Source: Octopus vulgaris
Taxonomy: Eukaryota
Length of the DNA: 64,000 nucleotides
Assembly: GCA_951406725.2 (NCBI GenBank)
Contig: OX597834.1
Location: 34,410,001 to 34,474,000 of the forward strand
Reading direction: 5' to 3'
Shown: one piece after another, positions 1 to 64,000 of the stretch
How the letters are laid out: each line of letters opens with the position of its first letter
Numbering within the stretch: position 1 is the stretch's first letter
The notes under the pieces: generated by a model
Told to the model about the DNA's origin: nothing
The model's database searches: none
What the model saw: only the letters and a program-made list of their open reading frames with translations
Position numbers and translations under genes: made by a program

Positions 1-645
1 ATGGTAGAATATGGCAGAAGCTTGTATGAATAAACATATAAACAAAGAAGCCTCTATTTAGTCACTCCATTTGGTAGAAGAAATAGCTGCTAAATTCCAT
101 GAAAGTACATCCTACAATCTTCCAGAAAGAAAAAATAAATTGGATAATGTGATCCTAAACTTTATGGTTATAGTTGGAATGCCTTTGATCATAGAGTACT
201 GAATCAAGACTGACTTGGGTCTACATATCAACAACATATATACATACATGTATACAGAAACATAAGGACATTGATGACAAGCTGGCAAATATACAGATAC
301 AACAGAGAAATAGAATTTCACATCAAATTTAGTAGTTGTACTTTAGAACCAAAGTATGACAATTTTTTTACAACATTCAAATAACTGGTTTCATCTGAAC
401 AAACATTTATTTCACTTTGATGTTACTTTTATAACATTTGAACGTGTAAAATATTTTACAATATTCTAAAATTTGTCTTAATAAGAAGTTTAGCATTCTC
501 ATTTCTTATGTCTGAAAATTTGCTTTTCCTACTTGAATTTGACATTAAAATTCGTCAACATGAAAATTTCCCCTTCAAAAAAATCCAAGCAAATTACTTG
601 TACATACAGATGAAAAAGCTTGTGTATAAAGTATATATACATATA

Positions 646-695
646 TATAGGAAGATGTGTGTTTCAAGCTATCTACTAACTGAACCACACATCCA

Positions 696-739
<44 letters not shown>

Positions 740-772
740 AATCTATCTATATCAATCTATCTATCTATCTAT

Positions 773-816
<44 letters not shown>

Positions 817-865
817 AAGATGTGTTTCAAGCTATCTACTAATTGAACTACACATCTATATCTAT
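646..865. repeat. Direct duplication of a ~55-bp unit separated by (TATC)n/(TA)n
   Basis: ataggaagatgtgt(gt)ttcaagctatctactaa.tgaac.acacatc.atatct occurs at about 646 and about 812. Confidence 0.85.
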
Positions 866-879
866 ATGTGTATATATAT

Positions 880-932
<53 letters not shown>

Positions 933-950
933 AGTGTGTGTGTGCGTGCA

Positions 951-1005
<55 letters not shown>

Positions 1006-1067
1006 ACATATAAATACATATATACATATATATACACACACATATATATAGATACATATATATATAT

Positions 1068-1121
<54 letters not shown>

Positions 1122-1293
1122 GAAAGATGAATAATAGATTAATCAAAAGTTAACCGATATATATAGCAGTAAACACACAGGTACAACCATATATAGATAC
1201 ATTATTGGTGAATTGAAGAAATGGGAACGCAGATTGAACAGAAATATATATAAACGCCAATGGGGGCATATATACACGTGTAGAATATAAAAC

Positions 1294-1331
<38 letters not shown>

Positions 1332-1635
1332 GAATGCATTGTTAATTGAAGAACTAATAAAAGGGAAATGAGATAAACTATTGTTTAGTTAACAGAAGAA
1401 TATAAGAAGTAGAAACAGAGTGAGTTTAAATTATAATGCACAAGATTGTTCTTCCTATTGGAATACAGAAATCATTCAAAGAAACAGAATGGTTAAAAAA
1501 TGTTTCTAAAAAAAGAAAAAACTGAAAAGAAACTGAAGACAGAATAGTAGTATGTGTATGAGTGTGTATATGTGTATGCGTGTGTATGTATGTACATATA
1601 TATATACATATATATATACACATATTATATACACC

Positions 1636-1667
<32 letters not shown>

Positions 1668-1808
1668 TATACATACATATATACATACATATAAATATAT
1701 ATATACACACATATATATACACACATATATATATATACACATATATATACATATACATATATATACATATACATATATATACATATACATATATATATAC
1801 ATATATAC

Positions 1809-1853
<45 letters not shown>

Positions 1854-2110
1854 ATATGTAATGTTTTAAAAAAATGATATGGTCTAATTTGTTGTATGAT
1901 GTGATGAAGCAAAGTGTTATTTGATGTCATATCAGAGAAGTATAAAGAGAGAAGATGTCATAAGACAAAGAAAAAGAAAGAAAGAATTGCAAAGATTGAA
2001 ATGGTGCTAGCATATAGAGCTAGATCAATACTGATTCAGTGATTAACATTGAGAGAGATACTCTTTCACTGGTTTCAGCCATTTGGCTGTAGCCATGCTG
2101 ATGGCCCCAG

Positions 2111-2158
<48 letters not shown>

Positions 2159-2165
2159 CATATAC

Positions 2166-2207
<42 letters not shown>

Positions 2208-2257
2208 GAATATCCAAAACAGTACGACGATGAGGAACAATGGAAAGAGTTCAAAAA

Positions 2258-2263
2258 CATGCA
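2258..2263 (-). promoter_or_regulatory. Rbfox-type element TGCATG at +12..+17 downstream of the microexon donor
   Basis: gtaagatatcaTGCATG on the minus strand; a downstream UGCAUG is the established Rbfox inclusion enhancer. Confidence 0.5.
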
Positions 2264-2274
2264 TGATATCTTAC

Positions 2275-2289
2275 CTGGCGGCGTGACGT
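2275..2289 (-). CDS. SCAI: Candidate 15-nt alternative microexon of SCAI (adds RHAAR after KEDR)
   Basis: Minus strand: long U-rich tract ...ccttgctattgctgctttggtatcaacag|ACGTCACGCCGCCAG|gtaagatatcatgcatg. Length is a multiple of 3 and it is open in phase 2, like the upstream SCAI exon. It lies in a CpG-containing island between (TA)n tracts. Assignment to SCAI is inference. Confidence 0.6.
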
Positions 2290-2303
2290 CTGTTGATACC
2301 AAA

Positions 2304-2315
2304 GCAGCAATAGCA
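2304..2315 (-). promoter_or_regulatory. UGC motifs at about -15 to -26 of the microexon 3' splice site (SRRM3/4 eMIC-type enhancer)
   Basis: cctTGCtatTGCTGCttt lies between the polypyrimidine tract and the AG. Confidence 0.45.
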
Positions 2316-2391
2316 AGGTTTAAAAAAATAATAGAAATAAAGAAAAAAAAATAGTGACAACGAATGCTTACTTGAAAAAAAATAATGGTAG

Positions 2392-2422
<31 letters not shown>

Positions 2423-2519
2423 GGTGATATCATGACATGGAGGGGTGCAAGTGAGGTGTAAGGATATAGGTTATATATAAATATATATATAAGTATATAT
2501 ATATAGATATACATATACA

Positions 2520-2563
<44 letters not shown>

Positions 2564-3540
2564 CACACACACAAATATATATACATGTATATATGCGTAT
2601 ACATATATAACAGCATAAAAGGCAGAATTGATTAACTTTACAGAAAAAAATTCCTTTTTTTTTTCCTTTCACAATTTTACTACTATGCTGCCAGTATTCA
2701 ATGTCAATTCATTTAAGTTTTGCTATAAAACAAAGCTACAAAAGAACTCTCTTATATAGTCTATATCTAATTTCCCAAATTAATAACAGTTTTTGAATAA
2801 TCAACAATAAATTCAATATTACAGAATTTTCAAAAAAATCGAAGGTAATCAAATATGCCCTTTAGCTTACAATATATATATATACGTATGTATATATACA
2901 TATATATAAAACAAGAATAAGAGCGGAATTAAAATATTGTCACAATTCTGAAATATGAAATTAGACAAAACAAAATATAAAAACACAGGAGAAGTTAATT
3001 GAAGGTGAGGTTATTAATATATCCAAAGGAAATTAAGGGGGTCTTCATTGCAATTTTTAAAAGTTTCTTCAAGAAGTGGACGTTCTTTCAGATAACGATT
3101 ACTATTGAAAGTTCATGCTGATGCTTAGTTTAATTAATACTTGAACAACTACATCTAGTGTCTGACAGTAGGCATTATAGGCACCTATTTGAGACAGAAG
3201 ATGAAACACACTTGCTGATATAACTACAACTATGTGTCTATCACTTGCTGTGCAACCATTTTACCAATTATGTCAATTATCTTGAGGAGATAAAACAGCA
3301 CAGTTATAATATCAGAAATAATTTATAGTATCTAATTTGAGAAGATGGAATGGCAGGTATATATTCTGTAATGTAATTGGTGACATAGTCACTATGCAAG
3401 TGGTAGATACATGCTTTGACAAGTTGTCTTGAATAGGTTCTTATAATTTATAATATCCTAATGTATAATGTCAGTTGCCTTGAATAGGTTCTTGTAACGT
3501 ATAATATCATTTGCAATTAATTCATACATCTAGTCAAACT

Positions 3541-3750
3541 GTTGTTGATGTTTGATATCAAGTCAGCCCTAATCAAACAGACTTATACTCAAAGGTGTAT
3601 CAACTGTTAACATCTTTTCTTTCATTCATATGTGGTGCATCTAGGATGACATTCTCTAATATGTCCTGTTTTTAAAATGACAGGAAGTAATTTAAGGAAG
3701 ACTTGGCTGCTACTCCTAATAAGTTCAATAACTACTCAGAGGCTTTCCCT
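3541..3750 (+). repeat. Representative of an old ~200-bp interspersed repeat (family C), present more than 10 times in both orientations
   Basis: Shared pattern gttgtt...gtcagccct...cagac.tatgatcaaagg...actacattatccaatgtgtcc...aagatggtagggtgtgatttg...gagatttggctgctatttctag. Also near 70-240(-), 13500(+), 22380(-), 30625(+), 34950(-), 40300(-), 46230(-), 51520(+), 54960(+), 57000(+) and 60615(+). Confidence 0.75.
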
Positions 3751-5147
3751 TTAAGAATATTCTGACAAAGCTTTGTTGGTTAGAACTAGTCAACTTGTTA
3801 GTACATATTAATCTACTGACTAAAGGATCAATAGTTTCTGTACCAACATCAACATTGTGCTGTGTTCTTGCCAGGGGCCCAGTTTCACATTGAGGTAACA
3901 GAGGGTAGTTACAGTTTGTTATTGTAAGCAGAAAGGATTATGTGTAACTTATGGGCATTCTATTAGCTTCTAAGGGTAAGAGTTCAAATAAGACCCTAGG
4001 TCTAAAGAAGATATCAGGAAACTGTTGTCTGTTAAGATGAATCTTTCTTTTCAGCCATGACCCATTGACTCAATGAGCTACAGTACATTATTTATAATGT
4101 ATTTCAATGTATAAATCTGCTGGAAGTAAGATATTTTTATAATAATAATATACTGCTCTTCATGAAAGAGGTTATAGAGAACTAGCACTTCAGTAACAGA
4201 TCAGTGGTTATTTTACAATATTATTATTACAGGTATCAGATGCTCACTATATTGCTAATCACTCAAACATAAAGTACCAATGGAATCTATTCTACATTCA
4301 ATAAATATATGAAAAGTGAGAAAATCCTGATAAATTATTCAATAACAATGAAACCAGCCAGTAGTTCAACCCTCACACCCCAATCTATCGACAAGGCTAC
4401 TTGGGCTTAATTTCCTGAGACAAAATAAGTATGTATATAAGTCTGTATATTTATTTATTCATAACCTACACTATTCCCGAGCAAACTATTTGAGCCAAAC
4501 TGAAACTAGCAAAGTTATGGATCTTGGTCAAGCCCATGACATAATGGCTACAGTAAAATTTGTACCTATGCCATATGGACAATAGTCCAACACACTAATC
4601 TCACAAGTGTCATACATACAGGATTGTTCAAGATTAAATTTCATAAGTTTTAACTAATCAATAAAGACAGAGTTGAAAACTGAGTTAGTATTCTTAGAGG
4701 AGCTAAACATTTTGTGAATGATTTTAAAAATTTACATCGAAATATCATTAGATATTCATCTATAAACAAAGACTACTTTTCTTTTTCCAAACTTCCATAC
4801 TTTTGCTGGGATAATAATAACGACTCCTTCATAAATGTTATAAAATTTATCATATGACAAACAGAGGAGAGAGAACAAACAAATAAACAAAAACAAAATG
4901 AAAACTGGTGATAAAAATACTGTCTGAAGCTAACAGCCAATGTATATTTATTATTTAGGAGCTGTAGTTGTTGTTAGTAGAAAAGAAAGTAGTTTGAAAA
5001 GAGAATACTACATATATATACACATATCCAAATACATATTTACATGTTTACACATATATTTATATGCAAATATATATATTATATATATATACACACACAC
5101 ACACACATACACACATAAACATACACACACATACACATGTACATACA

Positions 5148-5548
5148 TGATGGCTGCCCCCTCGTTCTCGAGTATGGCCATTGCATGAAGCTTAACTGTT
5201 ATTGGTGCTGTGATCGAATGTGACTTTTATTTGCTTTTTAATGCTACAGCCTGCCATTCAGTTGAGACTCACAGCACCATCAACAATCATGAACAATGTT
5301 GTTATCGTGCAATGCCTGTGCAAGAAGATTTTCTTTTAAAGTAAGGAAAGGCTATGCACAGAGTCAATCCCACTCACTAAGCAACAGCAGCCATAATCCA
5401 AAAAGAAGAACGAGTCAACATCATCGGTAACCACTGAGCCACAGGTTTTATGTCGGAGTTATCCCAGTTACCTTCTCCTAGAAGGATGCCCTAACAAAGG
5501 TTAGGAGACCTTCACTCCCAATGGTTTAACCGCGTGATCGGGTATTCA
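5148..5548. repeat. Interspersed repeat, probably an RTE-related non-autonomous retroposon
   Basis: CpG-bearing block with sharp boundaries between (CA)/(CATA) tracts; the ttatcccagttaccttctcctag...aaggttagg segment resembles RTE-type ends. Confidence 0.4.
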
Positions 5549-6397
5549 TACATACATACATAAAGAGCAGGCGTATGTATGTGTGTGATTACAAAGTTTA
5601 CATGTTTTCAGATTTAATCCACTATGCAGCACCTTGGCCAAGTGTCTTCAAGTATAACTCCAGAGTTGATGAAAGCCTGTGAGTAGATGTTGTACATGGA
5701 AACTAAAAGAAGCCGACTGTGTGTGTGTGGTGGGGGAGTATGTCCCCTTCTCTTGACATCATATGATATTTGTAAAAGGCTGTCACTGTCATACAATCTG
5801 TGTCATTCATTTCTAATATTCTGAAGGAAAAAACACATGAATGGCTGAGGGAAGATATTACACTGTTTTGAAACAGGAAAGCATTGGTAAGAGGTAGGGC
5901 ATCCAACCATAGAACATCTACCTCAATAAACATTGTTTGACCCATGCAAGCATACAAAAGTTGATGCTAAAGTGATGATGACAATGATACATATCTACAT
6001 ACATACTTATATATACATTTAAATACACACACACACAATCATTTAACATCCACTTTTCCATGCAGGAAGAGTTTACTGCAGAAAAATTTCTACAACCAGA
6101 AAACCCTCACCTGTCACCAACACTCACTAGTTTCTTGGTGAGCTAATATTTACCCATGGCCAGACATTAGTTTGCAGAATATTTAGAAATGACTGACATT
6201 GTTTGTATGAGAGTTACACACATTTACAACTCTCACGTAATGTCAAGACAAGGAGAAAGAATTACACATAGACACTCACACACACATATATACATACACA
6301 TGCTTTTATATGTACATAAGTGTGAGCATGTATATTGTGTGTGTATGTGTATGTATATATATATGTATATATGTGTGTGTGTGTGTATGTGTGTGTA

Positions 6398-6506
6398 TGG
6401 GGAGAATTCACAAAAAAAACAAGAGGAAGACAGGTGGTGTAGACAACAAACAGATGTATTAGTTTAACGCTCAGGAAGTGAAAGTCTTTTGAGCCTACGC
6501 TCTTCC
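6398..6506. mobile_element. Penelope-like element terminal fragment
   Basis: ...aaagtcttttgagcctacgctcttc embedded in (TA)/(TG) tracts resembles PLE pseudo-LTR ends; a similar relic (gaaacagctgttag) lies near 10450-10750. Confidence 0.4.
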
Positions 6507-6534
6507 AATATCTGTATATATATATATGTATATA

Positions 6535-6577
<43 letters not shown>

Positions 6578-6634
6578 ATATATATATATGTGTGTATATA
6601 TATATATGTGTGTATATATATATGTGTGTATATA

Positions 6635-6671
<37 letters not shown>

Positions 6672-6766
6672 GTAAATATATATGTGTGTATATATATATG
6701 TATATATATGTATATATATATATATATATATAAATATATATATATATGTATATATATGTATATGTA

Positions 6767-6815
<49 letters not shown>

Positions 6816-6830
6816 GTGTGTGTGTGTGTA

Positions 6831-7103
6831 TATCACGTGACCACGTGACCAACCAGACATCAGATGTTGTTACACATCGCTGGTCACAATGCGTTTGCAT
6901 TGCTTTAGCCTAAAAATGACGCCACCCCGCTGGCCAACAGAAGAAAGAGTGGGAGAAAGAGTGGTGAAAGAGTACACTGGAGCCTCGTGGAGCTTTAGGT
7001 GTTTTCGCTCAATAAACACTCACAACGCCCGGTCTGGGAATCGAAACCGCAATCCTACGACCGCGAGTCCGCTGCCCTAACCACTGGGCCATTGCGCCTC
7101 CAC
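6831..7103 (-). mobile_element. Young tRNA-derived SINE
   Basis: Minus strand gtggaggcgcaaTGGCCCAGTGGttagggcagcggactcgcggtcgtaggattgcGGTTTCGATTCCc shows Pol III A and B boxes; CpG-rich; the body is not a complete tRNA. Confidence 0.85.
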
Positions 7104-7492
7104 GTGTGTGTATATATATGTATATAAATATGTATATATATGTATGTATATATGTATATATATGTGTGTATATATATATATATGTATGTATATATATATG
7201 TATGTATATATATGTATATATATATATGTGTATATATGTATATATTTGTATATATATATTCTTCTCCTCTCCTTCACCATTCCCTCTCTCTCACTCCTCC
7301 TTCTTGACTCTCTCATCGATGACACATGATGAAAGGGAATCTATCTTTTTGCCCATAATAATCTCAATCCATAATAGAAGACACTTACCCAAGGTGCCAC
7401 ACAGTGAGACTAAAACTGAAACTATAAGGCTGGCAAGTAGACTTCTTAACTACATACTTACTTCAGTGCCTATACATATACAGATGTATATA

Positions 7493-8671
7493 CAGAGTGC
7501 CTCCCCCCCCAAAAAAAATATATACACAAATTGAATGATTATAAAATCAGTGTTTATTAAAATACATTCCATTTTTAAAACTTAATAGAATTTACAGACA
7601 GAAATTAATTTTTTCATGAATGCCTGTTTTCAAAATGATAAATGTTCTGGTCCTGGCACTGGTGGTAATACAAAACAATGGAATCACAAACAACAAAACA
7701 TTTTGTTCAATGGCTGCCATTAGATCATAACTGTGGCTGGTTTGTACTTTAAATTTTTAAAGTATTTCCATAAAAATAGTTTAGTGGTGGTGGAGTTTGA
7801 AGAACATGGAGAGTATTCTACAGAACATCTTTGTTCAATCCACCTGTTTTGCAAATTTCATCCTTATATTACTATTGTAGTGTTGAAGTGTCTCATCTGG
7901 CTGAAAATAAACTCTAGATTTTCAAAGTCTTCTTGAATGCTTGGCATGACATATCACAACAAGTTCAAGTAAATGGGATCAGTTACAATACCATTAAAAA
8001 AAGAGTGGTCTAATTAATCTTTTTGGTGGTAAGCTGCACCATACTTAACCTCTAGTAAATTAATATGATGTTCCTCTGTAATATGTGAACTCTCAGGTCC
8101 CCAAGCTGTAGTGTTTAACTGATCCAATTATATTTAAATGTAGCCTCATCACTCCAAACAATCTTTATTGGAAGGTGTGCTTCTTTATACATCTTGCCAT
8201 GTGTAACCCACAAAACTTCACTCTTCAGTCTCGATCATCTTCATTGACATCTGGGACTTTTCTTGGAATGTAACTCTTCCAATGACAGAGCTTCAAAATG
8301 CAATGGATGCTTGATTTTATAATTCCTGTCTCACAACACACTTGCTACACATTTTCTCGAAATTTGGCAATATGTTTCTAGTGCTCTTTTATTTTTTTGG
8401 AGTCATCAATGATGGCAGTCTTCCAGAACATTTCTTGAAGTCATTCTGAACTAGAGTTCCATCTGCTTCAAGCTTGTCTCTAATTCAAGTGATGGTAAAT
8501 TGTGCAGGTGGATCAGTTTGATACTTCTATCTTCAACTACATTTTCAAACTTCCAGTAGTACTTTCAAAAGACTTTCTTTTGTTTAAAGTACTTCAGCAA
8601 TGTTTTCAAATTTCCAGTAGCACTTTTAAGTCAAATTTCCATTGCCCAAAGCTTAGTCTGGCTCCCTTCAT
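7493..8671 (-). pseudogene. Decayed Tc1/mariner-superfamily DNA transposon with a DUF4817-type transposase relic
   Basis: TA|CAGAGTG terminus at 7491. Minus-strand fragments, with frameshifts and stops: MKGARLSF..., YWKFENVVE, IRDKLEADGT, SGR, IVWSDEATFK (8133-8162), PLFFNGIVTDPIYLNL, MPSIQEDFE. Confidence 0.8.
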
Positions 8672-8699
8672 TATTTTTATTCTAGTGGGTTGAACAAAT

Positions 8700-9270
8700 G
8701 TGTGTGGGGGCTCATCAAAGGCAGATGTAAGAGGGTGTTCAAGGGAAAGGAGTGTTTAATGGAAAACAAAATGTGGGATGGGTGACAAAAGTGATTTAAA
8801 GGAAAGGGATAATCGATAACATGAAATTACAGCACCTGAGTGAGCAGTGCCATTGTTAGAAGAATGATGGACGGATTGGTGTTAGACAGATGAGTTGTGG
8901 GGGGAGGTGTGACAAGGACAGATTGAGTGTGGAGGCATATATACACAAACGGTATGCTTTTAGGGCCTCATTTTTGCTGAGATAGACTGGTATTCTTGAG
9001 CACAGCAAATCAATCATTTTTATCATCTCCAAGAGGCTCAATACCCAAGGCTGGTCTTCACTAATTTCTCCCACACCTTTCTGGATCTTACTCTTCCACA
9101 GGTTCCATCCAATAATCATACCAGCAAGTCTTCTCTCTTGCATAAACGATTCCTCTTACACCCAATTTTTCTCTTGACTGACTTGTCATATATGCATACT
9201 AACAGTGCACATCCAGTGGAACATGCTAGCTTCATTTCTTTGTAGTCTTCACATGTCCTTCACATTCATA
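8700..9270 (-). mobile_element. Old RTE LINE 3' fragment
   Basis: Minus-strand relics (EASMFHWMC, REKLGVRGI, QERRL, GTCGR) followed by pyrimidine-rich 3' UTR-like sequence. Confidence 0.6.
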
Positions 9271-10300
9271 GCACAACAGAAGATTTATATGAAATAATTT
9301 TGATCAAATTACATTATCAAATATTGAGAAATATTTCAAACATTTTGCAATGGAAAACTAACAGTAAGTTCAGAAACTGTTGAGAGTAGTTAGTTGAAAT
9401 TCAACCCCAGCTTTTGACTGGTACTTTGCTTTTACAACCTCTGAAGGATGAAAGGCAAAGTTGACATCAGTGACAGTTAAGATTAGAATGTAAGGGGATG
9501 TTATGAAATAAAACAAGGTATTTTATCCAACAATCTCCAACTCAGGTACAAGGCCTCAAATTTACAGAAAAGAAACTAGAGCCATCCCAGTAGTCAATTG
9601 GTAATATTTTATTGAGTGCTAGAAGGATGAAATGAAAGATTGAATTGAGTGAGATTTTAAATGAGGCCCTAAAAGGCCAGAAGAAATATGGCAAGGTATT
9701 TTGTTGAATGCTCTAATGATTTGACCAATCTCAATAACAATTTATGGTACAAACACAAAACACATTCACAAAGGTATACTGCTAAGAACACCTGTTCATT
9801 AAAAGCATGTTTGGCTAAAAGTTCACTTAAGCATATGTAAGATTACAAAAGGTGCATAACAATGACTTTCTCCAAGACTTTACCCAGATGCATGCAGACA
9901 CACAGCTATTACTAATGTATAATGATGACATCATACAATTTTAAGAAGCACTAATCAGATAGGTGTGCGTGTTTGTGTGTGTGTGTGTGTGATTCTTTAG
10001 ATAGACAGGTAGATAAATAATCAAATGAGACAAATATATTTTTCTCTCATTTGGGAGAACCCAAAGAAGAGCTTCAGGAATTCCCAGAGGAGAGAAACCA
10101 ACATATATATTTGTCACATTCAATTATTTCTTTAAACATTATTATTTACTGTGTAGCTAATACATGAAATTCTTTTCTACAGTCTATAATTATCGTTATT
10201 CTTGTGAACAAACTGCATCTATTTATAGATACAGTTTTATATTCTAAGTGTTCAAACATGTTCCTATGAACGTGTAACCATAGGACTCCTATAATATATG

Positions 10301-10345
<45 letters not shown>

Positions 10346-10758
10346 CGCAACAAAAAGTGTGTGTGTGTGTATGTATATATATATATATCCTTGTTTCAAA
10401 TTGGTCTTATTACCAAATATGATAAATATTTTTACATATTTTTGCATATCAATGGCAATACCATACAACATTGGAAACAGAAACAGCTGTTAGATGGACT
10501 GCAGTCTATTTGCATTGAATTAATAAACAATAATTGATGTACATCAATTGTTCTTCATCAGTACTTCTCCATTTTCTGTTTTCTTTAAATTTTGATTCTT
10601 GATAAACCCATGTTTATCCTTGTCTTTAACTATAACCTATGAGCATAATATGTTCACATATTTAAGTATGTGGTTAAGTATAGGTAATATATCGGTAGTG
10701 TAATGGATACTTCTATCCCTTAGCCGGTTGTTTTAACCCTTAACTCAACTAACCTTTA

Positions 10759-10806
<48 letters not shown>

Positions 10807-10939
10807 CACACACACACACATACATTATATGCACGATGGAAGAGGTAGAGTAATATATAAATAGATATCTAACTATATATATATGTGTAAGTGTATATAT
10901 ATGTATATAAATACACATACACACACACACCATCACTCA

Positions 10940-11615
10940 TACCCCTCCATCTTTTACCTTCCTACCACCAATGAACCTTGCAAACAATGAATGGCCACCC
11001 CACACATGCTCCCATCAATCTGTTTGTGCCAACCTTCACTCATCTATCCATCTCTTCACTCACTTCAACCATCACTTTCTCATTAATATCTCTTATGTCA
11101 CCACCTCACTCTGTTGCTTGCTCACTACTATTCATTACTCCTTCTCTGTCTCACTTCCTTCACTCCACAGCTTTTTTACAACTTCAATACCCTCCTCTTT
11201 CTCTCTCTCTCTCTAACCTACCCCAAACCTTTCTTTCAAGAACTCTCTCTGGATCCTTACCCCTCATTATCTACTTCCTCCCCCACTTCCAACAGTTATT
11301 ACTCCATTACTGTCTCCTCTATCACCCTTTAACAACTATAACTTCGTTTCTCATCACCTTACCTAAATCACCACACTTTCTCTCATTCCTACTTTCTATT
11401 TGTTATAGAAACTCCTTGATGCCCTTTATTCTTGCAAGAATATTTTACTAGTACTAATGTCAGGTAAAAACATCCACCTAGTACACTCTTTAATGTGACT
11501 GGAATTAGGAAGGAAGCTCAGCCTCAGAAACCATGCCAAAACAGATGTTGGAGCATGGTGTCTTCCTCTAATTGTTGAGCCTTGTTGGCCTGGTCAACAT
11601 TATACAGTATGTAGG
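10940..11615 (+). mobile_element. Decayed RTE-related 3' UTR or SINE tail
   Basis: A C/T-rich segment is followed by gtaaaaacatccacctagtacactct...ggaattaggaagg...agaaaccatgccaaaacaga, which resembles the retroposon tail seen elsewhere in the window. Confidence 0.45.
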
Positions 11616-12629
11616 GTGCAGCTTGAACTCTTGGTCCCAAGGCTTGTGGGGTCTTGTAGTTTTGTATAAAATTATTTAAATGTTACTTCAATGAATGCTT
11701 AGCTGTATGGTTTCAGATGGATGGAATCAGAAAACATTTTGTATTGAAACACAGTGAAGGGTGGCTTCAACACTGTTGTAATGCTTTTACTGTTGGGAGC
11801 AGCTATATTTTGATGATGTAAATAATTTATTCATCATCATCATCAATTAACTTCAATCTAAAATGCTTACATTTAGCAGCAAAATCCTATACTAATTAGG
11901 CATGCCAGAATTTCTAAAAAGGCAATGAAAAAAATGAACCAAAAAAAGTACAACTTCCATAAGCACTGATGGTCAAAGAGATATCACACAGGCTAGCAAT
12001 GTTCTCAGTGGGATAAACCAAGTCAATAGACTTTCAGGAGATTGAGATATATCCTGGCCAGAAAGACAAAAATATTGATTAAATTAGCAATACTCACACC
12101 ATATACTTTTATACATTTGTGGGATTTAGGTTATAAACTTGAGTAATAACAAAACCATAGACTTAAAACTTCCAATACCACAGCAGAATGCATTTGTATG
12201 TACATTCTTCTGTGAGAAATCTTATATTGTTAAATTGATTTTTCTTATTTTTCTTTTTTTAAGGAAAGAAAGAAAACAAAATTCAACAGGAATAAAAAAG
12301 ATAACTAATAAAATAAAACCAAAATCAAAGTAAAATTTTCAAAATAGATACAAAATCCGCATCCTCAAAACTTGTTGCTATATATTGCGATAAATTGTAT
12401 TTATTTAATTTTGCCTTCCCTGCAGCAACAAGTTGGTCGAAATGGGACATTGATTACTTTTAAAAAATCTATAGAACAAATCTATAGAACAATACAGCAT
12501 TGCTCTGCTTCAATGAGACTTGCATTCCAGCCACTCCTTTGGGAGCCTCTATGTGGCTGTTTGACCAATTAGAATTAACAGCCAAATCTTCCTCAAATCT
12601 CTTTCTACCATGTTAAATAAGGAAAGGTT

Positions 12630-13040
12630 ATTAGGTGTGATAGGAAGCTTGCTTCCCTACCACATGGTTCCAGGTTCAGTCCCACTGCATGGCACCTTGG
12701 GCAAGTGTCATCTACTATAGCCTGAGACCAACCAAAGCCTTGTGAGTAGATTTGGCAGATGGGAACTGAAAGAAGAACATTGTGTGTGGGTACACGCACA
12801 CACACATATGTATGTATGTATGTGTGTGTGTTTTTGTGTCTGTGTTTGTCCCCCCCATCACTGCTTGACAACCAATATCGGTGTGTTTACATTCCTGTAA
12901 CTTAGCAGTTTGGTAAAAGAGACCAAGTACTAGGCTTTAAAAAGTAAGTTCTGGGATCAGAACATATTTTTAAAACCCCGCAAGGCAGTGCTCCAGCATG
13001 ATTGCAGTCAAATGACTGAAACAAGAAAAAAGATTAAAAG
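12630..13040 (+). mobile_element. Near full-length tRNA-derived SINE (family A in this window)
   Basis: ccacatggttccaggttcagtcccactgcatggcaccttgggcaagtgtc...aaagccttgtgagtagatttgg...(GT)n...gcagtcaaatgactgaaacaag. Further copies or fragments near 5600, 7360, 15630, 16840, 17925, 22915, 33172, 37440, 37960, 41620, 48890, 53900, 58280, 59260, 61820, 62000 and 62380. Confidence 0.85.
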
Positions 13041-15899
13041 AATTCTATTCTATAACAAAGGAAGGAGGTGATGTACTGAATGTTGTATGCAAATATTTCT
13101 AAATGCATTGAAATTTACTTCTTATTTGGAGAAAGAAAACAAAACCTTGCAGGAAAAATTAGTGACTCTTAAAACAAAAAAGGAAACAATCACAAAAGAT
13201 TAACACCTAATTTCATAGAAAATTATTTATTTTCATGCTTATAGAAAAAAACCCCCCTGATCTTTGTTATCAAACATGATGACACACAGACATACTGCAG
13301 TCTTATCAAATTTCATCAGCAAAGCATAGTAGTCTCAAACAGGGATTGTTATGGTTAGGATGCCTTTGGTTATAAATCTGGTCAATCAGAGTTGACCTGG
13401 GACTAAAGGACACCACCAACAACATCAAAATTTCACACAAACACAGTAAAATGTTTCACAATGACTCCTACTGTGTGAGTTGTGTTGTATGTGTATGTCT
13501 ATTACTGTTTAAGTCACACATCAGTTCTGATTCAGAAAATCTTTTTGATCAAAAACATTCCAGCCAAAATCATTCTGTCTTTTAGCCAAACATGAATTAC
13601 CTAAGACTACATGACTACGTTATCTATTGTGTTCTTCGTTCTTTTCTTAAGGTGTGACTTGTGCAAGATTTAGCTTCTTTTTCTAGTAGGTCAAGCAGCT
13701 ATGTTGATGCTCTCTTGTATGCATGTGGTGTATGTATGTCATTAAGTATTATAGAGCAGCTATTTCTTGTTTTGGTTATTCCATGAAAATATTGGAAACC
13801 TGTCGTAATTTCGTTATTTTTATTTTATTTATTTTTTGCCTTCAACTTCAGAGAACAAAAATAAATAAATAAATAAATAAATAAAACAACACCAACAAAA
13901 ACAAGTGTGAAAGTCTGAATATATGCATCCATGTGTTACTGCAATATTTGTGATATCATTTGTATGTTTTTCACACTCATATGTGGTCTAATACGTGTGT
14001 GTGTGTGCAATGTTTGCACAGCTCTACCTGATGAGGAAACAAATACAACAACAGATTGTCACTCATTATTCTTAAGATAGAGAAGCAAAGATGTGAGTAT
14101 ACATAAGATTAAGATGATAACGATGATGATAGTGGTGGTGGTCATAATGAAGATGATAATGATGATGATAAGGGAGGGTGGAAGGGCAGAAGAGTGAAAT
14201 CTATATAACCCCATGAAGGAACAAGGATGCTGATCTTTTCAGTGGAAAACGGTTTGAAAGCAATGTGATAATTTTGATATCAAATTGTATTATTGTTTGC
14301 TTTGTATTCCAAACTGACAGTAGAATGTAGGGGTGTGGGACAGAGAGGAAGGAGATGGTTGTCGGTGTGTAGGGGGTGTTAGATGAAGTTGCTTCTGTGA
14401 ATATGTTATGCAGCAATAATATCAACCAATGCTGCACACCACAGTGTTGTTGGTGTCGGTGGTGATGGGTAGAGGCAGGAGATGGAATGGTAAGTTCTAG
14501 CTATTTAATCATTCTATAGAGAGAAATACACAACACTCTAAGAACAGAGGCGCAAACATAATGATACATACATTACATAGATACATTCCATACATACATA
14601 CACAAAAGCACATAAAACCCAATAAATCATATATACAAACATACATTACATATGTACATACACACAAATTCAGTTACACCTGCACACATGATTGACTAAA
14701 ACACACACACACCACCACCACCAGTACAAATAGTAATGCATAAACATCAGTTCATATCACTTATGCAGACACACTCAAAACCACATACACATAACTCATA
14801 ACCAGACACAGCAACACATAAACATAGCTACACTTGTACAAATAGATTTACCAACATGTAGCTAGCCAGATAGTTAGCAACCATACCATACACCACCACA
14901 AAAACACACACACACACAGTGTTCAGCTCTTGAAACAAGAGACAGCATCAGTGCAGCCAGATGGAATACTGGCTTTTGTGACCAATATCAACAACAACAG
15001 CCTAACTGACTAGAAAGAGGGAGAAAAAGAGAGACTGTATGAGATAGAGAGAAGAGAGCGAGGGAAAGCAACCCAGTGGATCTGTTAGCTGGCAGTAACA
15101 GCTTCAACCAATCATGAGAAAATAAAACATAAGAGAAATATACAAACCCATCTCTATTTTAACAATACAAAGAGTGATGAACAGTGTGTGTGTGTGTGTG
15201 TGTGTGTAAAAATCATATTTATATAACTGTGCAGCTAGTTAGGATTTCTATTTGTATTTTGTCACTTCTAGATTTTGTCATTTTTATTTTCAATCTTATC
15301 ATTTTTACACCCATTTTTCCATGCTTGCATGGATTGGCTAGGTCTCAGTCTCACCTCCTGTTGCAGTACCTCATCATCTGCTACACACAATAACAGAGGA
15401 AATTGCCATTTTTCTTTTTTTTCTGATATGGCTTTTTTTACAGCTGCATGCTCTTCCTAGGACCAACCATTTCACTGCATGAACTGAGTATATCTTATCA
15501 TGCTACACTGGTGCTAGAAAGGTTTTCTGTGGCAGAACTAAAGTGTTAGCTGCTTAGTTATTGTTCACAGTTACTGCTCTCCTAGTAGGGTTGGGTTGCC
15601 TGCATTGCAACTTGCTTAGTCCCCATTTCTTTTACTTATTTCAGTCATTGGACTGTGACCATGCTGGGGTACCATCTTCAAAGTTCTTTTAATCAATCAT
15701 ATCAACTCTAGTATATATTTTTAAGCCTAGTATTTATTCAATTAAATTCTATTTGTTGAACTCCCAAGTTATGGGGCATAAGTAGAAACAGAGGTACAGG
15801 TATACACACACACAATCTTACTAATTGTATTGACAATGAGGTACAGGGATGGCTGTGTGGTAAGAAGTTTGCTTTTTTACCACATGGCTGCAGGCTCAA

Positions 15900-16085
15900 T
15901 AAAAATTTTTTAAATAACTGTTAAAATCAAACTGCACTCTTCAAAACTTACACTAAGAATAAGTACAAGGTAAAATTATTACCTGCTTTTATAGCAAGTT
16001 GATGCAGGTAGTTTATTCTGTCCCCCTCCAACTCTTAGTTCATGCAATTGTGAAAACTGCATTATTTATGGGATGACCCAATATA
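15900..16085 (-). mobile_element. Mariner-like terminal fragment
   Basis: Minus strand TA-TTGGGTCATCCCATAAATAATGC resembles a mariner TIR. Confidence 0.45.
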
Positions 16086-16315
16086 TGCATACATATACAG
16101 CACATATGCTTACATATGTAACATGCCAACATATATATGCAACTATGCCTATATACACATGCATGAATGCATGGATACATACATACATGCATATATGCAT
16201 GCATACGTACATATATACATCTGACATATACTGTATGTGTGTGTGTTTGTGAACACACACACATATATAGATATCTGCACACGTGCATGCATATGCATAC
16301 ATACATGTATATGCA

Positions 16316-16361
<46 letters not shown>

Positions 16362-17169
16362 TGCATATACTCATGCATACACATACATATATGTTTTTAT
16401 AGGACAATTTATGAACAATACTATTGTTGTTTACAGGTTTACCATGAACCAATCATCGGTTCACTACATTTCTCATGATAAGAATGACAAGGGAGTGTCT
16501 AACTTGATTCAAGAAACTTCATTAGTAAAGCACTGGCTTTCCGGGTTTTCTATCCAATGCTTGTATCTTAATAGTAAATCAGCTAGTTGGCTGATTTAAC
16601 ATAACCAGTCTGCATAAGCCAGAGCCCCTCCTTTCCAGTGTTGGCATTTGAAAAATAACTGATTAGTTATTTTGATCAGTACAGACAAACCAAGCTTGCC
16701 TTCCATCTTCTTAATAATGGATTTTTAAATCAAAAACAAGGTAAAAAAAAATATAAACCAGTGTTCTTGTTTTACTTTCTGTTAACTCATTCTTCCCAAT
16801 CTTGCATTGCAGTGGCTTTCTGAAAAACACACACACATAGATAAAGGGCTTCTACTTAGTGTCCATCTACTAGGTGCTACCCATAAGGTATTGGTCAACC
16901 TAAGGTTATATTAGAAGACACCTGCCCAAAGTACTCTGCAGTCAGATCAAACTCAAAACCATGTGTTTGTAAAGTAAATACATGAACCATACAGCATAAT
17001 TGCACTCATAACTGCTAGGTCATTTTGCCAGTGTAAATCATCTCAGTGTTATTAATTATACCAGTGAACAGGGGGAACTCAGACATGGCTAATATGAAAA
17101 TCAAATTCCTATGGAAAGAAAGCTTTACACCTGTCAAAAGTATATACATGTACACACACACACACACAC

Positions 17170-17806
17170 AAGAAAATAAAATGACAAAGGAATAAATAAT
17201 TATCTTATGAACTTCATTAGCTTTACAGCTGTTTCTGCTATAAAATGCAGTGGACTCATAGTTGAGTGCTTGAGTAGCACCTTGTAGCTTCATTGGAGCC
17301 TCAAATATGAAATGCAGTTTATTAGGGAAAAGAATTACATTTATGTATATACAAAAAAAAAAGCATTATCAATGAGAAAGCCAACATGTATGTAATGTTT
17401 TTTTCTATATATATATATATGAGGGGGGTACCCAAAAGTAATCGGAAACATTCTCTGTAGGACAAGCCTGTTGTAGTTCAGGCTTCCGACACTAGAAGGC
17501 ATTTGATACACCCTTCAGGCATATGTTGACCACCAACGTCAAGTGTAGTCCTACTACCACATGGTCCATCTTTGCTTTGCAGTGCTCCTCCCCTGTTCAT
17601 CGATTTTTTTTTTCTGAAAAAACACGCACATAGATAAAGGGCTTCTACTTATTTTTTTCCCAAATAAATTGCACTTCATATTCAAGGCTCCAATGAAACT
17701 ATAAAATGTTACTCACATACTCAACTGTGAATCTACTGCATCTTAAAGCAGAAACCGCTGTAAGCTAATGAAGCTCATAAAATAATCGTTTTGTCATCTT
17801 TTTCTT
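17170..17806. repeat. Diverged long inverted repeat: arms about 17177-17330 and 17652-17805
   Basis: cttcattagct...tttctgct...tgcagt...gttgagt...ttcattggagcc...aatatgaa recurs as its reverse complement about 320 bp downstream. Confidence 0.85.
17417..17610 (+). mobile_element. Truncated mariner-like element end inside the inverted-repeat spacer
   Basis: tatgaggggggtacccaaaagtaatcggaa follows (TA)n and resembles TA-CGAGGG-type mariner TIRs. Confidence 0.5.
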
Positions 17807-18102
17807 ATTATCACTCTGTACTTGACTAATGCTTCATTTTGAACCATATCTACACTGAGTTCTACACTAGGTCATTAGTCTCAGAATGAATGAATGAATG
17901 TATGCATGCATGCATGCATGCAACTGTGGCTATATGGTCAAGAAGCTTTCTTCCCAACTATGCAGTTTTGGGTCAGTTCCATTGCACAGCCTCAGGCAAG
18001 TGTCAGGCTGACCTAAGCCTTGAAAATTGATTTGGTAGCCAGATGTTCATCCTGTTTTCAACCCTTTTAGTTAATTCTTATGATATGCAATAATCATGAT
18101 GT

Positions 18103-18142
<40 letters not shown>

Positions 18143-19789
18143 AATGGCCATAAGGCCCCATACATACAATACAAAATGCACCATACAAAAGGATTGCAAA
18201 ACCAAGGGATATACATATGTATAATAAATTGTAGGGTGGGGAAATAACACAATATGTTACGTAAAGTTAAAAATTTGACGCACAAAACAAATACAAAGGT
18301 AAGAAGTTAACACCTAAATAGTGTAATGGCATCCTATGGCTAATTACCTCCCATTCTGATCACTTTCAAAATTACACTTGAGCATGTTTATCTAGAGTTG
18401 AACTGAAGAGCCCCACATCCACAAGGCTGTAATCTTTCAACTGTTGATAGACCACTCACTTTGTCTTCAATAACTATTTATTAGACTGTAATCATCTCCA
18501 TTTCCTCATCAATCAAAATAGTTTTTAATTGGTTTTCTTTTACACACAGTGTCAAAATCAAGTAATATGGGTGCTTAAAAGTAAGGCTTCATGAGAGAGT
18601 GGGTACTCCTTGAACATCCATCTTTTTGCTTGCCCCTTCTCATGGATCACATATTTGTTCATTCCCTTTTTCTTGCTGCCTCCAACAGCTTCCCACCCTT
18701 TTTTTTTTTTGCATCTACCTCCCCATCATTCCAAGATGATATTACTGCTGCACTCAGCCTCTGGTCAGTCCTGTGCTGGAGAGGACGCCTTGGCTTCTCA
18801 GTTGTCAGCCTTCATATATGTAGCACTGAGGATGAGGCAATTTCATTCCATTCCATCTGGTTATATTCAGAGCTATGACTCGAAACAATGGTAACAATAG
18901 TCATGTTCTTCACCTCAAAGCCTACTGTTATTGGTGTTACATGAAATGCTCTCATTTTTGCTCCTTTTGTATTCCAGACAGAAGACACTCAGCAGCTTTT
19001 ACTATCACACATGTAGCAACTGAACCTTCTGCCCTGCACCAACAATCTGATTTACCTTTGCTCCACTCACTAAGAGGGATACAGTTCTGGGATGGCTTTC
19101 TGATTTATTGGGCTCATTAGTTGCAATCATTCCAATGCTTATCATATATACATACTATTGTACAAAAGTCACAAGAAAACCATGGTTCAATGCCACTGCC
19201 AATATCCCTGGCCCCTCATATTTTGGATCCCCATATTCTGAGATCCATGCACTATACAAGTCACTCCTTTTGATTCAAAACATTTGCAAAAGATAGAATA
19301 TTGTTATTGTTGTTATCAACACTGCTTACTTCTTACCTACTCAATGTTACAAACACTATTTTTCTTGTGTCTTCTATTGAACAACTGCAAGTGTTTAGAT
19401 CGAAGTTCTATGTCCTTTGAGATTTTCATAATTGCTTTTTAAATGCTTTTTTTAAATATTTTTTCAATTAAAAATAATTTGAGGATATGCTTGCTGATAT
19501 TATTAAGGTTGTTGCTACCACCACTGTGGTGAGAACCTCTTGCTCTTTAACTTGAGGTGCATCTTGCATTGTATGTAAATACTGTAAAAGGCTATTTGCC
19601 AAAATTATAAAAAAAGTTAAAAACATCAAAGACAAAACCCTCCTCCATACCAAACAACTTGAAAGCACTTGGCTAGCAAAAGTGGAACAAAAAAATCCTT
19701 TTTCATAAGGTAATCTGGTCAAAAGTTACACCTTTGTGGAGCTCCAACACAGATGTCTGCTCCCCTCAACAGTGATAATAAGAGTAATG

Positions 19790-19823
<34 letters not shown>

Positions 19824-20272
19824 TAACAATATTTCTTGCACTGAACTGAAAAACCAGATCGGAACATGCATGTACTATTTCTTGGAATCAGCTTTGGTCA
19901 GCAGACCAACAACAAAAAGGATGATAATAAAGGCAACTTGAAAATCAGAATAATCAAGACTAAAAACTGATCAAAGATTAAAGGTCAAGCAGAAATAAAG
20001 AAAATATTGAGTTGCAGCAAAAAAAAAAAAAAAATCAATTGATAATATTTTTTGATAAAGTTTTCTTTTGGGAAAATGGGATGGGAGAGAGAGACTGACG
20101 GCAGGATTAATATTTTATTGAAATTCTTTTTTGGTTGAAAAACAATACAACAGGTTAAAAACAGTTAGAAAGATGGTTTTATTACTTAGCTAATACTGAC
20201 TGATGAACTTATTTGTTTCTAAATCATGCAGCAGCAGTAGCAGTAACAACAGCAGCAGCAATAGTAGTTGTA

Positions 20273-20323
<51 letters not shown>

Positions 20324-20431
20324 GTTGAAGGAGGCGCTATACAGATAAGGAGGAGGGTAGCAAGCATCTACACCCACATAGAAAGAGATGTATTACGAGA
20401 CCATTCTTTGTAGAATGCAGAAGGAACTTAC

Positions 20432-20467
20432 CGGTTTTGTGCACACAGGTTTTCTTTCCATTTTATT
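20432..20467 (-). CDS. SCAI: Candidate 36-nt alternative cassette exon of SCAI (adds IKWKENLCAQNR)
   Basis: Minus strand: ccaattctctctactaacag|AATAAAATGG...ACAAAACCG|gtaagt. The donor is a perfect consensus, and the exon is symmetric and stop-free in phase 2. Assignment to SCAI is inference. Confidence 0.5.
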
Positions 20468-23400
20468 CTGTTAGTAGAGAGAATTGGAGTCACAAATCAG
20501 ATGTCAGTAGTTGGTGCCTACTGAGAAGTCTAAGAGTCTAAGTATAGCTTCAACAAGGTAAAGAAGGAATTAATAGCTCATGGTAAAACATGATAGAGGA
20601 ACCAAGTCATTTTAGAACTGTTAAGACAGTAGAAGTTAAGACTTCCTATTGAAATAGAAGCCAAGACAGTACTGTTACAAGTTGCTCAGACAAGACAATC
20701 AGTGAGAGCAATTTGAACAAGAGTACGATATTTCAAATAAAAGAAGAGAAAATAAATAAAAAGAAGAAAAGAATGAGACAATCATGTAATCCCTTGCAAT
20801 GTAAACAGTCTTTAAAAAGAAAAAAAGGATTTGGAAATTCTTATATTCCAGGTAAGTGCAGTGGATATAGAGGTGCAGAAGTTGTCACAACAATATACAA
20901 GTAGAACAAATCAAAGCATTTTAACAGATTGACTTCTCACAGGATAAGAGATGGAAAATTATGACAACCACATAGCTTACATGCAGGTTTCATGATCTAA
21001 TTTAATGCTGAGCAGAGAGAAAAAGAAAGTTTCTTTTGTTTGTTTGTTAAAATTTAATTAAAACAGAAGTTTTAAAGTCTCATATAAAATTATACATTTG
21101 AAAGAATGTAATCTGAAACTACATGAAAGAAGAGATTAGTTATGATTATTAAAAATAAGCTCTGTTGAAATATGGAAGTAATAGGTTTCTAGGCAATAAC
21201 ATAATTGATGTGTAGCAATTGTTGTGGTAAGCAAAATGGTTGTTACTGACTGTTACCATTATTTATATTACAACCACTGGCTCTGGCTTCAATGCAAGGC
21301 ATAAAACTGTATGGTTGTCTCAGTTTGTCCAAGCTGACAACAGTCTCCATTTTTTCTTTATGGTTGAAAAATAAAGTAAGTGGTAGGAAAGGCATATCCA
21401 GTTGTAAAACCAGCAATCCTACGCATACTTGTATGGGACATTAAATGAGAGAAAGAGAGAGAAGAGGGCAGACAGGCAATGAACAAGTGACTGGATTTCC
21501 TAGCTTAATTCCTAGCATTATGAAGCCATAGCCACCTCACCTCTTCAGTAACAAAAAAAAAAGTTTGTTGGTTTCATCTCAATGCTATATCTCATAGTTC
21601 AAATACATTCATGGATATAGACATTGCTCCTTATTTTTATAATTGTTGTGTCTGAGGAAAAATATATTGTGTGTAGACCCAGAGGCTCAAGTAGGAAGAG
21701 GAGCATAAGGAAACTTTCATTAATAGAAGTGGGAGACAGGTTGGAGCAATAAGTTATATGCAAAAGACAGGCTAACTAGTTTAAAGGATTTTATTCATGA
21801 GTGTAGAGAATTGTGTCATCTGAACATGAATAAATGGTGTCAGAGGTGATAAATGTTGAGGAGACAACAGTTCCTTAGATGATGGAGACAGAACCAATAT
21901 AGTACAGATAATGAAGATTTTTTTTTTTAAACAAGTTATTAGTTTTTTGTGTAATCAACAGAAAGAAGATTTTTCAAAGGTTTTTCTCATACATTTTGTG
22001 CAACAGCTTTAGTTTATTCTCTCTAGAGAAGAGTTTGGAATGTCAAATTCAATTACTGTGAGAAGTAGAAAGTCTAATGTCTTGGCTCTTGCTTTCCAAC
22101 ACAGTAATTGGATTTAGCTCGCCTTCCATAAACTCTCCCTTTGATTTATCACTGCTGACACACACTCCGATCAATTTTATTTGGTTCTGGACTTCACCCT
22201 ATTCTCTCTATAGCTACAGATTATTTCTGTAAAGATGACCAATGGATCTGGCTTAGTTGTCCACAATATTATCGTCCCTTGTGATAATAGCAGTATGGTA
22301 GTTTTCAACTGACCTTATGCATACATGGGATTTACTTCATTGCTTGTGATGTTGCCTCTGTACAATAAAGGAAAAATCTACATGATCACCTGACTTGCTA
22401 AAAGTAGCTGCTAAATTTCCTCCAAATCACAACCTACTATTTTAAAAATTAATAAAAGATGTGATGGTCACAATTGGAACATCTTTAAAGTTGACCTGGA
22501 AATAAACAACAAGCGTGATAGTTGGAGAAGTTAAGAAAGTATTTTACGGAGAGATAAAGAATATTGCAACATAATTCCAAGATTCTAAATAGCTACCTAC
22601 AAAAACACAGATACTGTAAAACTTCATAGAAGTCAATAACTACCCACAAAAATGCAGATATTGGAACACTTCAGGACAGAAAGCAATTCTGAGGTAGATC
22701 ATTTGACAGTAGCTGCTAGGATGTCACCTGATCTTTGCAGCTTAGGCAATCTCATAACCCTAATTACTTCAATCTCCCTAACAACAATACCATGCTCACT
22801 TTGCAGTTGAGAGATTGCTGTTAAGAAAATCAGTATATTATATGAATTCAAATATTCAAAATAACTAAATTAACCAACCAATATTGGATATTAAGGAGAG
22901 ATGAAAACACAAGGTTATGCCTACATCTAAGAAACTTGTTCACAAACACATGTTCCCAGGATTCAATGTCACTACATGGCATGTTAAGAAAGTATTTCTT
23001 ACTATTGTAGACTCAGGTTGATAAATGCTTTATGAGCAGGATTCTATAGGTGGAAATAATCCAGAACCCTTCTGTGTGTGTGTGGGGGGGTTAAAATGGT
23101 GCATCATGTTTTGTCACTTTGCATCAAAATGCAAGTTAGCAATTCAATAAAAAGAGATTGATAAAATAAGCACCACAGTAACCAGAAGATAGAAATATTT
23201 TATCGATTAAAACTCTTGAAGTTGGTTTCCCTGCATGGACACAGTCCACTGGATGAAACCAGTAAAATATATAGAGAGAAAAATAAAAATACAAAGCCAT
23301 TATAAAAAATATACAGTAATATTTTTATAAGATAGTACAATATTTTTATAACACAGTTCAATATTTTCATAGCACAACATCTCAATATTTCATTTGTTGT

Positions 23401-25294
23401 ATTCCCTAAAATGTCCATCTCTGCTATCAAGAACTTTTAAGAGACTTTATTTCTCTATAACAGTGTGTTAATGAAAGCCACATAGCTACTTTATCATTTC
23501 AGAAAGAAAATTTTTCAGTTATAATGAAAATGCTTCTCTCTCATTCGTTCTTCCTATAGCATATAATGGTTAGGTGATATTGTAAGCAATAACACTAAAG
23601 AATTCCATCATTAGACCAACTGAATGTTGAAACTGTTACTTTGCATGAGATAGCCTACTTATGGTTGGTAGAGGGTGTCTTCTTAAAATAAGAACCAGAA
23701 GGAATGTAGGTGGGGGGGGCAGAGATACAAATGTAGTTTCAGATACACAGTTCTTCTAAAGTGACATAAAATTCAAGTCCAACTGAATAGAATTTTTCAA
23801 GATTCTCTCTTTCTCTCTGTTAGTTCCCTTCTCTTTATCCCAGTCTACTCTAGCTCTTCTCCCCTATCTCATTCCTGTCCTTTCTCTTGGCATCTCCCCC
23901 CACTCTCATTCTGTTTATTCCAAACTCCTTTCCATTACCATTCAGATATATTCAGTTTGTCTTTGTCAAGGACATCAATTACATAGGTCAGTCATCATCA
24001 ACAGCAGCTTACACTTGTTTTAAACACAATTACAGATGCATCACCATTTTGTGAATTACAGAATTCATGTAGCATTGTTCCATCATTGTGTCTTTCAAAG
24101 TCAACAATGTCTGGGGTCGCTGTGGGTCATATGAGTTTCCAATTTTCCTTAAAATGCAAGCAATATGAAGAATATTTTGGGGGGAATTTTGGCCAAAGTC
24201 TCATTCCTATTAAAAACCTTAGAGACACCAGTATCAATTGATTAAATCAACCCCATCACTTGAATGTTATATTTTATTGATCTTGAAATGATAAAAGGTA
24301 ATGTTGATCCCAGTAGGATTTGAACTTAGTATGTAAAGGACAAAATGTTACAAGATGCACTATCAATTCTGCCAATCCACCACATTAGCAAATCAATGTT
24401 AATAACTGAGAATTAAAATCAGATTGAGGATTTGCCTTCCAAGGAACTTGTCTCTTTTCTATAGCACTAGAAATAATACTTATTACTTATATTAGCTACA
24501 AAACAAATTTTTCTTGGGCTGAACTAAAGTTGACTGAATGAATCCCAGTATATAGCTGATACTGTATCATCTGTGGAATGTAGACAACAACAGCAAAATT
24601 TGAACTCAAAACGTATAACAAACTAAATACTGTTCTGTTTAGTCCATTCTATCTTTCTAGAAAGACAGAATGGACAGAGGTCACAGGATGCATGACAAAA
24701 AAACAATAATAAAGCTAAAGTTAAGAACAAATATGTAGTGCATGTGTTTATCTGGCAAAGAGAAAAAAAAATACCATCCCAAAATATAACAGTAACTTTT
24801 TAACTATTTTATTGCAACTGGAAATAGCAAAATGATGTGTTACATTGATTTCAGAGGAAGTATGGTAGCTAACATGAATACAGTGACCATGACAAAAAGA
24901 AAATGCCTGACACTGCAGGCTAACACAGATGACTGAAGAAAACAAAAGAACAGAGAACTTTCTCTTCTCTTCCTCAGTAAAGGATCTAAACCTGAAACAG
25001 TGGACATTTTTTCCTTTCCTTGTGGCAACTACATTTATTTTAATTCCTACACTTCCTTTTGGATAATTTGTTACTGATGCAGGCCATCAGGGTTTTCTTC
25101 TGATTTTAGACTTCACATTGATTTGACCTGATAGAAGTTATACATTTACCGTGTTGGTCAATTGGTTCAGAAGAACTACTGATTACATGATGGCAAGTTG
25201 AAATCATACAACAGCTGTTTTTATGTTAGTTTTGTTTTGCATTTGGTTGAAAGCTTTGCCTACTTTGAAGTGTCAAGCTGACATCATATTCCCT

Positions 25295-25705
25295 CCTGTA
25301 CTTCATTGTTCAGCTTTTAGTAATGGGAAGGACAGCATAAACAACATATTCCACCCTTACTTCACAGTTGAGTTGTGATCAGTGCAAAAGACAGTATAAA
25401 TGTCACATTTCACTCCTTACTTCAAAGTTAGCAGAGGGAAAGACACAGTTCAATAGTTAATAATGGGAAAGAAAATATAAACTGTTTCAACACACGATTT
25501 CACAAAATATAAACAGCAGATTCCACCCCTACTTCACATTTGGGCTGTTAGTGGTGCAAGGGACAGTATAAACAGCAGGTTCCACCCCTACTTCAAGTTG
25601 GTTCCACCCCTACTTCAAGCAGTGGGAAAGTTAGTATCAACAGCAGATTCCACATTCTACTTCACAGTTGAGTAGATAACAGTAGGAAAAACAGTATAAA
25701 CAATT
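25295..25705. repeat. Degenerate ~60-bp minisatellite
   Basis: gacagtataaacagcagattccacccctacttca recurs through the region. Confidence 0.8.
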
Positions 25706-27460
25706 GGTCCAACTAGAAGCCACACACCCATCACTACCCACTCACAATAACATAGTAAAATAGGTGTAAAACAGTTAGGAATAAAATATTCAACAGAATA
25801 AGAATCAGACACTAACAAAGTGACAAAGCTCTTTTGTTGCAAGTTGGACAGTAACAGGGGTGGGGGTGAGTTTGTGCATGAGTTTACATACAACCTTTTG
25901 TATGGTTGCTTATGTGTGAGCTTCATGTGTTTGTATGTGTGGATGTTTTTGTATATTCATATTTGCATGTGTTTGTGTTCATATATGTACATATGTATGT
26001 ATGTATGTGTGTGTGTGTGAGTGTGTGTGTGTGTGTTCCGTCTGCACATACATTTGTAAGTTCATGTGTGTACTTTTCATTTTTTAATCTAATAAGAGAA
26101 ACAAAGGAGAGAGGGGGAGAGCAGGAAGATTGGTGAGAGAGAGACAGCAATACTCAAGCACATTGAATTCTGTGTGTGTGTGTGTTTTCTTGATGACTCT
26201 CATAGAATATGTCAAGAATATATTTAAACAACAGATAATTCAAGAGAAAATGGGCTCAGATTACCAGCTCAGTGATTGGAAACAGGAACCTTGGAGTATT
26301 GGAAATTATGAACCATAAATTTATAAAGTAGTTATAATGTATTAAGGAATTATTTACATCTATGTATTGCATTCTGTAATTTTGGTGCTTTTTGGTTAAT
26401 CAACAGAAATTAATAAAAGATTGAGAAAGATATACTAAATACAATACAAAATTTATTGAAATTATTTTCACTTCAAGAGAAGGAAAACAATCACCCTGGT
26501 GGTTTGAAGAAAGGCAGCATCTGTGATAAATCCTGAATAAGAAAAGATAATCTCAAGGATTTCAACAATTCTTTTGAATTGACATGCCATTAAGAAATAA
26601 TGGGTGGGGGGCTGAGTATAAATATGTGTGTGTGTGTATATATATATATATAAGCACAAATAGAGACTATTTGAAATGTTTTACATATCTTCCTCATTTC
26701 AATCATTGATTAGATGTATGGAATGTAAAGCTTACTCCATAAACTATGGAGTATAAATGCCTGGGGCATGTACCAATAATTGAGGGTATTAGCAAGAACT
26801 TTTCTTCAGAGTGAATTGTGTAATATATTAGTGATTACTAGTATAAATGAAGATCTATAATCATGAAACATTGACCAATAAACTGTTGAGTATAGCCATG
26901 AGAATGTGTGTGTGTGTGTATGTGTGTTTATTAACTGAAGATTACTGTATCACACTAAAACTTGGGATTTTGCCACTCCATGACACAATGAGTAATGTCA
27001 CAAAGTAGTGAAACTTTGAGGTACAATTTGATACTCTAATCTTTATCTTATGATAAACAAAGACATACTGCATTCAACAAATAAGCAATTGAGTCCTCTT
27101 TTGATCCGTGATTGCTTAAATTTGTGTCTATACATATATACACATATGAATGCATGCACAGAGACACATATATATATGCATACACACATATTCTTATCAC
27201 TTAATCAGAGGGCTTCCATGACAGATAGGGAGAAGAAAGTTATCTTCAGACCATAAACCTGGTCTCAATGCTTGCAGCAAAAAGGATTCAGTTAAAGAAA
27301 CTCAAGGGCCATGGGCCATATGACAATGTAAAACCAGGCAACAAATTAATGTACATGCCTTGTATGTGTGTGTGTACACTGAATAAACTGTTAAAGATAA
27401 ATCTTGAAACCCTCCTAAATCAATATAATATATATCTACACACACACATGAAAATATGCT

Positions 27461-27497
<37 letters not shown>

Positions 27498-30400
27498 GTA
27501 CTTGTCTGCACATTTACATATACAAAGAGCTTTGAACTTATCTTCATACATAAATTAAGCTTCAAAGAAATGTGCACAAAACATTATTCATGTGAACACT
27601 TGCAAACAGGCTTTCTTTATACAAAGGCCATGGAAGAAGGTAAGGTGATATGAGATATGGATAATCCAGTAGAAAGGTTGATGGGCTGCTGATGGCATAT
27701 TGTTCAAACCTCGCTGTGACTATTTGTCTGTGCAAGACATATTGTAGTACTGGACTAAACTGACCTTGCTGAAAATAGACATTATTCTTGCTTCATATAT
27801 GTAGAAACCTCACTCAGCTGTAGAAATAATTGCTGAAAGAACCTACATAACAGCAAAATTTGCACCACCATCCAACTAATTTTTAGCAAAGGAGAATATG
27901 GAATGCTATTAAAATATATATGTATATTTGCATATATAGGCACACACACCTTATCCTTGAATGCCTTGAACAGAGTTTCATGCTTTTATAAGCATTTGAA
28001 CTGGATCACTGGTTTTCTATCTAATGTGTTTTTGCTTGTGGCCTTCCCCTATTCTTTTGGATAGCTTATAACACACATATGCATGTATATGTATACAAAC
28101 ACACGAGTACATATATATGTGTAGCTAACTAAACTTACATGAAGAGAAAAACATGAAAGTTTCAGGTGAGAATGTAAATCCTTCATTAGATAACCAAATA
28201 CATTACTTTTGTTATCTACAAACTCTTATAGTATCTTTTTTTTTTCTATATTCTTGTTCATTTGTGTATATTGTCATTAACATTTATAGTATGTACAATA
28301 ATTTTTTCCCCATTGCAATTCTGACCCACTTGTCTCTCCACTTTTCATCACCTTTGATGTATCCAGTCCTCTAGGCATCACACTAACAACTCTTCCCAGT
28401 CTTCCCTCCCCAGAACATCAACCTTCTGGAAACTCCTCCCTGCTCATATCTTTTCTGTAGATATATATTTGCAACAGTTTAACTAGAATAGTAAAGGCAT
28501 CCATCTCACTAGTCTTAGAAGGGGCCTGCAATGGTCATAATTACTGTCCCTTCTTCCACATCCAGCAAGTAAAAAAAGCCTATCAGATAGATTGTACTAG
28601 TCATTCAAAGGTGCAGCTTTGTCATAGATTGTGTCATGCTGAGAATTACATGTATCTGAGGAATGCTCAGCCACTTATACTCTCATTCAACAAGATAGTA
28701 ATTCAGTTGACTGAAGTTGTTCACTGTTGAAACTGAAAGATGGTCTTTTATCACGTACCCTTAAAAAGGACTGGAATAACTTTCACCATAGGACTGCCCT
28801 GTGGCTAAACAACAACAACATTAACATCTCCAACTTTAATTCATTTTTGTCATTACAACTAAATCCATCCTGAAGCACTACCTTCTCTAACTATGAAGAC
28901 TATTTTAACAAAGGCACTGCAAATATTTGTTTCGTTTTGTTTTGCTTGTTTGTTTTTTCTCTCATTTTTCTTTGCTGTACACTATTCATTTTTAATTTCT
29001 TTTTCAAGAAGTAAACAGCATAATCATTCTACTAAAACTTTCAACTAATTTTTCATGTAATGCTTCTATTTCTCTGGCAAAGATCTATCATAAAGATTTT
29101 TTTTATCCTCCCACCCACTATTGCTAAATACAAACTTAATCCCAGGCAATATGCGGACTACTACAAGTTCTAAGTGAGATTTGTTGAGGAAGCTGGTCAA
29201 ATATTTTTACATATATTCTCAAGAAGGTAAAAGTTATTACTCTTGTCTCCTCAAACATAGATTCATATGTAATGCACACAAACACAACAACAATCAACCA
29301 CATTCACAACACAGAAAGTATGTAACACATGAAGTCCATAACACATCCCTCAACCACACAGTATGTAACCCTGATACACTCAAATACATACAAAGTCTAA
29401 AATACACAGAATTTATTATACATACACATACACATTTCAATTAAAAAGTCAGAAGCAATTTCTATCAGGTGTTTTTATCTCAATAGAAATAGGAAAAAGT
29501 CAAATTTAACAAAGGACAAGAAAGAGTTTAATGTATGTCTTTATCCCAGTTAGAACAGATCCTTTCACCTCCACATTACTATTAAGACTTCAGTGATTGC
29601 TACACTCTAAATTTCACACAAGTAATGTATTGTTCTCTCTACTGACAAATTATGTGTGTGTCCGCATCAAAATGAGTTAACTACACAAATAGCATCACGG
29701 TTTTTGTAGTAGTCAGTTCATACAACAACTTATTTTAATATTCAGAATCAATAACCATAAAATCCACTGTTCCAACCAACGTTTCACAGAAATATTCTCA
29801 CATAAAGTATGATAATCTTTTAGTTGAAATCCATTGCATTAAATACAAGACATTGTCACTGAAATTCCAAATGTTATTTCCATCCTAATACAAGAGCTCC
29901 TCACTATTCTTAGCTTTTTTTTATGTCTGTCTTCCTATGCTGGCTGATATAGGTTAGATAAATCTGTATTACAGTATCTTTCCAGTATTTTCTAATCTTG
30001 TGTGTGTGTGGGGGGGCATTAAACTTTTTCATCGATATATCATCTGGAAACAGCTTCTGCAGCATGAAACTTGAAGTAATAGTACAGTAGTTAACCAACA
30101 AATGTATACACACACATGCACACAAAGACATAATAGTGTAGTACCTGTACAAAAGTTACATGGTTTATTTATTTCTCTTTGTCTCTCCTGACTCCACATA
30201 TCTATTTATCTGTCAAATCTCTCTCTCTTTATAATATTTTCTCGCCTTTACCACTCACAGGATAGACATGCTTTCTCCTACCATATTAAATGTTTTATTA
30301 TATCATTTCTCTAATCCCCACTTTTCTGTTGTTGAACTTTCTTTTCCCCAGCCCTTCTCTCTTAATTGTAGCATACTCTTTATATTTCACTGTCTGCTCA

Positions 30401-32592
30401 CTTGAGTACCTGTCTCACTTTCCAGTTGATTGCTAGCATATTTTATCATTTTATCTAAAAACAAATGTCCAAGATATTACAAATGTCATAAAGGCAGTTC
30501 AGAAGTTGAGGGTTCACTTCTGCTCTCTTCAAATTCAAATATTATTCTTTAATTATTGTTCATTATTAATTCATGTATAAATATTAAATAAATCCATAAC
30601 GAATGTCTGTATTATTCTTAGAACAGTTGTTGTTTAAAAGCAGACCAGACAGGATTTAGAAAACCAATGTCAAAAGTATTGTCTAGTCCGTCTTCTAAGA
30701 GTTGTTTAGGATTACATCAACCAATGTGTCCTCTACTGATTTAAGACAGTATAGTGTGATAAGCAGAGATTTAGCTGCTATATCTAGCATGCTTACATGA
30801 TCGCATAGAAGCTCCCTGATGTTTAGGTGATTACATATTATTTTCTTCATCTTCAAAGTTCAACTTTGTAGATGCTGATGCATTGTTCAGTTGGTATTCT
30901 TGTTATTCATCAAGGAACTTTTATTTAACAACTACATCTGTTATTCTAACCAGCATCCCAAGAAACAAAAGCACTGTCATTTTAAGGTACTTTGACACTA
31001 AACTTCAGCAAGAAAGAGACTTCTATGCTACCTGGAGGTGGAGATGGATAATCAAAGAAACAAATATCAGAATAAACAATTCAACTAAGGAAAAATACAG
31101 CCAATTGATAATGATTATAATTCTTGTATAATTCTATTCACATTTTGGATGTATTATAGGAATGCAAATCAACTTTAATTTACCAACCCTAGATGGAAGG
31201 ATGAAAGACAAAGTTGACCTCAGCAAAAATACCAAAACTAAATACTGCAAGGCATTTTGTCCAATATTCTAATGATTCTACCAATCCACTACCTATAAAT
31301 GGAGACAAATGCTTTAGTCTAATATTCAAGTATATTGAAATGACAACACTTTTGTTTCATAGCACAACAGGCAAGTGGTTAAATCAGTAGACTAGTAGTT
31401 AGTAGCATCAAGTTTAAACCCTGGCATAGCTCGAGAATAATCCCCTGAAGACAACTGGTGATAATACTAATCAAAACATTGCTACCATATATGATAAACG
31501 TCTATATTTACAAATTTAAATACCAAAGACAATGGAAATAGGGATATAGTTTAATATATTGACATAATCCTGAGAAGTAGTGACTCAGGAAGGCAGACTC
31601 AGCAACGAATAAATAACATTATTTAAACAATCCTCAAAAAATGTTCAATAAAATTGGAGAAATTTATTAATACTTTTCCAAAGAATTCTCAGAAACATAT
31701 TTTTTCATTACTAAGTAAAATTGTTCTATAAGCAGACTTCTGATAACAACCAGAACATAGGTGTTGTCACTACAAAGTTGTTGACAGCAAGAGTTCCATA
31801 AAATGTCAGAGATTACTTTCGATACATGTCAGTAAAAATAAGATTCAGTAGATGAAGATTTAGGTATGAAACTCAATCTCTATGTCTGTCTACTGCACCT
31901 TGTCTTAATCTGCCATTCTGGCTTTCTTGGATTTTTAGCATTGAAATTGCTTTGTGGAAATCTTATTGTTATAATTATAGGATTTCATTTCTAGAGACTC
32001 TATAGAACAGTTCTCTTAAATAAACAGACAATCATTAGAACAACATCCAAATGACAGATCAACGTCCATAAAAGTGATTCATTATTCAAACATTATACAA
32101 ATGGACTTCAATGGTGACAAATCTTTCACACAGCCAAAGAAATGATGCAGAGAATTCGCTTGGAATCAATAACATTAGCAAGCAGACAGCACTAGCTAGA
32201 ATTCCAGCAGGCAAGAGTTCTAAAAGGGAAAAGTTCTTCTCAGGAATTTTACTCACTCTCATGCTTCAGGCTTTTATCATAATTTGATCATCTCATGGTT
32301 TTGTCATTTATCCACATATTCTAAATCAATCACAGTTAAGTTATTGGCAATAGAAAAAGAAAAAAAAAATCTAATACACTATTTAGCAGAACATCTCCCC
32401 TTGTTTGGAGCTGGAAATAATAACTTAATGAAAGATTCAGATTTCAGTGGAATATTTCTCATCTTGTATGTAATTACCATTGTGTGTATGTGTACGTATT
32501 TTTTATAGAGCAAATTAATTTTAGGGTTCTCTTGATTAAGGTTTCTATTTGAAGTAAATAATTTAAATAAACGTTGGATAATGAACACATAC

Positions 32593-32624
<32 letters not shown>

Positions 32625-33171
32625 ATGAAACTTTCATTATACACACACATGTATATATACAAAACTTATACACACACAACAGCTTGTAGATTTAAGGGAG
32701 ATTATCTTTTTTGTAATGGATTATTGATTGAAGATACTGATTTCAAATAAAAGGTGGTGGTGGTAGTGGTGGTAGCAGTAGTAAAAGCACCAGCAGCAGC
32801 AGTGGTAGTAGTAGTAACAATAACATAACAAAAAAATCTAATAAGTAAATGCTAATATAATCTTGGAGGAAGGTCATCAGAGAAATTACAAAGCAGAGAT
32901 TGCTGTAAATCTATGTTTACTGCAGATGTTCTCTGGCATAACACGAAATTTGTTTGTGTGTATGTTTGCATGTGTGCATATATGTGTGTAACAGTAACAT
33001 TGATAATGCATTATTAACATATTTTCACTCTATTCATTGTTCACAGTCAGCAGATTTTTAGACAAATATCAATTTGTTCTGCTAATCATTGCTTCTTGTT
33101 ATCCATAAATTCATACACACGCACAAACACATGCCACCAGCAAAACAGTTTATACACACCCAAACAGACAT

Positions 33172-33528
33172 ATCTTTTATCTTTTACTTGTTTCACTCAC
33201 TGACTGCGCACATACTGGGGCACTGCCTCAAAGAATTTTTTGTCAAATGAATCAACCCAAGTATTTATCTTTTTTTTTTTAAAAATCGGTCGCTTTTGCT
33301 GAACTGCCAAATTTAAGGGACAGTAACACACCAATGCTGGTTGTCAAGTGGAGGTGGGAGATAAACATAGACACAAAGACAAACAAGCACACACACACAC
33401 ACACACACATACACACACACACACACACACATACACACACACACACACACACAACAAACGTCTCACAGTTTCCATCTATGAAATCTACTCAGAAAGTTTT
33501 GGTCGGCCTACGGCTATAATAGAAGACT
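33172..33528 (-). mobile_element. SINE family A copy, reverse orientation
   Basis: atcttttatcttttacttgtttca...ttttgctgaactg...ggttgtcaag...(CA)n...ggctataatagaagac is the reverse complement of the 12630 copy. Confidence 0.8.
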
Positions 33529-34672
33529 TTGTGTTGACCATTTTCTCCTTCAACTGTAGATCCTTTGATGCTTAAGAGCAATGGCAATGGAGGGCACAAC
33601 TGTGTGGGCAACCACAGAGTCACAAATGCTACAGATTATACCAGACTAGGTGTCTTTATGAATAAAAAAAAAATCTATAAAAGTAATATTATTTCATCAT
33701 TGCAGAGGCACATGACAACCTGACCACAGCATCAACCAAACCTGAGAAGTGAGATCCTCTTTGTAGCAAAAGATAATTGCACAATAAAGCCGAATAGTAG
33801 CTTTGATAATGCACACTTCACAGTATCACTATCTTTGATGTGAAGGAGCTAGGTCCAGTGACAAAATGATCCACAATGGTTAGTAAATCCTCCCAGCTGC
33901 ACAAGGCTACCAGAAATATAGTCTGTCAGAAACTGCCTTAAAGCTGACTGCTATAACTTGTTTTTCTCTAAGGGTGTAATTTCTTAGCCTTTGCCTTCTT
34001 GGTCTGACCTATAAAGCAGCAAGACAGTTGATTTGATGTGTCTTAGAGGGTAAGCTTGCACACTGTATTTCTTAGATTCACTGCTTTGTCCAATCAATGT
34101 TACAAAGCTTAAGTGTGATTGCACATAAAATATAGAACAGTTTAACTTATTTTTTACATGTATATAAAAAAAAGTGAAAGTCATATCAATTTCATTCCAT
34201 TACAAATATTAAAGGTAAAGAGTAGATCTGTTCATTATTAAATACCACATATAATCTGAACTTATTGGGTTTTACATACAACACTTACAAAAAGAAAGGC
34301 ACACTATCAATTTACATATTCACACTTTTGAAAAAATAAAAGAAAAAGAGTTTGAAAAAGGATTTAAGGTGATAGCTAAAAATAAATGTATTTTATATCT
34401 ACATAGGTGTATATGTATGAATGAAAGTATGTGCACGCACACACACACACACACACATACACAGAATTTGTTCATAAACAAAATCATCTCATACCTAAAA
34501 GTTTTGTGCAGTTGATATTAGTCAACAGTACTAATCTCTACATACTTCTAACACAAATATGTGTTGAGCATTTTTCGTTTTTACACAAAAACCACAAAAG
34601 GAAAACATGCATGTTTTGTCATAAATGTGAAAAACAAGAAAAAGCATGAGTGTGTGTGTGTGTATCTATCTA

Positions 34673-34712
<40 letters not shown>

Positions 34713-36340
34713 TATATACACACACATTTATACAAAACAAAACAATGAAGTATTTAAATTTAGAAAATTGCTTTTTTTTTCACTTTTTCACCACATTAAA
34801 ATGAAAATTGATTCTCATCCTAAGAATTAATAGAGTAAATAATGTTGATTGTAAGGCAATGAGGGGGAACAGATTTCTGGAGCAATCATTGGCATAGTAG
34901 TTAAGAATTGTTCTTGTTCCATGGTCAAACATTTCTCCTCCATACAAATATTCAAGCTATCTAATCAGAGAACTTTTATATAGTCATTCAACCTATGTCA
35001 AAACATCAGATAAAAACCTTCCTCAAATCACTTCCTACTCTCTTAAGATAAAATTAAAACACATTGGGTAATGTACTGCCAAATATATGTTATCTGAAAA
35101 AAATAAAAGGATGGTATGCACATGATTAGAACACTTTTAGTCCTAGATGTTTTATGATTGAATGTCCTGCCAAACACCAACCACCTTACAAAGTGGACTG
35201 AGTGCTTTTTACATGGCACCATAATTTGTACTTTATTTTATTGACTCCCCCCCCCCCTTGCCCCCAAGAGATCAAAACCAAAGTTAGTTTCTGCAAGAAT
35301 TGAACCTAGAATGTAGAGAGTCATAACAAATACTGTAAGGCATTTTGTTTGATGCTCTGGAAATTCTGCCAATCTGCTGCCCTCATGGGGCTAAATAATA
35401 ACAGCAACAAAGAACACATTGTATAATGAAGTGCTACAAACACTAGATCTTTAGAATAAAGATAAGACATTCAGAGCTTAAACACCTTTCGAATATAAGT
35501 ATCTTGGATCAGGGCTGAACTGGGACTCTACAACAAAACACAAATGCACATACATGCAAGTACACATACACACACATGTACATGTACACACACCATTTTG
35601 TCTATACAGTGTGAGTAGCAGTGACATCCATAATCAAAGCTGGCCATTTTTAGCACCGAGTTATTGATCTACATGGCAAAATATTGATTGACATCACAAA
35701 AATAGCTGACGTCTCTAATAAGAAATGCATGATGTTTCCAATGAATGTGAAGATACTTGAAGACAACAATGAATTTCCTCTGTGTTTTGCCTATGAACCA
35801 CGTCTTCCATGTGTCTGTATAAAGGGGAGGTTGTGTGAGCAGGGTGGGGTGGGGGGTGACATGCATGTGTGTGCATGTATGTGTGTGTGTGTGCTTTGGT
35901 GATGTAGAAGAACAAGGTTTTTACCTTCAGTTAACAAAGGTTTACTGGGATGATGATGATGATGACAGAACTAGTAATGATTATGGCAATGGTAATGATA
36001 ATGATGTTAGTGGTGGTGGTAAAGACTATTAAGGATAGCTGTTGTGATGATGACGATAGCTTTAGTGGCTATGGTTGTAGTCATGATGGTAATGGGATGA
36101 TAGGTCTAGTATTGACGATGATGAAGCTGCTGATGATGATGATGATTCTTAATGAGTACACAATGTTAATCTTTCATGAAGAAACAAGAAAAAAGAATAG
36201 CATGTAATTTTATTACATATTAAGAGTGAGGATGAGAGGGAGAAGAAATGAGATAGAAGTAGAGAGAGTAAGGGAGAAAAACAGAATTTTTTAAAGTATG
36301 TCTATACACACACACACACAAAGAAAAAGAGTGTGTGTAA

Positions 36341-36372
<32 letters not shown>

Positions 36373-37335
36373 TCAGGCAGACAAACAGACAGACAGATAG
36401 ATAGATAGATAGATTTATATAGATATATAAATAGAGAGTAAGAGAGAGACAGAATTTAAAGAATGAGAGAGATGCAAGAGTTATTAGAACTCCTCAGATG
36501 AATGAGTGATGGCTCAGTATTAAAACAGTTTGTTTCCACTAATAGGTTTCAGTTTATAGAAATAACTGAGAACAATTCTATTACAACTTCCGGTGACATT
36601 CAGATTGTACAGATCTCCCCCATTCCTCATCATAACCAGGACATTAAAAAAGAAAATGATGAGGGAAGCTTTAATCAATGCTGGTTTTACGTTTATGATC
36701 ACTGAAGACTTATCAAAAGATACGAGAAAATGAAAACTAAAATCTGAGGAAATTAGTGACAGTCTGGTGGGGATCTGGCAAAAGAAAAAATAAAGAAATA
36801 AAAAAAAGTTATAAAAAAAAACTGTAAAATTTTACAAATTTTATAAAGATGTAAACTTAAAACAGTTTCTCGACCCAGATTCTTGACAACAACCACAAAT
36901 AGTGGTGATCAAATTTCAAAGATTAGCTTAAACATGGAGAATAAGAAACAAGAAGCCACATCTTTACAGAAAAATCATTTAAAGAAAAAAATTTTTGTTT
37001 GTTTGTTATTCCCCCTCTCCCCACCCACAAACAAAAAAATAACCTTATCAATAGTCACAACTGAAATTTAAATAAAAATTCTATATTTTTCCAACAATGT
37101 CAAATGAGGTGCAGAAGATGTATTGATGTCATGCAGACTAGTTCAATGGATTAAATTGTAGATAAAAGATCAAACTGAAGAGAACACCATATTATATAGA
37201 TTGAGAGTGACCAAATAGATGTGAGTTAGCCACAAGCAACTTTTGACAATTAGTGTACAGATTACAGAATTACTTCATTGGTGAAACTTCTTTTTCTAAC
37301 ACTGCAAACATATGAACAAATAGAATATATATATA

Positions 37336-37395
37336 TAACCCATGCTAGCATGGAAAGCGGACGTTAAACGATGATGATGATGATGATGATGATGA

Positions 37396-37398
<3 letters not shown>
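37336..37398 (+). mobile_element. Extremely 5'-truncated retroposon 3' tail inserted in (TA)n
   Basis: aacccatgctagcatggaaagcggacgttaaac(gat)n flanked by TA repeats, with CpGs intact. Confidence 0.7.
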
Positions 37399-37432
<34 letters not shown>

Positions 37433-38396
37433 TGGAGATACAGCTAAGTGATTAAGAATTTTATTTCACAATCACACAGTTCAGGGTTTAATTCTATTGT
37501 GTGACACCTTGAGTTGGCCAATATCTTGAATGTAGAATCTGGCATCCACAAACTGTTTATTGTATAAAAAAGATAAAGAGGATTCTTTAACCTTGTCAAA
37601 TACAGCATTTCTAGAGCCAGTGGCATGATGAAACATACCCAATCTATGTTGTGAAATAGTTTGTGATAGGATGTGTATCCAACTACAAATATCTGTGCCA
37701 AAAAAACACAACATATCAAATAGAGTTAGCTAGTTTTCTGTTGCTGTGTGTCACTGATGAGAAAGAACAGCATCAGTGTAGAAATATTGTGGGATCCATC
37801 ATAGAAAAGTAGAGTAAAATGATGATCATGATCACAATGATATGTACATGGGTGTGAGTGTGCCTGTATTTATGTTTATTGATATAAGTAGGTGTGTCAA
37901 GTTACATTCCTTTATGTTAAATGGTCAACTAATCATCCAATAAATGAAGAATACTAAAAATAAGTACAAAATTGAAATAAGTACTGGGTTCAATGTTGTC
38001 AAAACTCTTGAGAGCATTGCTCCCACATGACCACTGTCTAATCACTGAAATGTGAAAATAAAAAGTTAAAAATGATATTATGAAATGCTGATTTCCCACA
38101 TTAAAGCAGAGCCTCAAAATGTAAGGCAGTTGATTAATCATCCCCAGTACATATTTGGTACTTATTTTTATTGAACCTGAAGAGATGAAAGGCAAAGTGA
38201 ACTTAGACAAGATTTTAGTTTAGAAAGATGTAGCTTAACACTTTATAATTTCTGCTGCTTCACCACCCTTATATATTATTGATATACAATATTTATATAC
38301 AACTGTAAGATATATACATATATATATATATATATATATTGTTTTTGTATTTGGTTTACAAGATTCTTTATGTGAATTCGTGCATTGAAGCATACT

Positions 38397-38660
38397 ATAT
38401 TGCGTCTGGGGAGAGTCATTCTGTTTTAATACCTTATTAACACACTCACCGGTTCCATTTCCACTCATTTACTTATTTATCTTTTCTAAAATTTCCGTTG
38501 CTTCTTGCTGCCTTTTCAATAGGCATTCAATAGACTATTGAAGAGGTAGCAAGAAGCAACAAAAATTTTAGGAAAAATAAATAAGTAAATGAGTGGAAAT
38601 CGAACTGGTGTGTTAATTAATAAGGCATGAAAATGGAATGACTCTCCCCAGACACAATAA
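38397..38660. mobile_element. Palindromic MITE with arms of about 125 bp and a very short spacer
   Basis: tattgcgtctggggagagtcattc ... gaatgactctccccagacacaata; the arms pair almost to the centre near 38525. Confidence 0.85.
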
Positions 38661-39044
38661 TATATGTAAGTAGGTAGGTGGGTGAATGGGTGGGTATTGG
38701 GTAGGTATGTAAGTAGGTTAGATAGATAATAGCATCTTGATATTCTACAATATAAATTTCTTTTAACAAAAAAAAAAAACATAAATCTTGTTGATGTGTA
38801 ATGGATTACATTGAACTCCAGTACTTCACTTCTTATTGATGTTGGAGTGGATGAAGAGCAATGTCAGTTTATGTTAATTTTGAACTTTATAATTTAAAGT
38901 CATAAACCTGAACATTTAATGCCCTCAGCTATTGCTTCCACTCTATAGGTCTATGACACTCTTCAATATTAAAACTTCAATCATAAGAGGAAAATTATGC
39001 CCCATTACATATTACACCAATAATAATAATAATAATAATAACAA

Positions 39045-39494
39045 CAACTTCTAACTAAGGCACAAGGCCAGCAATTTGTGGAGGGAGATAGGTAGCTAAT
39101 TAAATCAATCATCCCTATACTTAACTTATACTTAATGAAACCTGGAGATGAAAGGCAAAGTTGACTTTGGTGGAATTTGAACTCAGAAATATAAAGGGCT
39201 CTAGCTAAATACAACAAGGCATTTTATCCAATGCTCTAACTATTCTGCCAATGCAAATGATAAATAACAATGATTCCTAATTTAGACACAAGGCTAGCAG
39301 TTTCGAGAGGAGGGAGTTAGACAGTAACTATTAACCCCACTAATTGACTTGTACTTTAGTTTATTGATTCCAAAGGGATGAGAGGCAAAGTTAACCTTGG
39401 CAGGATTTGAAGTCAGAAAGTAAAAAGCCAGAACAAATAATGACATTTTATCTGATATGCTATTGATTCACTAAATGAAATAATAATAATAATG

Positions 39495-39542
<48 letters not shown>

Positions 39543-40167
39543 GCTACTGGTAATTTTTGGTAAAGAGGGGTTTGGTCAATTACCTCGACCTCAGTGCTCA
39601 ACTAATATTTATTTTATCAACCTTGAAACATAGAGGCGGAAAAAATGTCACTAAGCATTTTGTCCAATGCAATAACAATTCTGCCAGGTCACCACCTTCA
39701 TAATAATAATAATAATAATAATTAATAATAATAATCCTTTCCACTATAGGCACAAGGCCTGAAATTTGGGGAGGGTGATAGTCGATTACATCAACCCCAG
39801 TACTCAACTTATTTTATAAACCCCAAAAGGATGAAAGGTAAAGTTGACCTCAGAGGAATTTGAACTCAGAACATAAAGACAGATAAAATACCACTAAGCA
39901 TTTTGCCCAGCATGCTAATAATTCTGCCAGTTTACTGCCAATAATAATAATAATAATAGTCCTTTCTAATTTTGGCACTAGGCCAGCAATTTTGGAGGAG
40001 GAGGTAAGTCAATTACATCAACTCCAGTAGTCAAATGGTATTTATTTCATCGACCCCGAAAAGATGAAAGGCAAAATTGACCTCAGTGGAATGTGTGCCC
40101 AGAACATAAGCAAGAACAAAATGCAGCTAAGTATTTTACCTGGCATGCTAATGATTCTGCCAGCTCA
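39045..40167 (-). mobile_element. Head-to-tail array of about 5 family-B SINEs separated by (AAT)n
   Basis: The core gatgaaaggcaaagttgac...gaatttgaactcagaa or a variant recurs near 39147, 39377, 39830 and 40064, with a partial copy near 39550-39700. Confidence 0.85.
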
Positions 40168-40227
<60 letters not shown>

Positions 40228-40965
40228 AATAATAATAATAATAATATTTTTTTAAATAGGTATATTTATTGGTTGAATTCATCAATTAGCTTTGAGAAGA
40301 GAGGGAACTTCAATGTTGGAATAAAATGCAAGATAGTCATGGTTGAAAATACTTCTGATCATAAATTTGCTGGATCAAGGCTGATCAAGGACTGAACAAC
40401 AACATCTAGTATGGTGATTCTATTGTCCAGTGAAAGAAGTTCAAAATATTTACATTTTCTTAACTGATATATTGACAGGTGTTGTGGATGGAGAGAGGGG
40501 AAGGGGTGATCAAGTAGGAATATATCAATTAGACAGGAATGTAGCAGAGAATTAAGTGATACTTCATCGTACTAATTCACATGTACACATAACACGTTAA
40601 CACACTGAAATAAGAACGGTGAGAATCAATATTCATTGGCAGCAGATCCAAACAGCAACAGCAGCAACAACATTAACAACAACAGCAACAGCAGCAGTAG
40701 CAGCAACAAAAAGAAAAAAAACAAAAAATATATTAAAAATATTGTGAAACAAAAGACGGGAGAGAAACTGGTGGGGAGTGGAAAGAGAGAAAAATACTGT
40801 GACAAACAACTAAGGTTGTGCATTAAATATAGGTCAGAAAAAGATGCAGAGGTTGGGGAAATACAAGGAATGTTCGGCAATGCCAAGACCAAGAGTAAGA
40901 TTTATTAGAGTAAAAAAAGTAAAAAGAGAGAAAATTAAAAGATCCATTTAGCTTGTTACACTTAC

Positions 40966-41064
40966 CTGTCCTCTTTGTTTGCCTTTGAGTAATATGCTCG
41001 CATACGGATTGCTGAGTAGAACGAAAATGATTCATTTAGGTAGTTTGTTTCACTAGTTCGTAAA
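40966..41064 (-). CDS. SCAI: Internal coding exon of SCAI (suppressor of cancer cell invasion) ortholog, 99 nt, phase 2-2
   Basis: Minus strand reads ttttttgttctttttcag|TTTACGAACT...GAGGACAG|gtaagt. It translates to (Y)LRTSETNYLNESFSFYSAIRMRAYYSKANKED(R), closely matching vertebrate SCAI as recalled (YLRTSETSYLNEAFSFYSAIRQRSYYSQVNKEDR). Both splice sites are canonical and strong. Confidence 0.92.
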
Positions 41065-41249
41065 CTGAAAAAGAACAAAAAATGAATTAATCAAGATTGA
41101 AATTTAGATTTTAAGAGAAAAAAAAACAAAGAAAATAACAAGCAAATAAGGTTTCCGTCAATGTAACTCATCACATCCACTCCACAGGTATTTCATTGCA
41201 CACATAATAACAAATAATGTTTGACTCAGCATTATTAACCGAATAAATA

Positions 41250-41610
41250 AATGTTCTCAACATATGTGGTGAGTGCATGGTTGGATGATCAATGTTTTCT
41301 ACATATGTGGCCAATGTCTGGCTGAATGGTCACTGTTTTCTAAATATGTAGTTAGTGCCAGGCTAAATGGTCAACTTTTTCGAAATATGTGGTCTTTGAT
41401 TAGTTAGTTGAATAGTCAATGTTCTTTGGTTATGTGGTCAGTGCCTGCATGAATGGTCAATGTTTTGCACAAGTGATCACTGCATGGCTGACTGGTTAGT
41501 GCTTTCTATATATGTAGTCAATACATGGTTGAATAGTCAATGGCTGAATGGTCAATGTTCTTCCCATAGATGATCAATGAATAGCCACTACTGAGTTGAG
41601 TGGTCAATGA
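41250..41610. repeat. Degenerate ~41-bp minisatellite, about 8 units
   Basis: Units resemble aatgttttctacatatgtggtcagtgcatggctgaatggtc. Confidence 0.85.
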
Positions 41611-43436
41611 GTGCAGGCATGACTGTAGCAAAGATGTTTTGTCTGCAAGAATGCAGTTTCAGGTTTGATCTAATTGCATAGCACCTTAGTTAAGTGGCTT
41701 CTACAAAAGCCTTGGATTGTCTCTTGGGTTACCACAGGAGAGGAATTCGGTTAATGGAAATAGTTCCTGTTCATCAGAGGACCTGTTCCTGTCTTTGATG
41801 GTAGAATTAAAGAGTTGCCTAGTTTAACACCACACATGGTCATTGGGTGCCTTTAGCAGAGCCCTCACTGTAGCAAGCATTTGAACCAGATTTATAGGTT
41901 GAGGGTAATTTCTTCTCTATTTCCTACCATTAATGGGGGTCCAGAAAACAATCATGGATTCTCTCCTTCTTCTGCTAAGTCAATGAAGAAATATATAATT
42001 GCAGGAAATGTATGACTCAGTATTATAAACAAATAAAAATTAATCAATAAAGGTAAAACAAAATTTGGATCAAGTATCTTCTATAAAATTTCAAGCCAAT
42101 CTTAACCTTATCAGTGAAACTGAGTTGACAGTTGTTATGAGAACCTAGTTAAATATACTGGACCTGTACTTTGTCACAGATGGTTCCATATCAAGTCTTT
42201 CTGAGAATTATATTTAGAGTACAAGTGCCTGTGGAATACTCACTCACATACATTGTAATGAAATGAGCAAGTAGTTTTGTTGATTGAACAACTGAAATTC
42301 TCATAATTAAAACTGATGTTTACCTATTGCTAATTACTATATCTACTATTATTATTACAGTACTCATATTAATACAGCTACTGCAATCACCAATGCTATT
42401 ACAACTATCAACACTAACTGTTACAGCCAACAACATCACTATCACAGGCACCAAAACTACCTTCTATATCCACCAACACTAACTTCATAATCATCGAAAT
42501 TTGAAATTATATTGCTCTATAGACATGTGACCTTATTTTTATTACCTTCTATTTTTTTTTCTGTGATTTCATTTATTACCTACTTATTTTATAGCAGATT
42601 ATAAATGTTCAATAGACTTGTCTCATATACTTAATTTCTAAAAAATTTGATAAAACAGTGACATTTCAACAACAATAAAAATTAAATAATTTTTCGTTAG
42701 TTTATCTTTGAAGAGAAAAATCTAAAGATTTTCATTTGAATACTTTCTAAGAAACCAGAAACTTTAGTGTCTCAAGAGAAAAAAAAACAAGCAAGCCAGC
42801 GTAATAAAAACAGTGGCAGCTAAATTTTGGGTTGGTTGGATATGTTGTAGTGGTTTACAATAATTTTTTCACATCAACATTACTAAGCATCTTTATAACT
42901 AGCACATTATATCTGATTTGACATGCAAGTTTTTGTTAGTCCCAGATGAAACCTTATTGAGCATATTGTGTGTTTTTTTTAAAACTTGCTTAACTAGAAG
43001 AGAAACAAGTAGTGTCCATGATCCTTCTCAGAGCTTCTGAAACTAGTGGGAGAAAGGGAGGAAGTTATTCTTAGATTGTAATCTTGGCCTGAATGCTTGC
43101 AACACAGTGGACTCCAGTAAAGGCACCAAAGGATCATGTAGTGATGCTAAGCCAGGTGATGGAGCTTCCAAATTACACTTAAAAGGCTTTGGTTGATCTA
43201 AGGCTTGGCTCTGTCAATTACAATGTCAAGGGTTCCAGTTGATCTAATCAAAGAAACAACCAACTCATGAAATTAATGTGCAAGTAGTTGAGCACTCCCC
43301 AGACACACATGCCCTTAACATGTGACACGGCTGGCCATTTGAATTAAAGGTACAACTGATTTTTGCCAGCTGAGTGGATGGGAGCAGCATAATATAAAAT
43401 ATCTTGCTCAAGGACACAATGTACTGCGAGAAATCA

Positions 43437-43627
43437 AACAAGGACAGACAAACGGATTAAGTTGATTATATCGACCCCAGTGCATAACTGGTACTTATTT
43501 AATCGACCCCGAAAGGATGAAAGGCAAAGTTGACCTCGGCGGAATTTGGACTCAGAACGTAGCGGCAGGCGAAATACCGCTAAGCATTTCGCCCGGCGTG
43601 CTAACAATTCTGTCAGCTCACCACCTT
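43437..43627 (-). mobile_element. Young SINE family B copy nested inside an older SINE
   Basis: CpG-intact tcgaccccgaaaggatgaaaggcaaagttgacctcggcggaattt...ctcagaacgt...gctaagcatttcgcccggcgtgctaac; halves of the host SINE lie at about 43225-43436 and 43631-43675. Confidence 0.88.
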
Positions 43628-43699
43628 ATTTGCCATGAGCTAAATACCCTAACCACTAAGCTACTCACCTTCACTTGATTTAAGGCCGTACAGAAGGAT

Positions 43700-44300
43700 C
43701 AAACTTGAATTCATATAGATGCTAAAAGAACTTCTTCACCATGCAGTCATCTCAGCACCAAATGATTCAGTCAACCCAAACTATAGCATATAATCAGATA
43801 TTTTACACTATTTTACAATGATGCCTTACAACTGTCATAAGTATCCTTTTTCAAGAAGCAGACTGCATGAGACATGGCTCATCATCAGGCAAGCTGCACT
43901 ACTAAAAAAGAAATTGAAGGCAATTTTTCATTAGGCATGCCATTCAGAAGGTCCCACAGGCTGCAGTTTGTCCATGAATGCCTTAGAAGATTCATTTACA
44001 ACTAGAACTGAATCTAGTGATTCAGTGAATCAACAGCTATTTCTCACTGACAAAGAAAAAGGAGAAACTGTTTTTAACAATTTAAGCACCAACTGCAGTT
44101 TGAACCCTCAGGGTGATGATGGGAGCATGGAGGAAATTAAAGAATTTAGCTGGTCAGGTTTGTGATCAAAGGAATACCAAGAGCCCATCTTCAGCAATGT
44201 ATTTATAATGCCTGGGTCAGAGCGCTCTTCATACACGAAGCTAAAATAGATCCATGGAAAGAAGCTGGGCTGGTTCCATCATAAAGTAAAGCAGGACTCA
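43700..44300 (-). pseudogene. Possible ancient LINE ORF2 linker relic
   Basis: Across frameshifts, the minus strand gives PW-like and HPEGS-like fragments resembling LINE endonuclease-RT linkers; weak evidence. Confidence 0.25.
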
Positions 44301-45037
44301 AATATGTACAGATTTATTATTACCATTATTATTAGTATGATTATTATTATTATTATTATTTGCAGCAGCAGCAGTAGCAGTAGCAGTAGTAGTAGTAGTA
44401 TTTCTTTTTCTTTTTAAATCAATATGTTGTTTGAAGAAAATTTCAAAATGGAAACTGCTCATTGTTTTGTTCTTTAAGTGATATTTTATTCAAAGGTAAA
44501 ATTTACAAGGCCATTTCCATCCAATATTGAAATTTTATAGTCAGATCTTTTGAAAACAGTCAAGTATAGAAAATAATTCTAGAGTTCTTCTTTTAACTCT
44601 TAAAAAGACTATTGCTGTATATTATGCAAAAATCATACAATATGTAATTTAAAAAAAAAATGTGATAGTGTTTTATGTGTATATCTTTGATGCCTTAAAG
44701 CCACTTAGCTTTGCTTTAACTCATTTCTTCACATATTTACAGATTTAATACAACAAATTATAATTTTTTTTCCATTTTTAAATCTATAATGTGGCTTAAT
44801 AGCAGGTTTTGGACCAAAGACAAGAAACTTTGATCTGTTGATATATAAGGATGATTTTATGGCACTTCAATTCATTGATTACTATGTCACAGCTTCATTA
44901 AAGTTTACTTTTATAAAAAGAACTAAAGGTTTATTGTTTATCAACAGACAAGCTATCCAGCAAAATGCTACTCCATATTTTCAACTTTATTAAACCAAAT
45001 ACCCACATCTGATATTATTAATTACCATAAGATAGAT

Positions 45038-45754
45038 TATAAGAACGTAATGAAAAATAAAATCACATTGCTTCAGGTAATTGATGTCAAATCATTTAGG
45101 TTAAACTTTGCCAAAACAAGCATATCTTAACTGCTGTAATTACAGTAAATGGCTTTTAAAGCTTTGTTGCAGCTACCATGATTGGTGGGGTTAGCTTTGA
45201 TTCTAATGACATTACTTTTAAGACTGTTGTTGCTTCTTGCAAGGTTGCCATGAGACTGAAGTTAATTCTGACTTAACCCCCTTTCATGGCAAACCTCCAT
45301 ATCAGAGTTAACCCTAGTCTCATCTAACCTTACGAGGGTTAACTGCAATTTCATGGTAACCCCACTACAATTAATTAATCTCATGGCAACTCCCAGCAGA
45401 GTTAACCTCAGTTTCATGGTTAACCCAGCAAAGTTAACCACAATCTCCTGTTAACTCCACCAGAGTTAATCACAATTTCATGGTAATCTCAACTTACCCT
45501 AAGTTTCATGGCAACCTCAACAGAGTTAGCTGTAGTCTTATGGTAGCCTCACTAGAAACAACTTCAATTTTAAAGATGAAGACACCAGAATCAAAGCTGA
45601 CCTCATCAATGACGGTAGCAACAACAGAGTTTTAAAAGCCATTTACTGCGATTACAGCAGTTACAATTTGCTTGTTTTGGCAAAGTTTAACCCAAATGAT
45701 TAGACATCAATTACCTGAAGCAATGTGATTTTTATCTTTCAGTATGTTCTTATA
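45038..45754. mobile_element. Foldback-like element: about 230-bp imperfect inverted arms around a ~32-bp tandem repeat
   Basis: Left tataagaac...aatcacattgcttcaggtaattgatgtc...ttaaactttgccaaaacaagc matches the reverse complement of about 45520-45754. Internal units resemble catggtaac...cagagttaac...aattt. Confidence 0.75.
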
Positions 45755-46138
45755 GTTATTAATACTGTTTTTGAAAATAGCTTTTGGCCCAGGTGTGAAC
45801 AAACCAATTATAGATACTTAATCCTTCACAAGCCCACTTCTCTTTCTTTCATTTCAGACTCTTTCTTTTGGCTACAATCCCAGATGAAAAGGGGCCATAA
45901 ATGTAATTTGAACAGTAAATTTGAGTTAAATGGAATTTACTGATACATGCTATACAATTTATGGTTTTAAATGTATCAAATTTATGTCACTCTGCTGCTA
46001 TCATTCCAACTGGATAACAATGATAATGGTTAAAACTGATGATTTTATTCTAGGATTTATTGCAAAATATACCAGAATTTCTTTACATTTTTATATTTGA
46101 TTAAATAAAAACCATAATATATCTATATGTATATGTGA

Positions 46139-46176
<38 letters not shown>

Positions 46177-46619
46177 CAAAACTTTAATTCACAGAAAAAC
46201 ATCACCAACATTAGCTACTTATATCAAGAGAGGAATACTTGCTAAATTTCCCTCATATAATACTCTGCTGTCTTAGTGAAATGAAGGACAAAGATATTGT
46301 AGTCCAAGATACTCTTATAAAAACAGGATGGTCACTGCTGGAATGTCTTGACCACTGGTCTTCTCAATTAGGGCTGACACAAGGTTAAACAACAAATTAT
46401 ATTCATGACAAAAACAACTGAGTCAGATTCTAAACTGTTCATTTTAAATATCTAAGCTACTATTATGAATTAAATTGGATAGCTGGATATTCTACAATAT
46501 TTACTCTTCCAGCAATATGTGTTTGTTTGAGTGTGTGTACACATGGGAACATGCTAGATGGGCACACATGGTGCTCACTTAGCATTGGCATGTCTGTATT
46601 GTTAAGAAGTTCACAGTAC

Positions 46620-47286
46620 TTTATTCTACCAACTGGTACTTTATTTCATTGACTCTAAAAGGATGAAAGGCAAAGTAGATTACAACAGAATTTGAACTCA
46701 GAAGATAAAGAGCTGGATGAAATATCACTGAGCATTTTTTCCAATATGGAAAGAATTCTGCCTATTCATCACCTCACCACCTTAATAATAACAACAACAC
46801 CAATCCTTTCTACTATCGACATAAAGCCTGAAATTTTGAGGTGGGGAGCTAGTTGATTACATTGACCTCAGTACGTGGTTAGTATTTATTCTATCGACCC
46901 CAAAAGATTATCTCTGAAAGGGTACAAGGCAAAATCAACCTTGGCAGTGTTTGAACTCAGAATGTAAAGCTGAAAGAAATGCAGTTAAGCATTTTGTCCA
47001 GTTTGCTTATGATTCTGCCACCCCAGCATTTTAATAATATTAATAATAATACTTTCAAATTTTGGCACAGGGACAGGAGTTTCTGAGGGGAGGGGGAAGT
47101 TGATTACATTGACCCCAGTGCTTGATTGGTATTCATTTCATTGAAACCAAAAGGATGAAAGGCAAAGTTGATCTTTGGGGAATTTGAACTCAGAGCAGTA
47201 AAGATGGGTGAAATGCTGCTATGTATTTTGCCCAACATGCTAATGATTCTGCCAGCTCGTCACTTTATTATTATTATTATTATTAT

Positions 47287-47341
<55 letters not shown>

Positions 47342-47535
47342 GTTTCAAATTTTGGTACAAGGTCAACAACTCTGGGGAGGGGATAAGTCAATTACATCAA
47401 CCCCAGTACTTGATTGGTACTTAATTTATTGAACCCAAAAGGATGAAAGGCAAAGTCAACCATGGTGGAATTTGAACTCAGAATGTAAAGATGGACGAAA
47501 TACTAATAAGTGGTTTATCCAGTATGCCACACTAA
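46620..47535 (-). mobile_element. Head-to-tail array of about 4 family-B SINEs separated by AAT-rich tracts
   Basis: The core recurs near 46661, 46926, 47153 and 47441. Confidence 0.85.
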
Positions 47536-47543
47536 TAATAATA

Positions 47544-47623
<80 letters not shown>

Positions 47624-48627
47624 AAGAAGAAGAAGAATCTGATAATAATATAACAACCCACACAAATTATACTCAATGTAATCACCACCTGACACTAAAA
47701 CATATTACACAACCTACACATCACATATTTTATTCAATCACCATCTGACACCAAAACACTACTCACATTGCACATATTCTACACAACAAACAGACAAAAC
47801 ACTGAAATAACACCATGAACAACTCTACAACCCCTAAAGACAATGCTGCACACACCTCAGAAACAAGGAAGTGCACCTGATGATTCAGTAGAAACTCACA
47901 TGAAAATGTTGAAAACACAATAATAATAACTGCCTCAATAACAAAGGAAGAAGAGAAAGAGGAGGAAGCGGAGGAGGCGGGGGAGGAGGAAAAGAAAATC
48001 TAGTTAATCCCACATGAAAGAAGATAGTGATTGACAAATTAAAATAATAAGAATAATAATTAGGTTCTTTAAACCATTATGCTTTGGAATGAAGAAGGGG
48101 AGAAGTGTATGATAGCAAGGAGAAAAAAGTACAAAAAAAAGAAAGGACAAGAAAAAGAAAAAGATACAGAAAAAAACACTGAAGGAACTAATATGAAAAA
48201 GACACACTGACATATACAAACAAACACACACACACACACACACACATACATACACACATACATGCACACACACACACACAAGTGTAGATATACACACAAT
48301 TCAACATATAGCTAATTCTTTTTCTTACAAACACAAACACAGTTATACACATACAACACAAACACATACACACACCTAACCACACAATTATACATTTTAT
48401 TCATTTATTTATTTATTTTATACCACAATTGGTGAACAGCAGTACCATTGATTACAGGTTTCAAATGGGTGAATCACTGATTCACAGCATTTATGATGAT
48501 GACAGTGGCAAGAGAGTGCCTATAACTTGGTGCAAAGTGCAAAGCTATGTTAGAATTCATTCCCATGAAGTACTGTGTTAGAAAAATCACAAGATTCTGT
48601 AGCAATATTTGCATCCTTTAAAACATC

Positions 48628-48838
48628 GAGTTGGTAGAATTGTTAGTACACCAGACAAAATGCTTAGCAGAATTTCATCTGTCTTTATGTTCTGAGTTCA
48701 AATTTTTCTGAGGTTGACTTTACCTTTCATCCTTTTGAGGTTGACAAAATAAGTACCAGTTGAGCACTAGGGTTGATGTAATCAACCTGCCCTTCCCTGA
48801 ATCTGCAGGCCTTGTGCTAAAATTTGAAATGAATATTT
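48628..48838 (+). mobile_element. Family-B SINE, forward orientation
   Basis: gttctgagttcaaatt...gaggttgactttacctttcatccttttgaggttgacaaaataagtaccag. Other forward copies near 58405, 58535, 58850, 60070 and 61460. Confidence 0.85.
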
Positions 48839-49144
48839 GCATCCTTTACTCGATAAACATTATTGCTGAAAGATGTGCGTGTGTGTGTGTTACTGGCTTT
48901 TCTACAGTTTCCATCTACCAAATTCCGTTCGCAACATGCTGGTTTAACATGAAGCTGTTAGAATTCACTTACCTAATATGCCGTGCAATGAGGACAAATA
49001 CATAACAATATGATTATGAAGAAACTTGTTAACCACACAGCCATGAAGCAAAAAAAGATAAAATTAGAAAAAAAAACAATTAAACCTGGTTTTCTGCTCA
49101 CAGTCAATAAAATAGTGAAGACAGTTGGTACTGGTTAGTATAAG

Positions 49145-49720
49145 CTAATTCATGTTCTGAAATTGGTCACTGCAGTACTAAACTGTTTTGGAACTGATCC
49201 AATAGTATTATTACTATAGTCTAATAGTACTTCCCTATAGTATTATTACTGTGTTCTGGAACTAATCACTAGGGTAATCTATATATATAAAACTGAGAAT
49301 GTGTGTCTGTCTGTATGTATGTCTGTATGTGTGCATCACTAAAACTCAAGAACTATCCAAACGATTTCATTCAAGTTTTTCGCATGCCTTACTTAGGGTC
49401 CAAGGAGTGTCATGGGCCAAAACCATTTTCAACTTCTTGCCTAATGCGAGCCTGGAGCAAACTCTTATCTCTTACACTGTTTCGGTATTACGTGTCAAAA
49501 GTGAAACAATACTCTATATTCTGATAATGGTCACTACAGCACTATAGTTATGTTTTGGAACTGGGTACTATAGTACTACACAACTATGTTCTGACGCTTG
49601 TCAGTACAGTATTATACTATGTTCTGAAACTAGTCACTACAGTTCTATACAATATACTGGTAGCAGTCAAGTCACTTCAACACTTCATCATATTCTGGAA
49701 CACTACAGCACCATACTAAC
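49145..49720. repeat. Degenerate ~33-bp minisatellite interrupted by the Helitron-like insert
   Basis: tatgttctggaactggtcactacagtacta recurs on both sides of 49278-49520. Confidence 0.8.
49278..49520 (+). mobile_element. Helitron/DINE-1/Lep1-like 5' fragment inserted in a minisatellite
   Basis: A|TCTATATATATAAAA followed by a GTCT/GTAT microsatellite, then CpG-bearing sequence; no CTRR 3' end seen. Confidence 0.55.
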
Positions 49721-49821
49721 TTTTGATAGTACTAAAGGGCCATGTGGGGGTAATGTTGACATACATGAGGGTGCATGTGAAGGTACATTTCACATTAGCT
49801 AAAAATAGGTATCATATAAAG

Positions 49822-50052
49822 CAGTGTTTCTCAACCAGGGTCCATATGGCCCTTGGGGGTTCATATGAAATCTTGTTATTAAAATTTACATGCAATAAAT
49901 TGCTTATAGTTTGTGATATACAATTACTAGTAATATTCTATTACAAAAATACAGTGAGATTTTTTTTTAAACATCGAATGGCTATGGCAGTCCAGTAGAC
50001 TAAAATAGGAATGAAAGAGAGCCATAGGCTAAAAATGGTTGAGAACCAGCTG
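49822..50052. mobile_element. hAT (Charlie/Buster-type) MITE
   Basis: Termini CAGTGTTTCTCAACC ... GGTTGAGAACCAGCTG match CAGTGGTTCTCAA-type TIRs; the 8-bp TSD is not preserved. Confidence 0.7.
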
Positions 50053-50384
50053 AAAATAGAAACCATGATGTAGTATAGTTCATATTGTTTGAAAATATCT
50101 ATCATGTGGTGACAAAGATAGAGTTAGTTTTAGTGACCTTGTAGAGACACAACTCACAGCTTTAAATAAGTATCATTAGCAGTATAGACTGCATAACTGG
50201 AAAGGAACCAAAGACAATTCATCTAAAGTCCATTGCTATAAGCAGCAAGAGCACTATGCAATCAATTAATGTTCTATCATCTGAGGTTACAGCGCAAATG
50301 GTTAAATCTTGCAAACAGTACTATAGAGTAAAACATATCTGAACTAAGAAACAGTCAAACAACTGGCTAACTGGCCCAATATCA

Positions 50385-50830
50385 TGCTTGAGTGTGAGTA
50401 CAAATACATACTAATCAAGTGAGTGAGTAATTCATGAGGGGGAGGGGAAATATTGGTTGATTAAGTGAGTAATACTTCAGTGTAAGGGCAAATAAACATT
50501 GATTAACACTTGAGGGTGAAGGCAAATAAATACTGAATGAGATTTTGGGAAGGGCAAATAAATATGGATTGGTTGAGTGACACATGATTATGAGGGAAAA
50601 AAAGATTGAGTGATACTTGAGGGTGAGAATAAATAATTAAATTGACTGAGAGATTCTTGAGTATGAGAGCAAACAGATATTGACTGAATGTGTGAGTGAT
50701 ACATGAGCATGAAGGCTAATAAATAGAAATTAAATGAATGATATTTTAGTGAGTAGAAATAATGCTGAGTGACACTTTAGTGTGAGGGTAAATGAATATT
50801 GATTCATTGATTGATTGGTTATACTCAAAT
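50385..50830. repeat. Degenerate ~42-bp minisatellite
   Basis: gagtgatacttgagggtgagggcaaataaatattgattga recurs through the region. Confidence 0.8.
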
Positions 50831-51864
50831 GGACAAATATCACAAAAACAGATACCCAATAGAAAGATGAAAGCTGGAAATGGGGTGGGGTGAGGTGAGG
50901 GTTTCTATAAAGTAATAAGAGACACAGTTAATAGAGTACAGCTTCTCTATCAATTAAGAGTAAAAAATATATATATCCATCATCAAGAATTCATTTTTTT
51001 TTTGTAGAAGAGGAGGGAGTAGTTTGTCTTTTTTTAAATTTACATTTATCATATTCCTTTTAAAAGTGATTTGACTTCTTTTTTTTCGGTATTTTTCTAA
51101 TTTTAAAAGCAAAAAAAAAAGTTGTTAATAACTAATGTAAATTGTATTGCATGTTGCTGGTTATTACTTAATTTTTTTTTAATGAAGGTAATCTAGTTCA
51201 GATAATACATATTGTGTGTGCGTGCGTGTGTGTGTAAACACATGCGCATACATACAAATTTACATATACATATGCTGACATGCATATATACGTATATATT
51301 CTTAATAATTGTTTCACAGGTTTTAGTTATTGGACTTCAGCTATTCTGGTTGGTCGTAATGAACCAAGTACTTATTTATGTCTGATACATAATTTATCAA
51401 TATATATTTTGCTGATTGGCTGAGACCATTTTTTAACCTTACATAGACAAGTCAACCAACATTAAAGAGAGAAAGAGAATGGTTGTATGAGAGAGTGTAA
51501 AATAGTGAGAAAGAGAGAAATATTCCGGTCATGACTACCTCATCTTTTTCTTATGTACAGGTTACCCAGGATTACATTATCCAACATAACTTTTATAAAG
51601 TGATAGAGTGAGAATTAATGATTTGGTTGCAGCAAACTGAGAATGATTTGCTCATAGAATTGTTCCTTCAAACAAAAGCAACAACCTATTAGAAACTACA
51701 GATGACTGAACATAAAACTAACACACAGATACACACACAAGCATACTTGCATGCAAACAGACATGCACATGTGCTCACAGCTGCCTTTCACTAACTTCCT
51801 CTGTGTATGTTTTCATCATAGTATATATATATATATATATGTATTTACACATACACATACATAC

Positions 51865-51906
<42 letters not shown>

Positions 51907-52388
51907 CAGAGAGAGAGAAAGTAATATAATATAGATAGGTATGTAAATAGATAAACAAAAATTTATAGACATGCATACATATTGCCGCATATCTATCAAT
52001 TATTCATTAGTATATTGTGGGGTGGGTGACTTTTCTTTTTTTGTGTTTTTTTTTCACTTGTTGAGTCCAGCAGAAGTGGCCATGACCTTTGCAACCCCCC
52101 CTCCCAAGATCAGTGAGATTGATGCTATTAATGCACTATTTAAATTGTTGCAAGTCAACACAGGCTGGGAAAACAAGGGTGAGCAAAAATATAAACACAC
52201 AAAGTTGATACTCAAATAATAATTGTGAATTTTCACTGTGTCAAAATTATATTTTTAGTGTATTTCCTATGTATGTATACACACATATATGTTTGTAGGT
52301 ATCTTGTAAGTTTGTATGTACATATAATGTATATATGAAATTTAAGTTAGTTAAAATAAGTTTGTGACATATTTTTACTTCTAAATAC

Positions 52389-52565
52389 AAATTCACTGCA
52401 GTTACCACAAAGAAAAAATTCTCTCTTATAGTAAAAGGTGTAAAAATACCATATCTGCCCATTGCTTCCCTCTAGCAGATTACCAGAAGTGTGGGGCAGA
52501 TATGGTGTTCTTATACCTTTTACCATAAGAGTGGATTTTTTCTCCATATTAACTGCAATGAATTT
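52389..52565 (-). ncRNA. Hairpin with about 80-bp stem and about 17-nt loop; candidate intronic pre-miRNA, hpRNA or ADAR substrate
   Basis: aaattcactgcagtta...ctcttatagtaaaaggtgtaaaaataccatatctgccc pairs with gggcagatatggtgttcttataccttttaccataagag...taactgcaatgaattt. The hairpin is directly visible; any RNA function is inference. Confidence 0.35.
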
Positions 52566-53393
52566 CCTTTCAGGTTAAATCCATATATAACAACCATCTT
52601 TCGAATTTTAGGTACCATGATAAGAGACATTAAACAACCCTTTCAGCTTTAATCTGGAAACTTAAAGATGAAGGGACCAGTTTTGAAAATCCTCTCCAAA
52701 TCCAGACCCTATATTAACAGGCCCATAAAATGTATCTCTTAAAAAATTTGAGAGCCTCCAACAAATGCATAATTTCAAAGAAAACAAATTTTTCTGCATT
52801 TCCACATTAAAAGAAATACATGTTGTTGAAATTTAAAAGTAGGCCACTGGACACTCAGTAGAGCATTAACATCTTGTTTACATCTGCTTGACATTGAATA
52901 GTTGTAACATTGGTTATCTCCTTTTTGTTTTTGTTTTTTTCCTCTTTGCTTCTTTACTAGCATCACTTGTTTAAATGTTATCTGCTCAAAAGACAACTGA
53001 CTAATGGTCTTGTTCTCAGCTTAGTAATTGGCAAATTAAATTATTACTTTGACCAGGAAACCTCAGGTAGCTGTATTTACAAGATCTGTGGTTTTTTATT
53101 AAAAGATTATATATATATATTGTATTTCAGGGTGGTCATTTTTTTTTGCCAAATAAACACACACACTATACATTTTTTTAGAAGAACAGAATGGAGCAAG
53201 TGGAGCAAGAACACACACAAAAATTAAAAGTGTCACTGAAAAGGTCACAGATGTGTGACGAAAGATTTCTAGACAATGGACATGAATTAAAATAATAAAA
53301 TAAGAACAGCAATAAATGAGTGAAGGTAAAATATATATTGCGTGAGTTTATTTGGTAAAAAAAAAGAAATCTTGCAATACAAGTTGATAACCG

Positions 53394-53450
<57 letters not shown>

Positions 53451-53601
53451 GATATAGGATAAAATTTATATATATATATATATATAAACAGGGCGGGTAC
53501 AGGGTGAGTCCATTAAATAACCAAAGTTATTATTATTGGAAAATGGAAGCAAGTTTCCCGATAAACCTGAATTCTGTACAATTTCTTTCACACACATGCA
53601 T

Positions 53602-53652
<51 letters not shown>

Positions 53653-55289
53653 AACATACACACACACACACATTGTTTATTCATTCATTTCTGTGTCCAC
53701 TGTTTCATGCTAGCATGGATTAGGTAAATATATTATTGAGGCATTGTTTTACTGCTGGATATCCACCTTGTTGTTAATCCTTATCCAGGGGAAATGTCAA
53801 AAATGTCACCATTTGTCGCTCAGCATTTTTAGAGAAGTGCAAATGTAAACAAACGGACATGTATGTGCACACATACATGTGTGTGTGTGTGTACACACAT
53901 ATGATGGGCTACTTTCAATTTCTGTCTACCATATCCATTCACAAATCTTTGATCAGTCTTGGGCTGTAGTAGAAGACACTTGCTGAAGGTGCCATGCAGT
54001 AGAATTGAACCTGAAACTACTTGATAAAGAAACAAACTTCTTAACTGCATAGCCATGCCTTACACACACACACAGATCATTTTATAAATGGCTATATTAT
54101 ATGTATGTGTGTGTGTATGTATGTATATGCGTGTATGTTTAACAGAATATATTTACCATTAAAAAATATTGTAATTTTAATTACAAGCTCATTAGACTTT
54201 TAAAAACAAGATCTAATTTAAATTAACTAAATTGATTGATTTTGTAAGAATGTGAAAATAAAAGAAAGTACAAATTGAAAGATTCTAAGAATAATTCTTT
54301 TATCAGAAGTATAAAAGACACAGGAACAATGGGCGTAGAAAATATATCTGAATCTAATAGTAATCTTTTGAGTTCAATCTTTGTGTAATGCACTGATTAG
54401 TGTCCTGAGAAAAGTTACATTAAACTGCTTAGCCCTGAAGGAAATTATTAAAGTAAGTTCCACTCTCAGTTAACAGTGGAAAGATTAGAAGACAGGGTTT
54501 TATGTTTTTGTTTTCTATGATAGCTAGTTATAATTTACTGAAGTTCAGTTTGAATTAAGCAGTTTACCAGCAATGAATTTTGGGAGTGGAAGGATCAGGA
54601 CAAATGTTTAGTGCCAAAACCCAGTTGAATCCAAAGAAATTGGTAATTATAAAAATTCACAAATGCATTAAATTGGTTTTGTGCAAGGAAGAATGAAAGT
54701 CTAACAGAGCCCTTCATTGAAGAGTTATGTTTTCTGACATAACTAATTCTAATTATTTGGTACCCTCAAAAAAACCCTTCCTCCCCTGATGAAAAGTTCT
54801 GTCCAAAACATTAGCTTTTGCTATTCTTTACAGCAACTAACTTATTACACTTTTGTAAAGAGTCTGATAGATGAAACACTTGTATCACTGCAGGTGAACT
54901 TGATCCATCAAATTTGTTGTCAAAAGTGTTTTAGATGAGACTACTTAATCTTTTCCCAGACACAATGCACATAGGACCCTATTATCCAATGTGCCTTTCC
55001 TTTTTAAGGATGGTGGGGTGTAATTTAAGCAAGATTTAGCTAGCATTTCTAACAAGTTGATCAACCATGTAAAGGATAAATATGTGACTTATAGATTAGA
55101 CAGAAAGTATAATAGGAATAAATCAAATAAACAACACACTAAAAGTGTTTAGATACAGTAGATAGATACAGAGTAGAGTTAGCCATGTCAGAGGAGCAGA
55201 GACTATTATAAACTATGTATAAAAGACAAAGTAAACTCCATTTCCGAAGTTTGGGGCTTGATAGTCAAGTTGAAGAAACATCTCTACAG

Positions 55290-55354
<65 letters not shown>

Positions 55355-55874
55355 ACAAAGGGTTAGTCCCAAACATCAGATTCTTCTTTTCCTCATTACA
55401 AATTTATCCAAGCTCATGAATCTCGCTATACAATTTCTCCTGAAGCAGATCACCATAACTTTCTTTTGACCCTCTTTTTTCATCAAATAAGTGACTTGTT
55501 TCTTTGGTGTAATCTATAAACTATGTAGAAGTATTAAGTTGGCGAGAAATCTATCTCCATTTCACACCTCACTATCTCAGTGATTGTCTCAAATTTGGTT
55601 TTTATTCCCTAACAGCTATGAAAACTGTTAGCTGGCAAATGCTTTTTCCAAATTACAAGGATCCACATGGACAGTGTTTTGGTTTCTATAGCATTCAATG
55701 GAGAAGCAACAAATATCTTTCTGGATAAAAACTCTATTACAAACAGCAACTTATAATGTTCCCTACATGGAATTCCATTCAGCACTTTCAAGTTCCACAA
55801 ATCATTCATCAATCAATGTAGTTGCTATTGTTTAACTTGATAAGTGATACCAACTGTGTTAACTATAACAGAAA

Positions 55875-56135
55875 AGTGCACTGTGCCCTCACCGTGGTAC
55901 CTACTCACATCTAGCTAGACTCTGTACATCACTGTTGTATAGTGAAGTGCATACTTACAGCTCAATAAACTGTTTTTCTTAGTATTACACTGTGGCACCT
56001 ACTTCAGCTAGGTAGACTGCACCTCACTATAATACACAATGGCATATATTATCAGTTAGATGCACTATAAATCACTGTGTTACATTGTAGTACATACCAT
56101 TTGATAAACTGGTATTTACTTATAGCTAGGTAGAA
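55875..56135. repeat. Highly degenerate tandem repeat
   Basis: cactgtgg..cctact...agctaggtagactg recurs through the region. Confidence 0.5.
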
Positions 56136-56783
56136 TATGGAATTGAGAGCTAAATGTTTTAGTCAAGAACTCAACGCCGTGCTAGGATATGAACCATCAA
56201 TTTCCTAGCTTGGAGTTTAATAATGTATCAACTCGGCATTTCTACTCTTAAATGACTGGGAGGCATCTAGGATTAATTGTAGTGTCCAAAAGTATGAAGA
56301 TCAGGCCGCAGTAGATTAGAAACCAAACGATACAGACCTGGGGCTAAACACCAGCAATCACAACATATCAATCAACTGTTTAAAAAAACAAAGTATTGAA
56401 AGAGGGAATACTATGCCAAGTGCCATCAGCCACTTCACATGTCTGGTTTGACCATCTGAGAGAGTTGCAATAGACAGAAACTTGATAACTAAAGGAGCCT
56501 AATCTATGAAACAGATTTGTTAATTTCAATAAATATTCATTTGGTTAATTAATATTAAAAGATAACTTCCTGTTGTGGCTGTTGTTAAACCTTGATTGGG
56601 TCACAAAACTTCTATCAATTCCACTGAGTTGCTGTTAATTACAATAAGTTCTGTGATACCATACTTAGATCTATCCTCTATCCCATCCTACATTGTATTA
56701 TCTATTTACTGCTGTGATCATCCTATCTTTTATTTCAACCATCATCATCTGTCTTTTTTTCAGATTCAGTATATCCAGGACAA

Positions 56784-56862
<79 letters not shown>

Positions 56863-57872
56863 TGCGTGTGTTTTAAGACAGAGGGTGTGATGTGGAAAGG
56901 ATAAGATGACTGATATTTCTAGAAGTCATATTTCAGACATATGACCAAATGAGTAACCCAGTTAGTGACTCCATCATTAGTTCATTGTACAGTTGTTTTT
57001 GTTGCTAATCCATCCTTCTCATAGGCATTTTGCATCTAGGAAATGTGTTCTTTCTTTTTCCAAAACATTTAGTTGTAATTTGAGGGAGATTTGGATATTA
57101 TTTCCAACAGATCAAGTGACCACATTGAGTGTCCTACCTGTAGTTGTTGTAGTGTCTGGACTAACAACTAATGAGTGTCCTCACACCTCACACATAGACA
57201 GTCTTCAGGGAACATTAAGTTGTGCAACTTGTTTTATTTACTTCACTGTTTTTAATTATATTTGTTCTTGTTAGCAAAGAATGTAATTTACTAATGTGTC
57301 TAGGATAAGTGGATAGGGGTGTTGTGATGAGGACAACTGTGGGATATTAGGGAAGAAAGAAATGGTGGACAGAGAAAGAGAAAAGGGATAAAGAAAGAAG
57401 AAAAGAGAATGAAAGTGGATAGTAAGAGAAAGGAAGGAAGTGGAAGGCAAAGAAGAAGCAGAAACAGAAAGGAAAAAAAGATAAAGAGGAAGAAAAAAGA
57501 TGAAGAATGAAAGAAGACAAATTAAGATGAAGAATGAAGAAGAATGAAAGATGTTGAATAAAAACAAAAGATTTGAAAAATATAAAAATAAGTGTTAAGT
57601 GAAGTGAAATAACATCAACTAGGAATTGAAACCAGCTCACTGACTTGATTTTGCTGTTAGCTAATCTCTCTAATTCTGCCTTAATTGTTGGGATTCATTA
57701 ATATAGAAACATGACTTCATTAGAAATAAAATGCCTTCAGTCAGGTGTCCTTTGTTGTTTAAATTACAATATGAAAGAGACTTCTGAAAATATTTTTTTA
57801 ATGTCTCTGTACTAAAAGGAATTGTTTTGTTTTGTGAACAAAAGAGTCAATGGTTACAGGTATGAATAGGTT

Positions 57873-58120
57873 GTGGAGGCACATTGCTTAGTAATTAAGG
57901 TGTTGCACTCATGATCATAAGATTGTGGTTTCAATTCCTGGATTGGGTGATGCATTTGTGTTCTTGAGCAAAACACTTCATTTCACATTGTTTCAGTCCA
58001 CTCAGCTGGCATAAATGAGTACTCCCGTGATGGACCAGCATTCTGTCCAGGGAGGAAATATATACACCACAGAATCCAGGAAATTGGCCTTATTAGCCAA
58101 TGTCTGAAGGAGGAACTTTG
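57873..58120 (+). mobile_element. Old tRNA-derived SINE with a related head
   Basis: gtggaggcac...ggtttcaattcc...ttgagcaaaacactt...gtccactcagctgg...gatggaccagcattctgtccaggg. Confidence 0.7.
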
Positions 58121-60859
58121 ATCCTTATTTGATGAAATAGCTTAATCACTAATCCACTGCATCTTTGATGGCAAGAATAATGACAAAGTGGTGTTACAAG
58201 TTTTTCGGTTTCTTACTGTTCTTTTGTATTTTTACAAATATATATCAGTGACACACGCTCTCACACATCCATATAGTATCTGTCTATCAAATTCCATTCA
58301 TAAGTACTGGTCAACCAGTACTCACGAAGAAACTTGCCCAAGATACTGCACAGTGAGATTGAGCTACATGGTTTCAAAGCAAACTCCTTAACTATACAGA
58401 TATCCCACTGCAGTTAACATTGCCTTTCATCCTTCTGGGATTGATAAAGTATCAGTCAAGTAGTGGAGTTGATAGTATTAGCTCTTCAAAATTGCTGGTT
58501 TTGTACCTGATTAGAAACCATTATCTGTATATCAGTAGATTGGCAGAATCAAGAGAGCATCAATAAAAATTACGTGTTATTTAGTTGCATTTATGTTCCA
58601 AATTCAAATCTTGCTAAATTGTCATTGCCTTAATTCTTCTGAGGGTAAATACACATCAGTCAAGAACTGAGATTGAGTGAATTAACTATACCCCAGTCCC
58701 CAAAATGTGGCCATGGGCCTATGTTACAAAACATTTTATTTTTATTTGTAATTTGTACAATGTAGACTGTTCAAAATATTTTTATTGTTTCTTGTCCCTT
58801 AATGGCTATATTTCATATATCCTTATGATATTTGGCTGAGACATCATGTTGAATTCAAATCCCACTGGAATAAAATTTTCTTTTTATCTTTTGAGAAAGG
58901 AAGTTTTAGGGGTGGTCAATAAAATCAGTATTATTGAAATACTGGACTTGATTTAGTTAAATATATACCTATTTCCCTCAAACTTTGCATCACAGGCATA
59001 CATACACTCATACCACCACCACCACCACTATCATGCTCATACATACACTCATAGCACCACCACAACTGCCGCCATCATATTATGTCTGGTAGAATAACAG
59101 ACTTGTCACATTTCCCATTCCACCATTTATCTCTCAAGTTTATCTGCAATCACTGCACCACTGTCTGCCATCAGATTCTTGGCTATGGTCTTGTAAGGAT
59201 CAAATCCCACTAGGTGTGATTTGGACTTTCATCCTCTTAATGGGTACATTCAAGGTCGTGTAGTTAAGAGGTTTGTGTCACCACCATGTTGTCACTGGTT
59301 TAAAAGCATTGTACAACACCTTGGGTAAAAGTCTTTGTTAACAACAACCTCAAGTTTATTCAAGCTTTGTGTATGAAATGAGATAGATGGAAACAGTGTG
59401 ACAGTGAGTTAGATGGACTGTTGTCCATTCAACCATTTGGACTTTGGAGGGCTTTAACAGAGTCCACTCAATTGCAAGTATTCACACCATGTTTCCAGTC
59501 AGTGGATTACTCATGAGCTCTAGATTCTTCCTCTCATGTTTCTAGTTTTGGAAATTCTGAATAAAGGTCATAGCACTGCCCTTCTTCTATGAATGAAATA
59601 TTGAAAAACAGTTTTAAAGAGTTTATAAGTAAGCATTAATTAAGTAAAAGGGTTAATATAATCCAATGAACCCATCTCTCAAAATGTCTAACCTCCAATG
59701 CTAATATTATAAATTATTATTATTGAGGCTATTAATATTAGACTAAATCTTATATGACATTTAGTTACAGCCCATTAAATTTTCAGTAAGGATGAAATTT
59801 AATCAAATATATTTCTTCCTTATAAATATGTGGCCTTGTATAAAAATAATAATCATCATCAATATCATTGCCAAAGTAGTCGAGTAATAGAAAGGCAGTG
59901 AATTGGCATAAAGAGTAGAGCAACTGAATTAAGTGGCTTTCAGTAGCTGTGGTATAATTCTGTTTTTTATGACTTAGTCAGAGGAATGGTACTGTTCATG
60001 ACCTTTTCCGGAGCCTCCAAGACTGGTGAAAGACCTGGCCTTTAATGTTTGTGACAGAATGAACTCTGCTAAATTCACTCAGCAACAAGTTTTGTCCATT
60101 TTTATACTGAATTTAAATCCCACTGAGGTTAGTTTTTACCTTTCATCCATCCTGAGTTATTAAAACAAGTACCACTCAAAAACTACAGATGATTCAATCA
60201 ACTATATTCAGTCTCCTACAAATTCTTGGCCTTGTGCCATCACCACTACTACTGCCACTGCCACTACCACTCTCCTTAGATGCTGCAGTAGGATAGTAAA
60301 TGTTTAGTAACCCAAGTCTGCAACCAAGTTTGATTCCCAAAGTCCTTAAGCGCTGGAAAATGCAAAAATGTCACAACACCTCCATCTCCCTTCCTCATTA
60401 AGTGCTATTCATTAGGACAAGATAATTAGTCTCAGTCACTTACAAGACAAATATCTACTACACACATGCATACAATTGACTTCTGCATTAATTAGTCACT
60501 CAAAAACTACTAAATTAATGTAATTAGTTGGAAGATGAATGAGAATCGATGAGTATCTCAGGTTCTTGAACTGCTGACCTAATAGTGACCACATAGTCAA
60601 CTCTTGATAGTTGAAGTTGTTTGGCCCCATGTCAGCTCTTATCAAGCAGACCCATGATAAAGGCATTCAAATCATGGCCATTTCCTCATTTTTTCATTAT
60701 ATCTTTTTCTATTTCAATTATAGTATATTCTGAACTACATTATTCAATGTATCTTTTTTTAAGATGGTAGGGTATGGTTTGAAGGAGATTTGTCTGCCGT
60801 CTCAAACTGATTGAACAACCATGTAGAAGTTCTTTCATTAGCTCAGAATATTTGTACAT

Positions 60860-61382
60860 ATACATATACCCAGGCCTATTCCCCATTTTTTTAGGACTGG
60901 GTAGCCACAAGACACACCAGGCATTCCATTCATTTCCCAGCTCAAAGAGGTGAGCCCCATCCTATGCTCAGGTCAAGACATAGAATGCAACTTTCAATAT
61001 CAGTAGTGGGGCCCAACTGCATCTGCTGGTTTACCCTCGCTGCATCATACTGGTTCTGTACCCCTTTGAGCAACATCAAATTCATTCATCTGTTCACAAA
61101 TACTCTCCAAGCTTTCCTATCATTTATAGACTCTCTTGCCCCTCTTACTCCAAAACTTCTAACCACTAAAGCTTTCTTCACTCAAGCCATCAACACAAAC
61201 CGAGGTCTGCCTCTGGTTCTGCTGCCTACCATTTCTGCTTTCATCACCCTCCTTACCATCCACTCCTCGTCCTTCCTTTCCATATGGCCAAACCACCTCA
61301 ACATTGGCCTATCCATTTTGGTTGTTAGTTTTTCTCTCATTCTTGCTTGCCTTCGCACCTTCTCATTCCTCATCCTGTCCAT
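60860..61382 (-). mobile_element. 5'-truncated RTE-type LINE: RT C-terminus plus 3' UTR
   Basis: DRMRNEKVRRQ...MLRWFGHMERKDEEWMVRRVMKAEMVGSRTRGRPR, followed after a frameshift by DRKAWR; these are typical RTE C-terminal motifs. Confidence 0.88.
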
Positions 61383-62461
61383 ATATTTTTGTAATCTCAG
61401 TAAGACAAGATTACAAGTAACTGTGATGTAAGCTTACATTTTTGTTGTTGGGTGGTTCATTTTATTGATCAAATACTGGGGTCAATATAATCAGCTATAC
61501 CTCTCCCTTCAAAATTGCTGGCTTTGTACCTAAATTAGAAATTATTAATAATAAGGTGAATGTAGTTCTACTTCAGAGTTGAGCACTTTGTATTACAGAG
61601 GTCATATGCATCCAGGAAAGATACAGATATACAAAAAGGACTCCTTCAATTTCAACATACGAATGTTCAGTTGTTTGACCAACTGATGATCTACTTATTG
61701 AACTAGTATGCAGACTCATGAACCCTTGATATAATTTTCAGGTTGAATCAGTGTAATATAATATGAGAAAGCTGAACCTTTGAAATACAGCTACAATCCA
61801 TTTAATGCGCATCTAAACAATTTCAGCCAACCCAATTTCACTCACATGGTTTGATCTAACTTGAAGCTATGGTAGACTTTTACTCAAGATGCTATGCAAT
61901 GAGATCAAACCCAGGATCTTGTGGTTGCAAAGCAAAGTCCTTGACCATGTAGCCATGCTTGTGTCCACACATATATTTATATACATGTTTATATACATGA
62001 CAGGTTTCTGCACAGTTTCCACCTACCAAATTCTACTCACAAGTCATTGGTCAACTCTAAGCTGTGGTAAAATGACATTTGTCCAAGGTACGGCTCAGTG
62101 GGAGCAAATTGGGAAACAAGCAGTTTTGAAACAAACTTCTTCAGTACACTGACAAATCAACATAAATAATACTGTTTACACGCCCACATCTATAGTGATT
62201 GTTTTTGTCTAGATACACAACAACAAACATACATACACAAAGACTTTTGACCTTTGCATGTTCATATATGTATGTGAGTGTGTTTGTGTGGCTGAGTATA
62301 TGTGAAAGAGTTTTATTACATATGTATCACTGTGTGGATACTTTGTTATCATGTGATCTTCAGTTCTACTTCACTGCATAGCATTGTGGCATCTTGGACA
62401 AGTGTCTTCTACTGTAGCCTCAGGCCAACTAATACCTTGTGAATGGAAGTGATAGAGAGAG

Positions 62462-62517
<56 letters not shown>

Positions 62518-62827
62518 GTGCTGAGCTAAAAAAAACAGTAATGTTTATTGGTAGTCCCTGTCCACAAAATTGTGCTCTAACTCTCCACCTTTGAAGCTGA
62601 GTGGAATAAATAATTCCTTCTGAAAAACAGGTACAAATTGGTGATGAAAGGGCACCCAGTGTCTCAACAATATGTTTTGGTTTGACCTATTCTAAGATGG
62701 AAAAATAAACAAACAAATGAATAAATAAATTACGCTCTCTCTATATGTGTGTGTGTGTGTATCCATACATGCATACATACATACATGCATGCACGCAAGC
62801 ACACATACATACATACATACACACACA

Positions 62828-62879
<52 letters not shown>

Positions 62880-62969
62880 TACATACATACATACATACAT
62901 ACATACATACATAAAAAATAAAGATGCATTAGTTTACATAGTCTTTGATACGCCATGTGTGTGTGTATA

Positions 62970-63167
62970 CAGGGTGATTGAAAAATAACTCCCTATTTCA
63001 AAATACTTATAAATTATTAATTAATTGTATTTTTTACAAAACAATGGATATGAGAAGAAAGCTTTTAGTATGGGGGTTTATTTATACTTCAAAAAATAAT
63101 TAAAAAATTACAATTAATAAATAATTTATAAGTATTTTAAAAAAAGAGAGACTTTTCAATCACCCTG
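62970..63167. mobile_element. Tc1/mariner-type MITE, about 200 bp
   Basis: TA|CAGGGTGATTGAAAA ... TTTTCAATCACCCTG|TA, with an imperfect inverted repeat extending about 60-70 bp and a TA target-site duplication. Confidence 0.85.
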
Positions 63168-63348
63168 TATACACATGTATATACACACACACGTGTGTGT
63201 GTGTGACTGTCTACAATCTGTACTGTTTGCACTTATAGCAGAAACAGCTGCAAGTTAATGAAAGTGATTGCATATATATATATTTAAACATACATACATG
63301 CATACATATATACATATATATGCATGTGTGTGTGTGTGTGTGTGTGTA

Positions 63349-64000
63349 CAGGGTGTGATGGATAAATTGTTGGCATTTTATATTTTAATTTAACACATGT
63401 GCATTGTTTGTTTTTGATTTTGTTAGCTACACAGTATAGTAGGGTCAGTTGGGAACCATCTGTGAGAAAAACAGCACCATGATGCAATTTCCTCTGCCAG
63501 AAATTTGGAAACGATGTGTTGTACAGCTTGGTGTTCATGCCGGAAGCTCCAATACAAACATTTTGGAGTGTTTGGATGTCAATCTGAGGACAGTGCAAAG
63601 GATTTGAAAAGAGTTGGATGAATCTAATGGTGATTATGAAGGTATGGCAGCTCAGAAAACTCACTTTAATCATTCTGATAAGAAAAGAACTCCAGAATTT
63701 GTTGATGAGATCCAGGCGATGATTGACAACAATCCCTCCAAGTCAGTCAGATCCATCACCAGGGACATGGAATTCTCAGTTTCTTAAGTAGAGCATGAAG
63801 ACATCCAGTATTCTTCATACAAGATGAGAAAGGGCCAATTTTTATCCCAAGCCATCAAGGACAAGAGGAAAGACCACGCTATGAAGCTTTTGAACAAACT
63901 TAAACATCCCTTCCAACCAAACATGCTTCGGTTTTTCTCAGATGAGAAAAATTTCTGCCAGGATCAGATGGTGAACACACAGAACAACCGTTGGCTTGCC
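63349..64000 (+). mobile_element. Tc1/mariner (maT/DD37D-like) transposon 5' part with a disrupted transposase; runs off the window
   Basis: TA|CAGGGTG TIR start; ATG at 63479; MMQFPLPEIWKR...NLRTVQRI*(TGA 63605)KEL...NPSKSVRSITRDM, an indel-disrupted stretch, then KMRKGQFLS...FFSDEKNFCQDQMVNTQNNRWLA, which contains the first catalytic Asp motif. Confidence 0.88.

Follow-up and report, generated by a model that had tools for sequence, protein, structure and literature searches.

The window, by which we mean the whole stretch of 64,000 nucleotides of Octopus vulgaris contig OX597834.1 that was analyzed, contains part of the SCAI gene. A search with the PF12070 profile returned ten exon matches, all on one strand of this contig (G000:C21) and extending across about 152 kb. 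Our interest is in a single 46-kb intron of this gene. Its upstream exon lies in the window and its downstream exon, which reads R-P-D-L-M-V, begins about 5.4 kb to the left of the window (G000:C21:34404581). Two cassette exons split the intron into segments of 20,498, 18,142 and 7,693 nt, and the last two of these are the introns that flank the smaller cassette, an exon of 15 nt. The features are listed here in the order of transcription.

Positions 40966 to 41064, minus strand: upstream SCAI exon, 99 nt, ending ...YSKANKED-R; it supplies the phase-2 donor for the 46-kb intron in which both cassettes lie.
Positions 20432 to 20467, minus strand: second SCAI cassette, 36 nt, phase 2-2, adding 12 residues (IKWKENLCAQNR); its peptide is present in P0122, which is RefSeq X1, and in four Logan proteins.
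Positions 2290 to 2366, minus strand: putative 3' splice-site region of the 15-nt exon, with a CAG acceptor, UGC motifs, a U-rich tract and an AG exclusion zone.
Positions 2275 to 2289, minus strand: 15-nt cassette microexon of SCAI, phase 2-2, adding 5 residues, identified from the sequence together with database peptides.
Positions 2258 to 2274, minus strand: 5' splice site GTAAGA followed by a putative Rbfox-type TGCATG, read from the sequence.

When the 15-nt exon is skipped the SCAI product reads KEDR-PDL, and when it is included the product reads KEDR-RHAAR-PDL. The initial annotation of this DNA had proposed a junction between KEDR and PEL, and this must be corrected: the downstream exon here reads PDL, and PEL at this position is the vertebrate form. 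The SCAI exons of this genome carry octopus residues at those diagnostic sites that could be read. A search of PDB sequences with the upstream exon gave no matches.

The 15-nt exon is read on the minus strand from 2289 to 2275, with a CAG acceptor before it and a strong donor, GTAAGA, after it. UGC motifs are located at −17, −20 and −26 relative to the acceptor (positions 2306, 2309 and 2315), and the AG exclusion zone upstream of the exon is 75 nt long. The U-rich tract extends from approximately 2317 to 2349, and U makes up 70%, and pyrimidines together 82%, of the interval from −60 to −28. On the other side of the exon, TGCATG begins at +12 (positions 2263 to 2258). Reading the minus strand thus verifies the arrangement described in the initial annotation, namely cag, 15 nt and gtaaga, with three UGCs upstream and TGCATG at +12. 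The island between (TA)n tracts that the same source put at about 185 bp measures 187 bp (2205 to 2391). Within 150 nt upstream of the exon no YTRAY branch point was found, and a degenerate one may be present. A 24-nt core around the exon is single copy in the genome.

How often might such an arrangement arise by chance? Among 168 candidates of the form AG-(3-30 nt)-GTRAG, the 15-nt exon ranked first by an ad hoc score. When the minus strand was subjected to 100 local dinucleotide shuffles and these were evaluated by criteria chosen after the site was known, the basic frame-preserving layout appeared 1.43 times per strand and the layout with at least two UGCs 0.09 times per strand, and the combination of layout, UGCs and TGCATG did not appear in any of the 100. 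Taken alone, TGCATG is frequent in the window, with 42 copies on the plus strand and 39 on the minus strand. A stricter scan, again of the minus strand, left three frame-preserving candidates, the 15-nt exon, the 36-nt exon and a third at 30454 that contains two in-frame stops and was discarded. The latter is a 36-nt segment (30419-30454, minus strand) of the form AG...GTGAG, preceded by a pyrimidine-rich AG-free zone; it is probably a product of chance and possibly a poison exon.

Database proteins provide information about the use of the 15-nt exon. Of the 12 members of the closest protein cluster, nine span the SCAI junction; in these cephalopod proteins both exons are present in five, the 15-nt exon alone in three and neither in one. 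The RHAAR peptide occurs in P0121, P0122, P0125 and five Logan proteins, and P0123 skips it. In both O. bimaculoides and O. sinensis, RefSeq isoform X1 contains both exons, X2 the 15-nt exon only and X3 neither (in O. bimaculoides these isoforms are XP_014777914.1, XP_014777988.1 and XP_014778064.1, with counterparts in O. sinensis). The O. vulgaris protein CAI9738508.1 includes the 15-nt exon as a 5-residue insert. The 15-nt element is therefore a real optional exon of octopus SCAI. It is a microexon by the usual definition, being within 3-27 nt, in frame and bounded by canonical AG and GT ends, with both the included and the skipped product represented, as judged from database proteins of the two octopus species with RefSeq isoforms. 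The predicted phase 2-2, frame-preserving insert of five residues is borne out by the exon phases and by these isoforms, and the proposed search of mollusc SCAI isoforms recovered the RHAAR insert in both octopus and cuttlefish-type proteins. The expectation that gene predictors would probably miss the exon was mistaken: X1, X2 and CAI9738508.1 already include it. We have therefore dropped the description of it as unannotated, since database models of octopus species carry it. Its existence is not new, and isoforms X1 to X3 are known from automatic annotation only.

The 36-nt cassette, which is absent from the initial annotation, occupies the same intron. Its donor is GTAAGT. Upstream of it AG is absent for 48 nt, a zone in which motifs resembling branch points occur at −40, −33 and −7, and no UGC is found within 60 nt. 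Among the nine cephalopod proteins the 36-nt exon never occurs without the 15-nt exon (0/9), and all five of its carriers contain both. The result is a series of isoforms with 0, 5 or 17 additional residues. In this small sample (n=9) the pattern suggests an ordered inclusion.

The Logan proteins extend these observations beyond the octopods. Octopus SCAI differs from the cuttlefish protein P0124 at five residues, and at all of these the Logan proteins are of the cuttlefish type; because they share every diagnostic residue with P0124, we classify these five sequences as decapodiform-type. RHAAR is unchanged in all five Logan proteins, each of which spans the junction, and the 12-residue insert is unchanged in four of the five. 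The skipped form is not found among these five. Since cuttlefish-type proteins carry an identical RHAAR peptide, the 15-nt exon is, on protein-level evidence, conserved across coleoids, and the conservation check suggested by the initial annotation for related cephalopods thus has a positive answer at the level of protein. The octopod and decapodiform lineages diverged about 270-300 million years ago. SCAI as a whole is about 99% identical between octopus and cuttlefish-type sequences, and identity of short inserts would therefore be expected under similar constraint. Identical short inserts still argue against noise.

We now turn to the regulation of the 15-nt exon. Four features are described for exons that depend on the eMIC domain: a long AG exclusion zone, UGC close to the acceptor, an extended pyrimidine tract and a strong branch point; in flies such exons combine the strong branch point with short introns (PMC8797185). 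The octopus exon resembles the eMIC microexons of flies and mammals in being a short in-frame cassette with an AG zone, UGCs at the acceptor and a pyrimidine tract, and the eMIC-type upstream signals noticed in the initial annotation do fit this pattern. Its strong donor is like those of mammalian eMIC targets and unlike those of fly targets (PMC8797185). The resemblance is incomplete. The octopus tract is U-rich, whereas the tracts of eMIC targets are UCUC-rich, the strong CUAAY-type branch point is not seen in the octopus sequence (no YTRAY), and the flanking introns, of 18 and 7.7 kb, contrast with the short introns of the fly targets (PMC8797185). The exon also resembles the RBFOX-enhanced micro-exons of human and mouse, with TGCATG just downstream, long introns and an insert in a flexible region (PMC4317164). 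From its sequence, then, the 15-nt exon would work like an eMIC/Rbfox microexon and may be considered a candidate member of this class with one motif missing.

The regulators themselves may be sought in the genome. A match to PF15230 lies above the cut-off (32.6 bits) at G000:C25:37317492-37317626, and about 24 kb downstream of it, at about 37341780 on the same contig, an exon reads ARKRPVPY, which we take to be the eMIC domain motif. Because the profile match is followed by this later exon, the genome appears to encode an Srrm234 eMIC domain, in two exons about 24 kb apart. In non-vertebrates, 3'-end processing of the eMIC exons has been reported to act as a neural switch (PMC8797185), and by analogy the octopus Srrm234 eMIC exons could be controlled in this way. 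A profile search of the same genome (G000) for the Fox-1_C family (PF12414) gave no match; an RBFOX-like BLAST match has been reported in an O. vulgaris transcriptome (PMC5736919). Judged from the motifs at the exon, neural specificity is fairly probable.

In humans, TGCATG is enriched downstream of microexons, and RBFOX promotes their inclusion in brain as well as in muscle and heart (PMC4317164). This counts against an exclusively neural role and raises the alternative that the exon, real as it is, is driven mainly by Rbfox, with inclusion in muscle or heart no lower than in neurons. The putative Rbfox-type motif is a short distance downstream of the donor, and its location at +12 is an enhancing position (PMC4317164), although the window contains many copies of it. 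The failure to find YTRAY, the canonical branch point of the eMIC model, weakens the eMIC interpretation and to that extent favors the alternative. The intron lengths (18.1 and 7.7 kb, unlike fly targets), the Fox-1_C search that matched nothing and the lack of UGC at the 36-nt exon also weigh against a neural interpretation based on eMIC with help from Rbfox. However, the 75-nt AG-free zone and the presence of three UGCs no more than 26 nt from the acceptor are of the eMIC type, and two or more UGCs were rarely reproduced by the shuffled strands (0.09 per strand). We therefore regard a mainly Rbfox-driven exon as unlikely.

A further alternative is that the 15-nt exon is nearly constitutive in coleoids, that skipping is minor and that the regulated exon is the 36-nt cassette. 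Eight of the nine junction-spanning cephalopod proteins include the 15-nt exon, among them all five of the cuttlefish-type Logan proteins; skipping is represented by a single distinct sequence, and the donor is strong. The single O. vulgaris model and the uniform inclusion in the cuttlefish-type proteins (5/5) are likewise compatible with broad, high inclusion, and this weighs against the neural eMIC interpretation. On the other hand, two octopus species have an annotated isoform, X3, that skips the exon, and the combination of weak-acceptor and enhancer features suggests regulation. A nearly constitutive exon thus also seems improbable, at roughly the level of the Rbfox-driven one.

With moderate confidence we favor the interpretation that the 15-nt exon is a real, coleoid-conserved SCAI cassette that is likely to be neuronal through the action of the Srrm234 eMIC domain, possibly helped by Rbfox, and that would alter partner binding by lengthening a predicted loop of the TPR-like domain of SCAI. 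According to this model the long U-rich, AG-free tract with its UGCs would make the acceptor weak by default, and the eMIC domain would recruit U2AF/SF1 and so define the exon. Rbfox bound at +12 would reinforce inclusion. The 36-nt exon would be included mainly alongside the 15-nt exon, yielding the series of 0, +5 and +17 residues. In the simplest mechanism, a flexible loop of a peptide-binding scaffold would gain a basic patch upon inclusion while the fold stayed undisturbed, and the basic insert would tune an interaction of SCAI, a nuclear scaffold.

Structure prediction is consistent with the last part of this model. The inclusion isoform, folded with an alignment of 141 diverse sequences, gave a pLDDT of 91.5 and a pTM of 0.92, with a fall to 73 in the block of residues 121-130. 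An earlier fold, based on a shallow alignment of 51 sequences, had a pLDDT of 56.4, and helix positions alone were taken from it. The insert, at about residues 127-131, is predicted to lie in a loop (117-132) between helices 100-116 and 133-152, and it is predicted to leave the SCAI fold intact. The flanking helices are strongly conserved (0.98 at R116 and 0.99 at R141) and the loop is not. In 65 of 103 matched eukaryote representatives the loop segment has 13 residues, within a range of 10-44. The literature consulted for SCAI named nothing that binds this loop. In vertebrates a REV3 peptide is bound directly by SCAI, which functions in DNA crosslink repair with REV1-Pol zeta (PMC8982572).

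The same model permits comparison of SCAI with other folds. For residues 1-199 the resemblance is to TPR-like helical repeats (LGN; Z 12.7, rmsd 5.8, 155 aligned), and its score is middling for helical folds. Residues 229-561 (P0121, model m8c1032f056da) resemble the caspase-like N-terminal domain of Raptor (Z 20.7, rmsd 3.4, 262 aligned), and their matches to true caspases, with Z up to 12.7, are well below this value. By eye, the SCAI strands that correspond to those bearing the catalytic His and Cys in caspases read ISADG and CDSDN, which suggests that the C-terminal two-thirds of SCAI is a pseudo-caspase. No report of this resemblance to Raptor was evident in our literature search.

The junction that holds the octopus cassettes also carries inserts in other lineages. 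In a set of 266 invertebrate proteins, 192 span the junction and 50 have an insert there, representing 19 distinct sequences. All but two of these sequences (17/19) are non-cephalopod and they come from bivalves, gastropods, a nemertean, insects and a tick. All of the inserts begin with R or S because the phase-2 junction requires it. Vertebrates are different: 202 proteins were examined and an insert was found in one of the 190 that bear the junction, so that the notion of a bilaterian-wide hotspot was abandoned. The first 118 vertebrate proteins had been ordered by their similarity to a query lacking an insert, and this disfavors inserts; in the 84 unranked cluster members the proportion was 1/73.

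To place the junction among other positions in SCAI, indel events were counted in 365 near-identical pairs drawn from 190 proteins. There were 16 events at the cephalopod-exon junction, nine near residue 284 and at most four in any other bin. Subtraction of three cephalopod events and of one unexplained single-residue event from the 16 leaves 12, and two of these came from clusters picked for known inserts (4/10 picks), which leaves ten. The junction is thus one of two SCAI insert hotspots. It cannot be called a unique hotspot, since the position near residue 284 is almost as rich. The latter junction (QPF/ENG; G000:C21, about 34391054-34394400) belongs to a linker modeled with low confidence; near residue 284 octopus showed no insert, and a scan of the available introns gave no convincing candidate.

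These inserts do not have a single origin. Codon logic, on the assumption of GT donors, demands a true cassette for Patella and Tubulanus only, and a shifted donor or acceptor may account for the inserts of other lineages. In metagenome contigs several animal-like loci have this intron as well, and further inserts of five or six residues occur. The insert of L013 ends like an acceptor, that of L015 starts like a donor, and in L064 and L076 it is the upstream exon that is longer. These four look like products of other splicing routes, and the view that all inserts are microexons was accordingly dropped. The 501-nt orthologous intron of L056 contains no convincing microexon. Because the inserts differ in kind (cassettes, acceptor-like, donor-like and lengthened exon), the loop appears from the sequences to be a hotspot of length variation reached by several splicing routes, to which the cephalopod solution is two cassettes. 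It might be argued that the 15-nt exon is itself functionless splicing noise tolerated in a loop that spans 10-44 residues and that has acquired unrelated inserts in many lineages, several of them resembling shifted splice sites, but this is very improbable, given that both peptides are identical in octopod and cuttlefish-type proteins, that the surrounding intron of 20-46 kb is repeat-rich and that inclusion predominates in the cephalopod records.

The recurrence resembles type I convergence, in which exons arise repeatedly at one intron position. Tissue-specific examples include spg/DOCK3-4 and syd/SPAG9, in a study that covers O. bimaculoides (bioRxiv 10.64898/2026.09.05.749416). In SCAI, too, unrelated short inserts appear to occupy the same intron position in different lineages. 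This recurrence differs from type I convergence in being mostly protostome, with cassettes shown for the two cephalopod exons only. SCAI is not named in the main text of that study, and its supplements may tabulate the event. Nor does SCAI appear in the main text of PMC4317164, and neither SCAI nor a fly gene name used for it was matched in the text and one supplement of PMC8797185. A literature search in which subscription journals were thinly covered returned no paper on a microexon or splicing of SCAI and none on cephalopod neural microexons as such; no paper was found on the regulation, conservation or function of octopus isoforms X1 to X3. A bolder proposal, which we consider doubtful, is that the SCAI loop is a protostome-wide hotspot for length switching by splicing, in which coleoids have fixed two invariant, hierarchical neural exons (0/+5/+17) that rewire a DNA-repair and chromatin scaffold specifically in neurons.

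In vertebrates SCAI is known for its role in crosslink repair (PMC8982572) and not for neuronal isoforms. If the 15-nt exon proves to be neural and eMIC-dependent, it would offer a clean test case for a cephalopod microexon program. The two invariant cassettes, together with unrelated inserts elsewhere, mark the SCAI loop as one whose length evolution keeps altering and as a place to seek a regulated interaction, and the series of inserts is a natural set in which to ask whether convergent exons have a function in common.

Several observations on individual clusters may be added. P0082 and L013 share an insert that ends in VPCR, which may be conserved in another lineage; the L013 copy reads like an upstream-shifted acceptor. 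In the P0102 cluster, which includes Ornithodoros turicata, a 6-residue insert is present in all eight junction-spanning members and the skipped form in none. The P0501 cluster has 15 listed members, of which ten are without the SCAI junction, are about 305 residues long and are mostly named as PP6 phosphatase; these PP6-named members are a clustering artifact.

Follow-up and report, generated by a model that had tools for sequence, protein, structure and literature searches.

Optional short exons at one SCAI junction of a 46-kb octopus intron, and unlike inserts at the same junction in other animals

The SCAI intron and its two cassettes

The window analysed here is a stretch of 64,000 nt of the Octopus vulgaris genome (contig OX597834.1, positions 34,410,001 to 34,474,000). 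Ten matches to PF12070 (Pfam, SCAI) were above the cut-off, all at a single locus, which places the gene in the SCAI family. Its exons lie on the minus strand, and their translation was identical from residue 34 to the RefSeq octopus isoforms X1 (554/554), X2 (542/542) and X3 (537/537); residues 1-33 were not located within 163.5 kb around the locus. The features around the junction are listed below in the order of transcription, in window coordinates except for the last line.

40966-41064, minus strand: SCAI constitutive exon, 99 nt, phase 2-2, AG...GTAAGT, LRTSETNY...SKANKED(R), identical to the RefSeq octopus isoforms
20468-40965, minus strand: intron segment 5' of cassette A, 20,498 nt
20432-20467, minus strand: cassette exon A, 36 nt, phase 2-2, AG...GTAAGT, +12 aa, IKWKENLCAQN(R)
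2290-20431, minus strand: intron segment between A and B, 18,142 nt
2290-2366, minus strand: B acceptor region, 75-nt AG-free zone with a T-rich tract set back from the AG
2275-2289, minus strand: cassette microexon B, 15 nt, phase 2-2, AG...GTAAGA, +5 aa, RHAA(R)
1-2274, minus strand: part of the last intron segment, which runs on beyond the window and measures 7,693 nt as a whole
G000:C21:34404485-34404581, minus strand: next SCAI constitutive exon, 97 nt, phase 2 start, (R)PDLMVKKLRYYARF...

The intron holding A and B spans 46,384 nt, and the next constitutive exon lies ca. 5.4 kb past the first base of the window; no KKLRYYARF exon was found in the 64-kb window by a six-frame motif scan. 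The original prediction of an intron longer than 40 kb, with its next exon outside the window and starting in phase 2, was thus borne out. Since the genomic exons match X1 to X3 without difference from residue 34, the stretch from 20.5 to 41 kb contains no constitutive exon. Both cassettes are flanked by AG and GT and preserve the frame, as expected of cassette exons, and all four A/B combinations are in frame and open, as had been anticipated. The roughly even spacing claimed for the cassettes was not upheld, the actual segments being 20,498, 18,142 and 7,693 nt. Rfam gave 0 matches, and the open reading frames of at least 110 aa in the window were mostly read-throughs of simple repeats. A repeat origin of cassette A was considered and set aside: a search of genome G000, which skips common words, returned the self-match alone.

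Both inclusion and skipping of the cassettes were recorded. RefSeq isoforms X1, X2 and X3 of O. bimaculoides (XP_014777914.1, XP_014777988.1 and XP_014778064.1) and O. sinensis (XP_029649245.1, XP_029649246.1 and XP_036367730.1) have 587, 575 and 570 aa and carry +17, +5 and +0, respectively; these are automated models and the sole source of the skip form (+0). The O. vulgaris model CAI9738508.1 has +5. In contig 2 of run X1, a single contig from a run taken by guess to be RNA, the next exon was joined to B and then to A. Reads on the next exon numbered 4, 2 and 1 in three raw RNA runs, and no loose end at the acceptor came up to the listing threshold. The RefSeq forms and the contig show that the two cassettes, read from the sequence inside a 46-kb intron, are real, optional and common to one junction, as originally predicted.

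Splice signals did not contribute to this result. The splice-site matrix was crude, being built from the SCAI gene's own sites, and misplaced one donor by 1 nt. At the scores of the cassettes, stop-free candidates of 3-51 nt with a length divisible by three numbered 5 in sense (A and B included) versus 2 in antisense in the 46-kb intron, and 2 versus 3 and 3 versus 4 in two neighbouring long introns. Antisense decoys were therefore equally frequent, and the scores, not being above chance, were rejected as proof of A and B, which are established because of transcript and homologue evidence.

Public gene models already include A and B, which can be placed in known classes, namely cassette microexons and recurrent exon sites. 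Literature searches on SCAI isoforms and splicing, microexons, and octopus or cephalopods gave nothing on A or B in the titles and abstract openings of the best matches. The fly SCAI gene presumably has the identifier CG13293. One supplement of PMC8797185 contained neither 'SCAI' nor 'CG13293' in its text.

Loop position, cephalopod conservation and the acceptor of B

The insertion point was mapped on two AlphaFold models and falls, as the original prediction had proposed, in a predicted surface loop. In the model of the skip form, the junction is predicted to lie in a loop between helices (residues 124-127), and in that of the +17 form, insert residues 127-142 have pLDDT < 50 and are predicted to be disordered. 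The flanks of the junction are close to invariant (mean column conservation 0.91 and 0.89 in 81 sequences). The predicted loop charge rises from +1 in the +0 form to +3 in the +5 form and +5 in the +17 form.

Among 414 proteins, the A and B peptides were found only in cephalopod records. Five Logan proteins share all 5 residues that separate cuttlefish P0124 from octopus and were thus regarded as cuttlefish-type; four of them carry A+B and one carries B, and the inserts are unchanged in all five. Octopus and cuttlefish separated ca. 270 million years ago, and A and B have probably been conserved across octopods and decapodiforms. Since SCAI as a whole evolves slowly (the two cephalopod types are 8 changes apart over 587 aa), the unchanged inserts indicate constraint comparable to, and no stronger than, that acting elsewhere in the protein.

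The usual upper limit for eMIC/SRRM-type neural microexons is 27 nt. B (15 nt, a multiple of three) lies within this limit, whereas A (36 nt) exceeds it. The acceptor of B has three TGC at -26, -20 and -17 in addition to its 75-nt AG-free zone; at least three TGC together with an AG-free zone of at least 60 nt were found at 3 of the 3,499 YAGs in three long introns, B included. The acceptor of A has an AG-free zone of 48 nt and no TGC, with no UGC within 40 nt; UCUC is present there between -15 and -12, and a CUAAC at -7 is too near for a usual branch point. No CUAAY branch motif or UCUC tract was present within 100 nt of B.

Two sources (10.1101/2021.02.24.432780; 10.1101/2024.09.17.613571) describe eMIC-dependent exons as carrying UGCs close to the acceptor together with an extended AG-free zone; a CUAAY branch point and a UCUC-rich tract are enriched in these exons but not strictly required. 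B combines the long AG exclusion zone with UGC near the acceptor, and it resembles the eMIC/SRRM3/4 (Srrm234) microexons so described in its 15-nt length, preserved frame, set-back pyrimidine tract and good donor, although several constitutive SCAI exons also have long AG-free zones, so that the zone alone is not diagnostic. It differs from them in having no CUAAY or UCUC upstream, and A differs in being 36 nt long without UGC. Judged from its sequence, the acceptor of B appears to resemble those of eMIC/SRRM-type microexons, and B may be a microexon with neural bias, controlled by a regulator of the SRRM234/eMIC type. For cephalopods, B is a candidate neural microexon that is open to testing.

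Inserts at the same junction in other animals

Inserts of different sequence were found at the same SCAI junction in animals such as scallops, abalone, limpets, locusts, ticks and crustaceans; by larger group, the junction takes them in molluscs, nemerteans, chelicerates, crustaceans and insects. In a protein set gathered with an unrelated SCAI exon, inserts at aa 120-129 occurred in 17/70 proteins (13 distinct), and no other 10-aa bin between aa 10 and 209 had inserts in more than 2 proteins. Pairs of records from one species, one member having an insert and the other none, were seen in scallops, Haliotis, Patella, Pomacea, Mya, Dreissena and Schistocerca, so that, on protein records, at least seven lineages have unlike inserts at the same residue together with skip forms. 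The 36 distinct junction strings are 1-27 aa long, and 29 of them start with R or S, which is what a phase-2 AG/N codon predicts. Related species keep related inserts, as in ticks, scallops, Haliotis and Mya/Dreissena. The inserts of other lineages are known from proteins alone, and a shifted acceptor, a fixed indel or an error in the gene model may account for some of them.

Unlike inserts at the same junction in many lineages point to a recurrent hot spot, and an ordinary hot spot of splicing, as opposed to a new system, is the likely explanation. It is not unique in SCAI, since a larger indel hot spot is present at aa 280-289 (42/71 proteins). The original description of the cassettes as lineage-specific holds for the two peptide sequences, and it fails for the site, where inserts occur in many bilaterian lineages. 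The Type I convergent tissue-specific exons of 10.64898/2026.09.05.749416 (spg/DOCK3/4 and syd/SPAG9/MAPK8IP3), as presented in its main text, are unlike short exons at an equivalent intron of orthologues in several lineages, a pattern that the SCAI inserts may share; the evidence for SCAI inserts beyond octopus is at the protein level. SCAI was not named in that main text; the supplement covering O. bimaculoides may list it. The value of the octopus cassettes lies in this comparison, in which one junction in a near-invariant region of SCAI takes unlike short inserts across lineages.

Competing readings and the possible role of the loop

A and B are genuine optional exons that preserve the frame and lengthen a predicted helix-helix loop by 5 or 17 residues, and we consider it probable that their inclusion tunes the contacts of the loop with partners or DNA, likely under tissue regulation. 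The junction itself has likely been reused on many occasions in animal evolution. A fully combinatorial pair, in which A and B are chosen independently to give four isoforms, appears unlikely. Each of the four combinations is free of stops and keeps the frame, but in the small sample of nine cephalopod records spanning the junction, +17 was found five times, +5 three times, +0 once and +12 not at all. A was present in 5/9 records, always with B, and B in 8/9; independent inclusion at these frequencies would yield zero +12 in nine records ca. 57% of the time, and the zero is thus not significant. A 12-member protein cluster, covered in full, and the RefSeq sets of two species gave the same three forms (+0, +5 and +17), and a short-protein search for a +12 fragment gave 84 matches, none with either cassette. 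The forms recorded suggest a nested series (none, then B, then A+B), and inclusion may follow this order rather than free combination. It is also quite unlikely that the inserts are tolerated neutral variation, whereby the loop accepts any short insert and the exons persist without regulated function. The 36 strings do differ between lineages, and the octopus insert is predicted to be disordered; this reading is opposed by the identity of both peptides in octopus and cuttlefish-type records, the rarity of the B acceptor architecture in three long introns and the retention of related inserts by related species.

A single ancient protostome microexon that diverged fast, with B as its coleoid form and A as a later addition, seems similarly hard to credit. 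The commonest insert length is 5-6 aa (16/36 strings), and several inserts have His near the end (RHAAR, SPHDR, SLPYSHR, GSLPHR and Haliotis ...SHDR), yet many others have no likeness at all (YG, SVQM, YELQ, SLSQVQI and SDVLCC), numerous species have no-insert records alone, and homology cannot be established from 5-6 residues when the comparison with other species is of proteins rather than genomic flanks. The proposal that the cassettes serve as stepping stones, or recursive splice sites, for piecewise removal of the 46-kb intron is highly improbable. Included cassettes would split the intron into pieces of 20.5, 18.1 and 7.7 kb, but this spacing is uneven and the skip isoform is present in public models. 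Like the RS-exons of PMC8605326, as defined in its accessible text, A and B are short exons inside a long intron; unlike them, they lack the defining donor at the 5' end. Their acceptor boundaries read CAG/AATAAA and CAG/ACGTCA, with donor scores of -6.3 and -9.8, and once spliced in they would thus not be removed recursively. Two ratchet-like YAG/GT sites were present at 22596 and 22495; such sites numbered 2 in sense versus 1 in antisense in the 46-kb intron, and 1 versus 1 and 2 versus 0 in its neighbours. The upstream introns of 44,554 and 39,332 nt have no cassette in any cephalopod record. The 46-kb intron resembles these two neighbours in being long, and its splicing likely does not depend on the cassettes.

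The recurrent junction marks a probable regulatory surface on SCAI. Human SCAI helps DNA repair. The accessible text of PMC9584372 reports that human SCAI binds ssDNA, and that of PMC8982572 reports that vertebrate SCAI binds a REV3 peptide; the binding sites of the vertebrate partners on SCAI were not found in these texts. A longer loop may alter how SCAI binds ssDNA or its partners, REV3 being one example. A broader version, which we regard as doubtful, holds that this loop of the N-terminal helical repeats is a bilaterian-wide hot spot of exon birth, from which coleoids made a two-step neuron-biased charge rheostat (+0/+5/+17; net +1/+3/+5) tuning how SCAI, as a factor of DNA repair and chromatin, binds ssDNA or partners in the cephalopod brain.

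A PDB sequence search with SCAI gave no match, and hence no solved relative was found by sequence; Foldseek with SCAI gave nothing at E <= 0.001. A 'TPR-like' assignment of the N-terminal half was rejected, as its TPR matches (Z 11.2-11.8) were within helical-bundle noise and serve as a lead only. The predicted C-terminal half of SCAI resembled (Z 20) the caspase-like region of Raptor, a protein in which the caspase catalytic residues are lost, and this Raptor-like caspase fold may interest SCAI specialists more than A and B.

Optional exons A and B in the SCAI gene

Ten exon matches to Pfam SCAI (PF12070) formed a single minus-strand locus around the window, with the following features (positions are those of the window unless given on G000:C21, contig OX597834.1).

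G000:C21:34410001-34474000, the window
40966-41064, minus strand, constitutive SCAI exon of 99 nt, flanked by AG and GTAAGT
20432-20467, minus strand, cassette A, an optional exon of 36 nt
2275-2289, minus strand, cassette B, an optional microexon of 15 nt
G000:C21:34404485-34404581, minus strand, beyond the window, next constitutive exon, starting in phase 2

The original prediction of two optional exons at this junction was confirmed by transcript and homologue evidence; A and B are splice-flanked, in frame and matched by RefSeq isoforms. The next constitutive exon was located outside the window with the expected phase 2 start, and the resulting 46,384-nt intron holds both cassettes. Reading was open in frame for 4/4 combinations of A and B, as predicted. 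From residue 34 onward, the joined genomic exons were identical to the octopus RefSeq isoforms X1, X2 and X3 (+17, +5 and +0 residues at the junction; 554/554, 542/542 and 537/537), and therefore no constitutive exon is concealed between 20.5 and 41 kb. Residues 1-33 were not located within 163.5 kb of sequence around the locus.

The A and B exons are already present in automated public gene models, and their splice signals would not by themselves be sufficient as proof of exons. With matrices built from the splice sites of the SCAI gene itself, stop-free candidates of 3-51 nt and a multiple of three scoring at least as high as A and B numbered 5 sense vs 2 antisense in the 46-kb intron, and 2 vs 3 and 3 vs 4 in two neighbouring long introns. 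Further stop-free 27-nt (and 21-nt) candidates at 20981-21007 and 7389-7415 (minus strand) scored no worse than A and B at their splice sites; they were in no protein record, and their frequency was that of antisense decoys.

Isoforms and possible regulation in cephalopods

A 794-nt contig of sequencing run X1 (presumed to be RNA) ran from the next exon through B to A, the first 30 letters beyond the exon having been checked. Three raw RNA runs (ca. 6% of each) gave 4, 2 and 1 reads on the next exon, too few for isoform counts. All 12 members of the cephalopod protein cluster were read, and nine were informative, the junction being missing from the cuttlefish protein P0124 and from P0126 and P0131. 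These nine records comprised five +17, three +5, one +0 and no +12 isoforms; the RefSeq entries of O. bimaculoides and O. sinensis each list +17, +5 and +0. Five Logan proteins agreed with P0124 at 5/5 positions differing from octopus, with the inserts unchanged. From these sequences we infer that A and B are probably conserved across octopods and decapodiforms. The lack of +12 points to inclusion of A solely alongside B; since +12 would go unseen in nine records ca. 57% of the time (calculated) under independent use of A and B, this is just a lead. P0126 (UniRef A0A0L8IHM0), an O. bimaculoides model, has ca. 88 initial residues unlike SCAI joined at the exon after the 46-kb intron, likely a gene-model error across long introns.

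At the acceptor of B, 75 nt free of AG occur together with a set-back T-rich tract and TGC at -26, -20 and -17, a combination found at 3 of 3,499 YAGs in three long introns, B counted. This fits the architecture of eMIC/SRRM exons, a neural microexon class, in the available text of 10.1101/2021.02.24.432780 and 10.1101/2024.09.17.613571. However, neither CUAAY nor UCUC precedes B, and UGC is missing at A. By this analogy, B is a candidate for neural bias.

Inserts at the junction in other animals and the predicted structure

Among 71 near-full-length SCAI proteins retrieved with an unrelated exon as the query, 70 covered the site and 17 carried inserts (13 distinct) at aa 120-129, while every other 10-aa bin across aa 10-209 had inserts in at most two proteins. 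Across all 414 proteins, a set biased toward inserts because part of it was retrieved with an insert-bearing query, 340 spanned the junction and 104 had an insert (36 distinct strings, 1-27 aa). The octopus insert peptides were in no non-cephalopod record among the 414. Forms with and without the insert occurred within the same species in three scallops (+2), three Haliotis (+15), two Patella (+6), Pomacea (+7), Mya and Dreissena (+6) and Schistocerca gregaria (+6), and named tick and Daphnia records spanning the junction carried an insert in every case seen. R or S was the first residue in 29 of the 36 strings, matching the expectation for a phase-2 AG|N codon. Some of the non-octopus inserts, known here from protein records alone, read like translated pyrimidine tracts of shifted acceptors. 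Several inserts have His near the end (RHAAR of coleoids, SLPYSHR of ticks, GSLPHR of a horseshoe crab, ...SHDR of Haliotis, and SPHDR in other records), for which a shared origin or constraint is possible.

As a kind, A and B are cassette microexons in an intron that has probably received exons repeatedly, which would correspond to the 'type I convergence' of 10.64898/2026.09.05.749416, which covers O. bimaculoides and whose main text, as available, does not mention SCAI. Literature searches, judged from their listings, found no publication on the A and B exons.

A PDB search by sequence found no SCAI relative. In the skip model (66 sequences, pLDDT 78), residues 102-115, 120-123 and 128-147 are helical and 124-127 form a loop, so that the insertion point is predicted to lie in a loop between helices; in the +17 model (81 sequences, pLDDT 82) residues 127-142 drop to pLDDT < 50, with the next helix retained. 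Column conservation flanking the insert averaged 0.91 and 0.89, and the computed loop charge rose from +1 (+0 isoform) to +3 (+5) and +5 (+17). Known ligands are ssDNA for human SCAI (PMC9584372) and a REV3 peptide for vertebrate SCAI (PMC8982572); since neither source, as available, maps the binding surface, we can at most infer that loop inserts would affect binding.

A second, larger indel hot spot lies at aa 280-289 of the skip isoform (42/71 proteins, 38 distinct inserts), in a zone of low model confidence close to where two exons beyond the window are joined; octopus SCAI has no recorded insert there. The predicted C-terminal half (model m3f32c5e2931e, 241-575; exons within G000:C21:34381862-34397407, beyond the window) aligned with the N-terminal caspase-like region of Raptor (VIA-align, Z 20.2, 263 residues, rmsd 3.7, 16% identity), while caspases and metacaspases scored lower (Z ca. 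12). The best Foldseek E value for the skip model was 1.4e-3, and literature searches found no report of a SCAI-Raptor likeness.

Organisation of the long introns

Of the original prediction, two optional exons in a predicted loop were supported; roughly even spacing and a role as stepping stones for splicing the intron were not. Recursive exons have a donor at the 5' end (PMC8605326, available text), whereas A and B lack one (donor scores at the exon starts, -6.3 and -9.8). The intron segments are uneven (20,498, 18,142 and 7,693 nt), the skip form is in public models, and the long introns upstream (44,554 and 39,332 nt) have no recorded cephalopod cassette. Stepping stones were rejected on these grounds.

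Ratchet-like sites in the 46-kb intron numbered 2 sense vs 1 antisense. The two YAG|GT sites, at 22495 and 22596 (minus strand), lie 101 nt apart, ca. 2 kb before A in the direction of transcription. The acceptor of one of them scores high (11.9 bits), but their number is near the antisense background. SCAI intron sizes are sharply split, with consecutive introns of 44.6, 39.3 and 46.4 kb followed by ten of 0.65-5.6 kb (G000:C21:34381862-34535133). At ca. 39550-40170 of the window, three alike stretches of ca. 200 nt each, with (AAT)n tracts between them, were seen by eye and are probably a dispersed short repeat.
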